Below, in pieces: positions 1 through 64,000 of a stretch of DNA of 64,000 nt (positions are counted from its first letter, which is position 1; the number at the start of each line of letters is the position of its first letter). The notes below the pieces were generated by a model, which was not told the origin of the DNA, ran no database searches, and saw only the letters and a list, made by a program, of their open reading frames with translations. A program made the translations under genes and the position numbers. The stretch is from Minisyncoccota bacterium. Its GTDB lineage: Bacteria > Patescibacteriota > Minisyncoccia > Minisyncoccales > CG1-02-41-26. The stretch is taken from contig JAQULB010000004.1 of the NCBI GenBank assembly GCA_028718785.1, forward strand, positions 2,525 to 66,524, read 5' to 3'.

Positions 1-71
1 GCTTGGAACAGCGTGGATTTGCCCACATTTGGCAACCCCACAATCCCAACCGATAGTTTTGAAGTTGACAT
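1..71 (-). CDS. ychF: Ribosome-binding ATPase YchF, first ~23 codons only (gene continues past the window start)
   Basis: Hand translation of the minus strand from the ATG at 71-69 gives MSTSKLSVGIVGLPNVGKSTLFQA. This is the N-terminal P-loop (GxPNVGKST) typical of YchF/Obg-family proteins. It is missing from the ORF track because the window edge truncates it. Confidence 0.6.
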   Translation of the reverse strand, partial: MSTSKLSVGIVGLPNVGKSTLFQ

Positions 72-1641
72 AATTATTTATGTTAAAAACTGGCAAATGG
101 CCAAAAACTTGCAGTTCTTCTTTGGTCCCGATTATTCTATCTATAATATTCATTACAATAGCTCTTTTTTTCTCAAAATTCAAAGCCCCTAAAACCTCTG
201 CAGATTCTTTAGCAAAAGCTTCAATTTCATCTTGATTGGGTAAGTTTGTGTTTGTTTGCTCCTCTTCTTGATTTATTTCTAAAATCTGCGCTTCAAGTGT
301 TGTTATTCTTTCTCTTGTCTGAGTAGAGTATTCTTTTAACTTTTCTATCGTAAAAAGCCCGGCTCCGTACGCCCTGTTATAACGATCTTCCTCGCCTCTT
401 AACTTTACAATTTCTTTTTTAAGTGTATCTAAATTACAAAACGCTGGCTTAACTGCTATTTTTTTATTGTTTAACCAATGTTTAACTTGTTTTAATAACA
501 GGTCGGGAGATGTCATTAGTTTCTCTATTTTACCCCAAATGAGCTTGTCGGCAATTCTCGCATTAACAGCTTTTTCTTTACAAAGCGTCCCAAGCGGAAA
601 ATTAAGAGTCCTGTCAGTGCACCTATAATAAAGATGTTTTCCATGCTGTGGCCCCTCCCCCACCCTCCTTCTGCCACAAATACAATATATTTTACCCCCA
701 ACTAAATATTCATTTATTTTATTTCTTTTAGATAATGCGTAATTAGTTTTGAGCCGATCCTCTGCCTTAAAAAATGTATCTCTATCAATTATAACTGGCA
801 CAGGAATTTTTGAAGCTATCCATTCTTCTTCTGGTTTAGTCCTGCGGCTAGATTTTTTCATCTTTTTATATTTTTCTGTATTCAGTGGCCTTGTTGGCAC
901 AACGGCATAAGAACTCCCCCAATGCGCCTCGCCAATATACGCTTTATTTCTTAAAAGATGGCCTACTGTGCTTGTATTCCATACTCCCCTTTTGCTTTTT
1001 CTCGGTTTTATGTCTAAATCTTGCAACTTTTTAACCACCCCTCTTAATGTTAAGCCATCTTCAGCAACCCATTTGAAAATACTTTTAATAACATCCGCCT
1101 CTTTGTCGTTTATTTCGTAATAGCCATGTACATTTTCTTTTTTAGGGATATAGCGATAACCATATAAGGCCTCGCTCACCAAAAGATGCCCCTCCTTAAC
1201 CTTCCTCAACTTGCCTAACCTAAACCGTTCAGATATTTTTGCTCGCTCATATTCAGCAAATAATCCTCTAACGCCATGCAAAATTTTATCCTCGCTATTT
1301 TTTGGAGCGGATATTGTAATAAAAATCACCTCAATTCCAGCTTCCCTTAGTTCATCCATCACTAATTCTTGATAAGAATAACGCCTCGCCAGCCGATCTG
1401 GATCATATACTAAAACCACCTCCCAGATTTTTTCTTTTGCGTCTTGTCGCAGCTTATCAAGGGCGGGCCTTGCCAAAATGTCACCAGACCAGCCATCATC
1501 AATGTATTCTTGAACAATCGTATAGTCATTTTTTTCAGCATACTCTTTAAGAACACCGATTTGGGTTTGAATTGTTTGTTGTTCTTCCTGCCTCGAGGTA
1601 CTCACTCTTGAATATGTCGCTATTAATTTTGTTGTTTTCAT
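1..1641 (-). CDS. Large serine recombinase / integrase (no stop codon reached inside the window)
   Basis: Hand translation from the ATG at 1641-1639 gives MKTTKLIATYSRVSTSRQEEQ..., containing the resolvase catalytic motif YxRVSTxxQ. A recombinase domain, a Cys-rich zinc-ribbon (CICGRR...YYRC...LC) and a coiled-coil follow. 547 codons stay open to position 1. Confidence 0.9.
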   Translation of the reverse strand, partial: MKTTKLIATYSRVSTSRQEEQQTIQTQIGVLKEYAEKNDYTIVQEYIDDGWSGDILARPALDKLRQDAKEKIWEVVLVYDPDRLARRYSYQELVMDELREAGIEVIFITISAPKNSEDKILHGVRGLFAEYERAKISERFRLGKLRKVKEGHLLVSEALYGYRYIPKKENVHGYYEINDKEADVIKSIFKWVAEDGLTLRGVVKKLQDLDIKPRKSKRGVWNTSTVGHLLRNKAYIGEAHWGSSYAVVPTRPLNTEKYKKMKKSSRRTKPEEEWIASKIPVPVIIDRDTFFKAEDRLKTNYALSKRNKINEYLVGGKIYCICGRRRVGEGPQHGKHLYYRCTDRTLNFPLGTLCKEKAVNARIADKLIWGKIEKLMTSPDLLLKQVKHWLNNKKIAVKPAFCNLDTLKKEIVKLRGEEDRYNRAYGAGLFTIEKLKEYSTQTRERITTLEAQILEINQEEEQTNTNLPNQDEIEAFAKESAEVLGALNFEKKRAIVMNIIDRIIGTKEELQVFGHLPVFNINNYVNFKTIGWDCGVAKCGQIHAVPS

Positions 1642-1846
1642 AATCGTTTTTAGTTTTCCTCAACCGCATAACCTCTTCAAAAAGAATTTCAAAAGCTTTA
1701 TTAAGGTTATCGGCTGATTCTACATAATTATAACGCAAAGAGGGACAACGAAAAGACGGTTTGTTACTACACAAAAGCCCTCGTTGCCCCTCCTTAGGTT
1801 TTATCTTTATATCGTCTATTTTGCTTTTGTGTAGTAGTGATTTCAT
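1547..1846 (-). CDS. Hypothetical small protein upstream of the integrase
   Basis: ORF track only, with no recognisable motif. A 95-nt out-of-frame overlap with the integrase start lowers confidence. Confidence 0.25.
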   Translation of the reverse strand: MKSLLHKSKIDDIKIKPKEGQRGLLCSNKPSFRCPSLRYNYVESADNLNKAFEILFEEVMRLRKTKNDYENNKINSDIFKSEYLEAGRTTNNSNPNRCS

Positions 1847-1927
1847 TATACCATTTTATTCTTTAGTATCAAATACCCTGTAAAGCTTTAACTAGTTAAA
1901 ATATGCCGCATGGAAAGCAGTTTTACT

Positions 1928-2179
1928 TTAAATTGTGTTGTCCTCAGTTGCTTTTTTCTTTTCAGACAACCAGCTAAGATGCTTTAAAATTTGCCTTGCG
2001 TCTTGCTTGTCATAGTCGTCTTTTTCAACCAGTTTATAAAACCAGCGATGGATCATTTGTTTGCTAAAATTTTGGTTTTTGACTGCTTCCACGAAACAAA
2101 CATAAGAACTCCAATAAGGATTTTTATTTACAAAACTATTAAATCGCCTTTGTATGGATCGCATATTTTTATTTATCAA
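1928..2179 (-). CDS. Hypothetical protein of the integrated element
   Basis: 83-aa ORF co-oriented and tightly packed with the neighbouring element genes. No motif recognised. Confidence 0.35.
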   Translation of the reverse strand: MINKNMRSIQRRFNSFVNKNPYWSSYVCFVEAVKNQNFSKQMIHRWFYKLVEKDDYDKQDARQILKHLSWLSEKKKATEDNTI

Positions 2180-2546
2180 ATTCTGGTTTTGCCAAAGCCC
2201 TCATATAAAGGGTTAGTTCTTCCAAGTTGCCAGCTTCATGCGTTAAAATAGTTTCAACTGGCTTTCCGTCAACATAAGCCCAAATCATCTTTATAGCAGC
2301 AGTGTTGCCTTCAACAGCCAAACCCAATATCCTGTCAACAATAAACTCAAGATAGGTCTTTTTCTGCCCGGGAGGAATTTCATCAAGCTCTTGCCTTATT
2401 ATTGCTGTTATAGAAATAAATCCCTTGGGCTTGCCACCTAATTTGGGGTGTCCTTCAATAAATTGCCCTGTTTTTTCATCCCTTACCACTATATCCCCAC
2501 TATTATCTGGTTCTTGTTCTATTTTTTGCTCATTTTGTTCACTCAT
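2169..2546 (-). CDS. Hypothetical phage-type protein (GHPKLGGKPKG motif, reminiscent of the DUF5681 family)
   Basis: ORF track, 130 aa from a GTG. I prefer the ATG at 2546 (MSEQNEQ...). The Gly/Pro/Lys motif resembles phage DUF5681 proteins, from memory only. Confidence 0.45.
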   Translation of the reverse strand: MSEQNEQKIEQEPDNSGDIVVRDEKTGQFIEGHPKLGGKPKGFISITAIIRQELDEIPPGQKKTYLEFIVDRILGLAVEGNTAAIKMIWAYVDGKPVETILTHEAGNLEELTLYMRALAKPEFDK

Positions 2547-2556
2547 ATTGTTTTTG

Positions 2557-2570
2557 TGCACGATCGTGCA
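2557..2570. promoter_or_regulatory. Perfect 14-bp palindrome TGCACGATCGTGCA (operator-like)
   Basis: Read directly from the sequence, about 10 nt upstream of the 2546 start. The same TGCAC-N4-GTGCA architecture recurs at 8997-9010 and 12236-12249. Confidence 0.5.
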
Positions 2571-2602
2571 ATTTCTTTATGACCTTTGAATTTTAGTAAT
2601 TC

Positions 2603-2694
2603 CACCCAAACTACCCAAACTACCCAATTTTCAAGTCAAAGCTACCATGGGGACCGACTTTAATTTATGGTAGTTTTGGTAGTTATGGTAGTAA
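2603..2694. repeat. Inverted iteron arrays (candidate replication origin of the element)
   Basis: The left array is CACCCAAACTACCCAAACTACCCAA (2603-2627), with CTACCATGG in the centre. The right array is ATGGTAGTTTTGGTAGTTATGGTAGTAA (2667-2694), the reverse-complement unit. The arrays overlap the 3' end of the primase-helicase gene. Confidence 0.55.
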
Positions 2695-4122
2695 TTTCTC
2701 CTGTTCAGCCAATTCTGCATAATACTTCTCCTCACTTGTCAAGCTTTCTTCCTTTTTTTGCCTTAAAGCCAAATTCACTATCCCCACAAAACTATCCTCA
2801 TCTTGCTTTCTTTTACCTACGATATATCCCTCACTTCTTACCATCTGTCCTACTTGTTTTATTGTCAGAAGCCTTAATCTCTTTTCTCTTAACCATAAAT
2901 TGAAGTTAACGGTAAAATCTTGCAATTTTGTATTCTCTCCAACTACATCTTCATAATTCTCCTCAATAAACTTTGGCAAGGGGTTAGACCTTTCTTCATA
3001 CCGTCGTTCTCTTTCATCGTAATTACCTTCGTTTGTGAATTGGTGTGTTTCGTATAACTTTTTTAAGGTATTAACGCACTTCAAACAAAGATTTTCATAT
3101 TCTTGCTCTGAAACTACTAAAATTACATCTGACTTTATTTCGAACCTATTTGGGAAGTCTGTAATTGCCCATCTCCTATAAAATCCCATAGACCTATCTG
3201 GCGTTGTTGGCAAGCTATTCGTTGATATAATAATTGTAGTGATAGTCGGTGCTGAAAAAGAATTTTTACCCTTAAACTCATATTCTATCTTGTCTTCTCC
3301 AGTCAACATCTTTAGGGTGTTTGTGTTTGAAAGGTCTCCATAACCAACCTCTCCTGCGAAAGCCACTAATTTTTTATAAATAGCACTCTTGGCGAAGTCG
3401 TTTGAAGATAACTTTTTTAGTTCTACTGCCACGCAATTTTCACTGCCTACCAATTTCTCTATAACCTTTAAGAAAGTTCCTTTGCCGTTGCTTCCACCTC
3501 CTGTAAGTGCTATCACTCGTTGCATAAACAAATCATCTGTCAGTGAATAAGCCAAATATTCATATAAGCTTTGAACATAACTTTCATCTTGCACTCCATC
3601 TCTCACTGCCCACTGGTGCAAAAGTTTATCTAATTCTGGTGCTTCTTCCGATTCTCCTAATTTATGTGGTATTGGATTAGTTAAAAAGTATTCATGGCTT
3701 GCCTCTACCTTCTCCCCTGTCTTTGGATTTACTAAAGTATTTAAGAATTGTATCCAACCTTTTGGTTTTTCTTTTGGTGATTGTTCCCTGCCAACCTGTT
3801 TTAACGCAGTCAATATTTCTGCTTTAGTTCTATTGGTAATAGTATCTATTCCCATCTCCTTTCTAATTCCGTTCAATAAATCAACTTCATCTTTCATCTC
3901 ATAGCAGTATCTTTCAGCGTTCCAGAACCAGAATATTCCCTCTGGTGAATAAAATAGTGGTTGTTCTTTTATGAACGCTTCTGCTTGCCCTATTTTGGTA
4001 AAGACCTTGCCTCTTTTTTCTTCTTTTATTTCTTTATTTTTTCCTATAATATCCTCTAATTCTTTTTCGTTTCCCTCAAATCCAGTTTCTTTTGGGCTAC
4101 TATCTAAATTATTTTCTGACAT
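2683..4122 (-). CDS. Phage/plasmid primase-helicase, P4 / D5 family
   Basis: 479 aa. The Walker A is ALTGGGSNGKGTF, followed by a typical D5/P4 C-terminal helicase region (ISTNSLP, YRRW). Confidence 0.85.
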   Translation of the reverse strand: MSENNLDSSPKETGFEGNEKELEDIIGKNKEIKEEKRGKVFTKIGQAEAFIKEQPLFYSPEGIFWFWNAERYCYEMKDEVDLLNGIRKEMGIDTITNRTKAEILTALKQVGREQSPKEKPKGWIQFLNTLVNPKTGEKVEASHEYFLTNPIPHKLGESEEAPELDKLLHQWAVRDGVQDESYVQSLYEYLAYSLTDDLFMQRVIALTGGGSNGKGTFLKVIEKLVGSENCVAVELKKLSSNDFAKSAIYKKLVAFAGEVGYGDLSNTNTLKMLTGEDKIEYEFKGKNSFSAPTITTIIISTNSLPTTPDRSMGFYRRWAITDFPNRFEIKSDVILVVSEQEYENLCLKCVNTLKKLYETHQFTNEGNYDERERRYEERSNPLPKFIEENYEDVVGENTKLQDFTVNFNLWLREKRLRLLTIKQVGQMVRSEGYIVGKRKQDEDSFVGIVNLALRQKKEESLTSEEKYYAELAEQEKLLP

Positions 4123-4227
4123 AATCTTCTGCAGGCTGTTAGGTACAGATGATAGGCAGAAGATTAATTAAGCTATTATCTGCCACCTAGCAAACCCTTA
4201 AATTATTCTTTTTTTATTGACCTTTAT

Positions 4228-4821
4228 TTATTGCAACGATAGCACTGCATCTTTGAAACTTAATCCTCTCACTTTCATCACGAAATCGATTGCGTCCCCC
4301 GTTGCCCCACAAGCGTGGCAATAATAGAAATTGCCCTTTATGTTTAACGATGGGTGCTTTTCTTGTCCTCCAGCGTGAAAGGGGCACCTAACCACATAAC
4401 CTCTTACTTGCCCATACATCTGCTCGTAAATTTGCTTTAATAACCGACTTTTCGCCACTTGCATCTGGTAGTCTGTTAATTTACCCTCAGTTTCTTTTGG
4501 TGGCTCAATAAAGCAAGCTATTCTTTGGGCTTCCCTGTTTATTTCTTTTATCGGCTGTAAATCGAACACTGATATAGTCTTTGCCTTAAACCACCTATCG
4601 AACTCGTTCTGGTACTGGTATGCTTTATGCTTTTCTAATTTTCTTTTGGCTTCTTTGACTAATTGCTCTTTTCGTTCAGTTAATTCTTCCAACCTTTCAA
4701 CAAAATATTCTTTCGCTTCGGGGAATATTTCTAACCACTGCTTTTCAGATAACCACTCTCTTCGGCTTTCATATTGTTTTTCAAGTTCCAGTGTTATTGA
4801 TTCGGTTTGGTCAAAATTCAT
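4228..4821 (-). CDS. CHC2 (DnaG-type) zinc-finger protein, primase-associated
   Basis: The C-terminal sequence CPFHAGGQEKHPSLNIKGNFYYCHACGATGDAIDF is the CHC2 zinc-finger signature. Confidence 0.75.
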   Translation of the reverse strand: MNFDQTESITLELEKQYESRREWLSEKQWLEIFPEAKEYFVERLEELTERKEQLVKEAKRKLEKHKAYQYQNEFDRWFKAKTISVFDLQPIKEINREAQRIACFIEPPKETEGKLTDYQMQVAKSRLLKQIYEQMYGQVRGYVVRCPFHAGGQEKHPSLNIKGNFYYCHACGATGDAIDFVMKVRGLSFKDAVLSLQ

Positions 4822-4825
4822 AATT

Positions 4826-5038
4826 TTATTTGTTTAGATGCGGGTATCTTTCAATAAACCTCATGTCTTCTCCCTCGTCCAATACCCATTTAAGAATATC
4901 GGCCTTTCCTTCTAACCACCTTAAAAATTCTTCATTTTCGCCCTCAGCATTCCTGTGGTGAACAATATGGTCGGAAGTAGAAAATACAGCATCATCGTAA
5001 TTTTTTAACATTTCCCTAATTTCTTGTTCTGTTTTCAT
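4826..5038 (-). CDS. Hypothetical protein of the integrated element
   Basis: 70-aa ORF, 4 nt from the downstream gene. No motif recognised. Confidence 0.35.
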   Translation of the reverse strand: MKTEQEIREMLKNYDDAVFSTSDHIVHHRNAEGENEEFLRWLEGKADILKWVLDEGEDMRFIERYPHLNK

Positions 5039-5081
5039 ATTTGTTCTGTTTTTTTATTTTATGACTTTTTGAACATAGGTT

Positions 5082-5279
5082 TTACAGGTCGCCAGTTTCT
5101 TTTCTGCGTTTTTGAATTTGTTTATACTCCGCCTCTGTCATTGGGCGATAAGTTAACTCAACAAGCCGAAGAAGGGCAACTCCTTTTTCGTAAGCTTCAT
5201 TTCGGCTAATGGTTTTTCCGAAATGGCTTTCGTAAATCTTCTGAAATTTTTCAATTTGTGTGTTGGATAGCATAAACAA
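5082..5279 (-). CDS. Hypothetical protein of the integrated element
   Basis: 65-aa ORF, the first gene of the minus-strand block. No motif recognised. Confidence 0.35.
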   Translation of the reverse strand: MFMLSNTQIEKFQKIYESHFGKTISRNEAYEKGVALLRLVELTYRPMTEAEYKQIQKRRKETGDL

Positions 5280-5281
5280 AA

Positions 5282-5356
5282 ATCCGTTAAAAGCAGGGCG
5301 GGCTCCATTTGGCGATTTCGCCTACCCGGTTTTTAACGGATCTTTTTCGCCAAATG
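5282..5356. repeat. GC-rich element with interleaved inverted repeats (A-B-A'-B')
   Basis: ATCCGTTAAAA (5282-5292) pairs with TTTTAACGGAT (5330-5340). CCATTTGGCGA (5305-5315) pairs with TCGCCAAATGG (5346-5356). Confidence 0.4.
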
Positions 5357-5367
5357 GATTTGCTGTC

Positions 5368-5403
5368 AAATAAAAATAGCCAGAACATATTGTTGTTCTG
5401 GCT
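5368..5403 (-). terminator. Intrinsic-terminator-like hairpin (T-run on the minus strand)
   Basis: AGCCAGAACA-tattgt-TGTTCTGGCT is preceded on the plus strand by an A-run, which is a T-run on the minus strand. Confidence 0.45.
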
Positions 5404-5629
5404 ATTTAAAAACCCAAAAAGAAAGAATTACAACAACAATATGTTGGTAAAACCTCTTTTTGGGTCTTGGTCTTTCTGTGGCATTAGTTTATCCAAATAG
5501 AAAGATTTTGACCGATAAATTTTAATTTATTTTTATATTACAGTAACTTGAAAACTGGGTCAAGTCACGCAATTAAGCCCCGGAATCCACTAAAATCTCC
5601 TCATTTTTACCATCTTTTTAGTTTCTAAC

Positions 5630-5658
5630 TTCCAAAAATCAAAGATTTATGCTATATT
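5630..5658 (+). promoter_or_regulatory. Candidate sigma70-type promoter (TTCCAA-17-TATATT)
   Basis: The -35 is TTCCAA at 5630-5635, the spacer is 17 nt, and the -10 is TATATT at 5653-5658. It lies upstream of the GC-rich leader and the 5845 ORF. Confidence 0.35.
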
Positions 5659-5695
5659 AAAAATAATAATTGAATTGCCTAAACTCGTTTTTTAT

Positions 5696-5815
5696 CGGGC
5701 ATGGCATAAAACCACATGCATACTGAACCAGTCGTTCAGCTCCATGCATGTGGTCTACGCTCGAAAGGGCGTGGGAGGACGCAAGTTCTCGGCTAGCGGC
5801 GGGTTTTGTGTTTTC
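5696..5815 (+). ncRNA. Candidate structured RNA / 5' leader (family unassigned)
   Basis: A GC-rich island in AT-rich DNA. It has a long hairpin, CCACATGCAT..CTGAAC-cagtc-GTTCAG..ATGCATGTGG (5712-5753). A second hairpin, CGCTC-GAAA-GGGCG (5758-5771), has a GNRA loop and a U-G wobble only on the plus strand. Confidence 0.3.
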
Positions 5816-5844
5816 CATTAACAAATAAACTATAATTAAAATAT

Positions 5845-6462
5845 ATGCCTGAACAAGGAATACAAAAAAACCCAATAGAGAAGAAAAAGAAAACTAATGG
5901 TTGTTTAGTGGTTTTTCTTGTTATTGTCGGGGTAATTATTATCGGTGTGCTTTCTAGTAGTGGTAGTAAGAATAAAAGTGCGGAAACATCAAAGAAAGAA
6001 ATGCCAGCCGTCTCCTCTTCAATGAATCAAGTTTCAAGTGCGCCAACTTCGCAGGAAACATCAGAAAAAAAAGCTCAAACTGAAGCAAAAATGAAACAAA
6101 TAGAGAAAGAAATGGAATACAGAACAAAGATAATAAAAATTTGCCAAACAATTTTAGTGGCACAACAGGGCCTGCGTGATTTTCTACTGAAAAATCCTTT
6201 CCCCCCTTCTTGGACAGATAGTGAAACAGCAATGGTGGCAGATTGGATAAACACTATGAGAGAGAGTTATGAGGATACAAAATATATTCAAGCCCCAGAG
6301 GAATTAAAGGAACAACACCAAACTTTTTTAAGGGGAATGAAATACTACAATGACGGCATAGAGGAGCTTGTAAAAGGGTTAGCTCTTTCCGACTCCTCTT
6401 TGATTGAGCAAGCGACAAAGACGATGAATAAGGGAGCGGATCTTTTAAGTGAGGTTCGTTGA
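5845..6462 (+). CDS. Hypothetical membrane-anchored protein
   Basis: 205 aa with an N-terminal TM helix (CLVVFLVIVGVIIIGVL), then a low-complexity linker and a helical domain. Confidence 0.5.
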   Translation: MPEQGIQKNPIEKKKKTNGCLVVFLVIVGVIIIGVLSSSGSKNKSAETSKKEMPAVSSSMNQVSSAPTSQETSEKKAQTEAKMKQIEKEMEYRTKIIKICQTILVAQQGLRDFLLKNPFPPSWTDSETAMVADWINTMRESYEDTKYIQAPEELKEQHQTFLRGMKYYNDGIEELVKGLALSDSSLIEQATKTMNKGADLLSEVR

Positions 6463-6482
6463 TATATCGCTAATTAAAAAAT

Positions 6483-7010
6483 ATGACAAATAATAACACG
6501 GAAAAAATAATCGGCTGGTATGAAATAGCTACTGACCATTTCTTTTGCGTTGAGTGCTTTCTTAAATTAAAAAATTTAAATAAAAAAAGCTATGAAGCAA
6601 TGGTTGATTTTCTCAAGAATCGAATCCAAAAGAAAAAAGACTACAAACTAACATATAAACCAATACAAAAAGAGGATTTAGGGGAGGATGTTTATACTTG
6701 TGATAAATGCGGAAGGGATTATGGAAGAGGGAAAGAGCCAAATAAAGAAGAGGAAAAAGTAGTTAAAAGAGAAATCCAAGAAACAAAATGCACCTGTAGT
6801 GCTTGTGGAAATGTTTGGTTTTATGGCAAAGAAGATGTCGCAAAAGAAAGGGAGAAAATAAGGGACAACGCAGGTAGGGCTATGGCTTGTTGCGGTGGTT
6901 GTTTATTACCGATGTTGCTTACTCCGCACAGAGAACCTATAGACCTTGATAAATGTCCAAAGTGTAATTCGAAAGCAATAACAAAAGAAACAGTTGTTCA
7001 CAATGTCTAA
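6483..7010 (+). CDS. Hypothetical multi-zinc-ribbon protein
   Basis: 175 aa with four CxxC-type pairs (CVEC, CDKCG, CTCSACG, CPKCN). Confidence 0.5.
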   Translation: MTNNNTEKIIGWYEIATDHFFCVECFLKLKNLNKKSYEAMVDFLKNRIQKKKDYKLTYKPIQKEDLGEDVYTCDKCGRDYGRGKEPNKEEEKVVKREIQETKCTCSACGNVWFYGKEDVAKEREKIRDNAGRAMACCGGCLLPMLLTPHREPIDLDKCPKCNSKAITKETVVHNV

Positions 7011-7221
7011 AATAATAATTCTTTTAATAAGGATATATCAAAAAACACTTTCTCATCTTTTAGTTTATTTAGGAGTAAGGTGCCGTTTTTACCCAACTTG
7101 TTCAGAATATGCAATTTTGTCTCTCGAAAAATATGGCTTACGAATTGGCATCAAAAAAATATATCATAGATTATACAGATGTCGCCCTGATAATTTTGAA
7201 AGTTGTATAGATTTTCCATAA
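7003..7221 (+). CDS. yidD: Membrane protein insertion efficiency factor YidD
   Basis: The sequence MSKIIILLIRIYQKTLS...CRFYPTCSEYAILSLEKYG...RLYRCRPDN is the YidD signature. The start was moved to the ATG at 7003. Confidence 0.85.
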   Translation: MSKIIILLIRIYQKTLSHLLVYLGVRCRFYPTCSEYAILSLEKYGLRIGIKKIYHRLYRCRPDNFESCIDFP

Positions 7222-7268
7222 ATAATATTACAAAGGTTTAATAAATAAAAGTAATTATCTAAAATTAT

Positions 7269-7382
7269 ATGTCAGAAAAAAGTGTCAAAGAAGCAAAAAG
7301 CTATCCAATAGCCGGGACTTTAATCATAATTATTATGGTTATAGTAGCTATTTATATTGGCAGCTATTTCGGTAGTCGATAA
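7269..7382 (+). CDS. Possible 37-aa single-pass membrane peptide
   Basis: Hand-found ORF MSEKSVKEAKSYPIAGTLIIIIMVIVAIYIGSYFGSR, below the ORF-track cutoff. Confidence 0.3.
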   Translation: MSEKSVKEAKSYPIAGTLIIIIMVIVAIYIGSYFGSR

Positions 7383-7470
7383 TTAAGGATACAAACATAA
7401 AAGCTGTTATTGCTTATATAAACAAAGGTCAGAGTCATTAAAAATTAAATTAAAATTACAATTAAAAAAT

Positions 7471-8982
7471 ATGACAAAAATATTTCAGAAAACATATTTT
7501 TATGTTTCGCTTATTAGTTGTTTAGCTCTTTTGTTTTGTCTTGCGCCAAAGATTACCGAGGCCGCTTCTTTGAACTTCGCGCTCAATCCCTATCAAGGTG
7601 AAATTAGACCGGGCGGAGCAATTTTAATTGGAACAAACCCAATTTTTGATACCAATGAAGCCACTATTGAGGCCTGGATTAACCCGAAAAGCTATCCAAC
7701 GGGTATTGGCGAAGATGAAGGGCGAACTATTTTATGGAATGGCGATGGCACAGGAGGACACGATCCTTATTGGATTTTGTTAAATACCAGTGGGCGGTTA
7801 GAGGCCAGAGTTGACTATGACTCGCCTTACCAACAGCATATTTTCGTTTCCTCTGACCCCATAGAGCTGAACACTTGGCACCACTTTGCTTTAGTTATTG
7901 GGGCAGTTTCAACGGACTTATACATTGATGGCGTAAAACAGCCCGGAACATTCCTAAATGGCGGTCCAGCTTGCAAAGGCACAAACTATTTAGCTGTGGG
8001 GCGAAGTATGTGGCACTGGAATCCTTATGAGGGTTTAATAGACGAAATGAGAATTTGGAAAGTAGCCAGAACAGTAACGGAGATTCAAAATGATAGATGG
8101 ACTGGAAGCGTATCAGGCGATAATCCAGATTTAGTTGCTTATTGGGACTATGAGCAGGGCGCTAACTCAAGCGTGCTTTACGATTTAACGCCAAACCATC
8201 TTAATGGAGGGATTCAGGGTTGCACTTGGACTAATGAAAGCGCGCCTGCTCCTCCTTGCCAGGCAGATGTCTGGTCGTGTGGTGAGTGGAATGCTTGCTC
8301 TATTTCTGGCACTCAAACAAGAACCTGCGCTAAAACTTTTGAATGTTCAACCGTAGACACCCCCTCCCCAGCAACCTCGCAGAGCTGTGTTTATACCCCA
8401 CCAACCTGTACCTCTTGGATTTATTCGGATTGGTCTGCTTGTCAGCCAAATGGCACTCAAACAAGAAGCATCGCAAGCTCTACTCCTAATGGCTGTGCTG
8501 GCGGTAATCCAGTTTTAACTCAAAATTGTATTTATACACCATCACCATGTACTGCCGATGTTTGGTCGTGCGGTGAATGGGGATTTTGCTTTGTAAATGG
8601 AAAACAAAGCCGAAATTGCACTAAAACATTTGATTGCTTAACTGCAAATACACCCTCACCAGCTACTTCGCAAAAATGTACTTATCAGAAACCCACATGT
8701 ACTGCAGACACATGGACTTGCGGTGCATGGGGAGAATGCTCGCTTTCTGGGATACAGAATCGTAGTTGCACTAAAACCTTTGACTGCCCGGATATTCAAA
8801 CAGCGCCACCGACAACCGAACAATATTGTAAGGCCCCGAATAAGCCCACAAATCAATCTTCTTCAAGTGATGAGGCTACGATAGCGCAATTAAAATCACA
8901 AATCGCAGACCTTCAGAGACAAATAATGATTTTGCTTACTCAACTAATTCAGGTATTGCAACAACAGTTAGGCCACCGATAA
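7471..8982 (+). CDS. Secreted LamG/concanavalin-A-like lectin-domain protein with four Cys/Trp-rich thrombospondin-type-1-like repeats
   Basis: It has a signal peptide and a LamG-type region (EAWINPKSYP..DEMRIWKVARTVTEIQ). Four ~48-aa repeats follow the pattern C..D.W.CG.W..C...G.Q.R.C.KTF.C......P, then a C-terminal coiled-coil. Confidence 0.75.
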   Translation: MTKIFQKTYFYVSLISCLALLFCLAPKITEAASLNFALNPYQGEIRPGGAILIGTNPIFDTNEATIEAWINPKSYPTGIGEDEGRTILWNGDGTGGHDPYWILLNTSGRLEARVDYDSPYQQHIFVSSDPIELNTWHHFALVIGAVSTDLYIDGVKQPGTFLNGGPACKGTNYLAVGRSMWHWNPYEGLIDEMRIWKVARTVTEIQNDRWTGSVSGDNPDLVAYWDYEQGANSSVLYDLTPNHLNGGIQGCTWTNESAPAPPCQADVWSCGEWNACSISGTQTRTCAKTFECSTVDTPSPATSQSCVYTPPTCTSWIYSDWSACQPNGTQTRSIASSTPNGCAGGNPVLTQNCIYTPSPCTADVWSCGEWGFCFVNGKQSRNCTKTFDCLTANTPSPATSQKCTYQKPTCTADTWTCGAWGECSLSGIQNRSCTKTFDCPDIQTAPPTTEQYCKAPNKPTNQSSSSDEATIAQLKSQIADLQRQIMILLTQLIQVLQQQLGHR

Positions 8983-8992
8983 GAACCAATAA

Positions 8993-9060
8993 AAATTGCA
9001 CAGGTGTGCAAAAATAGAACTTGGCGTTTTTAGAAATTAACCCGAAGTTGTTTTTACCTG
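8993..9060. repeat. Degenerate repeat copy A, containing the TGCAC-AGGT-GTGCA palindrome at 8997-9010
   Basis: It shares three blocks with copy B (12232-12300): TTGCACA-N2-TGTGCA, GCGTTTTT-N-GAAATT and GTTGTTTT. More TGCAC motifs occur at 9083-9204. Confidence 0.5.
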
Positions 9061-9249
9061 AAAAGTATCCCTTTGGCGTTGCACAAATAGGTCATTTAAT
9101 GATCCAAAAAGCTTATTTTTATTGAACAAATTGGAACTAAAAATGCACAATGGTGTAAAATAACTCAATAAATAAACTTTGCACAATTCGTGCACCTTTG
9201 CACCTTTTTGTATTAGTAATCCTTGAATTTCTACCGGGTAGCCTCTACA

Positions 9250-9389
9250 ATGCCCCTTTTTGCCCCAAAATGCCCGCTCACGCCACGATTCAGAGGCATA
9301 GGGAGCTTAAGTAGTAGGTAGATACTACTTTGGACAAACGGTTGCCGAACCCCTTGCCTGTAAGCATAGGAAAAGGCAAAAAAGGGCAT
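9250..9389. other. GC-enriched structured island (candidate ncRNA or palindromic-element remnant)
   Basis: The 15-bp inverted repeat ATGCCCCTTTTTGCC (9250-9264) / GGCAAAAAAGGGCAT (9375-9389) encloses the hairpin AAGTAGTA-ggtaga-TACTACTT. It also encloses a half-copy of the GGCAACC palindrome, ACGGTTGCCG at 9338-9347. Confidence 0.3.
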
Positions 9390-9530
9390 TTTATTTGCCA
9401 CTTGCGGCTCGGTTTTATTACAATGTACTTTAATTCTGCCCCCTGCACAGGAATTGAATCCTTCTTTACAATTAGCTTTTTAGCGCTAAAATCAAATTAA
9501 AACAGAGGGATAAGTTAAAGTTTTGAGATT

Positions 9531-10175
9531 ATGCCCAATCGATTCCTTGAAAAAAATAAAACCTATTTTGAGCTCATCGGGGTTATGGCAGCAATTGGAG
9601 CGATTTTTTTGACTATTCCAACGCCCGAAAATGATAAGGCTCAAAATGCCCTGATGAACATCCAGTTAATTTGGCTAATAATAATTTCTGTCTCTCTTTT
9701 GTTGCTTTTTTATAAATTTTTTAGATTCTTTCTTCTTGTAGAAGATTTGGCAGAAAAAAATGGCTTACATTTTTATAGTTCATTGGCAGTGATACCATTT
9801 TTTATGGGTGGTTTAATTCTTTATCATTTATGGAGGTACATTTTTATAATATATGGTAGTAATTACAAAGGTTCTATTTTACAGTATTTGTTGGGGATAG
9901 TATTTTCCATATATATAGCTTTTACCATTTTTGTTTCTAAAAAATTTATCCAAGATTATTTACACAAAAAGATCGGCCCATATCTTTTTAAAATTTTTTC
10001 CTATTTGTTGATTTCTAGTGCAGTAGTTTCTTTTTTATTCTATTTACTAAATTTAAGATTCCAAATTGATCGGTGGTTTTCTTCTTTTCTTTTAACCTTC
10101 TTGATAGCATATTGTATAGTTGTGTTTTATAGTTATTGGTATATTAAAAATAATCCTCATATTAAGAAACTTTGA
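9531..10175 (+). CDS. Hypothetical polytopic membrane protein
   Basis: 214 aa with about six hydrophobic segments. No family recognised. Confidence 0.5.
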   Translation: MPNRFLEKNKTYFELIGVMAAIGAIFLTIPTPENDKAQNALMNIQLIWLIIISVSLLLLFYKFFRFFLLVEDLAEKNGLHFYSSLAVIPFFMGGLILYHLWRYIFIIYGSNYKGSILQYLLGIVFSIYIAFTIFVSKKFIQDYLHKKIGPYLFKIFSYLLISSAVVSFLFYLLNLRFQIDRWFSSFLLTFLIAYCIVVFYSYWYIKNNPHIKKL

Positions 10176-10347
10176 CTAAAAAAGTTCCGTGTCGTAAATT
10201 GCTCGCATGTTGAACAATGTTCTAACCCCGATATAACAGTAAGGGCGATATTTCGCAGAAGCGGAATTTGATAAAAGGGCCACATTGGAATTAAATAATA
10301 CTAACAGGGAATAATTTATAAATACCTATTACGAGAGTCGCTTAATG

Positions 10348-10377
10348 TTTTTTGGGTTGAAGTAACCCAAAAAAATT
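10348..10377. terminator. Bidirectional intrinsic terminator
   Basis: TTTTTTGGGTT-gaagt-AACCCAAAAAAA. Confidence 0.5.
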
Positions 10378-10401
10378 CATTTGGCTATTTCTACTGAAAG
10401 T

Positions 10402-10962
10402 ATGCGGAAACCGAATACTCAAGATTTACAAAACTTTACAAAAGAATATTTTAAAAAGAACCCCCCTATTGTTAAGTGGAAAAAGATAGACTGCAATGGG
10501 TTAGCAGATACAGAAAATAATATAATCTATTTAAACCCTGAAAATTCTGAAAAAGAATTTGGTTGTCAGGTGACTGAGGGTTCCTATAAACCAAAAACTA
10601 GAATAAGATTTAAAGATGGTGAACAATATTTTGCTGTCCTTCTCCACGAAATAGCAGAGTTTAAGTTCTACGGTAAGATAAAACCTCCTAAATGTTTTAA
10701 GGAAATCAAGAATAAAATAATAAAAAAACTTCGAAGAGAGGCCGTTGAAAAATCAAAAAAATTAAAAACAGAATATAAGGAGCCTACTTTGGATGATGTG
10801 GCTTACTTGGCACAAGATTGCTTTGAAGACCCTGGAGATCACTGTGAATTTCGTGCTTGGCTTTTAGGAAGACTAAATATCGACCACATTAAAGTGGAAG
10901 ATTGGGCAGTTCAAAAATTTAAAAAGAGAAGAAAAGACATAGCTATTCTTCTATCGGATTAA
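10402..10962 (+). CDS. Hypothetical protein (LLHEIAEF, a possibly degenerate zincin-like motif)
   Basis: From the ORF track. I prefer the ATG at 10402, because the track start at 10381 is a TTG directly abutting the terminator. Confidence 0.45.
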   Translation: MRKPNTQDLQNFTKEYFKKNPPIVKWKKIDCNGLADTENNIIYLNPENSEKEFGCQVTEGSYKPKTRIRFKDGEQYFAVLLHEIAEFKFYGKIKPPKCFKEIKNKIIKKLRREAVEKSKKLKTEYKEPTLDDVAYLAQDCFEDPGDHCEFRAWLLGRLNIDHIKVEDWAVQKFKKRRKDIAILLSD

Positions 10963-10984
10963 AAAATACATTGAAATTCAGACA

Positions 10985-11047
10985 GTCACTCCAAGCCACG
11001 CTTTTTGGCGTTTTTAAAAAAGTTCGGATTCCATAGACATGCACAAT
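10985..11047. repeat. Degenerate repeat copy C
   Basis: It contains GTCACT, CTTTTTGGCGTTTTTAAAAAAGTT and ATGCACAA. It shares GTCACT with copy B and TTGGCGTTTTTA with copy A. Confidence 0.4.
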
Positions 11048-11048
11048 A

Positions 11049-11750
11049 TCATACAGTGGGATTACCTGACCCAGAATCTGGATCTTCAGGATAGAATCTA
11101 CTTTTTTGGACTATATGAAATTGTTTAGCTTTTTCCCTCATTTTCTCAACTTCAATCTTCGGCATTTGTTTAAATGTTTTATTCTTAGCATCAATTGTTG
11201 CCACCTTTGTTTCTCCACCAACTCCACTTCCTCCTTGGCGTGCAGTTTCTTCAATACATAATACAGCCATCTCGGCTACTCCGTTCATTTTCACTTCTGT
11301 TTCATATACGCTAGTTAAGATATAATCAGCAATATAAGGAACTCCGATACATTCATAGCCAACCATGCATTTTCTTGGAACAAAATTATCGTTACTTTCC
11401 AATCTATAAATTTCCGCAGTTTCCTCCTTTGAATAACCAACTAAAATAAGAGATAGCCTGGGTCTTTTTTCTGGAGATAGATGTTCAAAAAAATCATTAA
11501 ATTTCGCTTTACCTTTTTGTCTCATTTCTTCGGCTAAATGCAAAACTCCTTGGCTATAATTTAACTCTCCTTTTATTTGGTCGAGAAAATATGTTGCTAA
11601 TCCCCCATCTCCCGATATACCAACAGCATTACTACTTCCAATAGAAAAAATTTTAATCACCTTGTCGTTGCTAGTTAGCTCACCCGTGGCCTGGCTATCA
11701 GAAGCAATAACAATTCCATCTTTAGTTTTTAGACCTATAACGAGTGTCAT
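11049..11750 (-). CDS. Proteasome beta-subunit-like Ntn peptidase (stand-alone, Anbu/BPH/HslV-like)
   Basis: The N-terminus is M-TLVIGLKTKDGIVIASDSQAT. Thr1 follows Met directly, with Asp17 and Lys32/33 at proteasome-type positions. The GSGVGG region is also typical of the T1 family. Confidence 0.8.
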   Translation of the reverse strand: MTLVIGLKTKDGIVIASDSQATGELTSNDKVIKIFSIGSSNAVGISGDGGLATYFLDQIKGELNYSQGVLHLAEEMRQKGKAKFNDFFEHLSPEKRPRLSLILVGYSKEETAEIYRLESNDNFVPRKCMVGYECIGVPYIADYILTSVYETEVKMNGVAEMAVLCIEETARQGGSGVGGETKVATIDAKNKTFKQMPKIEVEKMREKAKQFHIVQKSRFYPEDPDSGSGNPTV

Positions 11751-12104
11751 TTAATTGAGGTTTACCTTTACTTCCAAGGGACTAATTGGCTCCTTGGGAT
11801 TATATTGAGGGACATATTGTTTATACATCTGTTTTTCTACAGCTTTTCTTTTTTCATCCCCTTTAATTGGAGCATATCTAAAAGAAAATTCTCCCTGCTT
11901 TAAGAAACTATCTTCTTTAGATAGGAGTAAGCTCAATTCATTTTTTATGTCAGTAGCGCTCCCAATGAAAATAACATAAAACTTACCATCGGATTCTTTT
12001 TTGGATATACGAAAAACACCTTCAACTATACCATTTAATCTATCCATCCCCTCAGGGGTTAACGGTACGAGGGTGGACCATACTAAATTTATATCGTAAT
12101 TCAT
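11751..12104 (-). CDS. GIY-YIG-like domain protein (Arg of the canonical motif not evident)
   Basis: Motifs are GVFRISKK..GKFYVIFIGSATDIKNEL (GIY...YIG-like) and EKQMYKQYVPQYNP (E...P.YN). The stop abuts the peptidase ATG. I use the ATG at 12104 with AAGGA upstream, as the track start is a TTG. Confidence 0.5.
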   Translation of the reverse strand: MNYDINLVWSTLVPLTPEGMDRLNGIVEGVFRISKKESDGKFYVIFIGSATDIKNELSLLLSKEDSFLKQGEFSFRYAPIKGDEKRKAVEKQMYKQYVPQYNPKEPISPLEVKVNLN

Positions 12105-12231
12105 AGGTTCCTTAAAATATATTATGATTATACACTTTACCAAGAATAAAATCTACATCAAGCTTTCATAAAAATAAATTATGTTCCCCGATAAAATACA
12201 GGCGCTTTATAAGGAGTGGTTGAGGTTTGAC

Positions 12232-12300
12232 TTTTTGCACAAATGTGCACAGAAGTCACTTTTTAGCGTTTTTGGAAATTTAGTTGCGGTTGTTTTCGCC
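12232..12300. repeat. Degenerate repeat copy B, containing the TGCAC-AAAT-GTGCA palindrome at 12236-12249
   Basis: See copy A. It lies about 130 bp upstream of the GIY-YIG-like/peptidase operon. Confidence 0.5.
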
Positions 12301-12514
12301 CGTGGAGTAGTATTTTTACCTACTCTCTTTTTTTTTACCGATTATTAAAGAGAAACAAACTTTTATTTATAATACTCTGAGTAAGTTGGCAGTTTTATTG
12401 AAAATTCAAACGGTATCAATTTTACGCTATTATCGCCCACACAATGTCGGGTAGTGTCCCAACTATGCCGATTGATAAGCTCATATTTTAAATTTATTGC
12501 TTATAAAAATTAAT

Positions 12515-13135
12515 TTATAAATGACGACTGTCATTAAACGCCTCAATACTCCAAACATTGTCTTTTTTTTCACAAAGCGTAATGCTGGTGTTGTAGATTC
12601 TAAAAGTATCTGTAAAGCTATAAAAAATTTCAGGCGTTACCATATTCCCCAAAGCCATTAACAATGCAATCATTTTAATTGTGCCTCCATGCGAAACAAC
12701 CAAAATATTTTCTTGCCTTGCTTCTATGGTTAAAAAATCTAAAAACTTTTTCACCCTGTTTTTAAAATCAATAAAATTTTCCTCGTCAGAATAATGCCAA
12801 TCTGGGTCGTTTTGATGGGCATTAAGTATTTTATGCAATTCCAGCGAAGCTGGATCGTCTCTTTTCTTGCCAACAAACTCTGATGGCCTTTTCCACTCTT
12901 GAATTAAATCAGAATAAACTATTTCTTTTTTTAATTTTTTATTTATAATTTCAGCGGTGTGCTTCGCCCTTTTCATAGGACTTGAAAAAATAACATCAAC
13001 TGGAATTTTTAAAAATCTTTTAGTCAAAACCCCTGCTTGCTTTAAGCCCCTTTCAGATAACTCCACAGTATGGTCTTGGCGTATATTTAAAACATTGTGC
13101 CCTGTTTCCCCATGCCTCACAAAATACACTTTCAT
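12515..13135 (-). CDS. Histidine phosphatase family protein (phosphoglycerate-mutase-like)
   Basis: The N-terminal VYFVRHGETGHN carries the RHG motif, and a SHGG motif occurs later. Confidence 0.85.
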   Translation of the reverse strand: MKVYFVRHGETGHNVLNIRQDHTVELSERGLKQAGVLTKRFLKIPVDVIFSSPMKRAKHTAEIINKKLKKEIVYSDLIQEWKRPSEFVGKKRDDPASLELHKILNAHQNDPDWHYSDEENFIDFKNRVKKFLDFLTIEARQENILVVSHGGTIKMIALLMALGNMVTPEIFYSFTDTFRIYNTSITLCEKKDNVWSIEAFNDSRHL

Positions 13136-13140
13136 ATTTT

Positions 13141-13683
13141 TTAAATTTCTAATTGCATTATTATTTTTACAATAAGTTTTCCTTTGTATTGAACAGAATT
13201 GGGGATTTTCGCCACTGGCTTAAAACCCATCTTCTTATATAAAGCAATGGCTGGTAAATTGCCTTCATAAACTCCTAATTCAATTATTTTTGGAGTTGGT
13301 CTTAAATCTGCCTTTGCCATTTTGATTGAATTTTCCATTAAATACTTGCCCAAGCCAATTCCGCGAAACCCCTGTTTAACAGCAATGCCAAGCCCGCCAA
13401 TATGGTTGCTTCTTTCTCGTTCAAGTAATATATTGCAAGTTCCCACTATTTCTTTGTTATTTTCAGCGATTAAATAAACTGCTTTGCGTTGTTTTACCTC
13501 TTTTAAGCGGCGTTTTAGCCATTCTAATTCGTCTTTTTTTGTCTTTTTAGTATTCATTAAAATCATGGCGTCCTCAGCAATCAAAGAATTAACAAATTTT
13601 TGAAATTTTTCTGGCTGGTTAACATCGCTTGGCGTCAACTTGCGAATTATTATTTTTTTGTCCCCAAAAATTCTCGTTTCCAT
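13141..13683 (-). CDS. GNAT family N-acetyltransferase
   Basis: GIAVKQGFRGIGLGKYLM is the acetyl-CoA-binding motif. The start was moved to METRIFG, which avoids overlap with the upstream gene. Confidence 0.8.
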   Translation of the reverse strand: METRIFGDKKIIIRKLTPSDVNQPEKFQKFVNSLIAEDAMILMNTKKTKKDELEWLKRRLKEVKQRKAVYLIAENNKEIVGTCNILLERERSNHIGGLGIAVKQGFRGIGLGKYLMENSIKMAKADLRPTPKIIELGVYEGNLPAIALYKKMGFKPVAKIPNSVQYKGKLIVKIIMQLEI

Positions 13684-13693
13684 AAATTTATTT

Positions 13694-14368
13694 TTAAAAA
13701 ATATTGAGTAAATCTGGCAGTGAGCAAATTGTGAAGTCAACAATATCCTCTGGGATATCCTGGCGGTTAGTAGAATTAAAAAATACGGTTGTTATTCCTA
13801 ATTGTTTAGCAACATCTAAACTTCGTTCAATATTATCATCAATCATTGCGGATTCTTCTGGCTTGGCTTTAGCGTCTTTTAAAACTGCTTTAAAAAAGGC
13901 AGGGTCTGGTTTGTGCAAGCCATAATCCTCTGATATTCCCAAAACCTTAAAGTGGCCAAATAACCCAGCTTGTCTTAAAACATTTTTTATATCTGAAGAG
14001 TAATTAGAAATTATGCCCAAAGAGTAATTTTTTGAAAGTTTTTTAATCACTTCCAAGGCGTTTGGGATAATGGGCATGTTTTGTAAAATTTTTGTTCCTT
14101 GAGCGTGGATTTCATTCTTAATTTTTTCAGCTAATTCTTTGTCGCCTGTTAGTATCTCTAAAATATTTTGCCTTAAAGAGCCATGCATTTTGCTGGCTTG
14201 TTTAACCACATCTTCAAAATCTTCTTCTGATATTTTGGGTTTTATTTTTTTGGCCTGTGAGAGCAAAATGTCTTTACGCCAAATATTATATTCTGATTCA
14301 TCTCTTAACACCCCGCCAATATCAAAAAATATCCATTTTATTCTTTGTTGTGATGTTTCAGGTTTCAT
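13694..14368 (-). CDS. HAD-superfamily hydrolase
   Basis: WIFFDIGGVL fits motif I. IISN, K-P and IDDN fit motifs II-IV. Confidence 0.8.
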   Translation of the reverse strand: MKPETSQQRIKWIFFDIGGVLRDESEYNIWRKDILLSQAKKIKPKISEEDFEDVVKQASKMHGSLRQNILEILTGDKELAEKIKNEIHAQGTKILQNMPIIPNALEVIKKLSKNYSLGIISNYSSDIKNVLRQAGLFGHFKVLGISEDYGLHKPDPAFFKAVLKDAKAKPEESAMIDDNIERSLDVAKQLGITTVFFNSTNRQDIPEDIVDFTICSLPDLLNIF

Positions 14369-15126
14369 ATTTCAAGTTTTAAGATTCTAACCGCTTTGCG
14401 GTAGTTACAGTATGGGCAGTTAAAACTGGATTCTGGTATTGTTTCGCTTTCTAAACAGGCCTTTATATCAAACAGGGTTTGCTCTATCCAAGACGGGTTG
14501 CCTTTATACGGAAGCAGTTTTACATCAAACTCTAACTTTCCATCAAAGGCCTGTTTGTCGGTTATGCCATTGCAATAAACAAAATAGCCAATATCTGAAA
14601 CCTTAAAGCCGTTTTGTCTAAAAAGCCATTGATAAACTTCCATTTGGCGTTTATAACCAATTTGCCAGTCAGCGTCAAGGTTTACTTCACCATCTTTAGA
14701 GGTGGCTTTGTAGTCAACAATTATAAGTTCTTTTGTTTTGGTGTTTTCCCACACATCGTCTACTCCCCCTGTAATATAAAAATTAGTGGACTGATGCAAA
14801 TAACATATTCCCCCACTCAAAGCGTTTCGCCACTCATCCATTAATTCATTTTGATATGGCACAACATTATCAAGGCCATATTTTTCAATAAACGGATGGG
14901 CTGTTTGCTTGGCCCGATGGATATCAAATTCTTTTTTTAAAAGCGTGTCCACCGCTGTGTTTAAAGTAAAAGGAAATCCTGGGGGTTGAGGTATGCCTAA
15001 TTTTCTATCTAAATAAAAACATCTTGGGCAGTTTAAAAATAAATCAATTTTTGAACGGCTTATTCTGTAGGGTTCTTTTTGCCCTGAAGTGTAATTACCT
15101 CGCTTGGTGTAAATTTTTTCTTGCAT
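14365..15126 (-). CDS. PD-(D/E)XK nuclease, Cas4/RecB-like with Cys cluster
   Basis: It has an N-terminal CPRCFY, a GGVDDV...IVDYKAT core (D...D/ExK) and a C-terminal CPYCNY. Confidence 0.7.
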   Translation of the reverse strand: MQEKIYTKRGNYTSGQKEPYRISRSKIDLFLNCPRCFYLDRKLGIPQPPGFPFTLNTAVDTLLKKEFDIHRAKQTAHPFIEKYGLDNVVPYQNELMDEWRNALSGGICYLHQSTNFYITGGVDDVWENTKTKELIIVDYKATSKDGEVNLDADWQIGYKRQMEVYQWLFRQNGFKVSDIGYFVYCNGITDKQAFDGKLEFDVKLLPYKGNPSWIEQTLFDIKACLESETIPESSFNCPYCNYRKAVRILKLEI

Positions 15127-15344
15127 ATCTTAGAAGTCGTTAATGAATGAAATGAATTTACGAATTCTTAGATCCTGTTAAACGCTCTCTCAAAAAGCGT
15201 TTAATCGGGAATTCCTTTATTTAATTTCAATAATTTTGAAGCACATTGCCATAATAACATTTTGAATTTTGCAAAACAAACACGCTTTTACTGAGAATCC
15301 AATAAAAGCGCGTTAAAATATTCTAATATCTCTACCTCTCAAGG

Positions 15345-15572
15345 TTAATGGGCAAAATCAATTTCCGCAATTTTACGGGAATTAGTTTTGCCCGCTAAGA
15401 TCTTTATGTTATTTTGCGGTATTTTAAAATATTTTGCAAGGATTTTAATAACAGCAATGTTGGCTTTGCCTTGTTCTGGAAGTTGCTTAACATGAACTTC
15501 AAAATTGTTGTTCCCCATTTCAACTACTTTTTCCTGTTTGGCCTTTGTTTTAACTTTTATATTTACTTTCAT
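15345..15572 (-). CDS. DUF167 (YggU) family protein
   Basis: The sequence MKVNIKVKTKAKQEKVV...VHVKQLPEQGKAN..ILAKYFKIP...I..G..SR.K resembles YggU. The start was moved to M24 of the track ORF. Confidence 0.7.
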   Translation of the reverse strand: MKVNIKVKTKAKQEKVVEMGNNNFEVHVKQLPEQGKANIAVIKILAKYFKIPQNNIKILAGKTNSRKIAEIDFAH

Positions 15573-15615
15573 TGATATAGCGCAATTCTGCCGATCGTTC
15601 AAATTGCGTATAGAT

Positions 15616-16089
15616 TCAAATTTTATAGCTATCGCCCCCAAGGTTTTCTAAATACATTTTAGCTCCTTCTAAAATTGCTATTTTAAAATATTGTTCCAAA
15701 TTGTCTTTTGTTAATTTAACCCACTGAAAGCCAGTATGTTCCTCGCTTATTTTTATGTCTCCTTTAATATATTTTGCTTCAAAAAATACATTAAGCGCGT
15801 GAGCCGGACCCCCTAACGGACTTTCAGTTTTTGTGCTTGAAGCGCGCCCCAATCCCACTGGCTTTAATGTTAAATCAAATTTAACCTCGCCAATTTCTTC
15901 TGTTAATTCTCTTTTTATAATTTTATCAAAAGGCGTTTTAAATTCGTCAAAATTTATTCGCCCACCCGGTAAATCATAAAAACCTTTATAAATACTGTCT
16001 TCTCTGGAACTTAAAATTAAAACCTCTCCCTTATCATTTTTAAGGAAAACTTTTAACGAAACTTGATAGAAATCTTTTTGATTTGGCAT
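15616..16089 (-). CDS. NUDIX hydrolase
   Basis: The Nudix box is GGRINFDEFKTPFDKIIKRELTEEIGE. Confidence 0.85.
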   Translation of the reverse strand: MPNQKDFYQVSLKVFLKNDKGEVLILSSREDSIYKGFYDLPGGRINFDEFKTPFDKIIKRELTEEIGEVKFDLTLKPVGLGRASSTKTESPLGGPAHALNVFFEAKYIKGDIKISEEHTGFQWVKLTKDNLEQYFKIAILEGAKMYLENLGGDSYKI

Positions 16090-16140
16090 ACGATTTTACT
16101 TTACCACTTTAAGAAAAAAGTTAAAGGCGTGACAGCTCGG

Positions 16141-16482
16141 TCACGCCTCTTTTTTTTCTAAAAATTCCCACACTGTTGCTTTTAAATCTTGAAAGTTCAA
16201 AAATTCATCTTTAACTCTTTTTAAAAGATCTCTTTGGGGTTCAAGAACATCATTTAAACCCCTTACATCTCCATTTTCGTCTACATTATCAAAAATTGAT
16301 TCTATGAAATTTAAACCAGTTTTCGCGTTGTCTCTCACTTTCCTCCCTGCTTCTGTATGCGAAGCATCACCAAAAATAAGTATGCCAATTTGCCATGGAG
16401 CATCATACAAATGCCCTCTAATTATAATTGCCATTAAAACAGATATTTGTTCAGGATCTAACACTTTCTTCCTTCTTGCCAT
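16141..16482 (-). CDS. Hypothetical protein
   Basis: 113-aa ORF with no motif recognised. Confidence 0.4.
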   Translation of the reverse strand: MARRKKVLDPEQISVLMAIIIRGHLYDAPWQIGILIFGDASHTEAGRKVRDNAKTGLNFIESIFDNVDENGDVRGLNDVLEPQRDLLKRVKDEFLNFQDLKATVWEFLEKKEA

Positions 16483-16533
16483 TGCTAACTCCTCCTACAT
16501 ATTTTTAATTTGCATAGATCTATTCTATGTGGC

Positions 16534-17223
16534 TTACTTGTTCTTGCTTAAAATGTAAAAATTTGCTTCACCGCCGCAATATTTTTGGATTAAATCAGCT
16601 AATTCTTTGGTTGCTGTTTCCACATCCCCACAAGTTGCTGGAGACAATGCTTCTACTACAATTATAGCGTTTTTTGTTTCTTCGGTGAGCTTGGTGCGTT
16701 CTGCCTCCCGCCAATTCCATCTGCGACAGGCCACCCCTTCTCTGTCTTTGTAAACCACTTCGCCTTTTTGGGGCGACTCGTTTTCTGTTCCACCCAAGCG
16801 AATAAAGGGCTCTGTGCCATCAGAAAAAGCCAAAGTTAAATCCCCTGCTATATTATCTGTATCTTCACCCCCAACCGGTAAAACATATTTTAAAGAAACA
16901 TAGTTATATAAATCAACAAGCTTGTTAATATGGCGCAATTGGTCGCCTTTTAGCACTCGCCTAATCAAGGCCTCAGCTGAACAGCGATATTGATGCGGAT
17001 CGGAGCCAAATTTACGATAAGCCATTCTCCAAGCGTTAAGTTGAGGATGCTCGCTAAGATTTTCCAATTCAGATAATTTAGCGATTTGCTCTTTTTCAAT
17101 TTCACGTAAAAGCTGAGTAATTTCTGCCTCCCCTCCTCTATTATTAATATTTTTTAATAAAATAACTCCAGCAATAAAATCTGGAAAAGTATCAAATATT
17201 TCTTTTTGAATTTTAAACTCCAT
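16534..17223 (-). CDS. B3/B4 tRNA-binding-domain protein (PheT-beta-related)
   Basis: The region AWRMAYRKFGSDPHQYRCSAEALIRRVLKG..INKLVDLYN..S....LPVGGED is typical of stand-alone B3/4 domain proteins. Confidence 0.75.
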   Translation of the reverse strand: MEFKIQKEIFDTFPDFIAGVILLKNINNRGGEAEITQLLREIEKEQIAKLSELENLSEHPQLNAWRMAYRKFGSDPHQYRCSAEALIRRVLKGDQLRHINKLVDLYNYVSLKYVLPVGGEDTDNIAGDLTLAFSDGTEPFIRLGGTENESPQKGEVVYKDREGVACRRWNWREAERTKLTEETKNAIIVVEALSPATCGDVETATKELADLIQKYCGGEANFYILSKNK

Positions 17224-17227
17224 AAAG

Positions 17228-17920
17228 CTACTTTTTAATAATTAAAACTTCATTTAGCCAAATATCGTCATAGCTTCCCTCTTTAAACGACTCTGGAACC
17301 CTTATTTCTACTGGCTCCATTTGCCATTTAATGTGGTATTTTTTCTCCAGTTTAATTAAAATATCCTCTAATTTTTCTCTCGACTCTATTATGCCTATAT
17401 TTTTACTGCCAGGAAAGGTGTGCCAAATCGGGGCAATTCTTATTTCACCTCCAATTTTTAAGGCCTTAATAGCATTAATAATGGGCTTTTTAATTTTATG
17501 AGTCGGAAAAACAGCGCCAACAGAAATAATTAAATCGACCTCTTCTAATGGTAATTTTTTAGAATAATTTCCTTTTAAAATATGCCCCCTGTATCTTTCC
17601 TCTACCTCTTTTGGCTTTACTAAAACATCTAATCCATAGATTTCTTTGCCAATATTATTATCAAGGCAATATTTTACAAACTCCGCTTCTTCCCCACAAC
17701 CCAAATCTAAAATAATTTTATTGTTCAAATAATCTTTTTTTATATCCAACATTCTTAGATAGCGGATAAAACTTTTTTCATTAATACCACTAATCAAATC
17801 CTCCGCGTCATTTGGCATGTAGCTTTCTTCAATGTACCGCCTAAACCTTGAATCCCATTTTTCTTGTGGCAACTCAATTTGCTTTGCTAAAAATTCTTTT
17901 ACTTCTAAATTATATTCCAT
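17228..17920 (-). CDS. Class I SAM-dependent methyltransferase
   Basis: ILDLGCGEEAEF is motif I, followed by a Rossmann-type pattern. Confidence 0.75.
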   Translation of the reverse strand: MEYNLEVKEFLAKQIELPQEKWDSRFRRYIEESYMPNDAEDLISGINEKSFIRYLRMLDIKKDYLNNKIILDLGCGEEAEFVKYCLDNNIGKEIYGLDVLVKPKEVEERYRGHILKGNYSKKLPLEEVDLIISVGAVFPTHKIKKPIINAIKALKIGGEIRIAPIWHTFPGSKNIGIIESREKLEDILIKLEKKYHIKWQMEPVEIRVPESFKEGSYDDIWLNEVLIIKK

Positions 17921-18014
17921 AATTTTTTAAAAAATTGTTAAGCTCTTCAAAGTTATTGCTATGTATATATGGTGGCAAAGCACCCCGTCAAAATCAAAAA
18001 TAACCGCTTTTATC

Positions 18015-18054
18015 ATATTTACTTAAATTTAGCTTTTTGGCTGAGTTTGACAAT
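18015..18054. repeat. Direct repeat S1 (partner is S2 at 18231-18271)
   Basis: ATATTTACTTAAATTTAGCTTTTTGGCTGAGTTTGACAAT versus ATATTTACTTAAATCTAACTTTTTTGGCTGAATTTGGCAAT. Confidence 0.6.
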
Positions 18055-18076
18055 AAAAACAGCTGTTTTTAATTTT

Positions 18077-18124
18077 AAAAAACGTAGTCATCCGTGCCGA
18101 TCGGCAAACTTTTGACACGTTTTT
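18077..18124. repeat. Short variant of the GC-rich long-hairpin element (copies at 53586-53666 and 54592-54671)
   Basis: AAAAAACGTAGTCATCCGTGCCGA-TCGGCAAACTTTTGACACGTTTTT matches the two ends of the 80-bp element. It lacks the central ~32 bp. Confidence 0.6.
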
Positions 18125-18138
18125 AGGAAGTAAGTCCT

Positions 18139-18236
18139 TTACTCCTGCTCGTTGTTGGTAAATTGGCAAATGTCGCGGAAGTCACAGAACTGGCAGTGAA
18201 AGCCCGGGGTGGCCTTAAAGTTGCTTTTATATATTT
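18139..18236 (-). pseudogene. Orphan duplicate of the last 30 codons (plus stop) of the helicase-nuclease gene
   Basis: By my base-by-base comparison there are 10 mismatches in 98 nt against 19990-20087. It reads KSNFKATPGFHCQFCDFRDICQFTNNEQE*, against ...FKDIC... in the intact gene. Confidence 0.8.
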
Positions 18237-18271
18237 ACTTAAATCTAACTTTTTTGGCTGAATTTGGCAAT
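18231..18271. repeat. Direct repeat S2 (partner is S1 at 18015-18054)
   Basis: See S1. It directly follows the helicase 3'-end remnant. Confidence 0.6.
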
Positions 18272-18355
18272 TTTTTCGTAGTAAAAGAAAAGGCCTACTG
18301 GTACGATGGAACAAATGTTTTGTTACCCATGTATCTCATCTCATACATATTAAAG

Positions 18356-18387
18356 ATATAGGCATCGCGTTTTTGCGATGCCTATAT
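18356..18387. terminator. Strong hairpin immediately after the radical-SAM stop codon
   Basis: ATATAGGCATCGC-gttttt-GCGATGCCTATAT has a 13-bp perfect stem. The flanking T-runs are weak. Confidence 0.4.
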
Positions 18388-18389
18388 TG

Positions 18390-19904
18390 TTAAATACTCT
18401 CTAAGCACGCTTCTTTTTTTGTTAAATCTTCTATGGTAAGGGGTTCGCCCTTATAGCTATCAAACGGTCTTTGGATATATGGTCCCCCGAAATGGGGAAT
18501 GCCGTCCATTATAACTTGATAGGGGTCTCCCACCTGCATATTTCCCAACCAAGCAATAAGTCGACAGTAAGCTGTGTCTGTAAAAATGCTAACCCTCAAT
18601 CCCGAACTTCCAAGGGCATGCTTTAAGCTATAGATAACGCGAAAGGCCTTCTTTTTCGCTGTGTAAGCATCTCTCTCTGTCATACTATTAAGTTTTCTTA
18701 CGAAATGCTTTGTATCATAGCTATTTAAATCGAAATCCACGATCTCGTCATTAGAAATGGATTTGAAATAATCTTCTGTGCCAGGAAAAGCAACGAGATT
18801 GAATGGCGTTATTAAATCAAAGTTATCCTCCATCAACTTTGCTTCCGTTATAATAGCTTCAACTGTTTGATTCGGCCAACCGATTATCCAGCCAGCATCC
18901 ACCTTAATTCTATACTTATGAAACTCCGAAACTAATCTTTGGTATTTATCGGGGTTGTTTTGATTTTTATTCGCTCCTTTCAGGTTGACTAAATCAAAAG
19001 ATTCAACGCCTAAAAAGACCTGCTTTATTCCAGCTAAAGCCAAATCTCGAATATCCGATAATCTGATGGCTGTATCTACTTGAGCAAAAATCTTTAGTTT
19101 TTTATTCAATCGTTCATTGAGCTTTATTAGCCCCCATACCAAATGGTGATAGTTTGGAGAACGCTTGAAGTTATCATCTAAAATCATTATTGGTAGACCA
19201 AGTTTATGGGTTTTTTCAATCCATTCAATTACTCCCTCTACATTTCTTGCTCTACTTAAACACATCTCTCTGCCTCGTAAAGTCGTTACGCAACAAAAAG
19301 AACATTTAAATGGGCAACCTTCACAAGTATCAATTCCTGCCATTGAATTTAAACCGTGTTTATATTTCTCGTCAACAATATCTGGAACTGTGGGAAAAGG
19401 CGCTTTGTTTAAATCCACAAAAGACCTTTGCCAATATAAAATCCTTAGCGAATCGCTTACAAAATCATCAATGATTTTTGGTGTGGTTTCCTCTCCTTCA
19501 CCAATGTTAAAAGAAATGCCCTCCCTATTTAGTAAATTATAAACTTTCCAATCTGCAAGGGTAACGCCAGCGCCCCCAATAATTACCTTGGTACCCGATT
19601 TTATAAATTGGCGAGCAATGTCAATAGCTCGAGGCAGTTCAAAAGTTTTTGCGCTAATAAAAACTATTTTATCTACAAAGTTTTTATTGATAATAATACT
19701 TTGAATATATCCATCGCCCCTTTCTAATCTTTCGTTAACGCAAAATACATCAATTTCTACACCTAATTTTTTTGCCGTTGTATTAATTAATCCCTTCATC
19801 ACGCCAAAAATAGGCGGAATCATCAAAACCAAAGAAAACTGAGATACTAACCCCCTATTGTTATAAGAACTTGGAGAAATAATCCAAATACCAAACTTTT
19901 TCAT
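18390..19904 (-). CDS. B12-binding-domain radical SAM protein (class B)
   Basis: CEGCPFKCSFCCV contains CxxxCxxC. The N-terminal Rossmann-like region resembles the cobalamin-binding domain of class B radical SAM enzymes. Confidence 0.85.
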   Translation of the reverse strand: MKKFGIWIISPSSYNNRGLVSQFSLVLMIPPIFGVMKGLINTTAKKLGVEIDVFCVNERLERGDGYIQSIIINKNFVDKIVFISAKTFELPRAIDIARQFIKSGTKVIIGGAGVTLADWKVYNLLNREGISFNIGEGEETTPKIIDDFVSDSLRILYWQRSFVDLNKAPFPTVPDIVDEKYKHGLNSMAGIDTCEGCPFKCSFCCVTTLRGREMCLSRARNVEGVIEWIEKTHKLGLPIMILDDNFKRSPNYHHLVWGLIKLNERLNKKLKIFAQVDTAIRLSDIRDLALAGIKQVFLGVESFDLVNLKGANKNQNNPDKYQRLVSEFHKYRIKVDAGWIIGWPNQTVEAIITEAKLMEDNFDLITPFNLVAFPGTEDYFKSISNDEIVDFDLNSYDTKHFVRKLNSMTERDAYTAKKKAFRVIYSLKHALGSSGLRVSIFTDTAYCRLIAWLGNMQVGDPYQVIMDGIPHFGGPYIQRPFDSYKGEPLTIEDLTKKEACLESI

Positions 19905-19989
19905 TTTAGACCTCCCTATGTTGTCTATTCTTATTTTTAATTTTTAATGGACAATCTTAATTTACTACTTAAAAAAAGTTTTAACAAGC

Positions 19990-22900
19990 TTATTCCTGTT
20001 CGTTGTTGGTAAATTGGCAGATATCTTTGAAATCGCAGAACTGGCAGTGAAAACCCGGGGTGGCCTTAAAGTTGCTTTTATATATTTTTTCAATTGTTTG
20101 GATAATTTCATCTTTTAATTTTTGTTTTTCTTGCTCTGTGCCCAAAAAGCTTATTTTTTCTCCGCTTTCTAAATAATAGTAAGCCAATTCAACTGGATTT
20201 AATTTTAGGTTTTCTTCTGTTGCTATTTGATAAAGCAAAAGCTGGGTCTTATCATCCTTTTCTAATTTATCTTTCTTTTTTCCAGTTTTGTAATCGATAA
20301 GACACACGCCCCCGCCCGCATCGCTACGCGAGCAAGCACTCGCTTGCGAAGCGTTGCGGGCAGGCCCATTAACTTCATCAATGCGGTCAATTTTTCCAAT
20401 CAAGGTGTATTTACCCGCTTTTAAGCGAAAACTTACCTCTAAAGCCAGTTTATCGTTTATTTTTAAAATTTTAGGAGGATTTTTTACAAAATCATCATAA
20501 AAGTTTTTTAAAATCTCTTTGCCTAATTTTTTGTATTCCTCTTTTTGGGCTTTGCTTTCATACCACTCTCCTATCCAATTCTTTTCATAAATCCCCGCCA
20601 AATCCTCAAAACCCGCGGCAACCCGGTTGCCGTGGGTTTCAAAGGCAAAGAGGGATTCTTGGGTTTTGTCGGCTGTTTGGAAATAACTACGCAAGAAATC
20701 ATCTAATGTTTTATGCAAGGTTTTACCAAACGAGAAACTGGCCTTTCCTTTAATGGGTATTTTTAAGATGTGGGCTAATTTGTATTGATAGGGGCATTTA
20801 TTAAAAGCTGTTAATTGGGTGTATGAAAAATGGTCGGGAATAGACCATTTTTCAATATTTAACTCTATGGGTTCTTTGGCTGGCTCGTCTATTTGCTGGG
20901 CTTGTTTTCCTTTGCTTTTTGGCAAGGGTTTTTGGGCCAAGCCAAGCTCCACTAAGAAAAGCGAGGGTTTTTTGCTGGTTTTACCCCCGTAATTTGAGGC
21001 CGAGGTTAAAAATAAACCCTGCTTGGCTCTGGTCATGGCCACATAAAAAAGCCGGCGTTCTTCTTGCAAATGAATATCCCCCTCCCCGGCTTGTTCTTTA
21101 ACAAGCGGTTCTGGAATTTCAATGGCATCTTTTCTTTCAATTGAAGGAAACCGCTTATCAACCATACTAACCACGAAAACATATTTAAATTCTAAGCCCT
21201 TAGCTGAGTGAACAGTCATTATTTTGATTGTGTCAGGGCCTTGGTCAATATCAAACTCCATTTTACCTTGCTCTCCGCTTTCAATTTCCAAAGTTAATTG
21301 GGCTAAAAAATTTTTTAGCGATGGATCAATTGACGCTTCTTTAAAACCCTGTATTTTTTTGTAAAACTGACTCAAAAAATCAATTTCCAGCAATTTATCT
21401 TTTTCAACCAAATATTTTAAAAAGCCCGAGTTATTTAAAAAAGCTACAAAAATTTCCCCAACTGATTTGGTTTTTGCCATTTCAGTATGGCGGGTTATTA
21501 AAGAAAGTAAAAAGGTAATTTTATTTAAAGTTTCGTGAGTTATGCCTTTTACAACTGAAATCTTAGACAATGTTTCATAAACCGACTGAGAGCGCTTGTG
21601 GCTTTCTTGAGTGATAAGCATTATGTCTTTAATATCTATACTTAAAAATGGTAAAGACAAAACTCGATAAAGCGCTAAACTTTCGTGGTAATTATCTAAT
21701 AGTTTTAAATAAGAAATAACATCTAAAATAATTGGCTTTTGAAAAAGCCCCCGCGAGGCCAAAAATTGATATTGTAATCCAGCCCTGTCTAAAGCCAAAG
21801 CAAACGGCACAGCTGAATCATTGGCTCTTACTAAAATTGCAAAATCGCTAAGCTTGGTGTCTGGTTCTTTTTCTAAAATTAAAACAATAGTGTTAGCTGT
21901 CTCTTTGGCTTCTTCGTTAAGCGATTTAAAATGCAAATATTTAACAAAACTTGGCTGTGATTTTTGAGCTTGAAGTTTTTTGTCTATTTTGGAAATAAAC
22001 TCCAATCTATTGGGATTGTTGGCTTGGATAAATTTGTATGACAAATCCAAAACCTCTTGCCCAGACCTATAATTTTTAACTAAACAAATTTCTTTGGCTT
22101 GTGGAAAATCCCGCTTAAACTGTTTTATATTGCTAACTGATGCGCCCCTCCATTTATAGATTGAATTATGAACAACAATTCCATTAGCAAAAAAATTATG
22201 AGTTTTATCAACCTCTAAATCATAAACTGCAATATTTTTATTTTCCTCTTTAATCTCGACAATCTCATCGTAAATAATTTCTCGACCTTGCCTAACAGGT
22301 AAATAATGGCCTAAAACTAAATTTTTAGCTGGTATAACTATTGCGGGGTAACTTCTGGGTCGATCGCTATCCTTCAAAGGATGTTGCAACGCTATATTAA
22401 ATTTTGTTTCCACAATTCCTTCTGTTAAATTTTCGAGTTGCTTGGCTATTTTGCCAATTTCTTGAAAATCCACATTTTCAATTCTAAGCTTCATACCGTT
22501 TTTGGCCTTTAAAAGATTGTATTTTGCTTTTTTTAGCTTCTCTATCGTTGCTTTATCTGAAGTTTCTAAACTTAGAACATGCTTTATAGCAGGGTTAAGT
22601 AAAAATTGTTTTTCTTTTTTTCTAATAATATCTCTGCTACGATAATTTCGGTGGCACATTCTTATATTAATTTTAATTCTCACCTTATTACCCCTATTAA
22701 CGGCATCAAGGGCAAAATGATGAGCGCTTAAATCAATATTTAAATCTTGGGATAGCCGAGCAATATTTTTATCCACTGTTAAATCTCGATAAAGTTTAGA
22801 CAGTAATTCATCTTTAATAACTATATTCTTGCGAACCTGAAAACAGCTGGTTGGTATGCCATACTTTAACGACCATAATGTTTCGTGATATCGTGCTTCT

Positions 22901-24090
22901 ATTTCAGTATTAAACGCCTTAATTGCTAAAATTTTATCAGCTGAACGCTCTAATCTTATTCTAATAATTAATGCATTGGTTACTCCTATCCTCCAGCCAA
23001 TGTCTTGCCTGTGCATTAAATAAACATAGTAAAATTTTTTACTATTATGAGTTTGGGGCACGAAACAAAACATTTTATGGTTATCTGTAGTTTGAACTTC
23101 AAAACCTTTTTTTGTTTTGATAGTTATTAGCATTGCTTGCTTCTTTTTTTTCGAAACTTTAAGTACTTTTGAAACCCCAATGTGCCCCTTACCCACAGCA
23201 GTTAAAACTTCATCACCCACCTTTATGTTCTTAATTGATTTTTTACCTTGAAATGTAGAAACTAAAACATCACCAGGAAGACACTGGTCATCGTCGGCTG
23301 TAACTGTTAAGTTATTTTTTGGCTGGGCTAATAGTTTTATAAGTTCGTATTGGGCTTTGTTTGTGTCTTGAAATTCATCAAGCAAAATATATTTAAATTT
23401 TTCTCTGTATTTTTGCAAAATAGCTGGCCGTTTCTGGAACAATTGCAAACAATAGTTTATTAAATCGCCAAAATCCAAAAAATTATTTTCTAATAATAAT
23501 TGCTGGTAGGCGTGATAGGCCTGAGCCACCTCCCCCACTCTGACCTCTTCACTATCCTCTATTAACTCATCTAATGATGTTTTTAATGAATCCGCATAAT
23601 CTAAATATTCTTTTGGGTAAATCATTTGATCTTTGCATTTTGAAAAATGGTCAAGCAAGGCCCTGATAAACTTATTGGGATTACCCAATGGTTTGTAATA
23701 TTTTAAGTTAAGGTTTTCTAAATTTTGTCGCATTAAAAGCCAGGCGCCCGTTTGATCTAAAAGTTTAAAATCAGGCAGGCCAATATCCAAACCATTTTCT
23801 TTTAAAATTCGCTCAGCAAAACTATGAAAAGTGGAAACCCAAATATCGCTATAGCCAAAATCCATTTCCCTGTCCACCCGCTCTTCCATTTCTAAAGCCG
23901 CTTTTTCGGTGAAAGTTAAAGCCAAAATTTCCTCGGGCTTAGCTAACTCTTTTTCTATTAAATAAGCAATGCGATCGGTGATAACTCGAGTTTTTCCCGT
24001 GCCAGCTCCCGCCACAATTAAAAGCGGGCCATCTTGATGCATAACCGCCTGTTTTTGTTCTGGGTTTAGTTTTTGCAAATCAACTACCAT
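19990..24090 (-). CDS. UvrD/PcrA-type helicase fused to a C-terminal Cas4-like PD-(D/E)XK nuclease; interrupted by an intein
   Basis: Walker A is AGAGTGKT, with DEFQDT and then TADDDQ|intein|SIYKWRGA (motif III). The C-terminal part has GKIDRID...IDYKTG and a 4-Cys set (KCPY...HCQFCDFKDIC). Confidence 0.9.
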   Translation of the reverse strand: MVVDLQKLNPEQKQAVMHQDGPLLIVAGAGTGKTRVITDRIAYLIEKELAKPEEILALTFTEKAALEMEERVDREMDFGYSDIWVSTFHSFAERILKENGLDIGLPDFKLLDQTGAWLLMRQNLENLNLKYYKPLGNPNKFIRALLDHFSKCKDQMIYPKEYLDYADSLKTSLDELIEDSEEVRVGEVAQAYHAYQQLLLENNFLDFGDLINYCLQLFQKRPAILQKYREKFKYILLDEFQDTNKAQYELIKLLAQPKNNLTVTADDDQCLPGDVLVSTFQGKKSIKNIKVGDEVLTAVGKGHIGVSKVLKVSKKKKQAMLITIKTKKGFEVQTTDNHKMFCFVPQTHNSKKFYYVYLMHRQDIGWRIGVTNALIIRIRLERSADKILAIKAFNTEIEARYHETLWSLKYGIPTSCFQVRKNIVIKDELLSKLYRDLTVDKNIARLSQDLNIDLSAHHFALDAVNRGNKVRIKINIRMCHRNYRSRDIIRKKEKQFLLNPAIKHVLSLETSDKATIEKLKKAKYNLLKAKNGMKLRIENVDFQEIGKIAKQLENLTEGIVETKFNIALQHPLKDSDRPRSYPAIVIPAKNLVLGHYLPVRQGREIIYDEIVEIKEENKNIAVYDLEVDKTHNFFANGIVVHNSIYKWRGASVSNIKQFKRDFPQAKEICLVKNYRSGQEVLDLSYKFIQANNPNRLEFISKIDKKLQAQKSQPSFVKYLHFKSLNEEAKETANTIVLILEKEPDTKLSDFAILVRANDSAVPFALALDRAGLQYQFLASRGLFQKPIILDVISYLKLLDNYHESLALYRVLSLPFLSIDIKDIMLITQESHKRSQSVYETLSKISVVKGITHETLNKITFLLSLITRHTEMAKTKSVGEIFVAFLNNSGFLKYLVEKDKLLEIDFLSQFYKKIQGFKEASIDPSLKNFLAQLTLEIESGEQGKMEFDIDQGPDTIKIMTVHSAKGLEFKYVFVVSMVDKRFPSIERKDAIEIPEPLVKEQAGEGDIHLQEERRLFYVAMTRAKQGLFLTSASNYGGKTSKKPSLFLVELGLAQKPLPKSKGKQAQQIDEPAKEPIELNIEKWSIPDHFSYTQLTAFNKCPYQYKLAHILKIPIKGKASFSFGKTLHKTLDDFLRSYFQTADKTQESLFAFETHGNRVAAGFEDLAGIYEKNWIGEWYESKAQKEEYKKLGKEILKNFYDDFVKNPPKILKINDKLALEVSFRLKAGKYTLIGKIDRIDEVNGPARNASQASACSRSDAGGGVCLIDYKTGKKKDKLEKDDKTQLLLYQIATEENLKLNPVELAYYYLESGEKISFLGTEQEKQKLKDEIIQTIEKIYKSNFKATPGFHCQFCDFKDICQFTNNEQE
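20305..20367. repeat. GC-rich palindromic insertion, in frame inside the helicase nuclease domain
   Basis: The sequence is CCCCCGCCCGCA-TCGCTACGC-GAGCAAGCactcGCTTGC..-TGCGGGCAGGCCC. It reads NGPARNASQASACSRSDAGGG, between the GKIDRID and IDYK motifs. Confidence 0.65.
20611..20641. repeat. REP-like palindrome AAACCCG-CGGCAACCCGGTTGCCG-TGGGTTT inside the helicase ORF
   Basis: The same 17-nt core, CGGCAACCCGGTTGCCG, occurs at 35931-35947 and 36162-36178. Here it is read as HGNRVAAGF. Confidence 0.7.
22165..23283 (-). other. Intein (373 aa) in helicase motif III, with a GIY-YIG-like central domain
   Basis: The N-terminal junction is DDDQ|CLPGDVLV, block B is TTDNH, and the C-terminal junction is HNFFANGIVVHN|S. 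Both boundaries were checked at nucleotide level (TGT at 23283-23281, AAT at 22167-22165). Confidence 0.85.
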
Positions 24091-24321
24091 ATCTTTATGG
24101 CAATTATGCCATTAAGCAAGTTTTGTTGCAATGAAAAACCCTCTTATTCTATAAATGTAGAAAGAGGGTCCATATAAGGGAGGTTAATAACCACCCATTA
24201 TCTACTGTGTTATCTTTAACACAGTAGGAAAAAATTTAGCTCCACAAGAAGAGCGAGATGACGCGGGGTAGTACCCCGCAAAACAACAACCACAACGATT
24301 TTTAAAAGAAGATTACTCTTT

Positions 24322-24371
24322 CTTGCGGAGCGGTTTAAGGAAAATTACTTTTCCCCAAAACGCTCCGCAAG
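24322..24371. repeat. Long hairpin H1 (paralogue of H2)
   Basis: CTTGCGGAGCG-[28 nt, itself self-complementary around GGAAAATTACTTTTCC]-CGCTCCGCAAG. Confidence 0.55.
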
Positions 24372-24454
24372 AATTTAATGCTGGTTTAAATATATCAAAC
24401 TTTAAAAATTTCGTCAAGCTTTTTGCGCAAAATAAAAAACTTTTGTAAAAGAAA

Positions 24455-24488
24455 GGCCCCCTCCTTATTGGGGCCATAAAATTTTTTT
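24455..24488 (+). terminator. Intrinsic terminator on the plus strand
   Basis: GGCCCC-ctccttatt-GGGGCC followed by ATAAAATTTTTTT. Confidence 0.5.
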
Positions 24489-24661
24489 AGCTTCCTGTTT
24501 ATAAACAAAAAAACAAAAAACCATAGAAGCTTCAAACTTTTTCTGCCATTTTTATAATAATTATGGTCTTTCTCCGGCCAAAAGCGCGGGAAAAAAGAAC
24601 CACTTTTAAAGCAGAAGGTTTTTATGCTTCCATACAGAGTAACGAATTGCTCCATTTTTCA

Positions 24662-24707
24662 TATGGAGCGCTTTGGAGAAAATTATTTTTCCCCAAGGCG
24701 CTCCATA
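24662..24707. repeat. Long hairpin H2 (paralogue of H1)
   Basis: TATGGAGCGC-[..GGAGAAAATTATTTTTCCCC..]-GCGCTCCATA. The basal stem differs from H1 on both arms in a compensatory way. Confidence 0.55.
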
Positions 24708-24778
24708 AAATTTGGAGCTATGTAATAAAGAGCAAATATACTCAAATCCTATCAAAAACTATTTTTTTGTCAATAGTT

Positions 24779-25390
24779 TTAAGCAATCATTTCTTTTATT
24801 TTCATTCTAACAATTTTTTCGCTTCTTTCTTGCTCGTCAAGCTTTGAGGTGATAAATTTTATTTTTCTTTTTGTTTCAGGAATAATAACATACTCTAAAG
24901 CATTAACGCGCCTTCTGGTTTTTTCAATTTCATAAGATAACAACCGACAAGAATGTTCGTTGCCAGCCAAATCTATCATTAACTCTAAAGCGTCCCAAAA
25001 ACTATTTAAACTTTCCCCCATTCCCAAAGGCGAAGAAAAATCAGAGTAACATTTAACATCTCCTCCAATAAAGCGCTGAAATTTTGGTATCCAAACGCTC
25101 ATTATATTTTGAGTTTTAACATCTATGCTTATTTTTGAGGAAGGCAAAGAAAACATTTCTTCCACCTCCCCAGAAAACATATTTGATGTTGATAAAACAA
25201 ATTTTTTTGAAGCAAAAGAAAGCTTTTCCTCTAAAAGGTTTCTTTGGGACTTTGTTTGCCTGATAATTTCCATAAACTTTTTCATTAAGCCGTCCCGTTT
25301 TTCTTTTAAAAGTTTATAGCCCCTTTGAGCGGTTTTTGCCTGGCGCTTTAATTTTAAAAGCTCCATTCTTGTTGCTTTGATATTTTCCAT
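24779..25390 (-). CDS. atpD: A/V-type ATP synthase subunit D
   Basis: MENIKATRMELLKLKRQAKTAQRGYKLLKEKRD is the canonical subunit D N-terminus. It is the last gene of the operon. Confidence 0.9.
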   Translation of the reverse strand: MENIKATRMELLKLKRQAKTAQRGYKLLKEKRDGLMKKFMEIIRQTKSQRNLLEEKLSFASKKFVLSTSNMFSGEVEEMFSLPSSKISIDVKTQNIMSVWIPKFQRFIGGDVKCYSDFSSPLGMGESLNSFWDALELMIDLAGNEHSCRLLSYEIEKTRRRVNALEYVIIPETKRKIKFITSKLDEQERSEKIVRMKIKEMIA

Positions 25391-25527
25391 GTTAGAAATT
25401 TTTAATTGAACGGCGAATTTATGAGTCGTGAAATTTAAAAGTTCTTACACCCCGTTAAATAATTTTAAATTAGTAAATTTAAAATTAAAATTTGTACTCA
25501 AATTTTATTTAACAGGGTAAATTCGTA

Positions 25528-26940
25528 CTAAACTCGCTCTTCGCCCTTCGGGCTTGAACTCATTAAGTACTTATTTATGTGTTCCTCTTTCAATCTCTTC
25601 ATTTCTTCTTTTGGCAATATGCCAATTAGTTCCCAGCCCAAATCTAATGTTTGCTGGATTGTTCTGTCTTCTGTGTAGTTTTGATTAACAAACTTTTGTT
25701 CAAAATCATCAGCAAACTTTAAGTATTTTTTATCCACATCAGTTAAAGCTGACTCCCCTAAAATTAAAGCTAACTCTCTTACTTCTCTGCCTCGAGCGTA
25801 AAAAGCAAACAATTGGTTTAAAACTCCAGAATGGTCTTCTCTGGTTTTTTTATCGCCAATGCCCTTGTCTTTTAACCGAGATAAAGACGGTAAAACATCA
25901 ATGGGAGGATAAATATTCTTTTTGTGCAAGTCCCGAGAAAGCAAAATTTGCCCCTCGGTGATATACCCAGATAAATCAGGAATTGGGTGGGTGATATCAT
26001 CTTCTGGCATTGTTAAAATGGGAATTTGGGTGATAGAACCCTTTTTATTTTTTATTCTGCCCGCTCTTTCATAAATAGTGGCCAAGTCAGTATATAAGTA
26101 TCCCGGATATCCCCTTCTTCCCGGCACTTCTTTTCGGGCTGCTGACACTTCTCTTAAGGCCTCGCAGTAATTTGTCATATCAGTTAAAACCACCAAAACC
26201 TGCATATCTTTTTCAAAAGCCAAAAACTCAGCGGCTGTTAAAGCGATCCTGGGCAGTGTAATTCTTTCCACCACTGGATCGCTAGCTAGGTTAATAAACA
26301 CCACCGCTTTTTCTAATGCCCCTGTTTTTTTAAACTCATCAATAAAAAATTGGGCTTCTTCAAAAGTAATTCCCATGGCTCCAAAAACCACAGAAAATTT
26401 TTCAACTTCCCCTTTTTCGTTTTTTGTTAAAACCTTGGCTTGCCTGGCAATTTGAGAAGCCACCATAGCATGAGGAAGTCCAGCCGCTGAAAATATTGGC
26501 AGTTTTTGTCCTCTTACTAAAGTATTTAAACCATCAATAGTGGAAATGCCTGTTTGAATAAAATCATTGGGATATTCTCTTGAATAGGGGTTGATTGGAG
26601 AGCCGTTAACATCTAAATATTTTTCAGCTATAATTTCTGGCCCGCCATCTTTTGGTTTGCCGGCGCCATCAAAAATTCGCCCAACCATATCGCTTGACAC
26701 CCCAAGCTTCATTGTTTTAGCTAAAAATTTGGCTTTTGAGCCCTTTAAATTTAATCCTCTAATATCTTCAAACACCTGAATAATAGCTGTGGTTTCGTTT
26801 GCTTCTAAAACCCGGCCTCTTTTTATTTGACCATCCTGCATTTCAATTTCCACCATTTCCTCATACTTTATATTTTCCACTCCACCAACCACCACCAATG
26901 GCCCAGCTGCCTCTGTAATTGTTTTGTATGTCTTTAACAT
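25528..26940 (-). CDS. atpB: A/V-type ATP synthase subunit B
   Basis: 470 aa, the non-catalytic B-type sequence ([29 protein letters not shown]). Confidence 0.95.
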
Positions 26941-26949
26941 ATATTTTAT

Positions 26950-28704
26950 TTAAACAATTTGTTCTATTTCTTTATTAAGCAAAACAAATTGCTCTATTTC
27001 TTCTTCTTTAATAAGCTTCATTCTTGAGACCTTTTCCTTTAAACTATTTGTTAAAATATCTTTGGCTAATTTTCCCTGACTGATAGCTTGTTCTCCTTTA
27101 ATAAAAATATCAACAATTGTTTTCACCATTAAGTATTGCTTTTTTAAAGAAGTAAAAGAATCCACATCAGTAAAAGCGTTTTGATGTAAAAAGTCCTCCC
27201 TGATAATGCGAGCAATTTCAAGTAAAAACTGGTCTTTTTGAGACAAGGCCTCAATGCCAACCAACCGAACAATTTCTTGAAGCTCGGCTTCTTTTTGCAA
27301 AATAGCCATTGCTTTTTTTCTAAATTCAGTAAAGTTTTCTCCGCCTTGCTTGTCAAAAAATTCTTTTAAATTGTCTTCGTATAAAGAATAGCTGTTGAGC
27401 CAATTAATAGCTGGAAAATGTCGTTTATAAGCTAACGAGGCATCTAAGGCCCAAAAGACCTTTGTAACCCTTAAAGTATTTTGGGTTACTGGCTCTGATA
27501 AATCCCCACCCGGAGGAGAAACCGCTCCCACAACTGTTAAAAACCCCTCTCTTTTGTCTTGCCCCAAACATTGCGTGTAGCCAGCTCTTTCATAAAAGGC
27601 CGCTGTTCGAGAGCCAAGATATGCTGGGTAGCCCTCGTCCCCGGGCATTTCTTCCAATCTTCCGGAAATTTCTCTTAACGCCTCTGCCCACCTTGAAGTG
27701 GAATCAGCTAATAAAACCACCGAGTATCCCATATCGCGAAAATATTCAGCAATGGTTATGCCTGTGTAAACCGATGCCTCTCGAGCAGCCACAGGCATAT
27801 TTGAAGTATTGGCCACCAAAACTGTTCTTTCCATTAAGGGTCGGCCGGTTTTGGGGTCGTTTAATTCAGGAAACTCCATTAACAAATCAGTCATTTCGTT
27901 TCCCCTTTCTCCACAGCCCACAAAAATAATTACATCAGCATCAGACCATTTTGCCAATTGGTGCTGAACAACTGTTTTCCCGCTGCCAAACGGCCCTGGC
28001 ACACAGCCCGCCCCGCCTTTGGCAATTGGAAAAAACATATCAATAACCCTTTGTCCTGTTATCAACCCCAAAGATGGGGTTAATTTTTTGGCAATTGGTC
28101 TGGCGTTTCTAATGGGCCATTTATGACTCAAGCATACCTCTATTTTTTTGCCATTTTCATCTTTTATTTCAGCAATTACTTCAGAAACAGTATAGTCCCC
28201 TTTTGGAGCAATTGAAGTTATGGTTCCTTTGTTAAAAACAGGAGGAGCCATAATTTTATGAGTTAAAAGTTCGGTTTCTTTTACCTCGCCCAAAATATCT
28301 CCGGCTTCAATCTCGTCGCCTTGTTTTTTAAGGGGAGTAAGGGTCCATTTTTTGTTTGCGTCTAACGCCAAACACTCAATTCCCCGAGCAATAAACTCGC
28401 CTGATTTTTTGGCTAAATCTTTTAGAGGTCTTTGAATGCCATCGTAAATATTGGAAATTAACCCAGGACCCAATTCAACAGTTAAGGGATTTCCTGTTAA
28501 ATAAACTGGCTCTCCCGGGCCAATGCCTGATGTTTCTTCATATACCTGAATATAAACATCGTTGTTTTTTATCCTAATTACTTCTCCAATGATTTTTTCA
28601 TTGCCCACTTTTACCACCTCATACATTTGAGCTTCAGAGAGTCCGTTGGCCACCACTAAGGGGCCAGCCACCTTAATAATTTTTCCTGTTTTTTCTTCTG
28701 CCAT
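26950..28704 (-). CDS. atpA: A/V-type ATP synthase catalytic subunit A
   Basis: 584 aa with Walker A GPFGSGKTV and GERGNEM. It includes the non-homologous insert typical of A subunits. Confidence 0.95.
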   Translation of the reverse strand: MAEEKTGKIIKVAGPLVVANGLSEAQMYEVVKVGNEKIIGEVIRIKNNDVYIQVYEETSGIGPGEPVYLTGNPLTVELGPGLISNIYDGIQRPLKDLAKKSGEFIARGIECLALDANKKWTLTPLKKQGDEIEAGDILGEVKETELLTHKIMAPPVFNKGTITSIAPKGDYTVSEVIAEIKDENGKKIEVCLSHKWPIRNARPIAKKLTPSLGLITGQRVIDMFFPIAKGGAGCVPGPFGSGKTVVQHQLAKWSDADVIIFVGCGERGNEMTDLLMEFPELNDPKTGRPLMERTVLVANTSNMPVAAREASVYTGITIAEYFRDMGYSVVLLADSTSRWAEALREISGRLEEMPGDEGYPAYLGSRTAAFYERAGYTQCLGQDKREGFLTVVGAVSPPGGDLSEPVTQNTLRVTKVFWALDASLAYKRHFPAINWLNSYSLYEDNLKEFFDKQGGENFTEFRKKAMAILQKEAELQEIVRLVGIEALSQKDQFLLEIARIIREDFLHQNAFTDVDSFTSLKKQYLMVKTIVDIFIKGEQAISQGKLAKDILTNSLKEKVSRMKLIKEEEIEQFVLLNKEIEQIV

Positions 28705-28716
28705 ATATTTAATAAA

Positions 28717-29028
28717 TTAATTTATAAAGCTTTCGCTTCCCAACGCCCTTTCTAATATTTTTTTTAGCCCCTCTTTGGCTTTTCCAGAGTCCTTATTAAT
28801 CCCTGGAATAACCAAACAAGCTGGCAAAGTTTCTTGAAAAAGATTGCTAATTTCTTTGTCAAAATTTTGGGCAATATCTTCGTTGATTAATAAAATAGCT
28901 AAGTCCTTTTCTTTAATCGCTTTTATTTGCAAAAGCAATTCTTCTTTATTGGAAACACCAAAAGTTTCAACGCCCAAAGCGCCAAAAGCCAAAACTGATT
29001 TGTTATCTCCTAATATTCCAATTTTCAT
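28717..29028 (-). CDS. atpF: A/V-type ATP synthase subunit F
   Basis: 103 aa starting MKIGILGD...GF.ALG, in the operon position between C and A. Confidence 0.8.
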   Translation of the reverse strand: MKIGILGDNKSVLAFGALGVETFGVSNKEELLLQIKAIKEKDLAILLINEDIAQNFDKEISNLFQETLPACLVIPGINKDSGKAKEGLKKILERALGSESFIN

Positions 29029-29036
29029 AAGTAAAT

Positions 29037-30041
29037 TTAAGCAATAGGCAATAGCGCTCCCTCAATATCTTGCACAGACAGCCCATTCTCTTTAGCAAAT
29101 AAAATCAATCTTATGTTAGCGTAACTGTTCATTTTCTTTTGAAAAAAAGCCAAAACTTTTTCAATACCACTCCCCCTTTCTTTTTCTTTTTGAAAAACTT
29201 TTTTAGCAATATACCCATCGAGTTTTCTTTCAAGTAAAATATCAACAGCTCCCCCCTCCGTTCCTTCAAGTAAAAAACCAAGTTCTAATGTTTCTAAAAA
29301 CCTTTTTAAATTAGCGCTTGATTCCTCTTCCTTGCCAATCGACAGTCCTTTAATTTGAGAAATGGTCAAATTTCCTCCCTCTAAAAAATCTTGATTGTTA
29401 TTGCCTAAAAGATTTCTTAAATTAGCTAAATCCATTTCCAAACGAGTCATCTCCCCTAAAGATTTTTCTCTTTTTGCTAAAATTGTTTTTATCTTAAAGT
29501 AAGCTGTGTCAACCGATTTTTCAATAATTTGAGATCCAATATCTTGACCATCTTTTTTATATCTGCTTATAGTTTTTACCGCCTCCAAAATTAATTGTTC
29601 AACATAAATGTTAGAAAGTTTTTCTGTGACGCCATCGCGATTATTTCCTTCAAGAAGAATTTTTAAAAAAGATTCCTCTTTAGCGTATGGTTGAAGAGAA
29701 CACTCAAAGGGCCTAAATTTTTTTATTTCTTGCTTAAAAAAATATCTTTTAAGCATATCTTTTATATTTAAAGCGTCAAACTTTAAAAACAAAAAGCTTG
29801 CCAATAATTCATTATCATCTAAAACTTTAGTTAGTTTAGATTTTAAAGCAACAAGGTCTTGTAAAATAACATCCTCAATATTTTTTTGAGAATCTGTGAC
29901 AATAATCTCGCTAAAATCTGTGTCAAACAAAACCATAAAAGCGCTTGCTTTGTCTGGGGACTTAAGCATTCTTTCTTGGTCAAGGTTGCTTAAAACCTTT
30001 TTTTCCCAAACATTTATAACCCCTGTGGCAAATTCATACAT
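29037..30041 (-). CDS. atpC: A/V-type ATP synthase subunit C (d-type)
   Basis: 334 aa, helical, in the operon position between E and F. Confidence 0.75.
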   Translation of the reverse strand: MYEFATGVINVWEKKVLSNLDQERMLKSPDKASAFMVLFDTDFSEIIVTDSQKNIEDVILQDLVALKSKLTKVLDDNELLASFLFLKFDALNIKDMLKRYFFKQEIKKFRPFECSLQPYAKEESFLKILLEGNNRDGVTEKLSNIYVEQLILEAVKTISRYKKDGQDIGSQIIEKSVDTAYFKIKTILAKREKSLGEMTRLEMDLANLRNLLGNNNQDFLEGGNLTISQIKGLSIGKEEESSANLKRFLETLELGFLLEGTEGGAVDILLERKLDGYIAKKVFQKEKERGSGIEKVLAFFQKKMNSYANIRLILFAKENGLSVQDIEGALLPIA

Positions 30042-30046
30042 ATTCT

Positions 30047-30604
30047 TTACGCAAAAAGCATTTTAATTAATTCTGGGTTGGCTGTTTCTTGTAATTGAAA
30101 AATAAGCTGAGAAATTCTCAAATCTATTTCAATGTCATGAGACACAAACATAAAGCCCTCTTCTTTCAAGGCGTTTTCCACTTTTACTTCCTTATCCACA
30201 ATTCCTTCCAACGCTTTGGCTGTTCTTTCACCTGCCTTAATATGCCCCTTCTTGTCTTTGGGCAAAAACAAAGCCATATGCTTTATCAATTTTTTAAACT
30301 CTGCGTCATTAAGAGAAGAAACTTTTTCTTGGGCTTTGCGATAAATATCTTTAATAAGCTTATTTTTTTCTTCCTGCATCTTAAAGTTTAACTCTGTTTG
30401 CAGATTTTTTTCAAATTCCTCAATTTCTTTAGCTGCTTTCCTTAAAGCCATTTCTTTTTGTTCCTCCTGCTTTTTACCAACAGCCAAATTGTATTCTTTT
30501 TCCAAAACCAAAACATCTTCTTTGTTCTTTTTAAGAATTTCTTGAATTTGGCTTTCGGCCTTTTCTTCAATTGATTTTAAAATATCATTAACCATATTAA
30601 ACAC
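30047..30604 (-). CDS. atpE: A/V-type ATP synthase subunit E
   Basis: 185 aa with a long N-terminal charged coiled-coil and a globular C-terminus. It sits after K in the operon. Confidence 0.8.
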   Translation of the reverse strand: MFNMVNDILKSIEEKAESQIQEILKKNKEDVLVLEKEYNLAVGKKQEEQKEMALRKAAKEIEEFEKNLQTELNFKMQEEKNKLIKDIYRKAQEKVSSLNDAEFKKLIKHMALFLPKDKKGHIKAGERTAKALEGIVDKEVKVENALKEEGFMFVSHDIEIDLRISQLIFQLQETANPELIKMLFA

Positions 30605-31067
30605 TTATGCCTTGTATTAACAAAATAGTAGCCAATAAACCCAAAACAGCGTAAGTTTCCACCATAGCAGCCATAATAACGCCTTTTCCAGCGTCTTGTG
30701 GTTGTTTAACTAAAATATTCATTCCAGAAACCGAAACCTTTGCCTGATACAAAGCTGAAATAATTCCATTAACAGCAACTGGCAAACAAGCCGCAAAAAT
30801 CATTAATCCAGTTTGCCAAGAAATATCTGGCATATTGCCGCTTAAAAGCCCAAGCTTGATAATAACCCAAAAAGTTCCAATAAACCCATAAATACCCTGA
30901 GTTGATGGCAATGCTTGAAGCAATAAGACCTTTCCAAATTTTTCTGGCTCTTCTGAAACCACCCCCGAACCAGCTTGTCCAGCTCGGCCCACTCCAATAA
31001 TTGAACCGATGCCAGCTACCGTAACGCACATGGCCGCTCCCGCTATCGCTAAAAATAAACCGATCAT
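30597..31067 (-). CDS. atpK: A/V-type ATP synthase proteolipid subunit K
   Basis: 156 aa, a duplicated hairpin c-subunit (four TM helices, Gly-rich GxGxGxG). Confidence 0.9.
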   Translation of the reverse strand: MIGLFLAIAGAAMCVTVAGIGSIIGVGRAGQAGSGVVSEEPEKFGKVLLLQALPSTQGIYGFIGTFWVIIKLGLLSGNMPDISWQTGLMIFAACLPVAVNGIISALYQAKVSVSGMNILVKQPQDAGKGVIMAAMVETYAVLGLLATILLIQGISV

Positions 31068-31156
31068 ACGATAAATAATTTTTAATTTTTAATTTTTAAT
31101 TTTTAAAACGCTAAAAAATTGAAAACTAAAATAATTAAAAATTTAATAAATTAACT

Positions 31157-33079
31157 TTATTGAATTCGACTATATTTTAATTCTGCTTTAATGGGATTAA
31201 ATCTTTTGCCTCCTCCTTCTAAAAATTTGGGGAAGAACTCCACAAATTGCAATCTTCCCGAATGAATAAAAGCCCCCAAAGCGTTAATCCCCAAATTAAA
31301 TATGTGCCCGCCAATTAAAACCAAACCAGTTAAAATCCATCCCACATAAGGCACCATTCCTCCCAACAAAAAAGCTATTTGATTAACGATTAAAGCTATA
31401 ACAGCTGTGGACAAGCCCAAAGCCACCAACCTGGAATAAGACAAAACATCAGACATTGTGCCAATAATTCCCTGCAAAATTTTTATAGACCCAACCAAGG
31501 GCTTTAAAAATATTTTCTGGCCAAACGACTCCCCTATCAACAGAAATCCAACAGATAAAACCAAGAATACAGTGGCTATAGTTTGCGCTTGAGGAACCTT
31601 TACTTTAGACAGAGCAAAAATAATTAAAGCAATGTAAAATATCAGCCAAGCCAAACCGTTAATAAACATTTCTTTGTTTTTTCCTCTTTTTCCAGTAATC
31701 ATTTTAATAATCTGAGCAAAAGCTACTTGTAAATATCCAATACCAAAAGACAAACCCATAAACAAAATAGTATCCTCTATGGGGTCAATCATTTTCAATC
31801 TATACAAAAACGGAAATTTTTGCAAAGTTTGAGTGGTTGAGCCAAAGTAGCTTCCAAATAAAATTCCCATTATTAAAGTGGAAATTCCTCCATAAAACAA
31901 TAATTGCATAAGCTTGGTGTCGCCAAGTTTATTTTTTAAAAATAACAAAGGTGGCAAGGTGAACACAACCAGCAAAATTCCATACCCAGCGTCAGTTAAA
32001 CAAACCCCGAAAAATATTATAAAAAACAAAGCCAAATAAGGAGTGGGATCTACTTCCCCGGGTTTGGGCATTCCAAAAATTTCAGTAACATATTGGAACG
32101 GCCTAACTAATTTGTGGTTTTCTAAAACAACTCTTGGCTCTTCGCCTTTTCCTGAAGCAACCTCTATTAGGTTAAAGTCCTTAGCAAAAGAGGAAACTTT
32201 CTCTTTTAGATCCTTAACTTCTTTTTCATATCCCCAAAAAACAACATAGTCCAAAATTCCCTTAAAAAGTGTTTTGTTTTTTATTTCCCAATTTATTTTT
32301 TCAATTTCCAAAATATCCCTGTAAATTTTAAATTTCTCAATATCTTTTGCCATTAAAGAAAGCTCTTGACGCAACGCCTTTTCAACTTCTACATTTTCTT
32401 CTACTTTTGCTTGGATATTAACTCTTTCTTGGATTGGGCTTTGCTCAAAGTTATAAGCAATTACTTCGCCCTTTAAAGATTTAAGTCCAAATAAAACTTT
32501 TTCTTTGTTTTCTTTTAACCCAGCGATTAAATAAGTTTCTTTTGCTTGAAGGGTTGCCAATTGTTTTTGAAACAACTTATTTTCTTTTCCAAAAGCGATA
32601 AACTTTTCTTTTTGAGTTTTATAAATAGCCCCTACCAAAAAGAAGGTTGTTTGGGTGTCTTGGGGCTTAAACGACAAGGCATTGAATTTTTCCAATTCAA
32701 TAAGCTTGCTTTGAGCGTCTTTTCCTTCTTTTTTAAGAATGTCAAATTTTTTCTCTATTTTTTCTATTCTTTTGGCTTGCTGAAATATTCTTTCTTGCTC
32801 ACCACCCTCTCTAAAATCGCCACCAATCAAGGCCTTGGAACTTTTGAGTTTTGCTATAAAAGAAAGTTTTTTTGTAAAAGGCGCCAAAAAACCAATGGCA
32901 AAATCCATGGTGGCCAATTTATAACCCGCATTTTGAAGATTTTTTAAAACCTCCTCTTCTTTGGCTTCTTGTTTATTTTCAATTACTTCAAAGGCCCCAG
33001 AATTTGCGATAAAAGCGGATATCTTGTTTCGGCTTTCTTTGGGGAAAGCCAAAATGTATTTTTTAGCTACTTTGAGCAT
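31157..33079 (-). CDS. atpI: A/V-type ATP synthase subunit I (a-type)
   Basis: 640 aa with a soluble N-terminal half and a polytopic C-terminal half containing SYSRLVALGL (conserved Arg). Confidence 0.9.
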   Translation of the reverse strand: MLKVAKKYILAFPKESRNKISAFIANSGAFEVIENKQEAKEEEVLKNLQNAGYKLATMDFAIGFLAPFTKKLSFIAKLKSSKALIGGDFREGGEQERIFQQAKRIEKIEKKFDILKKEGKDAQSKLIELEKFNALSFKPQDTQTTFFLVGAIYKTQKEKFIAFGKENKLFQKQLATLQAKETYLIAGLKENKEKVLFGLKSLKGEVIAYNFEQSPIQERVNIQAKVEENVEVEKALRQELSLMAKDIEKFKIYRDILEIEKINWEIKNKTLFKGILDYVVFWGYEKEVKDLKEKVSSFAKDFNLIEVASGKGEEPRVVLENHKLVRPFQYVTEIFGMPKPGEVDPTPYLALFFIIFFGVCLTDAGYGILLVVFTLPPLLFLKNKLGDTKLMQLLFYGGISTLIMGILFGSYFGSTTQTLQKFPFLYRLKMIDPIEDTILFMGLSFGIGYLQVAFAQIIKMITGKRGKNKEMFINGLAWLIFYIALIIFALSKVKVPQAQTIATVFLVLSVGFLLIGESFGQKIFLKPLVGSIKILQGIIGTMSDVLSYSRLVALGLSTAVIALIVNQIAFLLGGMVPYVGWILTGLVLIGGHIFNLGINALGAFIHSGRLQFVEFFPKFLEGGGKRFNPIKAELKYSRIQ

Positions 33080-33375
33080 AAAGTTTTCTCCACTAAATAT
33101 TCAACTGCCTTACTGGTGTTGCTTTTTTTAATATCTTCTAATTTATCAAGGGCTTTTTGGGTTTTTTCTTGAAAGGACTGCCTAATAATTTCTATCTTTT
33201 TTTCTTTAGCAGACCTAATTTGCGCTTCTTGAGCAGAATCCAAGCAAACCCTTGCTAACTTTTCTGCTAATTGATTTTTTTTATCTTGCAAAATTAAATC
33301 CGCATTTCTTTGGGCTGTTTCAATTTTCTCTTTTACTTCTTGCTCTTTTTGTAAAACTATGGAAAGTTCGTTCAT
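33067..33375 (-). CDS. atpH: A/V-type ATP synthase subunit H/G-like (peripheral stalk)
   Basis: 102-aa all-coiled-coil protein, the first gene of the operon. It overlaps the subunit I start. Confidence 0.6.
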   Translation of the reverse strand: MNELSIVLQKEQEVKEKIETAQRNADLILQDKKNQLAEKLARVCLDSAQEAQIRSAKEKKIEIIRQSFQEKTQKALDKLEDIKKSNTSKAVEYLVEKTLCSK

Positions 33376-33411
33376 AATTTAGGTTTAAGTTTTGGTTTAA
33401 TTTTAAAAATT

Positions 33412-33449
33412 TAAAAACCGCAGTCAAATAGCTGCGGGTTTGCTTTTTA
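33412..33449. terminator. Bidirectional intrinsic terminator between the P-type ATPase gene and the ATPase operon
   Basis: AAAAACCGCAG-tcaaatag-CTGCGGGTTTGCTTTTT. Confidence 0.6.
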
Positions 33450-33514
33450 TAAAAAGCATAGTAAACCGCTCGCCTTAATCTTAATTAAGTTAAAGATTTT
33501 CTTATGATATTTTT

Positions 33515-35410
33515 TTATGGTTGATAAGTCAAGGGTATGGGTCTTGACTTTTTTAAAAAACTTATTCTAAAAACATTAAAAATGGGTAAAAAATCAGTTA
33601 AAAAATTGTATAAAGCAGCTGTCATTGGATTTAAAATCCCTACAAAAACTAAAAACAAGCCAATGGCATTTAATACGCCCCAAAGCCAAAAATTGTGCTT
33701 TATAATTTTAACTGCCTGCTGGCTAAAATCAATAATTTGAGGCACCTTTTTTAAATCATCTTTCATTAAGGCAACGTCTGAGGCCTCAATGGAAGCGTCG
33801 CTTCCTCCCTTGCCCATAGCAATACTAACATCAGCTAAAGCCAAAGCAGCCGCGTCATTAACCCCATCCCCCATCATTGCTAAAATCCCTTTGTTTTGTT
33901 TTTTAAAATTTTCAATAAACGCCACTTTGTCTTGGGGTTTTAAGCAGGCCTTAAAATTATCAAAGCCCACTTCTTTCACCACCCTTAAAGCCACCTTTTC
34001 GTTATCGCCAGTGAGCATACACCAAGAAACCACTCCCAATTCCCTGGTTTTTGCCAAAATCTCTCTCGCGTTTGGCCTTAAAGCGTCCTCAAAAGCTAAA
34101 AATCCAACCACCTTTCCATTACACCCGTAAGCTGTAATGCCAAAGCCCATTTGCTTGCTTTTATTAAATATTATTAATTGTTCGTTTGTGGAGGTGAAAC
34201 CGCTTTGCTTTAAAAAATCCCAATTCCCAGCAATTATGTTATCTTTATTTTTTTTAATCACAATCCCCTCGCCCGGTTTTTCTAAAAATTCATCTGGGAG
34301 CTCAATTTTAATATTTCTTCCTTGTAAATATTTTATGGCCGCCTGACTAATTGGATGATGTGAATTAATGCTGGCTATTCCCACAATTCTTAAAAAACTT
34401 TTTTCATCAGTATTGTCAAAAAAATTTACTTGGCTTATTTTTGGTTTGCCATAAGTTAAGGTGCCGGTTTTATCAGTCATAAAATATTTTATTTTAGCCA
34501 AATTTTCTATTACTCCCCCACCCTTCACCAAAACCCCCATTTTAGCAGCTTTAGCAATAGCTAATGTAAACCCCAAGGGCACAGCCACCGCAATATCATC
34601 AGCGCAAGTAACCAATAACACCGATAAAACTAAATTTACATTTTTAAAAAACAAAAATAGCAAAATACCTCCCACCATAGTGGCTATTATATACCAGGTA
34701 GTAAATTTATCAGACATTCTTTCGCTTTGACTTTTTTTGCCGGTTGCTTCTGTGATTAAGGCGATTATTTTTTCCACTGTGCTATCTTTGCCGATTTTTT
34801 CAGCTTTTACCAATAAAGAACCGCTTTCATTTATTGTGGAACTTAAAACCTGTTCGCCTTGCCTTTTTACAATTAACTCGCTTTCACCTGTAATTGTTGC
34901 TTCATTAACAGAGGCTTGCCCAGAAACCACCACCCCATCAATTGGAATCACATCGCCCGACTCAACAACCACCAAATCCCCCACTACTAATTGTTCAGCT
35001 GGTATTTCAATTGTTTGTTCATTTCTTTGCGCCTTAACTTTTTGAGGCCGATATTTTAATAAATGTTCTAAAATATGTTGAGCTTTTCTATCAGTCCATA
35101 AAGCAAATATACGAGCAAAAGCCAACATTAAACTAATAAAAGCTGCTGAATGCCATTCTCTTGCCACAAAAGCAAAAATTAAAGCAATGCTGGCTAATAA
35201 ATCAATAGTGAGCTTTTTTTTAATCAAAGCCACAATAGCGCTTTTTAAAACTGGCAAGAGCCCAATTACTGAAAAAACAATAAAGATTTTCTGGCTAAAC
35301 TCCCAACCCAAAAAATGCAACATTAAAGCCACTCCAATAATTGAAGCTAAAAAAATGTTGAACCACAACCGAAACGAAAAATCATTAATTTTCTCTAAAA
35401 CTTTTTTCAT
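33515..35410 (-). CDS. P-type cation-transporting ATPase (P1B-like, no N-terminal metal-binding domain)
   Basis: Motifs DKTGTLT, TGES and GDGVNDAAAL are present. TM6 reads VTCADDIAV instead of a CPC-type motif. Confidence 0.9.
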   Translation of the reverse strand: MKKVLEKINDFSFRLWFNIFLASIIGVALMLHFLGWEFSQKIFIVFSVIGLLPVLKSAIVALIKKKLTIDLLASIALIFAFVAREWHSAAFISLMLAFARIFALWTDRKAQHILEHLLKYRPQKVKAQRNEQTIEIPAEQLVVGDLVVVESGDVIPIDGVVVSGQASVNEATITGESELIVKRQGEQVLSSTINESGSLLVKAEKIGKDSTVEKIIALITEATGKKSQSERMSDKFTTWYIIATMVGGILLFLFFKNVNLVLSVLLVTCADDIAVAVPLGFTLAIAKAAKMGVLVKGGGVIENLAKIKYFMTDKTGTLTYGKPKISQVNFFDNTDEKSFLRIVGIASINSHHPISQAAIKYLQGRNIKIELPDEFLEKPGEGIVIKKNKDNIIAGNWDFLKQSGFTSTNEQLIIFNKSKQMGFGITAYGCNGKVVGFLAFEDALRPNAREILAKTRELGVVSWCMLTGDNEKVALRVVKEVGFDNFKACLKPQDKVAFIENFKKQNKGILAMMGDGVNDAAALALADVSIAMGKGGSDASIEASDVALMKDDLKKVPQIIDFSQQAVKIIKHNFWLWGVLNAIGLFLVFVGILNPMTAALYNFLTDFLPIFNVFRISFLKKSRPIPLTYQP

Positions 35411-35415
35411 ATTTC

Positions 35416-36147
35416 CTACCCAGAGGCCGGGCCTCTGGATGTTTTTTCCTTATATTGCACCCAATTATCAACAAAATCCTTACACGATTTTTCTCCGCCC
35501 ATAATTTCTGATAAAAATGCTCGTTCTGTTACTGATGGAAAATTTTTCTTTCCCAAATAGTCCTGATAGCTTGACCATTTATAATTTTCTAAAAATTCAA
35601 TAACTTTTTCAATGTTTCTAATCCCATTTTCTTTCCACCCCGGCTCGATTAAAGCAATAGGATTAGTATGAATATAAACAAAAACTGTTTTTAGTTGTTC
35701 GTCATTTTCTATGCGCACCGCCCTAAACCTACCTTGAAAAAAGTATCCTTTATTTTGCAATTGATATTTTTCTTTAAAATAAGAGGCATAACCTGCGCCT
35801 AATTTTTGCATAAATCTACTAATTCCATTATCTTGAACTTGTCGTAAAAGTAAATGCAAATGATTGGGCATGAGGCAAAAAGCTAAGACATCAACAAACC
35901 CATCTCGCTTATCCGGCTCTTCAGCAAATACGGCAACCCGGTTGCCGTATTTTTTCTTGTTTTTCCACTGTCTTCTTTCCTCCCTCCTCCTTCGAATTTC
36001 TACAAAATTTGAATTATTAAATTCGTAAATTGAAAAAATACCCCTGTATTGATCGTTTACATCTTGGAAAAGTAAGCTGTCTCCTATCCTCCTAACAGTA
36101 ACGTGGTAAATCTCCATATTCTCAAGTTGTTCTTTTCTTTTTGGCAT
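35416..36147 (-). CDS. HUH (Y1) transposase of the IS200 / REP-associated (RAYT) type
   Basis: YHVTVRR, LMPNHLHLLL (HUH) and FVYIHTNP (catalytic Tyr motif) are present. The gene is flanked and interrupted by the GGCAACC palindrome. Confidence 0.75.
   Translation of the reverse strand: MPKRKEQLENMEIYHVTVRRIGDSLLFQDVNDQYRGIFSIYEFNNSNFVEIRRRREERRQWKNKKKYGNRVAVFAEEPDKRDGFVDVLAFCLMPNHLHLLLRQVQDNGISRFMQKLGAGYASYFKEKYQLQNKGYFFQGRFRAVRIENDEQLKTVFVYIHTNPIALIEPGWKENGIRNIEKVIEFLENYKWSSYQDYLGKKNFPSVTERAFLSEIMGGEKSCKDFVDNWVQYKEKTSRGPASG
35421..35439. repeat. GC-rich palindrome CCAGAGGCC-G-GGCCTCTGG at the 3' end of the transposase ORF
   Basis: Read directly from the sequence. It encodes the C-terminal tail TSRGPASG and is followed on the plus strand by a T-run. 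Confidence 0.5.
35927..35951. repeat. REP-like palindrome AATACGGCAACCCGGTTGCCGTATT inside the transposase ORF
   Basis: 25-bp perfect palindrome, read as YGNRVAVF. Confidence 0.7.
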
Positions 36148-36159
36148 AGAAATTTAATT

Positions 36160-36180
36160 TACGGCAACCCGGTTGCCGTA
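36160..36180. repeat. REP-like palindrome TACGGCAACCCGGTTGCCGTA, about 12 nt upstream of the transposase start
   Basis: 21-bp perfect palindrome in the transposase/rarA intergenic spacer. Confidence 0.7.
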
Positions 36181-36186
36181 TTGTAA

Positions 36187-37401
36187 TTATTTTAGGTATT
36201 TTCGGTTTTTCAGTTTGTCGGGCAAGTAGGCCTGATCTTCTTGATAATCAAAATCTGGGCTATATTTATAATCCGCTCCATAGCCCAAGTCCTTCATCAA
36301 TTTTGTGGGAGCGTTTCTAATGTGTAGGGGCACAGGTAAATTGCCAAACTCCTCCACATCTTTTTTGGCTTTTCCATAGGCCATATAAAGCTCGTTGGAC
36401 TTTTTGCATTTTGCCATATAAACCACGGCTTGAGCCAAAATAACATTACACTCGGGCATACCAATAAAATGGCAGGCATTGTAAGCTGCCACTGCTTGCT
36501 CTAAAGCCCTTGAATTTGCCAAGCCAATATCCTCTGAGGCAAACCGCACCAGCCGACGGGCAATATACAAAGGATCCTCCCCTGCTTCAATCATTCTTGA
36601 TAGCCAGTATAAGGCCGCATTAGCATCACTTCCCCGCATTGATTTATGCAAAGCTGAAATTATATTGTAATGTTCGTCCCCATCTTTATCATAAAGCAAA
36701 TAAGATTTTTGAAAGGCCTCTTTGATAATATCAAAAGAGATGCTTTTTGATAAACTTGAAGCATACTCTAAAACATTTAAAGCGGTTCTAGCATCCCCAT
36801 TGGCCATTTGGGCTATTTTTTTTAAAACGCCTTTTTCAATTTTTAGTTTTAAGTTTCCCAATCCCCTTTCTTTATCAATAACAGCTTTTTCTAACAGACA
36901 TTCAATTTGGATTTCTGAAAGCTGTTTTAAAACAAAAACCCTACATCTTGATAACAAAGCCCCCCGCACTTCAAAACTTGGATTTTCGGTTGTGGCGCCA
37001 ATTAAAATAATTAGTCCCTTTTCCACATGGGGCAATAAAGCGTCTTGTTGGATTTTGTTCCACCTGTGAATTTCATCAATAAATAAAATAATTTTTCTGC
37101 CTTGCCACTCATCGCTTTGAGCCCTTTTAATAACTTCTCTCAGTTCTTTAAGTCCGCTAGTTACAGCGCTAAATTTAACAAAATCCGCTTTTGTTTGAAG
37201 GGCAATAATATTAGCTAAAGTGGTTTTACCGCTGCCCGGTGGCCCCCAAAAAATCATTGAAGGAATTTTGTCCTGAGCAATTGACTGCCTTAATATTTTC
37301 CCTTCTCCCAAAATATCCTCTTGACCCAAAAACTCGTCCAATGTTTTTGGCCTCATTCTGTCTGCTAAGGGAGCTTGCATTTTATTTTTTTCATCTGCCA
37401 T
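36187..37401 (-). CDS. rarA: Replication-associated recombination protein A (AAA+ ATPase)
   Basis: LADRMRPKTLDEFLGQ, GPPGSGKTT and DEIHRWNK are present, with a MgsA-type C-terminal domain. The start was moved to MADEKNK. Confidence 0.9.
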   Translation of the reverse strand: MADEKNKMQAPLADRMRPKTLDEFLGQEDILGEGKILRQSIAQDKIPSMIFWGPPGSGKTTLANIIALQTKADFVKFSAVTSGLKELREVIKRAQSDEWQGRKIILFIDEIHRWNKIQQDALLPHVEKGLIILIGATTENPSFEVRGALLSRCRVFVLKQLSEIQIECLLEKAVIDKERGLGNLKLKIEKGVLKKIAQMANGDARTALNVLEYASSLSKSISFDIIKEAFQKSYLLYDKDGDEHYNIISALHKSMRGSDANAALYWLSRMIEAGEDPLYIARRLVRFASEDIGLANSRALEQAVAAYNACHFIGMPECNVILAQAVVYMAKCKKSNELYMAYGKAKKDVEEFGNLPVPLHIRNAPTKLMKDLGYGADYKYSPDFDYQEDQAYLPDKLKNRKYLK

Positions 37402-37537
37402 ATCTTTTATATTCACTTTACTCCCATAACAAAAACAGGGCAATAAGCCCTGTTTTTATTTAACAATAAAAGAGATAATAGCCCCAATCGCTATTAGTAA
37501 AATTACCACTGACATTAGTTTGTAAATATCCATAATT

Positions 37538-38386
37538 TTAACTTGTAATTTCCCGTAAAAATTTATTTACAAAATCCATTGAACCATCATTTAAAATAAT
37601 AGCATCAAAATATTTTTTGTAGGCTCCTAAGTTTTCCTCTACTTTTTCATTTAAAAATCCAATCTTTATTAAATTGTCATACTCAAACCCCTCTGTCATT
37701 GCCCCATCCTCTATATTATCGCCTAACAAAATAACATTCTTTCTACTCTCTACTTTGGCAAAAATTTCTGGAAATTCTTTTATCAATATTTCATCCTTGA
37801 TTAGAGTATGAATAACTGGCAATTTTGGCCTTGTTGCTTTTCCTTGTTTATCCCACTCAAAAGAATTGGAGATTACAAAAATATCATCAGATAAAAAACC
37901 TTGCTTTTTTAAAAATAGCCCAATGGCTTCCCCCGCTCCAGAAGCAGAAATAATCACTAAAGGAATATCATTTTTGTTTAAAATTTCAAAAAATTCTTTT
38001 GCTTTTTCTCTAAACTCAACAAGTCCGGTATCAATAATTTTTTGTAAATGGATTTTGTTAAATCCAAAGCTTATCATTAAATCGAATGCTTTACTCCACC
38101 ATTCTGCCATCATTTTTTTCTTTTCTTCTTTTGACAATAAGCCATCAATTTCCAAGGGGTGATAATAATCAAAAAGCCCTTGAGATTTCTGCCTGTATTC
38201 TTGCGGTAAAATATTGCTTTCTCGCAAAACCGTCAACAACGACCCCACTTTTTTCTGATTAACAAATGTTTTAGTTAAAGTCCTGTCAAAATCTGCCAAA
38301 ATGTGTAAAGCCAAAGCCCCGCCCTTTTTCATCTCGGCTTTAATTTGCTCAAACTTTTCTTGGTTTGCAATAATTATATTTTCCAT
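37538..38386 (-). CDS. HAD-superfamily 5'-nucleotidase (cN-III / UMPH-1-like)
   Basis: ILADFDRTLT is the DxDxT motif in the context typical of pyrimidine 5'-nucleotidases. A GDN.ED motif occurs near the C-terminus. Confidence 0.6.
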   Translation of the reverse strand: MENIIIANQEKFEQIKAEMKKGGALALHILADFDRTLTKTFVNQKKVGSLLTVLRESNILPQEYRQKSQGLFDYYHPLEIDGLLSKEEKKKMMAEWWSKAFDLMISFGFNKIHLQKIIDTGLVEFREKAKEFFEILNKNDIPLVIISASGAGEAIGLFLKKQGFLSDDIFVISNSFEWDKQGKATRPKLPVIHTLIKDEILIKEFPEIFAKVESRKNVILLGDNIEDGAMTEGFEYDNLIKIGFLNEKVEENLGAYKKYFDAIILNDGSMDFVNKFLREITS

Positions 38387-38403
38387 ATAATTTTATTTTA
38401 ACA

Positions 38404-38814
38404 TTAAAGCTTTAAATCGCTAAGCTTATCGTTTAGGTCGTCTAAATTTTCAAACTCAATAATTGAATTTGCCATTTCTTGTAAAAAAACTGTTTGAATA
38501 TCTTTTTTTATAGCTAAAACAATTTTTTTATTTTTAGCTAAAGCATAGCCAACTTCCAAAAGCATTCCCTCGCTTTTTTCTTGGCTTTTAACAATAACTA
38601 AAACGCAATCCGTTTTGTCTATTTCTTTTAGGGCGTATTCTAAAATTTGTTTTTTGGTAAAATTATTCTCTTGAAAATAACCTTCTTTTTGAAAAGAATA
38701 AAAGCACCCAAAGCCGGCTGTTTCTATGCCTTGACAAATCCTTTTCATTATAATTTTTAATTCCTCCCTATTTTCCCCAGTTATTCTGTACGATAAAAAT
38801 ATTTTCTTTTTCAT
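38404..38814 (-). CDS. Nucleoside 2-deoxyribosyltransferase-like protein
   Basis: KIFLSY..., D.V..V......EGMLLEVGYA and KKIV form the pattern of the NDT-like Rossmann fold. Confidence 0.45.
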   Translation of the reverse strand: MKKKIFLSYRITGENREELKIIMKRICQGIETAGFGCFYSFQKEGYFQENNFTKKQILEYALKEIDKTDCVLVIVKSQEKSEGMLLEVGYALAKNKKIVLAIKKDIQTVFLQEMANSIIEFENLDDLNDKLSDLKL

Positions 38815-39962
38815 TTATTTAAAATTTTTCTGTAGTAAAATAGCGGGATAAGCAAAATTATTTGGGCAACTATTAAAGCTGCAATCAAGCCAATCCTGTC
38901 AGCTATGTAACCTAATAATACCGCAAAAATTCCAAAAAGAATATTGCCAGCCAAAGAATTTAAAGAGCCCATTGTTGCCCTTTGCTTGTTGGTAAACTCT
39001 TTTTGTAAAAGCGAATTCGTGGCCACAGATCCCACCCCAAAAGTTATGGATGTGCTGGCCATTAAAACTGGAGAAACAGCTGTTGGAAAAATTATAGCGA
39101 TTAAATTTACAATGCGATTGGAAATAATTTCAAAATTTAAAACCTTAAACAGCCCAAACTTGTTAATTACCTTGCCGCTAAAATAATAGCTAAAAGCCCC
39201 GCAAATATTGCCAAACATTTGGGGTATGCCCAAAGCCCACAAAGGCCATAAAGTTTTAAAAAAGGCCTGCCTCAAAAAGTAAGCCGACTCTCCCACTGAA
39301 AACCGCAAAGCCGAAGCTATTGTTGCCAAGCGCAGATTGTTGTTAATTTTAAACTGCCCTAAAGATTCTTTTATATGCTCAAAAATATTTCCGCTGGCCC
39401 TTACGTGCACTTGGGGCTCTTTTATTTTAAGAGCAACTATAAAAGCGCATACTTGGGGCACCACCGAAGCCCACATAACCAAAGCAAAAGATTTTGACGC
39501 CATTAAACTGCCAATTATAGCTGCCCCAGCCAAAGCAATTTGAAACATTGAACTTATTTTACCAAGGTGGGAATGATATTCTTTTTCTTGGCCTGTTTCT
39601 TTCAAAGTGTCCATAAGCAAAGCATCGTTGTTTCCGCTGTAAAAAGCCCTGGAAAGCCCTTGAAATAATGCGCCCAAAAACAATACCCAGTAAGAAATGC
39701 CAACTGCGTATAAAGCAATACAAATTGCAGAGCAAGCTGCCCCAAGGATAGTTGTTTTTTTCCTGCCCAAAAAGTCCGAAACAACCCCTGTTGGCACTTC
39801 AAAAATGGCTGAGGAAACATAAGCCACAGAGAAAATGCTCATCCCTAAAGCGAATGAGCCCGTAACTTTTTGAAAATAAATAATTGCCACTGGCGCGAAA
39901 AAAACAAAATCCGTAAAAAAATTAAACCACCCCAGCAGCTTTATGTTCCTTTTTAGTTGCAT
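38811..39962 (-). CDS. MFS transporter
   Basis: 383 aa with about 12 TM segments and a GVVSDFLGRKK motif between TM2 and TM3. Confidence 0.8.
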   Translation of the reverse strand: MQLKRNIKLLGWFNFFTDFVFFAPVAIIYFQKVTGSFALGMSIFSVAYVSSAIFEVPTGVVSDFLGRKKTTILGAACSAICIALYAVGISYWVLFLGALFQGLSRAFYSGNNDALLMDTLKETGQEKEYHSHLGKISSMFQIALAGAAIIGSLMASKSFALVMWASVVPQVCAFIVALKIKEPQVHVRASGNIFEHIKESLGQFKINNNLRLATIASALRFSVGESAYFLRQAFFKTLWPLWALGIPQMFGNICGAFSYYFSGKVINKFGLFKVLNFEIISNRIVNLIAIIFPTAVSPVLMASTSITFGVGSVATNSLLQKEFTNKQRATMGSLNSLAGNILFGIFAVLLGYIADRIGLIAALIVAQIILLIPLFYYRKILNK

Positions 39963-40489
39963 AGGAATTCGTTCCTCAAAAATTCAAGCCCAACCTTGTC
40001 AACAAGTTCCCCCTCAAAGTTCTCTTTTTCGCTCGGTAAATCCTCTTTTTTAAAACCTACCTTCTCGTAGGCTCTTATTGCTCGCGGGTTATTTCCCCTT
40101 GCTTCAATCCAAATTTTATTAATATCAAAATTATCAAACAAATATTTTATTAAAGCTTTTAAAGCATCTGTACCATAACCCTTTCCCGTTTCCGCCTCAT
40201 CTCCAATAATAATATCAAGTTCAACTTTTTTGTTTTTCAAATCAATCTCATTATAATTTATCTGCCCAATTTTCCCTCCGTTTACAACAATCCAAAAACA
40301 TTGCCCTTTTTCTGGAGAATTTATATCAAAATAGCTATCATTCCAATCTTCAAAAAACTTTTCTTTCGTAATCCCATTTGCGCCATACCAAAACTTGCTC
40401 CCCTCTGTTTCAGTGGCTAATTTATAAAATTCGTCTTTCTCCTCTGATTTTATTGGAGTTAAAATAACTTTTTCACCTTTAATTTCCAT
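39953..40489 (-). CDS. GNAT family N-acetyltransferase (RimJ/RimL-like)
   Basis: GKGYGTDALKALIKYLF and NPRAIRAYEKVGF are present. The start was moved to MEIKGEK. Confidence 0.75.
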   Translation of the reverse strand: MEIKGEKVILTPIKSEEKDEFYKLATETEGSKFWYGANGITKEKFFEDWNDSYFDINSPEKGQCFWIVVNGGKIGQINYNEIDLKNKKVELDIIIGDEAETGKGYGTDALKALIKYLFDNFDINKIWIEARGNNPRAIRAYEKVGFKKEDLPSEKENFEGELVDKVGLEFLRNEFLCN

Positions 40490-40544
40490 ATTTTTTAAAA
40501 TAATAGAAGTATTCCCTAATTTACCATTTTGATACTCCTCGAAA

Positions 40545-41063
40545 TTATTCACTGTCGTTAAATACATCAAGAACTGAGGTCAGCGCGTACTGTAATTTAA
40601 TTTCCTCATTTTTTAATATATCCATTTCATCCAAATAACGCCAATTCACGAAATCGACTTTATGATCAATTAAGAGTTGCCTGAAACATTTACAATCATT
40701 GGCAAAACTTTTCTCAGAGAGCTGGTGGTATCTACTTTCGAGCTTACCCTGCAAGTTCAATGGAAGACTGTCAAAAAGAAGGAGCAGATCATGTATCTGG
40801 AGTGGAATTATTTTCTCTTTCGTAATTAAGGATTTCAACGATAACTCAATCGCAAAAGGTAACACGAAGTTCACAACGTACTTACATCCAAGCGCTAGAG
40901 TTTCCAAGCCATCGGCCCCACTTGTTGTCTTTGCATCACCTAAAAGAGATCGACTTAATCTGCCGTCTCTCTTGACATCTAAGCTCAGTTTTTGAAGCGC
41001 AAAGACAACCCACTGTATAGCTAGCGCTTGCCCATGTTTTAATTTTTCTGGTTCATGGTTCAT
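40545..41063 (-). CDS. Hypothetical helical protein, possibly HEPN-like (RQLLIDH = Rx5H)
   Basis: 172 aa and visibly less AT-rich than its neighbours. An Rx4-6H-type motif lies near the C-terminus. There is no other support. Confidence 0.35.
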   Translation of the reverse strand: MNHEPEKLKHGQALAIQWVVFALQKLSLDVKRDGRLSRSLLGDAKTTSGADGLETLALGCKYVVNFVLPFAIELSLKSLITKEKIIPLQIHDLLLLFDSLPLNLQGKLESRYHQLSEKSFANDCKCFRQLLIDHKVDFVNWRYLDEMDILKNEEIKLQYALTSVLDVFNDSE

Positions 41064-41080
41064 GTAAAAAGTTATATTTC

Positions 41081-41350
41081 TTACACTGGTCTTACTGGTG
41101 CATTTTTAATTAATATTAATTTTTTGGTGCGAGAGAGGCGTTTTAGTTGGGCTTCGCGGGCACGGGCTTGATTTAAAGTTGGAAATTCTTCTGAGTATTT
41201 TAAAACAACTGGCCGACGGATTTTGGTATAGTGAGCTCCCATTTTTGACCCATTGTGTTGTTTTAGCCGTTTTTCAAGATTGTTGGTACAGCCGACATAG
41301 AGGGAGTTGTCGGAGCATTGGAGGATATAGACAAAATAAGAGTATTCCAT
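41081..41350 (-). CDS. GIY-YIG nuclease family protein (YhbQ/SLX1-like)
   Basis: YFVYILQCSDNSLYVGCTNNLEKRLKQHN...AREAQLK. Confidence 0.85.
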   Translation of the reverse strand: MEYSYFVYILQCSDNSLYVGCTNNLEKRLKQHNGSKMGAHYTKIRRPVVLKYSEEFPTLNQARAREAQLKRLSRTKKLILIKNAPVRPV

Positions 41351-41498
41351 AACGAAGTCCCTCGCTTTTGCTCGGGATTAAAATTTCAAGGAGTTTACCT
41401 GTTTGAATGTCTATCCACTTCTTGGTGCGTTCTGCTGAACGCATCCGCGAAGCGAATTTGAGCTTTTTAAAAGATTACTTTTAAAAACTCGAATTCGG

Positions 41499-41569
41499 CT
41501 GCGGGACTAGGATTCGAACCTAGATAAACGGAGTCAAAGTCCGTTGTCCTGCCGTTAGACGATCCCGCA
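41499..41569 (-). tRNA. tRNA-Gln (anticodon UUG)
   Basis: Folded by hand. The acceptor is UGCGGGA/UCCCGCA and the D stem GUCU/GGAC. The anticodon arm is ACGGA-CUUUGAC-UCCGU, the T arm CUAGG-UUCGAAU-CCUAG, and the discriminator is G. CCA is not encoded. Confidence 0.9.
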
Positions 41570-41591
41570 AGGTTAAAATAATGCCTTTATA

Positions 41592-42701
41592 CTACTGATT
41601 TTTAAAGCAAACGTCAACCACGGCCAGCTCCAATGGAAGCTGGATTATTGAGGCGTATTTCATTTTGTTTTCTGCCTCCATAAACTTTTCAATAATAAAC
41701 TTTAACTCTTGCTCTGTGGAGCTTTTTGCTAAAGCCATTAACTTTTCTTTTTCCTCGTTTGTTAAGCTTAAAAGCAAATCGCTTTCTAATGTTGGCTCAA
41801 TTTTTAAAAACAAGGCCTCTTGCAAATATTCCAATAAGTCCTTGGTGAATTCTTTTAAATCAACTCCAGAAAACCGCATTTCGCTTAAAAGATTGAAAGC
41901 CAGATTAGCTTTTTGAGTTTGCAAAAATTCCAAAAAATTAAAAATAGCGGTTTTATCAGCTACGCCCAAAATAATTTGCAAGGTTTCAGCTTTTAACACT
42001 CCCCCGCTTTCTGTGAAACTCACAGCTTGGTCAAGCAATTTTTCTGCGTCCCGCACCGAACCGCTGGCTTTTATGGCAATTAGCTCTAAGGCCTGCTTTT
42101 CAAACTTGATTTTTTCTTGTTTTAAAATATATTCCAAACGGCTAACCAATTCTGGTAATTTTAATTTTTTAAAAGTAAACTGCTGACACCGAGAAACTAT
42201 AGTGGCAATCATTTTGTGAAGTTCGGTGGTAGCTAAAATAAACACAGCATGAGCGGGTGGCTCTTCTAATGTTTTTAATAAAGCGTTAGCCGCTTCTTTG
42301 GTTAATTGGTGGGCTTCATCAATTATAAAAACTTTGTATTTAGATTTTGTGGGGCTAAACCTTATCCCCTCTTTTAATTCTCTTATTTCATCAATTCCCC
42401 TGTTACTGGCTGCGTCAATTTCAATTAAATCAATGGAGTTTCCATGGTTTATTTCCAAGCACGAGTCGCACTTATCGCAGGGCTCAAATTCGCCATCTTT
42501 TCTATTTTGACAATTTATAGCTTTTGCAAATAACCGAGCAACGCTTGTTTTACCACACCCATGCGCTCCAGAAAACAAATAACCATGCCCAATTAAATTG
42601 CGCGCAATTGAGTTGGTTAAAGTTTGGATAACTGTTTCCTGACCCGCCACCTCGCTAAATAGCTTTGGCCTGTATTTTCTGTATAAAACAAGATTTTGCA
42701 T
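41592..42701 (-). CDS. dnaX: DNA polymerase III subunit gamma/tau
   Basis: YRKYRPKLFSEVAGQ, GAHGCGKTS and a Zn module CxxC are present. The start was moved to MQNLVLY because the track N-terminus runs through a terminator hairpin. Confidence 0.9.
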   Translation of the reverse strand: MQNLVLYRKYRPKLFSEVAGQETVIQTLTNSIARNLIGHGYLFSGAHGCGKTSVARLFAKAINCQNRKDGEFEPCDKCDSCLEINHGNSIDLIEIDAASNRGIDEIRELKEGIRFSPTKSKYKVFIIDEAHQLTKEAANALLKTLEEPPAHAVFILATTELHKMIATIVSRCQQFTFKKLKLPELVSRLEYILKQEKIKFEKQALELIAIKASGSVRDAEKLLDQAVSFTESGGVLKAETLQIILGVADKTAIFNFLEFLQTQKANLAFNLLSEMRFSGVDLKEFTKDLLEYLQEALFLKIEPTLESDLLLSLTNEEKEKLMALAKSSTEQELKFIIEKFMEAENKMKYASIIQLPLELAVVDVCFKNQ

Positions 42702-42772
42702 ATTTGGCTTAACAAAGTCATGCTGGGCATAACCTTGTATCCAATTTATCAAAATTTCCAGTAAAAAACAAA

Positions 42773-42810
42773 TGAGCCCAAAAACTTTTTTCAAAAAGTT
42801 TTTGGGCTCA
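42773..42810 (-). terminator. Intrinsic terminator of the upstream small gene
   Basis: TGAGCCCAAAAACTTTTT-tc-AAAAAGTTTTTGGGCTCA has an 18-bp perfect stem. A T-run follows on the minus strand. Confidence 0.7.
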
Positions 42811-42821
42811 TTTAAATTTAT

Positions 42822-43064
42822 TTAAGGGCCACCAACACCATTTATTGGGAGGCATTTTTCCGTCTCCCCTATTCTATAATTTTCTTCATGCCAAAGCTCT
42901 TTTTTTAACTCCTCTTCGTTAGGCAAATTCTTAAATTTCTCTGGCACATCTTTTGTTGTGAGAGAAATATTGGTTAACACAATGATATTTTTTTCAAAAT
43001 CACTTGGTAGAAAAATGGATACTGTCCCATCATTGTTATGAACCGCAACATAATGATTTTGCAT
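42822..43064 (-). CDS. Hypothetical protein
   Basis: 80-aa ORF followed by a strong terminator. No motif recognised. Confidence 0.45.
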   Translation of the reverse strand: MQNHYVAVHNNDGTVSIFLPSDFEKNIIVLTNISLTTKDVPEKFKNLPNEEELKKELWHEENYRIGETEKCLPINGVGGP

Positions 43065-43216
43065 AATAGCTTCCTCCTTAAATTTTTTAATTTTTAATAC
43101 TGGTTTTATATCTACTCTTTTTTCATAAAAAAATCAACTTTTTCTGTCTTTTTTATAATTAAAAAGGGCTTTGAAATGTGCAGTTCCATTGCCCTATTTT
43201 CACCACCTCCTTTGTG

Positions 43217-43447
43217 CTAATTTTTGCTTTTAGTAAACGAACATACTAAAAGCAAAAAAATTATCCCTGCCAGCGCTATGCTGGCAAAAATAATTGTTAT
43301 GTTGTCCCCCGAAGGGGACAACAACCAATCTCCAAAAAACCTTACTTTGTCACTTACCGTGACAAAGAACTTCTGGGAACGATAGCAACCGAAACTTATC
43401 GCCCCAGAAATTAAAGCAAAAATTAAAAAAATTATTTTTCCCTTCAT
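43217..43447 (-). CDS. Hypothetical small membrane protein
   Basis: The start was moved to MKGKIIFLIF, which has GGAGG 6 nt upstream. It has two hydrophobic helices. Confidence 0.45.
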   Translation of the reverse strand: MKGKIIFLIFALISGAISFGCYRSQKFFVTVSDKVRFFGDWLLSPSGDNITIIFASIALAGIIFLLLVCSFTKSKN

Positions 43448-43579
43448 CTTTATCCTCCAAAATAAAGGGTTAAAATTCAATTTAAAACAACATATATATT
43501 ATAGCATATTATGCCAATTAGTCAAGGTTGGCAGGGCATTTTAAAAAAGCTACAATATATCAATTTAAGCCATTTATTT

Positions 43580-44995
43580 ATGCTCCAAATTTATAATACT
43601 TTATCAAGCAAAATTGAACCCTTATCCCCTATTAAAAAAGGTAAAATTAACCTGTTTGTTTGCGGACCAACAGTTTATGACTATTCTCACATTGGCCATG
43701 CCAGAACTTATGTGGCTTTTGATATGTTTGTTAATTACCTAAAACATCTGGGGTTTGATGTTTTTTATTTACAAAACATAACTGACATTGACGATAAAAT
43801 AATAAAAAGAGCTAAAGAAAAAAATGTTAGCCCAAAAGAATTAGCGTATGAATTTGAAAAAGAATATATGGCTGATATGAAAACCTTGCAAGTAAAATCC
43901 ATTACAAAGTACGCCAGAGCCACAGAGCATATAAAACAAATTATCTCTCAAGTGGAACGGCTTTTAGTCAAGGGGTTTGCTTATCAAACAAGTGATGGCA
44001 TTTATTATGATGTTTCAAAATTTATTGGCTATGGCAAGCTTTCTGGCCGAACTGTTGAGGGGGCAGAAGATGGCACCTCAAGAATTGACGAGGGCGTTGC
44101 AAAAAAAAATAAAGCGGATTTTTGCTTGTGGAAGCTTGCTCTGAGTGAAGCCAAAGAATTTGAGCCCTCATGGCCAAGCCCTTGGGGAGCTGGCAGGCCG
44201 GGCTGGCACATTGAAGACACTGCCATTACTGAAAAATACTTTGGGGCCCAATACGACATTCACGGAGGCGCAAGAGATCTTATATTCCCCCACCACGAAG
44301 CAGAAATAAGCCAAATGGAGGCAATCTCTGGAAAATCGCCTTTAGTTAAATACTGGATACATACTGGATTTTTAACCATTGATGGTCAAAAAATGAGCAA
44401 GTCGCTTGGCAATTTCACAACTATAAGGGATTTCTTAAAACAAAACACCCCCCAAACTTTGCGAATGTTTATATTCTCCAGCCATTATCGCTCCCCTATT
44501 GATTTAAAAGATACCTCAATTGCGGAAGCCAAAGCCAATGTTGAAAAACTGCAGGACTTAATAACTAAACTGCAAGAAGTTAAACTCCTTGCAAAAGAAC
44601 CAAGCAAGGAGTTTAATTCCTTGCAAGAAAAATTTTGGGATGAATTAGAAAATGATTTTAACACTCCCAAAGCCAAAGCAATGTTGTTTGAGATAGCTAA
44701 TTTGGCTAATGAAAAAATTTCCAAAAACGAATTAACCCAGGAAGAGGCAGAAGAAATTTTAAAATTTTTAAAGAAAATAAATAAAATATTTTTATTTTTA
44801 GATTTTAAAAAGAAAAAAGAAGCTGAAATCCCAGAAGAAATAAAAAAATTAGCCAAGCAAAGAGAAAAATTCCGCCAAGCCAAAGAATGGCAAAAAGCTG
44901 ACGAGATGAGGAATTTAACTGCTTCAAAAGGCTGGTCAATCTACGACACAGACAATGGTTATGAATTGAAACCAAAAGATCCAACAATAGATTGA
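43580..44995 (+). CDS. cysS: Cysteine--tRNA ligase
   Basis: HIGHARTY (HIGH), KMSKSLGN (KMSKS) and WPSPWG are present. The start was moved to MLQIYNTLS. Confidence 0.92.
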   Translation: MLQIYNTLSSKIEPLSPIKKGKINLFVCGPTVYDYSHIGHARTYVAFDMFVNYLKHLGFDVFYLQNITDIDDKIIKRAKEKNVSPKELAYEFEKEYMADMKTLQVKSITKYARATEHIKQIISQVERLLVKGFAYQTSDGIYYDVSKFIGYGKLSGRTVEGAEDGTSRIDEGVAKKNKADFCLWKLALSEAKEFEPSWPSPWGAGRPGWHIEDTAITEKYFGAQYDIHGGARDLIFPHHEAEISQMEAISGKSPLVKYWIHTGFLTIDGQKMSKSLGNFTTIRDFLKQNTPQTLRMFIFSSHYRSPIDLKDTSIAEAKANVEKLQDLITKLQEVKLLAKEPSKEFNSLQEKFWDELENDFNTPKAKAMLFEIANLANEKISKNELTQEEAEEILKFLKKINKIFLFLDFKKKKEAEIPEEIKKLAKQREKFRQAKEWQKADEMRNLTASKGWSIYDTDNGYELKPKDPTID

Positions 44996-45063
44996 GCGCT
45001 AAAGTTTAAAAACAATATACAACCTATTTAGTTAAAAATCCATTTTTTATAAAAAATGGATTT

Positions 45064-46290
45064 TTAAATTTTCTTTCGACCGTACATACTTAAAAAAAGC
45101 TGGCTGGGAGACCCCATATCAAGTTCTAATTGTTTTTTGGGATCTTGTCCCTCGATAGTTTGAAGAATTTTGTTCCCAAACTGCCTTAAACGAGCTCTCT
45201 CCTTCACTCCATTAAAACAGCTTGCTAACTCCATTAAAATTTTCTCTCCTTTTTGAAAAGGTAAAGAAATTTGGTATGAAATTGGCTCCTTAAAGGAAAA
45301 AACATATTTTATCAAGCCCCGAAATTCTCTCCAGTCAACACCCTCAAATGAGAATCTTCCATTTTTAACCATAGCCAAGGATATTATAGACCGAAGCAAG
45401 TAATCTTGCATCGAATTCAAATGCTCCCTTGATGGTTCCAATGGAATATCGTTCTCCAACCACATTTTCCATTCAGAAATAACAGTTGTTTTTCCAAAAT
45501 GGATTAAGTGGCCTATGTGCGGTTTTGGGGGGCAATCCTTTTGATTAAAATTAACCACAGCCACATGATCAACTCTCCGCCTACCCAAATAATCATCCGG
45601 CAAACAGGGAACCTCAAAAAAATGATCTAGTTCGCCCATTCTTTGAGGTAAATGAATATAAAAACTTGCCCAAGCCAACCAAGTTAGACCAGATAAATAT
45701 ATTCTATACGCCTGACCTTTGGTTGGCAAAAAAGGCAACTCTCCCACTTGATTTTGCAATTCTCTTTTCAGAGCAGAGGTGGCTTTTTCTGCTTTTAAAA
45801 AGTTCTGTGTCCAAATTTGCGGTGTTTGATATAAATCACAACAATCTTGCCAAATAGAAAGCAAATTTGCAAAATTTTTCTCTCCCACAAAGCCATGCTC
45901 TGTTATAATCCGCAACGCTTGGTGTGATTTAACACCAAATAATGTTTTTGGGTTAACCTCCCCTGGCTCTTTTTCTTTTACTAAAAGAGCTAATTGGCGC
46001 AAACTATTGGGAGTAATATTTTTTATATCTCCCCAAGAAACTTTCTCAGAGAACCCTTTGGCCAGCTTACCAAGATAAATTAAAACATCTTTTTCTGTCT
46101 TCCCCAGTCCGCAACGAATAAAAACATTTAAAAGCAACGGCCAAAACGACCACGCCTTAATAACAAATTGCTTAACAAGGATATCAATATCCTCATCAAA
46201 CATTATTTCCATCATCTTAGAAATCCCAAGATCGGTAGGAAAAAGCTCTAACTGCTCGGGCTGACTATTTTTTGTGGCTATTTGATTCAC
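45064..46290 (-). CDS. Hypothetical 408-aa protein with a possible PD-(D/E)XK-like core
   Basis: RRRVDHVAVVNF...TTVISEWKMW fits D-x(n)-ExK. No other family signature was recognised. Confidence 0.4.
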   Translation of the reverse strand: MNQIATKNSQPEQLELFPTDLGISKMMEIMFDEDIDILVKQFVIKAWSFWPLLLNVFIRCGLGKTEKDVLIYLGKLAKGFSEKVSWGDIKNITPNSLRQLALLVKEKEPGEVNPKTLFGVKSHQALRIITEHGFVGEKNFANLLSIWQDCCDLYQTPQIWTQNFLKAEKATSALKRELQNQVGELPFLPTKGQAYRIYLSGLTWLAWASFYIHLPQRMGELDHFFEVPCLPDDYLGRRRVDHVAVVNFNQKDCPPKPHIGHLIHFGKTTVISEWKMWLENDIPLEPSREHLNSMQDYLLRSIISLAMVKNGRFSFEGVDWREFRGLIKYVFSFKEPISYQISLPFQKGEKILMELASCFNGVKERARLRQFGNKILQTIEGQDPKKQLELDMGSPSQLFLSMYGRKKI

Positions 46291-46429
46291 CCCCTTATTT
46301 TTTAGATTAAGTCATTAAATTTTTAAACAGCTTTGTTAAAATCTTGGCACAATAAAAATAAAAAATCAACTTCTTTGTTTTGTTTGACACAAAAGGAACA
46401 AAAGATTAAAATGGCTTCAATAAACAGCT

Positions 46430-49345
46430 ATGCCTCAAAACCAAAATATTGATAAATCCTTCAACAGAACTCAAGATAAACTGCCTCCTCAAAACATACC
46501 AGCGGAAAAATCGCTTTTGGGCTGTTTGATGATTGACCAAGACGCTATTTATAAAGTAGCGGATTTTTTGCAAATAAAGGACTTTTACAAACCAACACAC
46601 CAAATTATTTTTGAGTCCATTATTGAGCTTTTTACCAAAAGAGAACCCGTTGATTTGTTAAGCGTTTCCTCAAAACTCTCAGAATACCAAAAGCTTGAAG
46701 AAACCGGCGGAGCCAGCTACTTAACCGATCTTATCAACACCGTTCCCACAGCCAGCAATGTTTTACACTATGCCAAAATAATTCAAGACAAACGAGTTTT
46801 AAGAGATTTAATTTCTGCTGGTTATGATATTAGCAATTTAGCGCTTCAAGAAGCCGAATCCATTGATATTTTGTTAGACAAAGCAGAAAAAAGAATTTTT
46901 TCCATTGCCCAAAAATCGCTTTCTCAGTCATTCACTCATGTAAAAGATACTTTAGAAGACACTTGGAAAAGAATTGAAGAACTATCAAAACAAAAAGGCA
47001 GCTTGCGAGGCATACCCACTGGATTTCGCGATTTAGACAATATGTTAGCTGGTTTACAGCGCTCTGATTTGGTTATTTTAGCTGCAAGGCCAAGTTTGGG
47101 AAAATGCGTGAGCAAAGACACGGAAATTGTTATGTCAAATCCGGGTGGCGTTTGCACAATAGAAGAGCTTGTTAATAACCAAAAAAGAGAGGTTTTGGGA
47201 TTAGATAGCAATCTAAAAGTTAAACCTCAGTTAGTAAGTGATTTTATCAACAATGGCGTCCAGCCAGTTTTTCGGGTTGAAACTGCGTCTGGTAGAGAAA
47301 TAGAAACCACCATTACTCACCCCTTTTTAACTATTAATGGCTGGACGCCATTAGAAAATATTCGTATCGGCGTAAAAGTAGCTGTCCCCAGAATTATTCC
47401 AGTATTTGGGTGTCAAACTATGTCTGATTGGAAAATTAAATGTCTATCTTATTTTATTGCCGAAGGTGGACTAACTAATAGAAGTCCAAGGTTCACCAGC
47501 GCAAATCCAAAAATTCTGCAGGATTTTGCAGAAAGCGTTAAAATGTTTCCAAATATTAAAATCTCTATAAATAAATCCTCTACTAATAAAAATGAAAAGA
47601 ATATAACCTATCAAGTTGCAAGGGCCAATAAAACGCCTGTTTTGGCTAAAAAAGTATTTGGAGAAAAAATAAAAAAATTAGCAAGAAAATCTAATTTAAC
47701 TCAAAAAGAGCTGGCGAAAAAAACAAGTTTATGCTATCAAAGTATTTCTTATTTTTTGAATGGACATCGTTTGCCGTCAAAAACCCATTTTGCGGTTATT
47801 TTAAACCAGCTTAAAACAACTCAAAACGAAAGAGAAAACTTGACCAACGAATATCAAACACTCTTAAATGAAAATTCTGTCACTAAATGGCTGGAAAGTT
47901 TAGGGTTAATGGGTAAGCTTGCCACTGAAAAATTTATTCCTCGCGAAGTGTTTCACTTAAAGAAAAAAGATTTGTCTTTATTTTTCAATCATCTTTTTGC
48001 TTGCGATGGAAGTTTTTGGCAGAGCAAAAAAGACCTAAAGTACCACCTTTCTTACGCATCAAGCTCAAAAAAAATGATTAGGCAAATTCAACATTTGCTC
48101 TTACGTTTTGGAATAATGGGCACTGTGCGAGAAAAAAGAATCAAAATTAATAACAAAATAAAAATAGCTTACGAATTAGAGGCCCATAATGCTCAAAACC
48201 TTTTAAAATTTATTGATGAGATTGGAATCTATGGAAAAGAAATCAAGCTTCAAAAGGCAAAAAACGAAATCATTAAAACAAAGATCGGTTGGACTCAAGA
48301 CACGCTACCGATTGAAGTATGGAATAAAATAAAAAAGCTTAAAGGAAATAAAAGCTGGGCATCTATTTATACGGCTATGGGTTTGCCACATACACACAAT
48401 ATCCACGCCTTTAAACGCTCTCCCCGCAGAGAAACAATTGAAAGGTTAGCAAAAGCTTTAAACTCTCAGGAATTAAAAGACATTGCCCAAAGCGATATTT
48501 ACTGGGATAGAATAGTTGGTATAAAATATTTGGGTAAAAAACAAGTTTACGATTTAACAGTGCCAAAAATCCACAATTTTATAGCCAATGATTTCTTTGT
48601 TCATAATTCGGCTTTGGCTGTTGATATTGCTAAAAATGTGGCTTGTAAATATAAAATGCCAGTTGGCATATTTAGCTTGGAAATGAGCAAAGACCAAATT
48701 GTTGACCGTTTAATCTCCGCTCAAGCTGATGTTGATTTATGGCGTTTGCGAACTGGAAAACTATCCGACCAAGGCCCAAACAATGATTTTGAAAGAATCC
48801 AAAAAGCCATGGCCGAATTAGCTGACGCCCCTCTCTATATTGACGATGTTTCAAGCAGTAATGTTATTCAAATGCGAGCTATGGCCAGGCGATTAGCAAT
48901 GGACAAAGGCTTGGGGCTTTTAATCATTGACTATTTGCAGTTAATGGAGGGTAGAGGCAACACTGATAATGTTGTTCAGCAAGTTAGCGAAAACTCAAGA
49001 GCTTTAAAATCAATCGCTAAAGAATTAAACATACCAGTTTTGGTTTTAAGCCAGCTTTCCAGAGCTGTGGAGCATAGAATGCCACCCGTGCCTCGTCTTT
49101 CGGACTTGCGTGATTCGGGCGCGGTCGAGCAGGACGCCGATGTGGTTATGTTTATTTACAGGGAGGATCGCTATAAGCCCAACACAGAAAGAAAAAATGT
49201 GGCTGAAATTATCATTGCCAAGCACCGAAACGGGCCAGTTGGCAAAGTTGAACTATATTTTGATGAAACCCGTGTTACATTCCGGGATATGGAAAAAGGC
49301 GCCTACCAAGGAGCTGACACTGAAGAGGAAGAAAGCATTATTTAA
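46430..49345 (+). CDS. dnaB: Replicative DNA helicase DnaB, interrupted by an intein in the P-loop
   Basis: The N-terminal domain has PQNIPAEKSLLGCL. The P-loop junction is AARPSLGK|intein|SALAVDIAKN. SLEMS, IDYLQL, LSQLSR and DLRDSGAVEQDADVV follow. Confidence 0.93.
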   Translation: MPQNQNIDKSFNRTQDKLPPQNIPAEKSLLGCLMIDQDAIYKVADFLQIKDFYKPTHQIIFESIIELFTKREPVDLLSVSSKLSEYQKLEETGGASYLTDLINTVPTASNVLHYAKIIQDKRVLRDLISAGYDISNLALQEAESIDILLDKAEKRIFSIAQKSLSQSFTHVKDTLEDTWKRIEELSKQKGSLRGIPTGFRDLDNMLAGLQRSDLVILAARPSLGKCVSKDTEIVMSNPGGVCTIEELVNNQKREVLGLDSNLKVKPQLVSDFINNGVQPVFRVETASGREIETTITHPFLTINGWTPLENIRIGVKVAVPRIIPVFGCQTMSDWKIKCLSYFIAEGGLTNRSPRFTSANPKILQDFAESVKMFPNIKISINKSSTNKNEKNITYQVARANKTPVLAKKVFGEKIKKLARKSNLTQKELAKKTSLCYQSISYFLNGHRLPSKTHFAVILNQLKTTQNERENLTNEYQTLLNENSVTKWLESLGLMGKLATEKFIPREVFHLKKKDLSLFFNHLFACDGSFWQSKKDLKYHLSYASSSKKMIRQIQHLLLRFGIMGTVREKRIKINNKIKIAYELEAHNAQNLLKFIDEIGIYGKEIKLQKAKNEIIKTKIGWTQDTLPIEVWNKIKKLKGNKSWASIYTAMGLPHTHNIHAFKRSPRRETIERLAKALNSQELKDIAQSDIYWDRIVGIKYLGKKQVYDLTVPKIHNFIANDFFVHNSALAVDIAKNVACKYKMPVGIFSLEMSKDQIVDRLISAQADVDLWRLRTGKLSDQGPNNDFERIQKAMAELADAPLYIDDVSSSNVIQMRAMARRLAMDKGLGLLIIDYLQLMEGRGNTDNVVQQVSENSRALKSIAKELNIPVLVLSQLSRAVEHRMPPVPRLSDLRDSGAVEQDADVVMFIYREDRYKPNTERKNVAEIIIAKHRNGPVGKVELYFDETRVTFRDMEKGAYQGADTEEEESII
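47105..48607 (+). other. Intein (501 aa) with a LAGLIDADG endonuclease and an embedded XRE-type HTH
   Basis: The junctions are GK|CVSKDTEIV and NFIANDFFVHN|S. The LAGLIDADG motifs are LSYFIAEGG and LFACDGSF. The HTH is LTQKELAKKTSLCYQSISYFLNGHRLPS. Both boundaries were checked at nucleotide level. Confidence 0.88.
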
Positions 49346-49416
49346 AATTTTAAATCCTAATTACTAATTTCTAATAAAATATTTGAAAATTTGGCATTTT
49401 ATTTGATATTAGAAAT

Positions 49417-50070
49417 TTGTTATTAGTAATTATCGTGTTGTCTCCTTCAATTGAAAATCTAATAAAAATTTTCGCCAAATTTCCCACCATTGGGCCCAAA
49501 ACAGCGGCTCGTTTTGTTTTTTACTTACTTGACTCCCCTGCTTTAATAAGCGATGAATTGATAAAATCAATCCAAAATTTAAAAACCAACACAAAGGTCT
49601 GTCCTTTGTGTTTTAGGGTATTTGAACCCCTCGCTACGCTCGGGGCAGGCCCCTCCAACGAAAAAAATATTTGTGAAATTTGCGCTAACCCATCTCGGGA
49701 TAAATCTCTTGTTTGCGTTGTGGAAAAAGAAATTGATTTAGAAGCCATTGAAAAAACCGCCACCTACAAGGGCCTTTATTTTATTTTGGGAGGCGTGTTG
49801 CCAATTTTAAAAAAAGAAACTGTTGAGCAAACTCTTACAACAAATGTAGAAAAATTACGCGACCGCGTAAAAATTACACATGAAGTTAAAGAAATTATCT
49901 TGGCTATAAACCCCACCCTTGAAGGCCAAAATACAATTTTATGGCTGAAAAGAAAACTTGAAGGGTGTAATATAAAAATTAGTTGTTTGGCTCAAGGAAT
50001 CCCCTTGGGCGGTGAAATAGAATACGCTGACGAACAAACCATTGAGTCAGCAATACAAAATAGGAGGTAA
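49417..50070 (+). CDS. recR: Recombination protein RecR
   Basis: FPTIGPKTAARF (HhH), a C4 zinc finger (CPLC...CEIC) and a Toprim domain are present. The exact start is uncertain; a GTG at 49435 is possible. Confidence 0.9.
   Translation: MLLVIIVLSPSIENLIKIFAKFPTIGPKTAARFVFYLLDSPALISDELIKSIQNLKTNTKVCPLCFRVFEPLATLGAGPSNEKNICEICANPSRDKSLVCVVEKEIDLEAIEKTATYKGLYFILGGVLPILKKETVEQTLTTNVEKLRDRVKITHEVKEIILAINPTLEGQNTILWLKRKLEGCNIKISCLAQGIPLGGEIEYADEQTIESAIQNRR
49626..49655. repeat. GC-rich palindromic mini-insertion inside the RecR zinc finger
   Basis: CCCCTCGCTACGCTCGGGGCAGGCCCC is read as PLATLGAGPS between the two Cys pairs. It shares TCGCTACGC and GGGCAGGCCC with 20305-20367. Confidence 0.6.
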
Positions 50071-50073
50071 AGA

Positions 50074-50229
50074 ATGCCATACGATGATCTTTTAAAAAAA
50101 TTAGAGGAAGCAAACAAAAAGAAACAAGAGGATGAAAATCCTCCATTTTTGGAGATAGCTTCTTTTCTCGCTACTTTGTGCCTTTCCTTGTTTCATTTAA
50201 TCCCTTGGATGTGTACATGGACTTTCTAA
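50074..50229 (+). CDS. Possible 51-aa protein coupled to recR
   Basis: Hand-found ORF MPYDDLLKKLEEANKKKQEDENPPFLEIASFLATLCLSLFHLIPWMCTWTF. AGGAGG lies 6 nt upstream, inside the recR end, and a terminator follows. Confidence 0.35.
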   Translation: MPYDDLLKKLEEANKKKQEDENPPFLEIASFLATLCLSLFHLIPWMCTWTF

Positions 50230-50251
50230 TCCACATTCCTTAATCAAAAAC

Positions 50252-50280
50252 GGCTCCCTCATGGGAGCTCGTTTTATTTT
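50252..50280 (+). terminator. Intrinsic terminator of the recR unit
   Basis: GCTCCC-tcat-GGGAGC followed by TCGTTTTATTTT. Confidence 0.6.
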
Positions 50281-50316
50281 ACTTTATTTATTTCGTCTAA
50301 AATTACTTTTTATAAC

Positions 50317-50362
50317 AAAAAACTACACTTTCTGTCCCATAGTTCAAAAAGTGTAGTTTTTT
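50317..50362. terminator. Bidirectional terminator-like hairpin downstream of rplU
   Basis: AAAAAACTACACTT-[18 nt]-AAGTGTAGTTTTTT. Confidence 0.5.
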
Positions 50363-50393
50363 GTTTGAAATGTTCTATGTTCTATGGCCTATG

Positions 50394-50729
50394 TTATGCG
50401 ACTTTCGTAATTTCCACCTCGGTAAATTGCTGGCGGTGGCCTTTTTTCACGCTCACCCGCTTTTTTGCTTTATACCTCAAAGCAATAACCTTGTCGGCCT
50501 TGCCTTGGTTTAAAACCTTGCCAACTACCTTGACGCCTTCAACCAATGGAGCGCCAATTACTACTTGGCTCGCCGAAGCTTTAGCGGAGGTGGCGCCTTC
50601 CTTAACGGTAAGCAAAACTTGGTCAAAAATAACTTCTTTGCCAACCTCAGCTTCTAATTTCTCTATTTTTAATTTTTGGCCGGGAGATACAACATATTGT
50701 TTGCCTCCGGTTTTTATAACTGCTAACAT
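50394..50729 (-). CDS. rplU: 50S ribosomal protein L21
   Basis: MLAVIKTGGKQYVVSPGQKLKIEKL is the canonical L21 N-terminus. Confidence 0.92.
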   Translation of the reverse strand: MLAVIKTGGKQYVVSPGQKLKIEKLEAEVGKEVIFDQVLLTVKEGATSAKASASQVVIGAPLVEGVKVVGKVLNQGKADKVIALRYKAKKRVSVKKGHRQQFTEVEITKVA

Positions 50730-50871
50730 AATTTTTAAATTTTTAATTTTGTAATTTTTAAATAATTTTTAATTTCTTAATGTTTAAAAATTCAAAAATT
50801 AATATTTATTTATAAAATTAAAAATTGGAAATTAAAAATTCCAATATATGCATACTTTACACTAATTCGCT

Positions 50872-51966
50872 CTACTGGTCAAGCGTTGGCTTATCTATCG
50901 ATAGTGGTTCTATCTGTCTCTCTCCTTCAGTAATCCTTATTATATCTTTATCAATTTTGCCAAATTCTTTATAAGTAGCGTTATAGCTATTTACCATTGT
51001 GGAAATATTGCCTCCCAACTTTTGCATATAGCTATCAAATGCCCCCAGATGCTTGCTTAACACCTCTACATTCTTTTTTATATCTTTAGCTGACTCTTCA
51101 ATTTTAAAAGCCCGTAAGCCCTGTAAAATGGTTTGTAAATAAGCGTAAAAAGAATTTGGGGATACAATATGCACATTCTTTTCCCAAACAGCATACTCCA
51201 ATAAATCGCGAGTGTTGGCTTTAACAGCGCCAACCTCATTAACCATTAAATCATAATAAATACCTTCAGCTGGTATAAACATTAAGGCAAAATCAAATGT
51301 GCCCTCTTCTGGCCTAATGTATTTTGAGGTTTCGTCGATCCTGTTTTTTAAATCTTGCTTAAAGACCTTTTCTAATTGCTCTTTTTTTGTGGCGTCTTTT
51401 TCGTTGATAATTTTATTGTAATTTTCTAAAGAAAACTTTGAGTCAATGGGAATTATCTTTTCCCCAATAAACAAAGCCGCGTCCACAATTTGCCCATCTT
51501 TAAATTCATACTGCATTTTAAATTGCTTGGGGGTGAAAGCGCTTTCTAAAAGTATTTTCAACGAATACTCTCCCAAAATTCCTCGTTGCTTGGGATTTTT
51601 TAAAATATTTTCTAATGACTGCAATTGTTCTGCAAACCCCATTACTTGCTTGTTTGTGTCATCAAGTTTGGTTAGCTTTTCTGTAACATCGCGCACAATT
51701 TTTGATGTTTCTTTAAGCTGGCTTTCAGTGTGCTCTCTGGTGGTTTTTAATTGATTTTCCAATGACTCAATATTTTTTTCCCTTGTTTGCTTTATTTCTT
51801 CTCGGATGTTTTTTAAATCTTCTTTTAAAACTTTAAAAATTAGCTCCTGATCTTGAGTGTTGTCTTTTTGCCCCACGCTGGCAATTTGCTTTTTTAAATA
51901 AAAAACCAAACCCAAAAACCCAAGCAAAAGCGCGCTTAATAAAATTGTGATGATTGCTTCTATCAT
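50872..51966 (-). CDS. rmuC: DNA recombination protein RmuC
   Basis: It has an N-terminal TM helix, a long coiled-coil, and a C-terminal nuclease-like domain with FALMFIPAEGIYY. Confidence 0.85.
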   Translation of the reverse strand: MIEAIITILLSALLLGFLGLVFYLKKQIASVGQKDNTQDQELIFKVLKEDLKNIREEIKQTREKNIESLENQLKTTREHTESQLKETSKIVRDVTEKLTKLDDTNKQVMGFAEQLQSLENILKNPKQRGILGEYSLKILLESAFTPKQFKMQYEFKDGQIVDAALFIGEKIIPIDSKFSLENYNKIINEKDATKKEQLEKVFKQDLKNRIDETSKYIRPEEGTFDFALMFIPAEGIYYDLMVNEVGAVKANTRDLLEYAVWEKNVHIVSPNSFYAYLQTILQGLRAFKIEESAKDIKKNVEVLSKHLGAFDSYMQKLGGNISTMVNSYNATYKEFGKIDKDIIRITEGERQIEPLSIDKPTLDQ

Positions 51967-51977
51967 ATGTAATATAA

Positions 51978-52053
51978 TGGCGGCCTTACGGGGAATCGAA
52001 CCCCGGTTACTTGATTGAGAATCAAGTGTCCTGGGCCACTAGACGATAAGGCC
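51978..52053 (-). tRNA. tRNA-Glu (anticodon CUC), CCA encoded
   Basis: Folded by hand. The acceptor is GGCCUUA/UAAGGCC, with the D region GUCUAGUGG...AGGAC. The anticodon arm is CUUGA-UUCUCAA-UCAAG, the T arm GGGGUUCGAUUCCCC, and the 3' end is GCCA. Confidence 0.9.
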
Positions 52054-52112
52054 GTCGGGTAAGCCACTAAACTTATTCTATCAAAAATATCAATCAAAAC
52101 AAGTAAAAACGG

Positions 52113-52156
52113 TGGGTTGGTTGATGCCTCTCTGGACATCTTTAACCTCCACCGTT
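52113..52156. terminator. Bidirectional terminator-like hairpin upstream of tRNA-Glu
   Basis: AAAACGGTGGGTT...AACCTCCACCGTTTTTT, with T-runs on both strands. Confidence 0.45.
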
Positions 52157-52173
52157 TTTTCGCAATCGCCACA

Positions 52174-52353
52174 CTAATCAGCAATTTGCGAATTTTCATC
52201 AAGGGGATAAATTTTTGGTTCACTCATAACTCCCCTTGTCTTTACTTTAATTTTTCGCCCACAATTTGGGCACTCTTCCTCCTTGCTTGAATGTGGATCA
52301 ATATAAACCCTAAAAGTATACTCCTTACAATCGCAAGGATATTCTATAGGCAT
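52174..52353 (-). CDS. Possible 59-aa zinc-ribbon protein
   Basis: Hand-found ORF MPIEYPCDCKEYTFRVYIDPHSSKEEECPNCGRKIKV... (CxC...CxxC). It falls one codon below the track cutoff. Confidence 0.4.
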   Translation of the reverse strand: MPIEYPCDCKEYTFRVYIDPHSSKEEECPNCGRKIKVKTRGVMSEPKIYPLDENSQIAD

Positions 52354-52431
52354 AACTAACCCCCTATATGTTATTACCTCACCAAAATTTTCTTAACCCT
52401 CAGCTTTTTTTAACCTCCTTTTGTTAATTAT

Positions 52432-52614
52432 CTATAAACCAATCGCTTCTGCGACAACATATTTACCCCCCACATAAACATAAGGCACACCATTTCTGAA
52501 TACCACATCAGCATTAGTCAATTGAATAGTCGTGGTATTGGAAGTGGTTTCCCCAACGCTACTCCCTTTATTTTTTTTCTTTCTTCTATTTTTTTTCTTT
52601 CTCTTTGATCCCAT
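52432..52614 (-). CDS. Hypothetical small protein with a highly basic N-terminus
   Basis: MGSKRKKKNRRKKKNKG..., with AAGGAG about 12 nt upstream. It is the first ORF after leader 1. Confidence 0.45.
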   Translation of the reverse strand: MGSKRKKKNRRKKKNKGSSVGETTSNTTTIQLTNADVVFRNGVPYVYVGGKYVVAEAIGL

Positions 52615-52679
52615 TCTTTAAATACTCCTTTTTTAATTTATTCTTAGTTAAATAAAATTTTTAAACAACTGCAAAAGCT

Positions 52680-52839
52680 AAAGCCCCCTTCCATAAATTA
52701 CGGAAGGGGGCTGGTTTGAAGTTTTAAAATTTAATTATTTTCAAATCTCAAACTAACTTCCTTCCCGGATTGGGAGCAAATAGTCCATTTAGTGGTGTAT
52801 TGGAAATTAGCTTGAGTCAACATTTTCTTATTTATTTAC
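52680..52839 (-). ncRNA. Candidate structured leader / sRNA 1 (homologous to leader 2)
   Basis: The 5' arm ACTCAAGCTAATTTCC (52817-52802) pairs with the 3' arm GGAAGTTAGTTTGAGAT (52761-52745), with G-U wobbles only on the minus strand. It ends in the terminator AGCCCCCTTCC-9nt-GGAAGGGGGCT (52680-52710). Confidence 0.4.
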
Positions 52840-52845
52840 ATTTCT

Positions 52846-52873
52846 ATAATAGCAAAATAAAAATTGTTGTCAA
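52846..52873 (-). promoter_or_regulatory. Near-consensus promoter TTGACA-16-TATTAT
   Basis: On the minus strand, the -35 is at 52873-52868, inside the upstream terminator stem, and the -10 is at 52851-52846. Confidence 0.5.
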
Positions 52874-52903
52874 TGGCAAAAGTGAAAACTTTTGCCATTG
52901 ACA
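52868..52903 (-). terminator. Intrinsic terminator of module 2
   Basis: TGTCAATGGCAAAAGT-gaaa-ACTTTTGCCATTGACA has a 16-bp perfect stem. A T-rich run follows on the minus strand. Confidence 0.7.
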
Positions 52904-52908
52904 TATTA

Positions 52909-53085
52909 CTATTTCGGCTCTTTCGCTGTTTTACCAACAACAACTACTCCACCTTCGCCAGTCGGAATTTTATCATCATATACTCCTTCAGGCGCTCCGA
53001 ATTCGTCTTTACCACGACTTTTTGCAATAATTTTATTTCTTTCACGAAGAAATTTTTCTGTATATAACATCCTTTTTTCAAACAT
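52909..53085 (-). CDS. Possible 58-aa protein
   Basis: Hand-found ORF MFEKRMLYTEKFLRERNKIIAKSRGKDEFGAPEGVYDDKIPTGEGGVVVVGKTAKEPK. GGGAGG lies 5 nt upstream and a terminator follows. Confidence 0.45.
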   Translation of the reverse strand: MFEKRMLYTEKFLRERNKIIAKSRGKDEFGAPEGVYDDKIPTGEGGVVVVGKTAKEPK

Positions 53086-53121
53086 TTTATCCTCCCATAA
53101 AATTATTTTAACAGTTAGCGA

Positions 53122-53265
53122 TCATTGAGCTAACACTTTAGAAATCTCCTCGTATAAATGGGGGCTGTTAGAGATAAAAAACACGAAACAACCACCCAAA
53201 ATAGTTGCTCTATAATTTACCTTATCTTTTTCCAGTATATCTTTTACCTGCCGAAAAACATGCAT
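53122..53265 (-). CDS. Possible 47-58-aa protein
   Basis: Hand-found ORF MHVFRQVKDILEKDKVNYRATILGGCFVFFISNSPHLYEEISKVLAQ. Upstream TTG/GTG starts extending to 53301 are possible. Confidence 0.35.
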   Translation of the reverse strand: MHVFRQVKDILEKDKVNYRATILGGCFVFFISNSPHLYEEISKVLAQ

Positions 53266-53320
53266 CTGTTGTTTTTCAACCAATAAAACCAAACTAATCA
53301 CCTCGCTTTTAATGTGCTAC

Positions 53321-53496
53321 AGAAACTAAAACCAGCCCTCTCAAAACGAGAGAAGCTGGTGTAAATTTTCTAAGATTTTCTTTTAATTCTTTTTATTTAG
53401 AAAACTCAAACTAACCTCCCTCAATGGGGCATAAAAGAAATAAAAGAAAAAGAAATTTCTTTTTGAGTTAGTTTGAATTAAACTTTTCATAATTAT
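53321..53496 (-). ncRNA. Candidate structured leader / sRNA 2 (homologous to leader 1)
   Basis: The 5' arm CAAACTAACTC (53475-53465) pairs with the 3' arm GAGGTTAGTTTGAG (53418-53405). It ends in the terminator CCAGCCCTCTC-aaaac-GAGAGAAGCTGG (53332-53359), with a T-run on the minus strand. Confidence 0.4.
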
Positions 53497-53502
53497 ATTT
53501 GA

Positions 53503-53531
53503 AGTATAAAAAATTACCCCCACAATGTCAA
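53503..53531 (-). promoter_or_regulatory. Near-consensus promoter TTGACA-17-TATACT
   Basis: On the minus strand, the -35 is at 53531-53526 and the -10 at 53508-53503. Confidence 0.5.
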
Positions 53532-53585
53532 GAGCTTCGTATTCAACATGCTAAAACCTATCAAAGCTTTCTAAAAAATACTCTT

Positions 53586-53666
53586 AAAAAGCGTATCAAA
53601 GTTGGCCGACTCGCCTTGCTGGAGCCTTCGGCGTAGCACAGGTCGGCACGGATTGATACGCTTTTT
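53586..53666. repeat. GC-rich ~80-bp long-hairpin element, copy X (inverted relative to copy Y)
   Basis: AAAAAGCGTATCAAAGTTGGCCGAC...GTCGGCACGGATTGATACGCTTTTT. By my alignment its reverse complement differs from 54592-54671 at 5 positions. Confidence 0.7.
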
Positions 53667-53779
53667 AACTTTTAACAAAATAAATTGCGTAATTTTATTA
53701 ATTGTTAAAACTGCGTATAAAAAAATCCCGTAAAAATTTTAACTAGCCATTAGCAAAAAAGTTAAAATTTTTTACAGAA

Positions 53780-53826
53780 TAAAAGAAAAAAGCGGGGGCT
53801 TTTACAATGTGGTGGTTGTAAAAGCC
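53780..53826 (-). terminator. Intrinsic terminator of the 158-aa gene
   Basis: GGCTTTTACAA-8nt-TTGTAAAAGCC is followed on the minus strand by CCCGCTTTTTTCTTTT. Confidence 0.65.
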
Positions 53827-53860
53827 ACGCCTTTGAGATGTTGCCTCTCCAGCTCCCGCT

Positions 53861-54337
53861 TTATATTGTATATCTAAGGCCAATTAGTTTTTTCTCGCCC
53901 TCAACTTTTATGGCCTCAAATATCGCTTTTTGCTCTTGGACGCAAACTTTTCCTATCACCGAAACCCCCTCAAAGCAGATAGCCCAAATGCCATCTTGGG
54001 GGCTATTAACATAAAGGGTTGCTGGTGATACATGAAATATTGTTTGGCCTGCTTTTCTCACAACAGCCTCTACAATATCTCCTGTATCCTCTGTTTCTTC
54101 CACTTCCACCCTTAGTCCAATTAAATTTCGTTGACCATCAACCATAATGATTTCAAATACAATCATTTCCTGGTTTATTTGGCTAACATAGATTTTTCCG
54201 GCTACTGAAACGCCCTCAAAAGAGATTTTCCAAACATCCTCCCCCATACTAACAACGCAAAGATTTGGATTCTCGGAAGATGTGTGGAATATTCTTGCGC
54301 CCGCCCGTCTCATAAGAACTGCTATAATATTTTTCAT
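53861..54337 (-). CDS. Hypothetical protein made of two tandem ~75-aa homologous domains
   Basis: AAGGAG lies upstream. The two halves align: IIAVLMRRAGARIFH..VWKISFEGVSVAGKIYV...LIGLRVEV against IVEAVVRKAGQTIFH..IWAICFEGVSVIGKVCV...LIGLRYTI. Confidence 0.6.
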   Translation of the reverse strand: MKNIIAVLMRRAGARIFHTSSENPNLCVVSMGEDVWKISFEGVSVAGKIYVSQINQEMIVFEIIMVDGQRNLIGLRVEVEETEDTGDIVEAVVRKAGQTIFHVSPATLYVNSPQDGIWAICFEGVSVIGKVCVQEQKAIFEAIKVEGEKKLIGLRYTI

Positions 54338-54399
54338 TTCTTATCTCCTTATACAATAGTTTTAGCGGATGTCGGACTTCCGCTACTTTTTTTAATGAA

Positions 54400-54555
54400 C
54401 GTAAATAAAAACCTCCCCATTGCTGGGGAGGCCTAAAGTTTTTAGTAATCTCTCTATTTTATAACACTAAAAACCTTCCCAGCTTGGGGCTCCGATAACA
54501 AAACCAACAATAAACCAAAAAGATTTTTTTGTGTTATTTCACTTTCCATAATTAT
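54400..54555 (-). ncRNA. Candidate structured leader / sRNA 3
   Basis: The 5' arm AAATAACACAAAAA (54539-54526) pairs with the 3' arm TTTTTAGTGTTATAAAA (54473-54457). It ends in CCTCCCCA-ttgc-TGGGGAGG (54412-54431), with TTTTTATTT on the minus strand. Confidence 0.35.
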
Positions 54556-54561
54556 AGCTTG

Positions 54562-54589
54562 ATTATAACCAAACAAAAAAATATGTCAA
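54562..54589 (-). promoter_or_regulatory. Consensus promoter TTGACA-16-TATAAT
   Basis: On the minus strand, the -35 is at 54589-54584 and the -10 at 54567-54562. Confidence 0.55.
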
Positions 54590-54591
54590 AT

Positions 54592-54671
54592 AAAAAGCGT
54601 GTCAATCCGTGCCGACCTGCGCTACGCCGGAGGCTCCAGCAAGGCGAATCGGCCAACTTTGATACGTTTTT
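54592..54671. repeat. GC-rich ~80-bp long-hairpin element, copy Y
   Basis: AAAAAGCGTGTCAATCCGTGCCGACCTGCGCTACGCCGGAGGCTCCAGCAAGGCGAATCGGCCAACTTTGATACGTTTTT. It lies about 100 bp downstream of the ftsI stop and could act as a bidirectional terminator. Confidence 0.7.
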
Positions 54672-54775
54672 TTAAAAATAAAATAAGTTGAAGTGTTGAA
54701 ATTAAAATTTGAAAAAAATATAACAACCTACATCCTTGGACTTTGGAGTTAAGTTTTGGAAAAAAGCTGGGCATC

Positions 54776-56449
54776 CTATTTTGTGGGAGGGATTTGTTTT
54801 AAATCAATTATGTATTTTGCCAATTTGCCAAAAATTGGAGCGGCGCAAGAGCTGGCCGCGTCTGATTGCTTTGGATTATCCATACGGATTAATATCGCAA
54901 ACTTTGGCGAAGTGGCTGGAGCAAAACCCACAAAACTTTGGATTGTTCTATCTTCATAATATCCTCCATTTGGGCTTGGTATTTGGGCTGTTCCAGTTTT
55001 TCCAGCCACTAAATAGTCAGGCACTTTTGCTCGCCGACCTCCCCCATTTTCCACCACTGAAACCATCATTGCCGACAATTCAATGGCTGTGTTTTTGGAA
55101 ATAACTTGCTTTGGAGAAGTTGTATTTGGTTGCTCAACCTCGCCTTTTGAAGAAATAATCTTTTCAACCACATAGGGTTTATTCATCTTCCCCTCATTGG
55201 CAATGGCGCTTATGGCTTGTAACATTTGTAAAGAAGTTATTTGAATCCCTTGCCCAAAACTAGCCACAGCAAAATCTCTTGGATAACCATTTTTTAAGGC
55301 CTGATTGGTTGAATATGTTTCACCAGCCACATCAATTCCTGTTTTTTCAAAAAAACCAAACTTTTGAATATACTTTAAAAGCCCTGTTTTACCTAATTTT
55401 TGTTCCACAAAAACCATTCCTGTATTTATTGAGTTTTCTAAAACCCCAACCATTGTTTGCTCTCCCCAGGCCTTTTTGGCGAAATTATAAATTGAAGGCC
55501 CTCCAACATTAGCTGAACCACTGTCAAAAAAAGTTGTTTCTGGAGTAATTAATTTTTCTTCAAGCCCCCCTGCCATTACCACTGGCTTAAAAACAGAACC
55601 GGGCTCAAACAATCCCTGTATGCAAGGGTTGGAAAAAACAGAAACATTTTTTTCTTGGCCATACTGGTTTGGATCATAAGTTGGCCAAACAGCCATTGCC
55701 AAAATTTTTCCAGTTGAGGGCTCTTCCACCATAATCTGCCCCGAATCCATTTGCCATTCATTAAAGGCCTCTTCTAATAATTTTTGAGCGTAATACTGAA
55801 TATTATAATCAATTGTTAATTGTAAATCTTTACCTAATGTTTGAGTTATTTCATTTCCTGTTTTAAAAACAGAAGATATAATTGAAAAAGTTGTATTTTT
55901 GCCTTTTAAAAAATCCTCGCCCTTGAGAGTGTTATTGTAAAAAGATTCTATGCCATATTGCCCATTTCCTTCACCGTTTACAAAACCCACCAATTGACTG
56001 GCAAATTTTTTGTTTGGGTAAACTCGATTAAAAATTTCATCTATATAAACCCCTTTTAGATTTTCTTGTTTAAACGCCTTGTATTGCTCGGTTGTTAGTT
56101 CTTTTTTAATTGTTTCCCCTTTATCAATTTGAAGGGTTATGGTTTCAATTGTATCCCCCAAAATTTCCGATAACTTTTGAATGGTTTGTTCTTTTTCTTC
56201 TTGCGGTATCTTGCTTGGAGAGATATATACTATTGGACTAATTACGGTTTGAGCCAAAATTGTTTTTCCATCGTTGAAAAAAATTGTTCCTCTTTGAGAA
56301 TTCGTTTCTTCAACTGGAATTTGCTGACCCATAGCCAAAGCGCCATAATACTCCCCTTTTACAACTTGTAAATAAAAAAGCTTTCCCAAAAGTAAAGCTC
56401 CAAAAAGAAGAAAAAAAATTAAATAAACATTAGCGGGTATTTGTTTCAT
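54776..56449 (-). CDS. ftsI: Peptidoglycan D,D-transpeptidase FtsI / PBP2-type
   Basis: It has an N-terminal TM helix and dimerisation domain. The transpeptidase motifs are SVFKP (SxxK), SIN (SxN) and KTGTA. Confidence 0.9.
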   Translation of the reverse strand: MKQIPANVYLIFFLLFGALLLGKLFYLQVVKGEYYGALAMGQQIPVEETNSQRGTIFFNDGKTILAQTVISPIVYISPSKIPQEEKEQTIQKLSEILGDTIETITLQIDKGETIKKELTTEQYKAFKQENLKGVYIDEIFNRVYPNKKFASQLVGFVNGEGNGQYGIESFYNNTLKGEDFLKGKNTTFSIISSVFKTGNEITQTLGKDLQLTIDYNIQYYAQKLLEEAFNEWQMDSGQIMVEEPSTGKILAMAVWPTYDPNQYGQEKNVSVFSNPCIQGLFEPGSVFKPVVMAGGLEEKLITPETTFFDSGSANVGGPSIYNFAKKAWGEQTMVGVLENSINTGMVFVEQKLGKTGLLKYIQKFGFFEKTGIDVAGETYSTNQALKNGYPRDFAVASFGQGIQITSLQMLQAISAIANEGKMNKPYVVEKIISSKGEVEQPNTTSPKQVISKNTAIELSAMMVSVVENGGGRRAKVPDYLVAGKTGTAQIPSPNGGYYEDRTIQSFVGFAPATSPKFAILIRMDNPKQSDAASSCAAPIFGKLAKYIIDLKQIPPTK

Positions 56450-56473
56450 ACATTATTACTCATTCATTTTACC

Positions 56474-56809
56474 CTATCTTCCCGCTCTTACCAAGTAATC
56501 GTTTGATAAAGGAATATATTTTATACTGTCATTTTTAACAAAATTTAAAGCTAACACTTCTTGCTCTATTGTTCCCAAAGATGAATTTTCGATATTCTGC
56601 TGGCTAAAAGCTAAGTTTTGAGATTGAGTTTTTAAAAGTTCTTTTTGAACATTGCTTAATAAATAACTATCATTGATTAATTTTTGAATTTGATAAAAGT
56701 AAAAACTTAAAAGCAAAAAAGCCACCATCCCCAAGATTGCCAAAAACATTTTTTGCGATAAAAAACTGAAGAGTTCGTTTGATTTCTTAACTATTGCTTT
56801 TGTTTTCAT
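56474..56809 (-). CDS. ftsL: FtsL-like cell-division membrane protein
   Basis: 111-aa single-TM protein located between rsmH and ftsI. Confidence 0.55.
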   Translation of the reverse strand: MKTKAIVKKSNELFSFLSQKMFLAILGMVAFLLLSFYFYQIQKLINDSYLLSNVQKELLKTQSQNLAFSQQNIENSSLGTIEQEVLALNFVKNDSIKYIPLSNDYLVRAGR

Positions 56810-56814
56810 ATTTA

Positions 56815-57702
56815 TTAGTTATTTATTATTTGCGCCACTCTTAACTTCGCGCTTCTTGCTTTGGGGTTTAATTTTGTTTCCTCAAAGCTTGGTGTTATTG
56901 GTTTTTTAGTTAATATTTTAAGCTTGCTATCTTTTGCTTGCTCTTTAAAAAACTTTTTTACTATTGCGTCTTCCAAAGAATGAAACGCTATCACTGCTAT
57001 TCGTCCATTTTCTTCTAAAACTTCAAGCGCTTGAGGCAAAACATTTTTTAAATTGTCTAATTCGTTATTCACAGCAATCCTTAAGGCCTGAAATGCTCTT
57101 GTTGCAAAATGGGCTTTGCCAAATTTATAGCTTCTGGGAAAACTTTTTCTAATAATCTCCACAAGCTGGAAAGTTGTTTCTATTGACTGCCTGCTCCTAA
57201 CATCAGCTATGTTTCTGGCAATGTTTTTGGCAAACCTTTCTTGACCATATTCTTTAAAAATTCTTGCTAATTCCTCTTCATTCCACTCATTAACTATTTC
57301 CCGGGCAGTTAGATTTTGTTCTTGATCAAACCTCATATCAAGCGGTTCATCTTTTTGAAAACTGAATCCCCGTCCGCTACTTTCAACCTCAAAAGAAGAA
57401 ATTCCCACATCCAATAATATGCCATTAATTGGGCCAAAATTTTCCCTATTAACAATATCTTTTAAATTTACATACGAATCATTTACTAAAATAATCTTTC
57501 CTTTATTTTTGATATTTGATTTTTGATATTTGATTTTGTCTTGGTCCCACTCTATCCCCAGCACTCTGCCATTTGGTTTTATTTTTTCCAAAATAGCTTC
57601 TGTGTGTCCGCCAAAACCAAAGGTGCAATCCACAAAATTTTGATTTGGCTTTGGATCTAAATACTCTATGACTTCGTCTTTCAATACAGGAATATGATTC
57701 AT
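56815..57702 (-). CDS. rsmH: 16S rRNA (cytosine1402-N4)-methyltransferase RsmH
   Basis: MNHIPVLKDEV, DCTFGFGGHT, DLGISS-like VGISS and FHSLED are present. Confidence 0.92.
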   Translation of the reverse strand: MNHIPVLKDEVIEYLDPKPNQNFVDCTFGFGGHTEAILEKIKPNGRVLGIEWDQDKIKYQKSNIKNKGKIILVNDSYVNLKDIVNRENFGPINGILLDVGISSFEVESSGRGFSFQKDEPLDMRFDQEQNLTAREIVNEWNEEELARIFKEYGQERFAKNIARNIADVRSRQSIETTFQLVEIIRKSFPRSYKFGKAHFATRAFQALRIAVNNELDNLKNVLPQALEVLEENGRIAVIAFHSLEDAIVKKFFKEQAKDSKLKILTKKPITPSFEETKLNPKARSAKLRVAQIINN

Positions 57703-57821
57703 TTAAATTTCTAAATCCTAATTTCTAATGACAAATAAAATATCAAAATCCAACCATCTAATAACCGAATTTTGACATTTGAAATTTTATTAGACATTAG
57801 AGATTTGTCATTAATCATTTT

Positions 57822-58253
57822 TTACACTCCTAATTCTTTTAACCTTTCAGCAATATTGCCTGCTTCTTTTTCGGTTTGTTGTTTGTAAGTATTCCACTTT
57901 GCTTCATCCCAAATTTCAATTCTGTTAAAAAGCCCAGCAATAATAGTTTTTTTAGAAAGCCCGGCGTATTCTTTTAAATAATCGGGCATTAAAATTCTAC
58001 CCAAAGCGTCAATGGAAACTTCCATAGCTCCTGCCAACATCATCCTGCTAAACCCCCTAGCATCGGCCTGTGATAATGGCAACTTACTTAACTTTTCGGC
58101 CAATATCTGCCAATCTTTCATTGGAAATAAAAATAAACAATTATCTAATCCTCTGGTGATAACCGCTTTTTTACCCAAAGCAATTCTAAATTTCAGAGGC
58201 AAAGCCAATCGTTTTTTATCGTCTATTGAGTATTGGTATTCACCAAGGAACAT
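57822..58253 (-). CDS. mraZ: Transcriptional regulator MraZ
   Basis: MFLGEYQYSIDDKKRLALPLKFR plus a second SpoVT/AbrB-like repeat. Confidence 0.92.
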   Translation of the reverse strand: MFLGEYQYSIDDKKRLALPLKFRIALGKKAVITRGLDNCLFLFPMKDWQILAEKLSKLPLSQADARGFSRMMLAGAMEVSIDALGRILMPDYLKEYAGLSKKTIIAGLFNRIEIWDEAKWNTYKQQTEKEAGNIAERLKELGV

Positions 58254-58319
58254 AATATTTTTGTTGAAATTTATGAGGTAGCGAAATAAATTTCGCTACA
58301 AAAATGATTACCCAGCCCT

Positions 58320-58541
58320 CTACCCAATAATTCTCTTTTTTAATCCCTGCCATGCGCTACCATACTGTTTCAGTTTCCTCTCTCTTTGCCTGGCCAACCT
58401 CTCTGTCTGATACGCTTCATAGTAAGTTAAATTACAAGATACCTCTCTATTGTGTTGACGAAATCTTTTCTTCAAATCTTCCGTATAGTCAATATAAAAA
58501 TCTTTATTTTGTATTTGTTGTAATATATAAACATAGTACAT
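58320..58541 (-). CDS. GIY-YIG domain protein (short, somewhat degenerate)
   Basis: MYYVYILQQIQNKDFYIDYTEDLKKRFRQHN...ERKLK. Confidence 0.6.
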   Translation of the reverse strand: MYYVYILQQIQNKDFYIDYTEDLKKRFRQHNREVSCNLTYYEAYQTERLARQRERKLKQYGSAWQGLKKRIIG

Positions 58542-58585
58542 ATAGAACAGAGGGCTGGGTTCTCGCTCGTTTCACTCGCTCAAAG

Positions 58586-58763
58586 TTATCCACAGAAACA
58601 CGGGTTTATCCCCACTTTTCTCCACAGCTTCCCACACATCTCCATTATTGCACCACAAAGAAACACTGTCAACCACTCCCCCACCACTCTATAAAAACCA
58701 AAAACCCTTATAAAATAAGGGTTTTTGGCTTTTTAAATCTATTAACTCGCCAAGTTATCCACA
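58586..58763 (+). promoter_or_regulatory. Cluster of DnaA-box-like 9-mers
   Basis: TTATCCACA occurs at 58586-58594 and 58755-58763, TTATCCCCA at 58606-58614, and TTCTCCACA at 58618-58626. All are in the same orientation. Confidence 0.5.
58698..58731. terminator. Bidirectional intrinsic terminator downstream of the surface-protein gene
   Basis: AAAAACCCTTA-taaaa-TAAGGGTTTTTGG. Confidence 0.6.
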
Positions 58764-58770
58764 AGGCAAA

Positions 58771-60096
58771 TTATTTTCTTTTTTTGATTAAAGAGTTTAA
58801 TTTCTTTTGCGCCCTAAAGCCATTGGTTTCTTCTTTTCTCACGGTTGCCCATTTATCAAACCCAAGCAGTTGGGATTTAAAAATAAACAACAATAAAGCC
58901 GCCAACACTAAAGGCAAAAGCAAAGACCCAAACAAATCGCTAACTATTCCTGTGTTCACATCTGTAGCTGCTCCTGCAACCGCTCTTTTTACCACCACAA
59001 CCGTGGCAGTGTCAGAAATGGAAACGCCATTGTTATAAACTAAAGCCGAGTTTATCAAACTGTTTGTGCCATAGTTAAAAAATTCTTTAGTGTTAACTCT
59101 TGCCCTATAGGTAATGGTTCTTGAAGTTCCAACTGGCATATCTCCAAGCAAAATTCCGTCTAAAACGCTTCTTCCATCAGATATTCCATCAATAGTTAAA
59201 TTACCAAGATAAATTAGCCCAGATGGCATTGCGTCTTTTATATAAACAGCTGGAGCTGTTACAGAGCCAGACGAAGTAATTACCACTTTGTAAATCATTT
59301 CATCGCCAAAATTAGCGGCAATTGAATCTCCAAAAACCGTGCCATTAGTTATATCTTGAACAGTTTTTTGAACATTTAAAGTATATTGATTGTTGCTGGG
59401 AATAACTCCCCCACCTCCAACCGTAATAATAGTTGTGCCCTCAGCTGATAAGCCCAATTTTTCAACTCTTACCTTGGCAGTATAGGTGCCAGCAGTTGAA
59501 TAATTACACAAACTATCAGCAGTGTAAGAAGATGAAGGGCCTTGATACATTGTTAATTGCTTATCCCAAGAACCATCATTGTTGCAATCAAACCAATAGC
59601 GCAAGTCCCCAGCCAATCTGCCTGAAACATCGGCTTTTAAATCAACATTATTCAAAGGAGCGGGGCCAGAGTATGGAATTGCTTCCAAAGAAACTCTTAA
59701 CTCATCGTTTGAACAAAGAGTGGAAAATGTCCTATCAACCCCATAAACAGCGCCACTTCCATTATCCCCCACTGCCCTATAGTGATAAAGAGAACAAGAA
59801 TTTAAATTAGATAAAGTGGCTTGAAATGTCCCAATAGTTGTCATTACCTGGCTATTAGTTTTTGAGCCATAATTTGAGGTTAAGCCATAATCAAACCAAA
59901 TAGTGGCTGAAGTTTTCCCGCCTAAATTGCTCAATTCTCCGCTTACAACAGCAGAATTAGAGGTAATATCTGCTGACGGATGAGTGTACATTGAAACCAC
60001 ATCGGCTGAAGCTGGAAATGAAAAAAACACCAGCCCAAAAACTGACAAAACCAACGCAGCCACTGCTAAAACATTTGCTGTAATTTGTTTATTCAT
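58771..60096 (-). CDS. Cell-surface protein (signal peptide, PKD-like and DUF11-like beta domains, C-terminal TM anchor); likely sortase substrate
   Basis: It has a signal peptide. The PKD-like region is LRYWFDCNNDGSWD...GTYTAKVRV. The C-terminus is ..TDVNTG-IVSDLFGSLLLPLVLAALLLFIF-KSQ..KKRK. Confidence 0.7.
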   Translation of the reverse strand: MNKQITANVLAVAALVLSVFGLVFFSFPASADVVSMYTHPSADITSNSAVVSGELSNLGGKTSATIWFDYGLTSNYGSKTNSQVMTTIGTFQATLSNLNSCSLYHYRAVGDNGSGAVYGVDRTFSTLCSNDELRVSLEAIPYSGPAPLNNVDLKADVSGRLAGDLRYWFDCNNDGSWDKQLTMYQGPSSSYTADSLCNYSTAGTYTAKVRVEKLGLSAEGTTIITVGGGGVIPSNNQYTLNVQKTVQDITNGTVFGDSIAANFGDEMIYKVVITSSGSVTAPAVYIKDAMPSGLIYLGNLTIDGISDGRSVLDGILLGDMPVGTSRTITYRARVNTKEFFNYGTNSLINSALVYNNGVSISDTATVVVVKRAVAGAATDVNTGIVSDLFGSLLLPLVLAALLLFIFKSQLLGFDKWATVRKEETNGFRAQKKLNSLIKKRK

Positions 60097-60128
60097 AATT
60101 TTTGTTATTAGTTATTAGTTTTATGTTA

Positions 60129-60815
60129 TTAGTTAGATAGCTCTGCCTCAACCACAATTCTTTGCAGATTATGACCTGGAGGCCAACAACTCACTAATAA
60201 TAACATATTTCTATTAAAAGTCAAGTATTGGGACAGGTCTTGTCCGGCCTTTACAAAAAAGGTGTCCCTCACTATATACTTATAAATTTCCCCATGAAAA
60301 TCTATTGAAATCTCATCCCCGGGCTTTAAGTCCTTTAAATTGTTAAACACCGAATCATATCTTATTTTTGGCCAATTTGGGGGAGCAGAATGCCCCAAAA
60401 TAATGGTTGTTCCAACCGTTCCAGGCAAAGTTGAATCAGGATAATGCAAAACCCCAACATTTAAAAGAGAGGCAAAAACTTTCTGGCTTCTTGATTGGGT
60501 GAATGAAATTGGCGCGTTCACCCCGATAATTGGTATTGAAATGTAACTGGGTCTGGTTATGTCCACTGGCTTTGGTTTTGGCTGGACTTGCTGGGTGGTT
60601 GAAGAAGATTGATTGGGAAGAGACAACAACGCTATTTCAGAAAAATAAACTGAAACTTCATTTTGACCAATAGTTTTTCTGGCTAAATATCCCAAATTTT
60701 CCCCCACTGTTTTGTAATTAAAAAACCAATCAATATATCCCCAATTAAAAATAACTAAAAATATGGCTGATAAAATTAAAAAATATTTTAGTAAAATTTT
60801 AGAAGATTTGAGCAT
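60129..60815 (-). CDS. Sortase family transpeptidase
   Basis: It has an N-terminal TM helix and the catalytic His (ILGHS), Cys (LLLVSCWPP) and Arg (LQRIVV). Confidence 0.8.
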   Translation of the reverse strand: MLKSSKILLKYFLILSAIFLVIFNWGYIDWFFNYKTVGENLGYLARKTIGQNEVSVYFSEIALLSLPNQSSSTTQQVQPKPKPVDITRPSYISIPIIGVNAPISFTQSRSQKVFASLLNVGVLHYPDSTLPGTVGTTIILGHSAPPNWPKIRYDSVFNNLKDLKPGDEISIDFHGEIYKYIVRDTFFVKAGQDLSQYLTFNRNMLLLVSCWPPGHNLQRIVVEAELSN

Positions 60816-61926
60816 AGGGTTGGATTAAAGAAACAATCTCTTTTGGACCAATAATGAGCAATAAAATTAAAGCCAAAGATATTAAGGTGGCTTTTAAAAT
60901 TAAATCGTAATGCTGAACAAAAATTTTTATAATAATATTTAAAATTAAAGCCACAATATTGATAACCAAAAAAACCAAAACAATCTTTTGAGTTAAGCTG
61001 TTATAATCTTTAGCGAAAAACTTTAAAACTCTTCCCCAAATCCCAGCTAATTTTGGCTCTTGATTTTGACCCCCTAAATCCATAGTGGTGGTTGAGGTAA
61101 AAATCAACCCAGAAGTGACGTCAACAATTAAAAAACTGCTTGGACTATCACCCAAAACCTCTGGTAAAATCGTGGTGTTCCCAGCTACACCGCTGGCAGT
61201 GGTTGAAAAAACATCCACTAAGTTGGCTGTTCCTTGATTTGCCTCGGTAACAGAATTTTGGGGTTTCGCTGTAGGGTTGCCTGTAGTAGGGCTTGTTTGG
61301 GTTGTTTGGGTTGGCGGTTTTGTTTGGGGAACAGATTTTAACGCGCCAAACATTTGCACAACTATTGTTGTTTTTGAGCCCTGAAAATTTCCTTCCACAA
61401 AAGAAATTCCCACATCTTTATAATTAGCGTTTACCAAATTGGCTTTATGTGAAGGCGACTCATTCCAGGCCTGATGCAATTCAGCTGAATCCACAAACCC
61501 AATGCCTAAATTTTCCCCAGCTGACCTATAATTGTAGCCCACTTTTTTAAACCAATACCATGGTGTTATGCCAGCGGGGCTAGTGTGGCTAAAATAACCA
61601 TTTTGCATCATATCATTGGCTTTAAGTAAAGAGGCCTGATTAAGTAAATTATTCTCTTTTAATGTTCCCAATTTTAAACCAGCTCTTTCGTCATTTAAAC
61701 TATCAATTAAAACCATTCTGGAAATATCAGCAAAAAAACTAGTGTTTGGCAATTGCCAAAAAAATAAAAAAGTGCTTAATCGCAAAAAACAAGCTAAAAG
61801 CAAAATGTAAACTAAATACTTGCCTTCTAAAATTTTGGGCCTAAAGTTGTTGTCGTTGCAAGGAATAAAGAGCTTTTTTAACCAAAAACCCAAAGTTTTA
61901 ACTCTTGATAAAAAGTTTTTTATCAT
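60799..61926 (-). CDS. CAP/SCP (YkwD-like) domain membrane protein
   Basis: GYFSHTSPAGITPW...YRSAGENLG...W..SPSHKANL is the CAP domain signature. Thr/Pro-rich linkers and TM helices lie on both sides. Confidence 0.75.
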   Translation of the reverse strand: MIKNFLSRVKTLGFWLKKLFIPCNDNNFRPKILEGKYLVYILLLACFLRLSTFLFFWQLPNTSFFADISRMVLIDSLNDERAGLKLGTLKENNLLNQASLLKANDMMQNGYFSHTSPAGITPWYWFKKVGYNYRSAGENLGIGFVDSAELHQAWNESPSHKANLVNANYKDVGISFVEGNFQGSKTTIVVQMFGALKSVPQTKPPTQTTQTSPTTGNPTAKPQNSVTEANQGTANLVDVFSTTASGVAGNTTILPEVLGDSPSSFLIVDVTSGLIFTSTTTMDLGGQNQEPKLAGIWGRVLKFFAKDYNSLTQKIVLVFLVINIVALILNIIIKIFVQHYDLILKATLISLALILLLIIGPKEIVSLIQPYAQIF

Positions 61927-61958
61927 TCCTTTAAGTTAAGATGTTCTACGTTCTACGA

Positions 61959-64000
61959 CTAACGACTCCTAACCCAAACTTCAATACATCTTGGGTTTGA
62001 GTAAGAAATATCTCGAGAGCCAGTTAATGTTCGGCCGTTCACCTTGCCACAATATAAATATCTATTGGGCGTGTATTCGGTTACTTGCCAATTTCTTGTG
62101 CCTGAGTTTCCGCTTGCTGACTGACTGTGCCAGTTATTTTGATAGTAGGCCTCAATACCATCAATCCCGTCTTCATCCGCCCCAAAAATACTTATGGTAA
62201 AGGTTTCGCCTGTGTAAACCGTGGTATTTGAAACCCAAATATTGGCAGTTCCTGGATGGTTAGCGTATACAGCAATTTCATCAGAAACCTGGGCTTGGCA
62301 ACTGGCTGATTTTGTCTGGTCCCCTGCTTTTACTGTTAAATAAGCATTGTAAGTTCCTTTGGTGAAAAATGTTTTAGAAACAGTTTGTTCTGTTCCAGAG
62401 TAATCCCCAGACCAAGAAAACTGGTATGGTCCAACACCTCCTGCCACTCTTGCCACCACCCAAGATAATTCACCTCTTTTAGCAGTTGATGGGGCCGCAA
62501 AACAAGAAACTTCTAAAAATTTAGAATTACAAGTGTTGGTGGAACTATTGCAAACCTCGTCTCTTGCCTGGCAATTGTCGTAATCAACCCACTCTGTTCT
62601 TTCATAACAGGCATAACCCGAACATCCTTTTCTAATGATTTTTCTTTGCAATATATTGCTATCGTTAGAGCACCTATATTCATCTGTGTAAGTATCACTT
62701 CCGCAGTTTGTTGTATTCGACCAAGCCAAACAGCCATTGCTTTGGGATTGGCAAGTCCTAACGCTCCCTCCAAAACACTCTGAAATTCCGGGAGAGGAGC
62801 ATTCATTTAAGCAACAATTTTTTATTTCCACTGCTTGGTATTGAGGAACAGTATTTACGCTGTCTGAAGAACCATTTGGATTATTGCCAAAAACTTTTCC
62901 ATAAAAATATGATGTTCCAATTCCAGTGTTTATTAATTTAGTCCAAGTTTTTTGGCAATTTACGCCCCCATCGCAATCCTGACAATTTAAAAATCCATTT
63001 ACCCCTTCAGTATAGCAAACTTTTTGAACTCCATCAGAATCATTGCCTGTAACTGTTATGGTAATTTGAGGATACTGGCTTCCCCCGCAAATTGAATTTT
63101 GGCTCACTTGAATAACCCCAGAGGCCTGGCCGTTTTCTGGGTATTTACAAAAATTATCAGTTCCTGAACATGTTTGTCCGCTTAAACAGGGGGTGGCTGG
63201 AGACCATTCCAAACAAGAATCAGAATCATAATTTCCACAAAACCTCACAGCAGAATTGCCCTGACATTGTGTTGTTCCATTTGCCGAACATTCATCAACG
63301 CAAGAGATTTGAGGAGAAGAAAATAAAACCGAAACTGAATTAGCTGAAACCGAATTGGTTCCTCCTTCTGCTCTTTTTGCTATTGTGTAAGCGGAAAAAA
63401 CATACAAACCAGGATTTTGTTTGGTTTTAATAAAATTCTTTTGGCAAGTAGCTCCAGAACAATCAATACACTCTGGGGTTGTTGAAAAAGCGTTGTCAAT
63501 AAAACAAACTTTTTCCACCCCGTCTTGATCGCTGGCGTTTACAGAAAAACTAATATTTTCATTAACTTTTGCTGTTGTTTGACTTGCTGTTAAAGAAATA
63601 GTGGTTGGATGATCAGTTGGTTGCAAGCAGGCCCTTTGACTTTCTGAACAATAAAGTCCGCCCTGACAAGCATTAGTTGAGCTCCATTCTAAGCATCCAT
63701 CGTTATTGGTATCTTGACACACCTTGTAAGTTCCATCTGATGGACAAGCCCACTGCCCCAACGATGAGCATTGATTTTCACAAACAACTGGCTTGCTTTG
63801 AAAAACCACTTTTACAAAAAATGGATCTGTTGTTCTTTCCACTTGCCCCCCATTTGGATTTTTGCCATCAACATATCCATAAAAGAAGTATTCCCCAGGG
63901 GTTTGTTTGGTTAAAGTCCAAGTATATGTGGAAGCATTTTGGCAGGTTGGAGTTTGGTTTGTTCCATCAAGCAAGCAAACTTTAGAAATACCGTCTGTGT
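61959..64000 (-). CDS. Large secreted protein with alternating Cys-rich modules and Ig-like domains (N-terminus beyond the window)
   Basis: The frame stays open to position 64000. It has repeated modules C.(N/D)(Q/E)CS..G...C.......C......D.CLEWS....C..G..C and repeats of the ..DSDGV.KVC.. type. Confidence 0.7.
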   Translation of the reverse strand, partial: TDGISKVCLLDGTNQTPTCQNASTYTWTLTKQTPGEYFFYGYVDGKNPNGGQVERTTDPFFVKVVFQSKPVVCENQCSSLGQWACPSDGTYKVCQDTNNDGCLEWSSTNACQGGLYCSESQRACLQPTDHPTTISLTASQTTAKVNENISFSVNASDQDGVEKVCFIDNAFSTTPECIDCSGATCQKNFIKTKQNPGLYVFSAYTIAKRAEGGTNSVSANSVSVLFSSPQISCVDECSANGTTQCQGNSAVRFCGNYDSDSCLEWSPATPCLSGQTCSGTDNFCKYPENGQASGVIQVSQNSICGGSQYPQITITVTGNDSDGVQKVCYTEGVNGFLNCQDCDGGVNCQKTWTKLINTGIGTSYFYGKVFGNNPNGSSDSVNTVPQYQAVEIKNCCLNECSSPGISECFGGSVRTCQSQSNGCLAWSNTTNCGSDTYTDEYRCSNDSNILQRKIIRKGCSGYACYERTEWVDYDNCQARDEVCNSSTNTCNSKFLEVSCFAAPSTAKRGELSWVVARVAGGVGPYQFSWSGDYSGTEQTVSKTFFTKGTYNAYLTVKAGDQTKSASCQAQVSDEIAVYANHPGTANIWVSNTTVYTGETFTISIFGADEDGIDGIEAYYQNNWHSQSASGNSGTRNWQVTEYTPNRYLYCGKVNGRTLTGSRDISYSNPRCIEVWVRSR

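Follow-up and report, generated by a model that had tools for sequence, protein, structure and literature searches.

A candidate lineage-specific family of ~48-bp quasi-palindromic elements in Paceibacteria, with features of terminators and of a small dispersed repeat

The analysis of a 64,000-nt stretch of DNA (the window) from a Candidatus Paceibacterota MAG points, with moderate confidence, to a lineage-specific family of quasi-palindromic elements of ~48 bp in Paceibacteria, which would act as terminators, would be spread as a small dispersed repeat, and would include a longer form derived from the short one. The idealised element reads AAAAACCGTGTCAAAAGTTAGCCGA|TCGGCTAACTTTTGACACGGTTTTT. 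Its intergenic copies would be intrinsic transcription terminators; those retaining both the A-run and the T-run would terminate transcription in both directions, and the elements would insulate an upstream gene from a promoter located 0-60 nt further on. Moreover, judging from distribution and symmetry, 33 nt would have entered the palindrome precisely at its midpoint; the copy that follows ftsI (copy B) is the most likely place for this event, and the enlarged B would have been copied once, as a discrete 82-nt unit and in inverted orientation, to a position 923 nt away behind a 158-aa gene, creating copy A. The finding is a modest extension of known biology (REP, SPRITE, RPE) and calls for no new mechanism.

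The window contains two long copies of 82 nt, B (54591..54672, behind ftsI) and A (53586..53667, inverted with respect to B), and one short copy of 48 nt, C (18077..18124; AAAAAACGTAGTCATCCGTGCCGA|TCGGCAAACTTTTGACACGTTTTT), all three located without a strand. As originally predicted, A and B are imperfect palindromes of ~80 bp that are reverse complements of each other with five differences. In particular, A is identical to the reverse complement of B at 77 of 82 positions (94%), each difference is a transition, and the likeness ends sharply at the palindrome ends, beyond which the flanking DNA is unrelated; a BLAST E-value of ~1e-30 excludes a chance match. The boundaries proposed for A (AAAAAGCG...CGCTTTTT) are correct, and the one proposed for B deviates slightly from the actual end, ...ACGTTTTTTT. 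Copy C retains both arms of A and B, as had been claimed, and lacks exactly 33 nt at the apex rather than ~32 nt; the lacking segment corresponds to CCTGCGCTACGCCGGAGGCTCCAGCAAGGCGAA of the long form. It spans 54616..54648 in B (+ strand), at the exact centre of the palindrome GCCGA|TCGGC, and 53610..53642 in A (- strand), with three transitions between the two inserts. All three copies have in common the GCCGA/TCGGC apex and an asymmetric internal loop, ATCCGT / AACTTT.

Outside the window, five short copies are found at four further sites. A perfect 48-nt palindrome lies 7 nt past the ftsI stop codon in a relative (L004, 7466-7513), two intergenic copies are located on metagenome contigs (L009, 10184-10229; L010, 1875-1920), and two orthologous copies are carried in frame within tgt (L011, 9712-9758; L012, 6129-6165). 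A profile HMM built from these external copies only recovered C at E = 5e-13 and ranked the four arms of A and B as the next-best matches in the window; neither this model nor the other comparisons found a fourth copy within the 64 kb. The L009 copy has a core near-identical to that of C in a different gene context, and the changes between the L004 and L010 copies are symmetric and preserve the dyad. Because A, B and C share the asymmetric loop, and because related copies occupy non-orthologous sites in other genomes, they are, on the sequence evidence, homologous members of one family rather than independent look-alike terminators, which upholds the original prediction of a dispersed family.

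Only short-form sequences matching 22 bases of the right arm exactly could be picked up by the metagenome scan, so that the search itself partly accounts for the apparent conservation of that arm. In the 64-kb window there are three copies, two of them 1 kb apart, and relatives carry zero to one copy per 2-21 kb; ~190 kb of related DNA added no copies apart from those at ftsI and tgt. None of four patterns matched IMG/VR: two were cores of the short form, one was its right arm and the fourth was a 22-mer overlapping the long-form one described below. The element was also not found in PLSDB plasmids or INPHARED phages. Rfam searches yielded no match at A, B or C at the gathering threshold across the whole window, nor on A or B at an E-value threshold between 52000 and 54800. 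Covariation across eight copies showed no excess over shuffles, in an alignment whose register shifts in the left arm.

The original prediction had described full-length copies and an internally deleted one, a direction that is most likely backwards. The 33-nt insert splits an otherwise perfect GCCGATCGGC palindrome (GCCGA|TCGGC) exactly at its centre, so the long form is one short unit with 33 unrelated nucleotides at its apex and not two inverted short units. A 22-mer from the long-form centre had no real match among 185,579 species-representative GTDB genomes, which apparently do not include the source genome, the sole match being a chance coding match in a 66% GC betaproteobacterial MAG; translations of the long form in three frames had no match among called proteins. 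A search of the window and of 18 loci turned up nothing similar to the insert. Taken with the five external short copies, the unmatched long-form centre and the split palindrome suggest that the 48-nt palindrome is most likely the basic unit and the 82-nt form a local derivative carrying a 33-nt insertion at the centre of symmetry.

The three window copies, none of which is intragenic, lie downstream of ftsI, the 158-aa gene and a helicase remnant, as was initially reported. Copy B is situated 104 nt downstream of the stop (54776) of ftsI, a PBP2-type transpeptidase gene on the - strand (54776..56449) that forms the transcription unit upstream of B, and 2 nt past B begins a sigma-70-type consensus promoter (TTGACA-16-TATAAT, 54562..54589, - strand, 12/12) that serves a Leu-rich small ORF and the 158-aa gene. 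The latter (53861..54337, - strand), which is bracketed by A and B, has an internal duplication and no family match. Copy A follows 194 nt past its stop; on one side of it is the gene's own terminator-like hairpin, on the other the promoter that belongs to the next small-ORF module. Copy C is located 15 nt past the stop of a 98-nt duplicated remnant of a helicase 3' end, upstream of a methyltransferase gene (17228-17920).

Across the family, the intergenic elements are found 7-194 nt past stop codons and shortly before promoters, and their predicted structures are stable. A and B fold into long imperfect hairpins of -31 to -41 kcal/mol (A, -40.8/-37.7; B, -33.5/-31.4; C, -17.5/-15.2 kcal/mol), with z = -2.5 to -5.4 against dinucleotide shuffles. 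On the transcribed (-) strand, five to seven T follow the hairpin in A, B, C and the L004, L009 and L010 copies; the T-tract ends are ...GACACGCTTTTTA in B, where the hairpin is followed by TTTTT, ...GATACGCTTTTTA in A and ...ACTACGTTTTTTA in C. In the two intragenic tgt copies the T-run is broken (TTTGT). The two stem changes that distinguish B from A form G-U pairs on the + strand and A-C mismatches on the transcribed - strand. A simple terminator scan left A, B and C unflagged because it demands gapless stems and theirs are bulged. Overall, the location of the elements, the stability of their hairpins and their T-runs are what one would expect of intrinsic terminators that are partly bidirectional, and it is from these features that we infer termination; A would be superfluous in that role where it stands, since the gene in front of it has its own terminator-like hairpin. 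If the elements do act in this way, they would mark the ends of transcription units in organisms for which there is no transcriptomics.

The proximity to promoters also allows the palindrome to be read as the operator of a dimeric regulator, or as another DNA-level site upstream of promoters, with the hairpin being incidental. Such a site could account for a 40-50-bp palindrome whose core is conserved across genomes, for the strong promoters 0-60 nt downstream of it in B, A, L004 and L009, for the TTGACA within its arms, and for the dyad that the symmetric L004/L010 changes preserve. We consider it very improbable, however, as the element is far longer than usual operators, its flanking A/T runs are terminator-like, one copy lies inside tgt and no candidate regulator emerged; moreover, the 33-nt insert at the dyad centre would place three helical turns between the half-sites, yet it was kept and copied.

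Comparisons between species bear on the history of the family. The ftsI site is filled in two species (the window and L004) and empty in five (L002, L015, L016, L017 and L006). The closest sampled relative of each filled species is among the empty ones (L002 for the window, L015 for L004; FtsI identity 87%), and at the ftsI site of L015 the sequence runs TAA-CGAG-TTTTTATTTGACA, with an identical promoter and the hairpin absent. L006 and L017 likewise have no counterpart of A: at the corresponding site the promoter directly adjoins the terminator. The insertion polymorphism among strains that the original prediction proposed to test has a counterpart here in presence/absence variation between species. 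On the other hand, L004, whose FtsI is 82% identical to that of the window, has its short copy at the position orthologous to B, with TTTTTATTTGACA right after the hairpin in both. Because this copy has the same position and the same downstream promoter, B is, judged by this comparison, at least partly an old cis element. As to whether copies in relatives sit only at orthologous sites, a matter raised at the outset, non-orthologous copies were found, whereas B does have its ortholog in L004.

There is a modest chance that the copies are ordinary vertically inherited terminators. In that case B and C would be long-standing cis elements at their own genes, A would have arisen from B by a single local duplication or gene conversion, and common constraints or ancient descent, with no mobility, would account for the likeness between loci. 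The L004 ortholog of B speaks for this, as do the tgt copy that is orthologous between L011 and L012, the low numbers (three copies in 64 kb, with just the ftsI and tgt copies added by ~190 kb of related DNA), and the lack of a transposase matching the element's ends; a single old element lost precisely on two occasions would also produce the observed pattern of filled and empty ftsI sites. It sits less well with the near-identical cores of C and L009, which include the non-functional-looking asymmetric loop in differing contexts, with a copy within a coding region, with the empty ftsI sites in L002 and L015, the nearest sampled relatives of the filled species, and with the addition of A, as a sharply bounded unit, where L006 and L017 have an empty site. 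Based on the non-orthologous sites and the presence or absence of copies among related species, the family behaves as a small dispersed repeat, in keeping with the favoured explanation. With a conserved set of terminator-shaped palindromes gained and lost between species, and also present in frame within the gene of a housekeeping enzyme, small palindromic repeats would help to define gene boundaries and protein loops in CPR genomes as well.

The arrangement of A and B, whose 82-nt inverted repeats bracket 923 nt with one gene and its promoter, raises the question of whether they delimit, as terminal inverted repeats, a small composite transposon or an invertible cassette that contains the 158-aa gene. 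The Logan contig of the same strain, an independent assembly, ends inside A, as a cassette could explain; such a break is expected, though, at any repeat longer than the assembler's word size, and the elements may account for assembly breaks of this kind. The 158-aa gene carries no transposase or recombinase signature. In L006 and L017, which do not have the hairpins, it keeps its syntenic place behind ftsI, along with the same leader and the same terminator downstream (the 158-aa protein is 43% identical to a 148-aa ORF of L006). Further, L004 has the ortholog of B and is without the 158-aa gene. Since the gene is syntenic in relatives where the hairpins are absent, it is a resident and not transposon cargo, which makes the cassette scarcely credible. 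The gene was also considered as a RAYT or transposase lying amid its repeats, and was rejected for its lack of a Pfam or NCBIfam match and for the same synteny.

A transposase-like gene is found elsewhere in the window. The Pfam scan covered 48 ORFs: two short ones and every candidate gene of 100 aa or more as far as ftsI. Seven ORFs of that length beyond ftsI (56474-63974) fell outside it. Among the scanned ORFs, there was no recombinase and no transposase or IS with the ends of A, B and C; the only transposase-like match was a Y1 (HUH) RAYT-like gene at 35416-36147 (Y1_Tnp, PF01797; 45 bits against a cut-off of 23). The HUH (NHLHLL) and YIHTNP motifs of its product are intact, and its only NCBIfam match is the REP-associated tyrosine transposase model. 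The protein showed a marginal likeness to ISDra2 TnpA in PDB (E ~1), and a search for multiple copies of the gene found it on just one short Logan contig.

It appears quite unlikely that the elements form a REP/REPIN-type system, with single-strand hairpins copied by this Y1 transposase. Several features are REP-like: the elements are GC-rich imperfect palindromes in an AT-rich genome, with an extended hairpin in the long form; the Y1_Tnp protein encoded in the window matches a REP-associated model and has intact motifs; and small palindromes of this genome do enter coding regions in frame. In C and L009 the hairpin has the tetranucleotide GTAG at its 5' foot; a check for GT[AG]G found GTAT/GTGT in A and B, and GTGT in L004 and L010. 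In contrast to REP systems, the elements are sparse, typical REP densities being far higher than three copies in 64 kb, and the long form is no doublet. Moreover, the NCBIfam score of 49 bits falls under the curated cut-off of 80, and the palindrome that occurs both beside and within the Y1 gene is another one, TACGGCAACCGGGTTGCCGTA, not of the A/B/C type.

The label MITE/REPIN-like given in the original prediction is thus unearned, considering the three copies per 64 kb, the lack of a clear target-site duplication and of a matching transposase, and the other palindrome at the RAYT-like gene. Similar to MITEs, the elements are small and non-coding, form stable hairpins, have terminal inverted repeats and vary in presence between genomes; however, terminal inverted repeats do not discriminate a MITE here, because the whole element is palindromic. 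The size of 48 nt is at or below the usual lower limit of MITEs. No parent IS with the same ends was found among the 48 scanned window ORFs, and no unambiguous target-site duplication was seen at the copies. TTTTTA-like hexamers flank L004, B and C on both sides, where they overlap the element's own A/T runs, and are absent in A, L009 and L010.

Other known systems are similar in some respects. To our knowledge, the sequence of A, B and C is unrelated to the known class of stem-loop plus T-run repeats. Members of that class, as far as PMC10969869 presents them, are short dispersed intergenic repeats found after genes, whose entire sequence is a stem-loop and a T-run and which are plausibly both selfish and working terminators. 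The A/B/C family is likewise dispersed, intergenic and located behind genes; as set against the repeats that PMC10969869 presents, it has a different host phylum and a much lower copy number, forms a near-perfect palindrome flanked on either side by A- and T-runs, and has an apical-insertion variant. Like integron attC sites, the elements are imperfect palindromes that follow genes and whose variable apex sets their length; unlike attC, they have, by eye, no RYYYAAC/GTTRRRY boxes at the stem base, their orientations are mixed, and there is no integrase or array. The orientation of the copies and the missing integrase disfavour an attC reading, and an inspection by eye for attC/integron, parS, dif and common operator motifs gave no match.

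CPR/Patescibacteria have small genomes, in which repeats and mobile DNA are usually said to be scarce, and a literature search found no paper on palindromic repeats or MITEs in the CPR. We consider it doubtful that Paceibacteria, and perhaps the wider CPR, carry mobile GC-rich palindromes that are copied via single-strand hairpins by RAYT-like Y1 transposases and that land behind genes, where they would be co-opted as bidirectional terminators, and in frame in proteins, with the 33-nt insert as a nested event at a hairpin tip. If that were true, these ultra-small and supposedly repeat-poor genomes would have a system resembling RPE plus REP. A second palindrome family in the window, CGGCAACCGGGTTGCCG, is found in frame in a UvrD-like helicase and in the RAYT gene itself.

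Rickettsia palindromic elements (RPEs) are ~100-150 bp long, confined to Rickettsia and inserted in many genes. The A/B/C family resembles them in being both intergenic and in frame in a protein-coding gene; unlike for RPEs, tgt is the only host gene documented here, and its copy is common to orthologs. The tgt copies lie in a variable 30-aa loop that is missing from Zymomonas Tgt and from solved Tgt structures, and the loop reads ...LADRQTFDTF..., in which ADR corresponds to GCCGATCGG. As a further point of comparison with RPEs, the lengths of the 48-nt unit and of the 33-nt insert are divisible by three.

The window contains three GC-rich hairpins, at the positions given by the original prediction: two long copies of 82 nt, A (53586-53667) and B (54591-54672), and one 48-nt copy, C (18077-18124), with the same arms. 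A is inverted relative to B, and the predicted five differences between these reverse complements were recovered, all of them transitions (77 identities over 82 nt); identity ends exactly where the palindromes end. Both fold into long, imperfect hairpins well below shuffled sequences (-40.8 and -37.7 kcal/mol for the two strands of A, -33.5 and -31.4 kcal/mol for those of B). C shares with them an asymmetric internal loop (ATCCGT versus AACTTT) and the GCCGA/TCGGC apex; it keeps both ends, as described, and lacks exactly 33 nt (B 54616-54648, A 53610-53642) rather than about 32. Neither a pattern search nor nhmmer with filters off found further copies in the 64-kb window.

The window has a GC content of about 36% and most of its genes on the − strand; its FtsI is 100% identical to MDD5738855.1 of a Candidatus Paceibacterota (Pacebacteria) MAG, and a Logan contig assembled from SRR22315506 matches 3.5 kb of the window at 100% identity and terminates within A. 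All three elements do lie downstream of transcription units. In particular, B lies 104 nt past the ftsI stop codon, with a promoter matching the consensus at 12/12 positions directly 3′ of it on the − strand; A lies 194 nt past a 158-aa gene, distal to that gene's own terminator-like hairpin, and the next promoter is about 55 nt beyond. Two copies of the final 98 nt of a UvrD/PD-(D/E)XK helicase gene are present (18139-18236 versus 19990-20087, 90% identity); C sits 15 nt past the stop codon of the 18139-18236 duplicate and so marks where the helicase gene formerly ended. The two helicase ends are separated by a B12-binding-type radical-SAM gene (18390-19904), which looks like an insertion into the 3′ terminus of the helicase gene that brought a substitute end with it. 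Also duplicated is a promoter-like 48-mer (~18243-18290 and 18012-18060).

Comparison with the ftsI regions of relatives (68-87% FtsI identity) revealed both filled and empty sites within a gene order, mraZ-rsmH-ftsL-ftsI-(small ORFs)-rmuC-rplU, that is kept in all relatives reaching far enough. L004 (82% identity) has, 7 nt past the ftsI stop, a perfect palindrome of 48 nt, AAAAACCGTGTCAAAATTTAGCCGATCGGCTAAATTTTGACACGGTTTTT; because it occupies the same place and is followed by the same TTTTTATTTGACA as B, it is a short-form ortholog of B. The site lacks the element in five other species (L015, L002, L016, L017 and L006), including the closest sampled relatives of L004 (L015, 87%) and of the window (L002, 87%). 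In L015, it reads TAA-CGAG-TTTTTATTTGACA, keeping the promoter of L004 and no more than a few bases of the hairpin foot. The ~190 nt holding A are missing at the equivalent site in L006 and L017, where a terminator abuts the promoter after the homolog of the 158-aa gene. A metagenome scan with GCCGATCGGCNAAMTTTTGACACG, the sequence common to C and L004, yielded three loci: an intergenic copy (L009) whose core, asymmetric arm included, is nearly identical to C, with unrelated genes on either side and a promoter just beyond; a near-perfect palindrome (L010); and a copy within a tgt ORF (L011). L011 shares synteny with L012 and L013, two loci from the MAGs that also supplied L004 and L005, and it is therefore probably part of the window's clade. 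An HMM built from external copies only recovers C first (E = 5e-13), and the four A and B arms are then its best hits in the window. This is a real family, with members in related genomes.

Compared with solved Tgt structures, the L011 protein carries 30 extra residues (103-132), and all aligned CPR Tgts have a variable loop at this point. The loop includes LADRQTFDTF in L011 and L012 and LADRHGLTHF in P0125; the ADR[QH] of the closest CPR sequences is GCCGATCGG in frame, and hand back-translation of the P0125 protein suggests the other type of arm there, TCGGCACGGATTGACAC, which A and B have. The tgt DNA of L011 and L012 keeps the palindrome, with TTTGT replacing the T-run, and L013 has a different, CGATCG-centred palindrome at the same place. 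The family can thus reside in frame within a protein loop, as do Rickettsia palindromic elements (RPEs). The tgt copy is not recent, because it is common to orthologs. Across Paceibacteria, the variable loop (L013 10001-11194 and the alignment) has recurring xDR motifs and CGATCG-centred palindromes of differing sequence. This points to selection for a hairpin within the gene or to palindromic elements having replaced the site repeatedly. The family's moderate interest comes mainly from its CPR host genome and the in-frame tgt copy.

Judged by sequence, the elements fit intrinsic terminators that would insulate one unit from the next: they follow a stop codon and precede the next promoter, their hairpins are stable, and every intergenic copy has 5-7 T on the transcribed side, a run that is broken in both intragenic copies. 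A, B, C and L004 are potentially bidirectional terminators, because they have A-runs on the opposite side, which L009 and L010 lack. A seems superfluous where it is, given the terminator-like hairpin that the 158-aa gene already has, and two stem substitutions in B weaken its transcribed-strand hairpin. Covariation over eight copies was uninformative.

C had been taken for an internally deleted copy; the short form is more likely ancestral and the long form derived. Outside the window, five short copies occupy four further sites. For the long form, a 22-mer from its centre, searched in 185,579 species-representative genomes, gave a lone match, in GC-rich coding sequence and put down to chance; another 22-mer that overlaps it gave none in IMG/VR, the whole long element none in plasmids or phages, and its translated frames none among called proteins, metagenomes having been scanned with the C/L004 sequence. 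Moreover, the 33-nt insert splits a perfect decamer, GCCGATCGGC, at its exact centre; a search for its donor found none. In the simplest history, a short hairpin would have stood behind ftsI, gained 33 nt at its apex, and then been copied, inverted, as an 82-nt unit to a new site 923 nt off. The 82-nt variant is best read as private to this genome.

Near-identical cores at non-orthologous sites, filled and empty sites among closely related species, one copy in a coding region, and the A/B duplication with its sharp unit boundaries all argue for some copying process. The evidence speaks against a classical MITE: copy density is low, no IS with the same ends was found, and target-site duplication is not clear, since TTTTTA, present on each side, overlaps A/T runs that belong to the element. 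A and B were also considered as the boundaries of a cassette with the 158-aa gene as its cargo; this was rejected, because L006 and L017 have the gene in synteny but neither A nor B. A Pfam scan, covering every candidate gene up to ftsI with 100 aa or more and two short ORFs (seven ORFs of at least 100 aa past ftsI, 56474-63974, lay outside it), identified one relevant gene (35416-36147, −). Its 243-aa Y1 (IS200-like) protein has intact HUH and Tyr (YIHTNP) motifs, and its only NCBIfam hit, below cut-off, is the REP-associated tyrosine transposase (RAYT) model. A second, perfect palindrome, TACGGCAACCGGGTTGCCGTA, lies upstream of this gene (36160-36180) and interrupts it in frame (35926-35952), encoding KYGNRVAVF; a third copy of its core, CGGCAACCGGGTTGCCG, is in frame within the UvrD-like helicase ORF (20616-20632; HGNRVAAG). 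The genome therefore holds a REP/RAYT-like pairing, but with this second palindrome family; its sole link to A, B and C is the GTAG that C and L009 have at the hairpin foot. A further hairpin, CCAGAGGCCCGGCCTCTGG, followed by GTAG, overlaps the Y1 stop codon. The A/B/C family is best read as a low-copy, terminator-shaped palindromic repeat, closest in function to SPRITE-type elements and sharing one trait each with RPE and REP.

Repeated − strand modules (54390-54590, 53330-53535 and ~52680-52875), also found in L002, L004, L006 and L015-L017, precede each small gene from ftsI to rmuC and combine a consensus promoter with a small, near-leaderless ORF and a terminator hairpin. The small ORFs include a Leu-rich one (M..QKNLFGLLLVLL..PQAGKVF) and a Phe-rich one (..NSKRNFFFFYFFYAP.REVSLSFL). 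The Leu-rich peptide is kept across the six examined species, with synonymous variation in its Leu codons; CCCCAAGCTGGGAAGGTTTTT is invariant, the terminator has three compensatory pairs among five aligned sequences, and Rfam Phe_leader gives full-length, sub-threshold matches (36.8 and 26.7 bits). The modules resemble leader-peptide attenuators, here in a CPR bacterium. The 158-aa gene (53861-54337, −) encodes a conserved protein of 148-158 aa (also L006 4608-5054, L017 6770-7246) that has no family match and consists of two homologous halves of ~75 aa each; a conserved structured segment, AGCGGGAG...GCCCCCGC, is always 3′ of the gene. A perfect palindrome with a 16-bp stem (52868-52903, TGTCAATGGCAAAAGT-GAAA-ACTTTTGCCATTGACA) has the words TGTCAA, AAAAGT and GCC in common with the A/B/C family, in different order, and the TTGACA downstream of it forms the -35 element of a promoter (11/12). 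A related pair of long hairpins (24320-24373 and 24662-24707, CTTGCGGAGCG...CGCTCCGCAAG; 75% alike, 338 nt apart) provides a second example of local hairpin duplication; it lies within ~690 nt without ORFs of at least 100 aa, between the helicase and a V-type ATPase operon. Inteins occur in the UvrD-like helicase (19990-24090, −) and in DnaB (46430-49345, +); the DnaB intein has a LAGLIDADG domain and is present in L002 and L017 and absent in L004 and L006. Finally, a LOOT RNA (RF03000) match at 5676-5790 (+), scoring 77 bits, well over the gathering score, adjoins primase-like (DUF5906, CHC2 zinc-finger) genes, a setting that points to an integrated element.

Follow-up and report, generated by a model that had tools for sequence, protein, structure and literature searches.

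REPs are short (20 to 40 nt) GC-rich stem-loop repeats that occur as singletons, dimers, or arrays. They are usually extragenic but sometimes lie wholly within ORFs in frame, and they favor replication and repair genes (UvrD/Rep helicases, recBCD, and dnaE) and tRNA synthetases (PMC3733652). The family described below is alike in length, GC richness, arrangement, in-frame position within some ORFs, and the kinds of gene favored. Di Nocera et al. (2013; PMC3733652) located intragenic REPs in uvrD, recB, dnaE, and genes for tRNA synthetases, the same recB site holds different REPs in two Xanthomonas species, and the GTAG/CGTC-tagged superfamilies include Rickettsia RPE-4/RPE-6 and Neisseria dRS3 (PMC3733652). 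RPE-1 is selfish palindromic DNA that sits in frame in working genes, many of them essential, within a small genome rich in AT, is tolerated as extra surface peptide segments, and is patchy among relatives, as the inserts reported here appear to be. As cited in PMC3733652, Ogata et al. (2000) give RPE-1 a length of about 100 to 150 bp and place it in Rickettsia only. Yeast mitochondrial GC clusters and Nematomorpha mitochondrial coding palindromes (PMC6649704) are likewise GC-rich or palindromic insertions of AT-rich genomes, which may occupy protein-coding genes and be translated. However, they are organellar, lineage-restricted, and without an HUH transposase, unlike our inserts, and the Nematomorpha palindromes reach 284 bp (PMC6649704). 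In REPIN/REP-RAYT systems, a single-copy HUH/Y1 (IS200-like) gene is flanked by cognate palindromes that are also dispersed elsewhere, and gene and repeat covary between lineages.

CPR/Patescibacteria have small genomes with densely packed genes that are considered streamlined, and the group lies outside the REP survey (PMC3733652). We analyzed a 64-kb stretch (the window) from the genome of one such bacterium, an ultra-small member of CPR/Pacebacteria. The original prediction was that GC-rich, self-complementary insertions with shared end motifs lie in frame inside two of its essential-type genes. The two host genes and their inserts are as follows.

19990 to 24090, minus strand: UvrD/PcrA-type helicase fused to a PD-(D/E)XK (Cas4/AddA-like) nuclease, 1366 aa
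20308 to 20367, plus strand: flagged GC-rich imperfect palindrome inside the helicase-nuclease gene
49417 to 50070, plus strand: recR, from the listed ORF start at 49417
49626 to 49655, plus strand: flagged family unit in recR, CCCCTCGCTACGCTCGGGGCAGGCCCCTC, about 1.25 units

Our preferred reading, to which we assign a probability of about 0.7, is that at both flagged sites a short, GC-rich, REP-like repeat has inserted in frame in a lineage-specific manner and that a REPtron-like system is co-resident. The orthologue alignment suggests that the true start of recR is a GTG at 49435. The helicase-nuclease gene also contains an intein.

The helicase insert encodes GPARNASQASACSRSDAGGG in frame between the PD-(D/E)XK motifs IDRID and DYKTG, and the recR insert encodes PLATLGAGPS in frame between C62xxC65 and C86xxC89, in the loop of the C4 zinc finger. 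The 9-mer TCGCTACGC occurs exactly twice in the window (20321 to 20329 and 49631 to 49639), as does the 10-mer GGGCAGGCCC (20358 to 20367 and 49643 to 49652). Both are confined to these two sites, in identical order and strand; in the helicase this order reads along the plus strand, opposite to the minus-strand host gene. The pattern TCGCTACGC-N{3,30}-GGGCAGGCCC gave 2 matches in the window versus 0.00 in 100 dinucleotide-preserving shuffles. The GC content was 0.73 for the helicase insert and 0.77 for the recR insert, versus 0.35 and 0.38 for the respective host genes. Thus, the prediction of GC-rich in-frame inserts with shared end motifs was borne out, with the helicase stretch starting at about 20308 to 20309 rather than at 20305. 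Its claim that both are self-complementary held in full for one of the two. The helicase insert folds strongly as DNA (z = -4.2), whereas the recR insert has no folding advantage over shuffles (z = +0.9; folding is as good or better in 165 of 200), its self-complementarity being limited to CCCC/GGGG plus GC/GC. Permissive Rfam covariance-model scans of both insert regions gave only chance-level matches, and neither was assigned to a known structured RNA. Assignment to MITEs, which have terminal inverted repeats, a target-site duplication, and a length of 70 to 300 bp, was also rejected: the elements here are 30 and 60 nt, and no duplication is visible at filled or empty recR junctions.

The orthologues support lineage-specific indels, as predicted. 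The nearest RecR orthologues (P0002-4, 6, 8, 9; 79 to 86% identity) have no residues at the insert site, and in their DNA TTTGAA runs straight into AAC/AAT. The IDRID-DYKTG interval is empty of the insert in 23 of 26 aligned helicase orthologues. Homologous residues encoded by AT-rich DNA, which would mean that these are not insertions, were thus not what the alignments contained. Elsewhere, the recR insert codon is occupied by related fillers (CCCCTCGACTCGCTTCGCTCGCTCGGGGCAGGCCC in L004 and L005, CCCTTCGACTCCGCTCAGGG in L006), and the helicase site is empty in L022 and holds other GC hairpins in L020 and L021. In a RecR tree with the insert masked, carriers intermingle with noncarriers in well-supported clades (bootstrap values of 100%, 100%, and 97%). 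A further GC-rich insert is as follows.

50568 to 50594, minus strand: GC-rich 27-nt insert that keeps the frame of rplU (ribosomal protein L21) and adds ATSAKASAS

It is present in L004 and L005 and missing from L001, L002, and L006, has no hairpin, and belongs to a sequence family other than the flagged one. The recR and rplU inserts common to the window, L004, and L005 may reflect one inherited or cotransferred event rather than repeated insertion.

Orthologous recR inserts diverge through in-frame substitutions and 3n indels. This bears on the idea that the segments are absent from the mature protein, being either excised (a tiny intron or intein-like element) or passed over by translational bypass like the yeast mitochondrial byp elements. 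Frame keeping and stop avoidance would be unnecessary if the inserts were skipped, and the differences separating orthologous inserts are in frame. There are also no intein or intron signatures, the Rfam scans of both regions held nothing near threshold, and 30 to 60 nt is far below the size of known self-splicing elements. Inteins are tolerated in this genome, in the same helicase and in DnaB, and Magnusiomyces mitochondria do bypass GC-rich insertions in AT-rich organelle genes; even so, we consider removal or bypass very unlikely here.

The predicted structures agreed with the expectation that the inserts are loops. In the RecR model, pLDDT is <50 at residues 69 to 82, which cover the insert. 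The helicase model falls below 50 at residues 214 to 228 (the 20308 to 20367 insert), with flanks >90, and again at residues 119 to 127, the site of a second palindrome described below. Low pLDDT between confident flanks leads us to infer that the inserts sit on the protein surface. In their in-frame position inside ORFs, absence from orthologues, and apparent surface location, the inserts match the description of RPEs. The predicted RPE-like behavior is further supported by a family dispersed at differing loci in relatives. Membership in the RPE family itself was rejected on length and host: these elements are 20 to 60 nt, appear unrelated in sequence, and lie in a Pacebacteria MAG with a RAYT-like gene, which sets them apart from RPE-1 as described.

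The family unit is 24 nt, with the consensus CCCCTCGAC-NNN-GCTCGGGG-CAGG. Its complementary strand has a 4-nt tag CCTG, an 8-nt arm, a 4- to 5-nt variable loop, and a second 8-nt arm, so that the hairpin strand reads CCTG-CCCCGAGC-loop-(G)TCGAGGGG, with CCCC/GGGG pairing around tandem G.A mismatches. In the helicase, the insert is a derivative of this unit, longer and palindromic, with both unit ends retained. We found two other copies in the window, one of them probable.

41358 to 41377, plus strand: intergenic family-core copy TCCCTCG-CTTTT-GCTCGGGA (hairpin TCCCTCGCTTTTGCTCGGGA), without the CAGGCCC tail
44134 to 44157, minus strand: probable decayed family copy in cysS, GCTTGCTCTGAGTGAAGCCAAAGA, from comparison with L001, L002, and L006

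The first was predicted as a related hairpin at 41365 to 41384. That position was wrong, but the relationship stood: its sequence fits the family core CCCTCG-N5-GCTCGGG, a pattern found twice in the window and never in 200 shuffles. Its fold is not significant versus shuffles, and it lies upstream of a small GIY-YIG ORF (41081 to 41350, minus strand), with its end 8 nt from the ORF start. The counterpart of the cysS copy in L001 is GCTTGCCCTGAGCGAAGCCGAAGG, the reverse complement of CCTTCGGCTTCGCTCAGGGCAAGC, from which the window copy differs by four G/C-to-A/T transitions. The copy is missing from L002 and L006, both of which are 4 codons shorter. Since this length difference is 12 nt rather than 24, the cysS copy is not a clean insertion. 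Related genomes hold family copies in cysS (L001) and in the dnaB-recR spacer (L002). Density is low: 3 to 4 copies in the 64-kb window (three plus the one possibly decayed, with three of these intragenic), and 384 kb of other CPR DNA yielded 4 distinct ones.

The unit geometry (tag 4, arm 8, loop 4 to 5, arm 8) equals that reported for CGTC REPs (PMC3733652). However, the tag here is CCTG, whereas REP tags are CGTC, TGTC, CCTC, or GTAG (PMC3733652). The arms start with CC and carry tandem G.A and C.T mismatches, whereas CGTC REP arms start with AT, and the CCA tail of CGTC REPs is missing. Unlike REPs, the units form spacer-free head-to-tail arrays with a period of 24, and they are near-identical across many phyla, whereas REP families are usually confined to a species or genus. 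GTAG in the window copies is loop sequence only and is not conserved in the family. Two features of the GTAG/CGTC REPs are lacking here: the terminal tag and, for GTAG REPs, the flanking of a RAYT gene.

The family is not restricted to Pacebacteria as a palindrome. A genome scan, which was an arbitrary sample with phyla assigned by record title, found the 24-nt unit in at least 120 loci, in MAGs of at least 12 phyla. Among the matches listed, 95 of 124 have the same 5-nt spacing, which is not expected of chance matches, and many units form 24-nt tandem arrays. The same 27-mer recurs with fixed spacing in genomes of many phyla, and the unit lies in frame within DnaJ (DnaJ_C), MutL, a sulfatase, an epimerase, and an HAD hydrolase. 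Where the search pattern had not itself selected the units, arms ended in CCC/GGG in 33 and in CCT/AGG in 14, with mismatched combinations in 2, a covariation that could reflect two linked subfamilies instead of a pairing constraint. Single-sequence phmmer, which has limited reach, detected no RAYT homologue in 849 kb around the cross-phylum copies, and the family flanks 0 of 80 RAYT-relative loci examined. No transposase is linked to the flagged family, and the RAYT-like gene of the window is flanked by a different palindrome.

Nearly all cross-phylum matches are MAGs, so their taxon labels may carry binning errors. The source record and almost all related records are likewise MAGs, and assembly or binning artefacts could in principle account for the inserts themselves. 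We consider this extremely improbable. Separate projects yielded independent assemblies with diverged orthologous inserts (NCBI GCA_043797465, Logan SRR22315508, and GCA_964948515), the frame is preserved in every case, and a complete plasmid from a Sphingopyxis indica strain carries a related inverted pair. Moreover, the inserts are shorter than a read or assembly k-mer, and a read must therefore span both junctions.

The RAYT-like gene and the palindromes associated with it are listed here.

35416 to 36147, minus strand: RAYT-like HUH/Y1 transposase gene, 243 aa, from Pfam and NCBIfam profile matches
36162 to 36178, unstranded: copy of CGGCAACCCGGTTGCCG, 14 nt upstream of the RAYT-like start codon
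35931 to 35947, unstranded: CGGCAACCCGGTTGCCG copy within the RAYT-like ORF, keeping its frame and encoding YGNRVAV; fold z = -5.8
20611 to 20637, unstranded: palindrome ACCCGCGGCAACCCGGTTGCCGTGGGT in the helicase gene, encoding THGNRVAAG in frame; fold z = -5.9
35420 to 35438, unstranded: different GC palindrome, CCAGAGGCCGGGCCTCTGG; fold z = -3.9

The protein matches Pfam PF01797 Y1_Tnp (E = 1.1e-11; 45 bits, cutoff 23), and its sole NCBIfam match is NF047646 (REP-associated tyrosine transposase), at 49.4 bits, below the cutoff of 80. The HUH motif lies in MPNHLHLL and the tyrosine motif in VYIHTNP, and across 13 relatives MPNH-L-H and Y-I-H-T-N-P show little or no variation (alignment A3). 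By these matches it has the Y1 HUH transposase fold with both motifs, and cleavage and joining of single-stranded repeat DNA would be its predicted activity. The palindrome CGGCAACCCGGTTGCCG has 3 exact copies in the window versus 0.01 expected. The third, at 20616 to 20632, is the core of the helicase palindrome and is identical to the RAYT-gene copies 15 kb away. At the helicase site, L020 holds a different hairpin. The copy inside the ORF falls in a variable loop that precedes the HUH motif, where relatives carry their own lineage-specific palindrome. The different palindrome CCAGAGGCCGGGCCTCTGG forms the last codons of the ORF (SRGPASG) and resembles palindromes of related loci, such as CAGAGGTCAGACCTCTG.

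In the relative L224, the gene is syntenic and palindrome copies lie upstream, inside, and downstream of it; synteny between relatives indicates that the gene is vertically inherited, as in REPtrons. The upstream arrangement is also found in many metagenome relatives, and the full upstream-internal-downstream layout recurs among them. Where both flanks were available, the same palindrome was shared by two or more positions in 16 of 60 relatives and by all three in 10 of 60. By its sequence, then, the window encodes a REPtron-like system, a single-copy RAYT-like gene flanked by, and containing, CGGCAACCCGGTTGCCG, which is also dispersed elsewhere; as in REPIN/REP-RAYT systems, gene and repeat covary between lineages. 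It differs from described REPtrons in its protein, which is longer and scores below the NCBIfam RAYT cutoff (49 versus 80 bits), and in its palindromes, which are perfect, 17 to 23 nt, with a 1- to 3-nt center and no GTAG tag. One copy also holds a fixed position in frame within the transposase ORF; we know of no earlier description of such a copy.

These data bear on whether the inserts arose locally, by slippage and by fold-back or template-switch synthesis in loops that evolve fast and tolerate change; this would generate palindromes and short tandem units de novo, with the shared motifs reflecting a common mutational bias. Some same-site hairpins are indeed built from ordinary AT-rich coding sequence (AAAAAGGAAGG-ACAG-GCCTTCCTTTTT in L020), plain AT-rich indels occur in the same loops, the 24-nt tandem arrays point to slippage, and the recR junctions lack a duplication. 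However, the window inserts share 19 specified bases at unlinked loci versus 0 in shuffles, and neither the recurrence of the 27-mer across phyla nor the identity of the helicase and RAYT-gene CGGCAACCCGGTTGCCG copies fits a local origin. The recR arm is not derivable from the orthologous empty-site sequence, and inserts of 73 to 81% GC in genes of 35 to 38% GC could not have been copied from their flanks. A local origin is thus unlikely.

Retention for a function, with the hairpins acting as pause sites for transcription or translation, RNase targets, RAYT-like protein binding sites, or useful protein loops, also seems improbable. In both the helicase and the RAYT ORF, sister lineages have hairpins of different sequence at the same position, which resembles conserved structure without conserved sequence, and both helicase hairpins fall where domains or motifs meet. 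The synteny of the RAYT-like gene would fit the description of RAYT systems as host-like and passed on vertically. Against this, near-identical orthologues differ in whether they carry the inserts, the recR copy does not fold significantly, and the cysS copy appears to be decaying. Both orientations and several frames are used, giving unrelated peptides (PLATLGAGP, GPAPSEVEG, and RGLPRAESRG) that make a protein-level role unlikely.

Under our preferred reading, insertion of REP-like repeats, the repeats would be nonautonomous selfish elements that spread as single-stranded hairpins, with HUH-type cut-and-join a likely route for the RAYT palindrome CGGCAACCCGGTTGCCG only. In a gene-dense, AT-rich CPR genome, the surviving copies would be those that keep the frame, lack stops, and fall in permissive surface loops, where they would be translated as short disordered Pro/Gly/Ala/Ser/Arg-rich loops. 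Inserted copies would later erode through AT-biased mutation, and turnover of the repeats at a given site would account for sister lineages having different hairpins at one codon.

We advance a wider reading more tentatively and with some doubt: that the 24-nt unit is a hairpin repeat spread across at least 12 phyla by record title and, separately, that CPR REPtrons keep their own palindrome in frame within the transposase ORF, with all copies at a locus changing together between lineages. If true, the unit would be near-identical from CPR of 35% GC to Acidobacteriota and Actinomycetota of 70% GC, with 8-codon arrays and in-frame entry into RecR, the helicase-nuclease, CysS, DnaJ, and MutL. 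Such a spread would mean that the element, tiny as it is, often crosses between phyla or else relies on a host activity that is universal; as a DNA motif, whether mobile or host dependent, a unit shared by a dozen phyla would be unusual in its conservation. The joint change of palindromes at a RAYT locus would suggest in situ templated replacement (concerted evolution), which would account for the differing hairpins at the same helicase and RecR codons.

Intragenic REPs are a known kind of element; what is new is their presence in CPR, a cross-phylum family, and a repeat copy inside a transposase ORF. Streamlining would be compatible with repeat invasion, with repeats pushed into coding sequence; those seen here hit the RecR zinc finger, the catalytic-motif interval of a repair nuclease, and ribosomal protein L21. 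Some protein-length variation and odd Pro/Gly/Ala/Arg-rich loops in CPR would then be repeat derived, not adaptive, which matters for annotation, alignments, phylogenomics, and structure prediction. The RAYT-like family offers a tractable system for the movement and homogenization of REP-type repeats. It comprises more than 2,699 protein clusters, the best 120 of which are named only "transposase," "putative transposase," or "hypothetical protein."

The pairing of two GC-rich insertions, one in a helicase-nuclease gene and one in recR, is real and far beyond chance. Rereading the window returned both segments with the sequence that the original prediction gave, except that the helicase stretch, placed there at 20305, starts at about 20308. 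The features concerned are the following.

19990-24090, minus strand: UvrD/PcrA-type helicase fused to a PD-(D/E)XK nuclease (1366 aa)
20308-20367: helicase insert, encoding GPARNASQASACSRSDAGGG between IDRID and DYKTG
49417-50070, plus strand: recR
49626-49655: recR insert, encoding PLATLGAGPS between C62xxC65 and C86xxC89
41358-41377: intergenic 'hairpin', ending 8 nt upstream of a small GIY-YIG ORF

The end motifs said to be shared by the inserts, TCGCTACGC and GGGCAGGCCC, each occur twice in the 64 kb, exclusively at these two sites and in identical order on the identical strand. The joint TCGCTACGC...GGGCAGGCCC pattern had 2 matches, compared with 0.00 in 100 dinucleotide-preserving shuffles. 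As had also been claimed, the inserts are richer in GC than their hosts (73% in a gene of 35% for the helicase and 77% in a gene of 38% for recR; the window is 35.6%), and both inserts are in frame with their genes; FEPLATLGAGPSNEK is an example of the predicted peptide across an insert junction. Self-complementarity held for the helicase insert (DNA fold z = -4.2) but not for the recR insert, which folded no better than shuffles (z = +0.9). The loop region in the window copies is GC-GTA-GC, which we take to be a GNA-type DNA mini-hairpin under-rated by standard energy tables; this may be why the recR copy scored poorly. The third, intergenic 'hairpin' is present, seven bases to the left of the 41365-41384 first assigned to it.

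We then compared orthologues, and found the insert missing from the nearest RecR orthologues and from most helicase orthologues. Among 31 RecR relatives, the closest (79-86% identity) have no residues at the insert position, and several others have related peptides at exactly that position (PLDSLRSLGAGP, PFDSAQG, PFDSTQGK, and PFDSAQDK). At the DNA level, empty recR sites read TTTGAA|AAC or TTTGAA|AAT. The site is filled as TTTGAA-CCCCTCGCTACGCTCGGGGCAGGCCCCTCC-AAC in the window, as TTTGAA-CCCCTCGACTCGCT(T/C)CGCTCGCTCGGGGCAGGCCC in the related loci L004 and L005, which come from two independent assemblies, and as TTTGAA-CCCTTCGACTCCGCTCAGGG in the related locus L006. In a neighbor-joining tree of RecR with bootstrap, built with the insert masked, carriers and noncarriers are mixed within well-supported clades: P0011 with P0014 and P0015 (100% bootstrap), P0026 with P0013 and P0031 (97%), and P0033, which has a different hairpin, with P0048 (100%). 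Because carriers and noncarriers share supported clades, this one recR codon has gained or lost inserts several times. Of 26 helicase orthologues, 23 lack an insert between IDRID and DYKTG. The DNA of one relative, L022, is empty at this site, the closest relative (L020, 82% identity) has a different GC-rich segment, and L021 has a third, containing the palindrome CCTGCCTGCCGGTAGGCAGG.

The helicase ORF also holds an intein at 22162-23283 (aa 270-643), at the DDDQ/SIY motif (CLPGDV...VVHNS), matched by the NCBIfam N- and C-terminal intein splicing models. The dnaB gene (46430-49345) encodes 971 aa owing to an intein with LAGLIDADG and HTH domains; DnaB of L004 also has an intein, and those of L001, L002, and L006 (448-456 aa) have no intein domains.

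The flagged family, the dispersed 24-nt GC-rich unit to which both inserts belong, has further copies in the window and its relatives. The core CCCTCG-N3-6-GCTCGGG matched the recR insert and 41358-41377, with 0 matches in shuffles. A relaxed core, applied to about 78 kb of syntenic DNA of relatives, added cysS of L001, the dnaB-recR spacer of L002, and recR of L006. The window's cysS has the counterpart of the L001 copy, four G/C-to-A/T transitions apart, and cysS of L002 and L006 lacks the copy and is 4 codons shorter. This fits an inserted copy that later decayed, although the difference in length is not that of a clean 24-nt indel. Strand relative to replication gave no usable signal (3 plus-strand copies versus the cysS and L002 copies on the opposite strand). 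When 14 orthologous genes were scanned systematically for indels, more GC-rich inserts that keep the frame came to light, all of other sequence types, and ordinary AT-rich indels were present too. In rplU (ribosomal protein L21), a 27-nt GC-rich insert at 50568-50594 encodes ATSAKASAS in frame; it is common to the window, L004, and L005, absent in L001, L002, and L006, and not a hairpin. The sortase gene of L006 has at 14804-14834 a perfect GC hairpin with a 14-bp stem, GCCCCGTTAGAGGC-AAG-GCCTCTAACGGGGC, encoding SPVRGLASNGA in frame and absent from the window and L001, and the cysS linker has variable GC hairpins. A GC-rich island at 54606-54640 of the window, TCCGTGCCGACCTGCGCTACGCCGGAGGCTCCAGC, lies in a 440-nt stretch without an ORF of at least 100 aa and holds GCGCTACGC, 1 mismatch from the shared 9-mer; Rfam at the gathering threshold gave no match in this region.

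The family extends beyond Pacebacteria. Scanning one genome per species with the pattern CCCCTCG-N{0,14}-GCTCGGGGCAGGCCC gave at least 120 loci. Among the matches listed, the spacer was exactly 5 nt in 95/124 and 4 nt in 19/124. Chance matches would not show such fixed spacing. By record title, the matches listed fall in Acidobacteriota, Gemmatimonadota, Chloroflexota, Actinomycetota, Planctomycetota, Verrucomicrobiota, Lentisphaerota, Myxococcota/'Deltaproteobacteria', Methylomirabilota, WOR-3, Bdellovibrionota, Bacteroidota, Pseudomonadota, Saccharibacteria, and other Patescibacteria; nearly all of these are MAGs, and which matches are listed depends on the order in which the scan met them. 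Many cross-phylum copies form head-to-tail arrays of period 24, CCCCTCGAC-NNN-GCTCGGGG-CAGG. At AT-rich loci, the unit lies within real genes, with both orientations and several reading frames represented: in a DnaJ C-terminal domain, in an NAD-dependent epimerase of a Saccharibacterium, in a MutL linker, and directly after the signal peptide of both a sulfatase and a HAD hydrolase. When a three-unit array was compared by BLAST with 72,556 plasmids, the single match was the complete Sphingopyxis indica plasmid pMC4, where a related inverted pair lies at the 5' end of a gene for a heme-binding protein. A scan of viral contigs with a 16-mer gave mostly chance matches in high-GC contigs.

Within the unit, the middle trinucleotide is variable and both sides are conserved. 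Read on the complementary strand as CCTG + CCCCGAGC + loop + (G)TCGAGGGG, the unit consists of a tag of 4 nt followed by two 8-nt arms, the first with tandem G.A mismatches, on either side of a 4-5-nt loop. In units outside the selection of the search pattern, the arm ends were CCC/GGG 33 times and CCT/AGG 14 times, with the two mismatched combinations once each. Such covariation would be expected if the stem is paired, although it could also arise from two linked subfamilies. Two loci suggest that repeat families nest inside one another: around 5084-5110 of L026 (a Methylomirabilis MAG), family units lie between arms GTCATTGCGAGG...CTCCGCAATC that resemble a CGTC-type REP, and around 4743-4769 of L070 (a Prevotellaceae MAG), a unit is embedded among other REP-like repeats.

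The window also has a transposase gene whose flanking repeat is not the flagged family. This gene and the copies of its perfect palindrome, CGGCAACCCGGTTGCCG, found 3 times in the window versus 0.01 expected, are as follows.

35416-36147, minus strand: IS200-like Y1/HUH protein, RAYT-like (243 aa; Pfam PF01797, E = 1.1e-11)
14 nt upstream of the RAYT-like start codon: palindrome copy
Inside the RAYT-like ORF, in frame: palindrome copy, encoding YGNRVAV
20616-20632, within a helicase repeat at 20611-20637, in frame: palindrome copy, encoding HGNRVAAG (THGNRVAAG for the whole repeat), about 250 nt from the flagged insert

The sole NCBIfam match of the protein is 'REP-associated tyrosine transposase', below that model's cutoff, and the protein has conserved HUH (MPNHLHLL) and tyrosine (YIHTNP) motifs. 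The internal palindrome copy falls in a variable loop that precedes the HUH motif. At the position orthologous to 20611-20637, L020 has a different, AT-richer hairpin, AAAAAGGAAGGACAGGCCTTCCTTTTT. In L224, from the same assembly as L006, the RAYT-like gene (protein 91% identical) likewise lies between mgsA and a P-type ATPase gene, with CGGCAACCCGGTTGCCG upstream, inside, and downstream of it. At 80 metagenome loci with RAYT-like relatives, GC-rich perfect palindromes again flank the gene, and often one lies inside. Within a locus they have one sequence, and between loci they differ (e.g., GCGGAGACCCGGTCTCCGC, CACGGGTTGAACCCGTG, and ATGCCGGGGTCCGACCCCGGCAT); among the 60 loci with both flanks, a palindrome is common to at least two positions in 16 and to all three in 10. 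Since relatives have lineage-specific palindromes at the same three positions, the copy inside the transposase gene is a repeat copy at a fixed site. The gene and its palindromes have the layout of a REPtron. The RAYT-like protein and RecR of the window are each 100% identical to a protein from a Candidatus Pacebacteria (CPR/Patescibacteria) MAG. More than 2,699 clusters make up the protein family; in the best 120 of these, the named entries belong to CPR groups (Pacebacteria, Nealsonbacteria, Staskawiczbacteria, 'Patescibacteria group') or carry the label 'bacterium' only, with the protein names 'transposase', 'putative transposase', or 'hypothetical protein'.

A link between the flagged family and a RAYT was not supported: a search of 849 kb around the cross-phylum copies listed detected no homologue of the gene, and the family flanks 0/80 of the loci with RAYT relatives. 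Two small YhbQ-type GIY-YIG ORFs lie on the minus strand, at 41081-41350 (89 aa) and 58320-58541 (73 aa). Both have TCGCT/TCGCTC-rich GC sequence within about 10-30 nt 5' (the 41358 copy and a TCGCTC-rich stretch, respectively), an arrangement conserved in L001. An HMM built from the GIY-YIG proteins and run on 849 kb near 120 listed cross-phylum copies had one weak match only, and we rejected this link as well.

In predicted structures, both inserts fall in low-confidence stretches. In the RecR model (mean pLDDT 72.6), residues 69-82, FEPLATLGAGPSNE, form the sole internal low-confidence stretch, termini aside. In the nuclease-domain model (mean pLDDT 78.9, pTM 0.73), pLDDT drops under 50 in two places, residues 119-127 (the REP-derived THGNRVAAG) and 214-228 (the flagged insert), with blocks above 90 beside both. 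On the strength of these low values between confident flanks, the inserts are predicted to form flexible loops without disturbing the fold, and they are probably exposed at the surface.

The proposed likeness to Rickettsia palindromic elements is supported. Several housekeeping genes have related GC-rich units in frame that their nearest orthologues lack, units occur at other loci of sister genomes, and the RAYT-like gene's own repeat is also inside a gene. We propose that the units are non-autonomous repeats that would spread as single-stranded hairpins. With little intergenic space, selection would retain only stop-free copies of 3n length in permissive loops, and retained copies would be translated and later erode. 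The helicase, RecR, and the transposase ORF each have a codon at which different hairpins recur. The best explanation for this recurrence would be that certain sites are permissive or preferred and that repeats are replaced or homogenized.

Neither Rfam (the whole window at the gathering threshold and both insert regions at permissive thresholds) nor the literature, searched by DNA strings, encoded peptides, and RAYT/REPIN with CPR, gave a family over the inserts or anything relevant. To our knowledge, the unit has no convincing match to a universal RNA from which it might derive (tRNA 3' half, 5S, tmRNA, RNase P, or SRP). Intragenic REPs are already established: Di Nocera et al. described them inside uvrA/B/D, recBCD, dnaE, tRNA synthetase, and pseudouridine synthase genes, with a precedent for different hairpins recurring at one site in recB of two Xanthomonas species, and equated Rickettsia RPE-4 and RPE-6 with CGTC-tagged REPs (PMC3733652). 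The flagged unit has the geometry of CGTC REPs, but their defining tag, AT-start arms, and CCA tail are all missing from it. It is not a MITE, as it has neither TIR nor TSD and is too short. The unit is therefore like an intragenic REP or RPE in behavior and lies outside described families. The kind of element is known, and what is new is the host group, a family with apparent cross-phylum spread, and a self-containing REPtron. The literature searched, incomplete and so giving absence of evidence only, contained no account of REP/RAYT systems in CPR, of the 24-nt family, or of a REP inside a RAYT ORF.

Several other features of the window were observed. At 24779-33079, a V/A-type ATPase operon (I, c, AC39, F, A, B, D) lies beside the P-type ATPase and RAYT-like genes, and L224 has at 8099-14023 an F-type ATP synthase operon (a, c, b, delta, alpha, gamma, beta) beside the corresponding genes. 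This suggests that one rotary ATPase was replaced in place by the other. A LOOT RNA lies at 5676-5790 on the plus strand (Rfam RF03000, 77 bits versus a gathering score of 46), in a region where the GC skew changes sign; nearby DUF5906/primase-like and CHC2 zinc-finger genes (2683-4821) may mark an integrated element. Finally, this CPR genome encodes a proteasome-subunit-like protein at 11049-11750 on the minus strand (PF00227, E = 2.7e-13).

Follow-up and report, generated by a model that had tools for sequence, protein, structure and literature searches.

A single-copy Y1 HUH nuclease gene of Patescibacteria with hairpins before, inside and after it is a variation on REP/RAYT systems

REPtrons consist of RAYT/TnpA-REP genes flanked by REP/REPIN sequences, e.g., yafM of E. 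coli and the RAYTs of Pseudomonas (PMC3333891, PMC3116915, PMC6006769). In RAYT subclass 2.4, Quentin et al. (2018) described in-frame REPs inside tnpA-REP itself; these insertions fall after HuH and before the Tyr motif (beta3 to alphaC), are of variable length and sequence, and consist of long or 'double-foot' GTAG REPs (PMC6006769). No REP-like hairpins were reported for subclass 2.1, a group in which long terminal inverted repeats border some members (PMC6006769). Di Nocera et al. (2013) found in-frame REPs in repair genes as well, those of UvrD/Rep type among them (PMC3733652). Copies in frame within genes, the transposase gene included, which a preliminary description of the DNA analyzed here had presented as its standout feature, are already part of this literature (PMC6006769, PMC3733652). 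The three-hairpin Y1 system described below is a variation on REP/RAYT systems and not a new kind of element; what is new relative to the published REP systems is its fixed intragenic slot, its low dispersal and its lack of a GTAG foot.

The window (the whole 64-kb stretch of DNA analyzed) comes from a tiny uncultured Patescibacteria bacterium and contains, on its minus strand at 35416–36147, a gene for a 243-aa Y1 HUH tyrosine nuclease/transposase-like protein, recognized by translation and by Pfam Y1_Tnp (E 1e-11). The translated ORF contains the motifs PNHLHLLL and YIHTNP; H96 and H98 form the HuH, Y158 within YIHTNP is the catalytic Tyr, and a C-terminal extension carries a KWSSY motif. 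H96, H98, Y158, H160 and N162 are invariant across 23 aligned homologues, in which the HuH-to-Tyr spacing is also constant, and the combination of HuH, a single catalytic Tyr and Y-x3-NP is that of class-2 TnpA-Y1 proteins. There are 2699 homologues, and all of the named ones are Patescibacteria.

All 23 aligned members matched the NCBIfam equivalog model REP_Tyr_transpos (best E 3e-15), each below its threshold of 80 bits, with the window protein scoring 49.4 bits, whereas just three of the 23 matched the IS200 model, at E 1e-4 or weaker. The predicted structure of the window protein is weak (AF2, pLDDT 59), and its best fold match is 4er8, the E. coli RAYT-REP complex. The Y1 protein is nearest to the REP-associated tyrosine transposases, yet it falls under their curated cut-off. 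The earlier placement of this ORF among HUH proteins, on the RAYT side and apart from ordinary IS200/IS605 TnpA, agrees with the Y---NP motif, the model matches and the fold match. The protein departs from those of REPtrons in scoring under the curated RAYT threshold, with a ~30-aa basic insertion and a ~80-aa tail, and in its host, Patescibacteria being unmentioned in the 2018 classification paper (PMC6006769). By its motifs, compared with the published motif table only, it appears to resemble most closely subclass 2.1/TIRYT (Bertels group 1), a group in which no REPs have been found; the likeness lies in the length of ~240 aa, NH.H, FQ, Y[IV]H.NP and a Ser-containing (SS) C-terminal extension. 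Membership in IS200/IS605 (class 1) was considered and rejected: Y-x3-Q and a ~150-aa core were not matched by this 243-aa, tailed protein with YIHTNP, and in place of multiple copies there were a single copy per locus, divergent paralogues in locus L145 and synteny in relatives.

Within the window, the 17-mer CGGCAACCCGGTTGCCG is matched exactly at three places and no others (20616, 35931 and 36162), and 100 dinucleotide-preserving shuffles of the window gave 0 matches. The preliminary description had reported the same core 12 nt upstream of the Y1 gene, inside it and 15 kb away, and all three copies were recovered, with none expected by chance. The upstream hairpin, TACGGCAACCCGGTTGCCGTA (36160–36180), lies 12 nt before the ATG (36147) and 6 nt past the stop codon of mgsA/rarA. 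The intragenic hairpin, AAATACGGCAACCCGGTTGCCGTATTT (35926–35952), is a perfect 27-nt palindrome read in frame as KYGNRVAVF (codons 66–74). It sits in a variable linker that joins a basic helix to the strand preceding HuH, a segment that has low confidence in the AF2 model and is predicted to be disordered. Single-strand folding is stable for all copies (z −3.3 to −5.8 versus shuffles). A 'half-copy' had also been proposed at 9338–9347, and this did not hold up: it is one 9–10 nt arm without a partner that lacks the 9-mer CGGCAACCC, which is found on either strand solely in the three full copies (0.1 expected), and it therefore gives no sign of more than chance.

A fourth GC-rich hairpin, CCAGAGGCCGGGCCTCTGG at 35420–35438, was absent from the preliminary description. 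It covers the last codons of the Y1 gene (SRGPASG*) and, despite a sequence unlike CGGCAACCCGGTTGCCG, belongs to the same hairpin class as the other copies; it fits the family consensus C-N-GAGG-N-C-N-G-N-CCTC-N-G and is the sole consensus-type site in the window. Homology of the window to the relative L119 ends at this 3' hairpin, where a deletion endpoint coincides.

The copy 15 kb from Y1 is located in a minus-strand gene (19990–24090) that joins a UvrD/AddA-type helicase to a PD-(D/E)XK nuclease and is interrupted by an intein (Pfam domains UvrD-helicase, UvrD_C, PDDEXK_1, Intein_splicing and Hint). Here a 31-nt palindrome surrounds the same 17-nt core and is read in frame as ETHGNRVAAGF. 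Its presence and frame were correctly described before, but its true coordinates are 20609–20639, two bases to the left of the 20611–20641 first given, and it contains one mispair, G.T on the plus strand and A.C on the minus strand. Two of the three full copies are indeed in frame within coding genes, one of them Y1 itself (KYGNRVAVF and THGNRVAAGF). In an alignment, the helicase copy falls where the PD-(D/E)XK domain has a hypervariable loop; at the same position and in the same codon phase, the closest homologue carries another hairpin variant of this class. Intragenic REPs and the Rickettsia palindromic elements (PMC3733652) share with these copies the in-frame read-through in variable loops, notably in replication/repair genes including UvrD/Rep helicases; those elements are abundant genome-wide (PMC3733652), whereas Y1-family copies are isolated, and a close relative has another hairpin variant in the helicase slot.

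Low dispersal extends beyond the window. The 64-kb window has one hairpin copy away from the Y1 gene, and about five independent copies were found in 481 kb of flanking DNA from relatives, or ~1 per 100 kb. The picture of a dispersed, high-copy REP was thus not recovered in ~0.5 Mb of sampled DNA.

The arrangement of the hairpins was compared across 75 related metagenome loci for which both flanks were available. In 64 of them a lineage-specific GC-rich repeat (a GC-containing 10-mer), usually a palindrome, recurs upstream and downstream of the gene; in 60 the coding linker (~codon 70) has a GC-containing 10-mer in common with a flank, and in 45 all three sites agree. As a control, the rest of the CDS (~500 nt) gave 3 to 6 loci. 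The best perfect hairpin of the CDS falls in the linker window in 46/78 loci, the linker hairpin exceeds z of 3 versus shuffles in 41/78, and its center coincides with the second position of a codon in 43 of 48. The median upstream hairpin is 21 nt from the ATG and the median downstream hairpin 3 nt past the stop codon, and the relatives L119 and L120 have the equivalent upstream hairpin, as do most loci of the family. The density of class hairpins within 300 nt of the Y1 gene is 45 times that found elsewhere. The three-site layout is family-wide, and the hairpins are nearly confined to the Y1 gene, to which the palindrome had been linked from the start; in other members, too, the gene has such hairpins on its flanks and within it, of the same class and specific to each lineage, and the refuting case named in the preliminary description, a palindrome not enriched near other copies of the transposase family, therefore did not arise. 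The unusual property is that the fixed-phase intragenic hairpin is conserved throughout the family and changes in step with the flanking copies.

Position-specific composition of 173 centered hairpins showed conservation of C-N-GAGG-N-C / G-N-CCTC-N-G in the stems, which are near-perfect odd palindromes with the consensus CNGAGGNCNGNCCTCNG. Their surroundings are A-rich on the 5' side and T-rich on the 3' side throughout the family. When a GT[AG]G foot was sought, no conserved tetranucleotide outside the stem was found among the 173. As in REPtrons, a single-copy, vertically inherited class-2 Y1 HUH gene (Y---NP) has its own GC-rich hairpin family on both sides (36160–36180 and 35420–35438 in the window; 64/75 loci), each paralogue has its own hairpin type, and hairpin and gene change together over time. 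Unlike those of REPtrons, the hairpins are concentrated 45-fold at the Y1 gene instead of being dispersed in high copy, and they are near-perfect odd palindromes of the type CNGAGGNCNGNCCTCNG with no 5' GT[AG]G foot. The locus is also like subclass 2.4 (Bertels group 4) in carrying a cognate hairpin inside the nuclease gene, in a peripheral variable region and with the frame intact. In contrast to subclass 2.4, the Y1 hairpin precedes HuH (codons 66–74 versus H96–H98), keeps one fixed slot and codon phase, and is detectable in the linker of 60/75 loci, where it matches the flanking copies.

Hairpin arms are lineage-specific, yet alike within one locus. Between loci 3.8 of 8 arm positions differ, as against ~1 to 1.5 within a locus, and arms belonging to proteins that are 70–90% identical still differ at ~3.2 of 8. 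The upstream and linker sites have GGAGACC in L120 and L123 and GGCAACC in the window and L119, and the 3' site of L120 is already GGCAACC. In four loci (L124, L145, L184 and L201), the copies have imperfect arms and long outer flanks in common, which points to copying. The two paralogues of L145, 2.2 kb apart, each keep their own hairpin triad. Ordinary gene conversion between repeats 200–550 bp apart, for which the enzyme is not needed, could also be the source of this concerted evolution.

On balance the gene product is likely to be a domesticated, vertically inherited Y1 HUH ssDNA nuclease of the RAYT/TnpA-REP class, with the GC-rich palindromes as its probable cognate hairpins. Their layout is REPtron-like, with a hairpin on each side of the gene and a third in a coding linker that tolerates it. 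This reading is favored by the invariant catalytic residues, the model and fold matches, the family-wide three-site layout, the within-locus likeness of arms that differ between lineages, the separate hairpin sets of co-resident paralogues, the near-confinement of the hairpins to the gene and the synteny with relatives; the low dispersal, the missing GT[AG]G foot, the score under the RAYT cut-off, the motif likeness to subclass 2.1, the weak structural model and the alternative of ordinary gene conversion weigh against it. If the protein works like E. coli TnpA-REP (4ER8) and the TnpA of IS608/ISDra2, it would bind the hairpin extruded on single-stranded DNA, and would nick and rejoin at the hairpin foot via a phosphotyrosine link. 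The nuclease activity, or short-patch conversion that it provokes, may copy one hairpin over another, and such copying would keep the three sites alike and now and then seed copies elsewhere. Copies in coding sequence would survive only in disordered loops, and in the phase whose codons specify small polar residues (G-[DNE]-[PRQ]-x-[SA]); on these terms the intragenic copy would be old and maintained, not a recent accident.

More tentatively, the hairpins may be working parts and not passengers, with the nuclease using the three cognate sites in and around its own gene in a programmed ssDNA or RNA transaction that Patescibacteria have retained as a host function. If so, the candidates would be self-limiting expression, reversible excision and an active 'homing' replacement that rewrites all sites. 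Such homing would include slots in repair genes, e.g., the helicase loop common to a relative, and copy-specific outward growth of the palindromes would be the footprint of nick-primed snap-back synthesis.

The hairpins may instead act chiefly at the RNA level, as terminators, attenuators, stabilizers or binding sites for autoregulation by the protein; their likeness would then reflect selection for recognition by one protein and not mobility. All three are on one transcript (5' leader, coding region and 3' end), at positions fixed relative to start and stop, and the upstream hairpin directly follows the mgsA stop codon. Terminator-like scores are raised (6 observed versus 1.2 expected in the region), and the A-rich and T-rich surroundings fit as well. 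However, sense-strand G.T mispairs are not in excess (9, versus 12 A.C), though mispairs are few overall, and the loop orientation varies among the three sites without a pattern (same in 21 and inverted in 10 upstream hairpins; 16 and 20, respectively, downstream). The T-runs after the linker and 3' hairpins of the window are on the antisense and not the sense strand, hairpin copies are found in unrelated genes too, and the common imperfect arms and outer flanks favor copying over independent selection. We regard an RNA role as unlikely to be the chief one, and as an additional function it is compatible with a domesticated nuclease and its cognate hairpins.

The Y1 gene is single-copy in the window and in 77/79 loci, for which ~20 kb per locus was covered; second copies are occasional (L145 and L162). 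The gene order mgsA, Y1, ATPase is common to the window, L119 and L120, and the identity of Y1 in the two relatives (91% and 76%) tracks that of its neighbors (92/81% and 85/76%). Low copy number and vertical inheritance are thus observed at the scale of ~20 kb per locus. Among distant lineages the neighboring genes differ, as would be expected if the unit were an ordinary autonomous IS200-like insertion sequence, bounded on the left and right by the hairpins as subterminal ends, a miniature derivative having inserted by chance to give the third copy. The hairpin-ORF-hairpin unit of ~0.8 kb matches IS200 in size and layout, and the occasional second copies and the deletion endpoint at the 3' hairpin of the window would suit the same explanation. 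Like IS200/IS608/ISDra2, it has a Y1 HUH fold and hairpins adjoining both gene ends; unlike them, it has another Tyr motif class (Y---NP versus the Y---Q of IS200 transposases), one copy, conserved synteny, no tnpB, and palindromes that are perfect and not imperfect subterminal hairpins. Its divergence is that of neighboring housekeeping genes, and the ~60% full-length identity across Patescibacterial lineages, the weak matches of only 3/23 members to the IS200 model, and the L145 paralogues, both less than 60% identical to the window protein and with differing hairpins, also argue against such an element, which we consider improbable.

That the intragenic palindrome is kept for its peptide, or is a chance by-product of codon choice unrelated to the flanking hairpins, is hardly credible and already contradicted: in its favor, the palindrome is always read in one phase and a loose G-x-[PR]-x-[SA] pattern runs through the peptides, but they vary freely (GNRVA, GDPVS, GSPTS, GRAST and GVPDS) in a segment predicted to be disordered, the linker hairpin stands out from shuffles in the 41 of 78 loci given above, ~95–97% of stem positions at the three sites remain Watson-Crick, and the identical sequence occurs in non-coding flanks of the same locus.

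The 17-mer CGGCAACCCGGTTGCCG was found at exactly three positions in the 64-kb window (20616, 35931 and 36162) and in none of the shuffles. This search confirmed the preliminary description of a palindrome in three full copies, one inside the coding sequence of the Y1 HUH nuclease/transposase-like gene (the Y1 gene) and one in a helicase ORF. The upstream hairpin ends 12 nt before the Y1 ATG, 6 nt past the stop codon of the upstream mgsA/rarA gene; the intragenic hairpin (35926-35952) is a perfect 27-nt palindrome translated as KYGNRVAVF; and the dispersed hairpin (20609-20639) is a 31-nt palindrome with one mispair, translated as ETHGNRVAAGF in a helicase-nuclease. That set was incomplete, as a 3’ hairpin, CCAGAGGCCGGGCCTCTGG (35420-35438), which overlaps the final codons of the Y1 gene, had been overlooked, and the supposed “half-copy” at 9338-9347 is a lone arm of 9-10 nt, indistinguishable from chance. 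All copies folded into stable single-strand hairpins in the folding analysis and, because the window has only ~35% G+C, their sites form GC islands. Rfam gave no match at the hairpins, PADLOC gave no match, and a contig scan of genomes with RCGGCAACCSGGTTGCCGY returned, among the matches listed, only chance ones in high-GC genomes. On the plus strand, antisense to the Y1 gene, a T-run follows both the linker hairpin (35926-35952) and the 3’ hairpin (35420-35438), and both therefore score as terminators of antisense transcription; the T-run past the linker hairpin derives from conserved poly-Lys codons of the Y1 gene.

The Y1 ORF (35416-36147, minus strand) encodes 243 aa with the motifs PNHLHLLL and YIHTNP and matches Pfam Y1_Tnp (E 1e-11). 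A Candidatus Paceibacterota (Patescibacteria/CPR) MAG encodes an identical protein, and the sole match in an exact protein look-up was a 918-nt read assembly. Homologues at E ≤ 1e-5 numbered 2699, at ~60% identity over the full length, with named members in Pacebacteria, Nealsonbacteria, Staskawiczbacteria and “Patescibacteria group”. When 1.84 billion cluster representatives were searched with a profile, 370 clusters passed E ≤ 1e-30 and 6202 passed E ≤ 1e-10. Residues H96, H98, Y158, H160 and N162 were invariant among aligned homologues, and the NCBIfam model REP_Tyr_transpos was matched by all 23 of 23 aligned members (best E 3e-15), each under the 80-bit cut-off. A PDB search with the Y1 protein sequence matched only ISDra2 TnpA (E 0.02). 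An AlphaFold (AF2) model built from 23 sequences was weak (pLDDT 59); it served solely for the order of secondary structure and a weak fold match, the best Foldseek hit being 4er8 (probability 0.96, E 1e-2), the E. coli RAYT-REP complex; linker residues 64-82 had pLDDT < 50 in this model and are predicted to be disordered. The alignments and profile matches show that the product of the Y1 gene is an intact Y1 HUH enzyme belonging to the REP-associated tyrosine transposase (RAYT) class.

To extend the layout across the family, 80 further Y1 loci were drawn from metagenomes, with layout counts made on the 75 that had both flanks, and the hairpin class of the family was written as CNGAGGNCNGNCCTCNG. 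A strict detector (perfect arms, GC ≥ 50%) undercounted, finding all three sites in 22 of 75 loci; we instead used a shared-repeat test, which asks for a common GC-containing 10-mer, on either strand, between the 150 nt upstream, the linker and the 3’ end, with the rest of the CDS as internal control. Upstream and 3’ end shared a 10-mer at 64 of 75 loci, the linker shared one with a flank at 60 of 75, and all three agreed at 45 of 75, as compared to just 3 to 6 of 75 loci in which the other ~500 nt of CDS shared a 10-mer with a flank. The best perfect hairpin of the entire CDS fell in the linker interval at 46 of 78 loci (z > 3 versus shuffles in 41). Median distances are 21 nt between the end of the upstream hairpin and the ATG and 3 nt between the stop and the start of the downstream hairpin, which overlaps the final codons in 15 of 70 cases. 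The linker hairpin is centered on codon 70, and its central nucleotide is the second codon base in 43 of 48 cases, so both slot and phase are fixed. The pooled consensus reads C-N-G-A-G-G-N-C-N-G-N-C-C-T-C-N-G and lies between an A-rich stretch on its 5’ side and a T-rich stretch on its 3’ side; a GT[AG]G foot is lacking from the pooled family hairpins. The window’s 3’ hairpin, CAGAGGCCSGGCCTCTG, is its sole consensus-type site, and the GGCAACC arms found at other sites of the window are a derived variant.

In the window and its two closest relatives, L119 (91% identity) and L120 (76% identity), the genes lie in the order mgsA, Y1, P-type ATPase. We rejected mgsA/rarA as a conserved partner of Y1, since within the family it is adjacent in these relatives only, and the neighbors elsewhere are varied housekeeping genes (e.g., LigA, HolA, RNase J, FtsW and MutM). 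Both relatives carry a ~275-aa ORF between the Y1 gene and the ATPase (L119, 5100-6010; L120, 10700-11960) that is absent from the window. Homology between the window and L119 ends exactly at the 3’ hairpin (window 35400-35450), with the ATPase start 5 nt further, and the deletion endpoint therefore coincides with the hairpin. DnaA boxes TTATCCACA were also rejected as a general hairpin companion (6 near versus 12 far across all loci); perfect nonamers adjoin the flanking hairpins only in loci L184 (75 nt upstream; 40 and 76 nt downstream), L201 (54 nt upstream; 29 nt downstream) and L157 (78 nt downstream).

The hairpins differ between loci far more than within them: arms differed at 3.8 of 8 positions between loci versus ~1 to 1.5 among the sites of one locus, and even loci with 70-90% identical proteins still differed at ~3.2 of 8 positions. 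In the window, upstream and linker hairpins are of the GGCAACC type and the 3’ hairpin of the CAGAGGCC type; in L119 all three sites are of the GGCAACC type, the 3’ one lying in the final codons; and L120 has CGGAGACCCGGTCTCCG upstream and in the linker and the window-type TACGGCAACCCGGTTGCCGTA directly after the stop. GGAGACC thus occupies the upstream and linker sites of L120 and of a further locus, L123, and GGCAACC both sites in the window and L119, so that each of the two arms differs by two changes at each of the two sites; the 3’ site of L120 is already GGCAACC. The economical reading is that a hairpin would have been overwritten by a copy of its neighbor. Copies within one locus also share imperfect arms, sometimes inverted (L124 and L145), or long outer flanks (L184 and L201). 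L145 contains two Y1 paralogues (171-938 and 3147-3914) separated by 2.2 kb. Each keeps a triad of its own, and the two sets do not cross over: AGGTCTGCCCT at 116/142, 368 and 944, and ATAGACCSGGTCT at 3114, 3354 and 3920. The hairpin of the first is a decayed palindrome whose imperfections are common to all its copies. These separate triads exclude a generic genome-wide hairpin or terminator. Taken together, the comparisons indicate that hairpins at the three sites change in concert by copying.

In 44 of 190 comparisons (23%; chance 1.6%), at least 3 “private” positions were paired outside the part that the copies of a locus have in common, and this excess implies that the palindromes extend outward, copy by copy. 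We speculate that such growth could occur through nick-primed snap-back synthesis or intrastrand repair. The same core with differing self-complementary outer arms was seen, for example, in locus L176 (upstream, downstream and +2972) and in the window (20609-20639 versus 35926-35952).

Away from the gene, hairpins were rare. Each locus’s own hairpin yielded ~five independent copies more than 300 nt from the Y1 gene in 481 kb, and generic-class hairpins numbered 144 within 300 nt of it (101.5 kb) versus 16 in the other 511.8 kb. This 45-fold concentration at the gene means that they are not classical dispersed REPs; as far as the sequences tell, the hairpins are cognate and specific to the Y1 gene, which has them upstream, within and downstream, and the rare copies elsewhere are in some cases in frame. 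The dispersed copy of the window lies in a UvrD/AddA-type helicase-nuclease, which also contains an intein, and the protein alignment shows that it occupies a hypervariable PD-(D/E)XK-domain loop but is not a clean insertion. The closest helicase homologue (locus L204, 82% identity) carries another hairpin of the same class, AAAAAGGAAGGACAGGCCTTCCTTTTT, in the loop aligned to window 20609-20639, and its center is at codon position 2, as in the window helicase. This single case hints that dispersed slots also track the hairpin type of the lineage, and the helicase-loop slot may be older than the present hairpin sequence.

Stem positions were Watson-Crick paired in ~95-97% of cases at the three sites, the mispairs, too few to separate RNA-level from DNA-level roles, showed no G.T excess (G.T 9 versus A.C 12), and loop orientation among the sites followed no rule, a picture that fits a double-strand-symmetric DNA element. 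Regulation by the hairpins at the RNA level is possibly an additional role, as the three sites lie on one transcript and scored terminator-like. As a rival reading, the Y1 gene could be an active IS200-like element; the IS200 model touched just 3 of the 23 aligned Y1 members. A further rival is that the linker hairpin is kept by selection at the peptide level. In the protein alignment the variable linker of homologues reads GNRVA, GDPVS, GSPTS, GRAST or GVPDS, i.e., translated GC-rich palindromes. For processing of the hairpins as DNA, by analogy with TnpA-REP and the IS608/ISDra2 TnpA enzymes, the enzyme would bind the hairpin on single-stranded DNA and would nick and rejoin at its foot; this reaction, or the repair it provokes, would overwrite one hairpin with another and seldom seed new sites. 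The linker copy may persist because it falls in a segment predicted to be disordered, between a basic helix and the strand before HuH, and because its reading phase specifies small polar residues. Our confidence in this mechanism is limited.

Class 2 TnpA-Y1 proteins are defined by Y---NP, and REPtrons (RAYT genes flanked by their own REPs) have been described (Quentin et al. 2018, PMC6006769). REPs in frame inside tnpA-REP genes are reported there for subclass 2.4 only, between HuH and Tyr and variable, and REPs read in frame within genes are also known, many of them in genes for replication and repair, UvrD/Rep helicases among them (Di Nocera et al. 2013, PMC3733652). Given these published intragenic REPs, in-frame hairpins in coding genes, including the transposase gene itself, have precedent and are less singular than the preliminary description had held. 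Compared by published motifs, the nearest to the window family is subclass 2.1 (NH.H, FQ, Y[IV]H.NP, SS tail, 238 aa), in which no REPs were found (PMC6006769), whereas the window family has cognate hairpins. Full-text literature searches returned neither an account of a RAYT in Patescibacteria nor one of an intragenic hairpin at a fixed place. The Y1 gene with its hairpins is a real, non-random feature of the RAYT/REPtron kind; what appears to be new is the intragenic hairpin, shared across the family, fixed in phase and changing together with both flanks, the near confinement of hairpins to the Y1 gene, the absence of the GTAG foot and the host phylum.

How RAYTs act on REPs in vivo, how REPs disseminate and why RAYT genes stay flanked by REPs are described as still poorly understood (PMC8266576). 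The Y1 family is a stripped-down case: the genome is small, a single enzyme is present and the sites are few, three of which have fixed positions on a 0.8-kb unit. Nature has also provided “swap” experiments, in that GGAGACC has given way to GGCAACC among close relatives and two paralogues keep hairpin sets of their own; short oligonucleotides can therefore be used to test the specificity code, the mechanism of copying and any self-regulation. As a compact natural system, the family lends itself to studies of how domesticated HUH nucleases recognize and copy hairpins. GC-rich in-frame hairpins also add to protein-loop variation in Patescibacteria, and hairpin-derived loops bear on the annotation of these genomes and on how “insertions” in their proteins are read.

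Further features were observed in the window. The intein (Hint and Intein_splicing; ~22165-23304, residues ~263-642) lies between motifs of the helicase N-terminal domain, which it splits. A second family of GC-rich, partly palindromic in-frame inserts occurs at 20299-20367 (helicase), 49626-49661 (in a RecR-like ORF, 49417-50070) and 54607-54646; its members have TCGCTACGC and GGGCAGGCCC in common, and the helicase insert is translated as GPARNASQASACSRSDAGGG, the RecR insert as EPLATLGAGPSNE. Most homologues lack the helicase insert, and the closest homologue has a shorter or different one. Upstream of the helicase, two related long hairpins (24320-24373 and 24662-24707; arms of 21-25 nt, 340 nt apart), both with GGAGCG and the ends ..AAAA/TTTTCCCCAA.., flank small ORFs and had no match in Rfam or a tRNA scan. 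An intergenic Rfam match to LOOT RNA lies at 5676-5790, with 77 bits versus a gathering score of 46.
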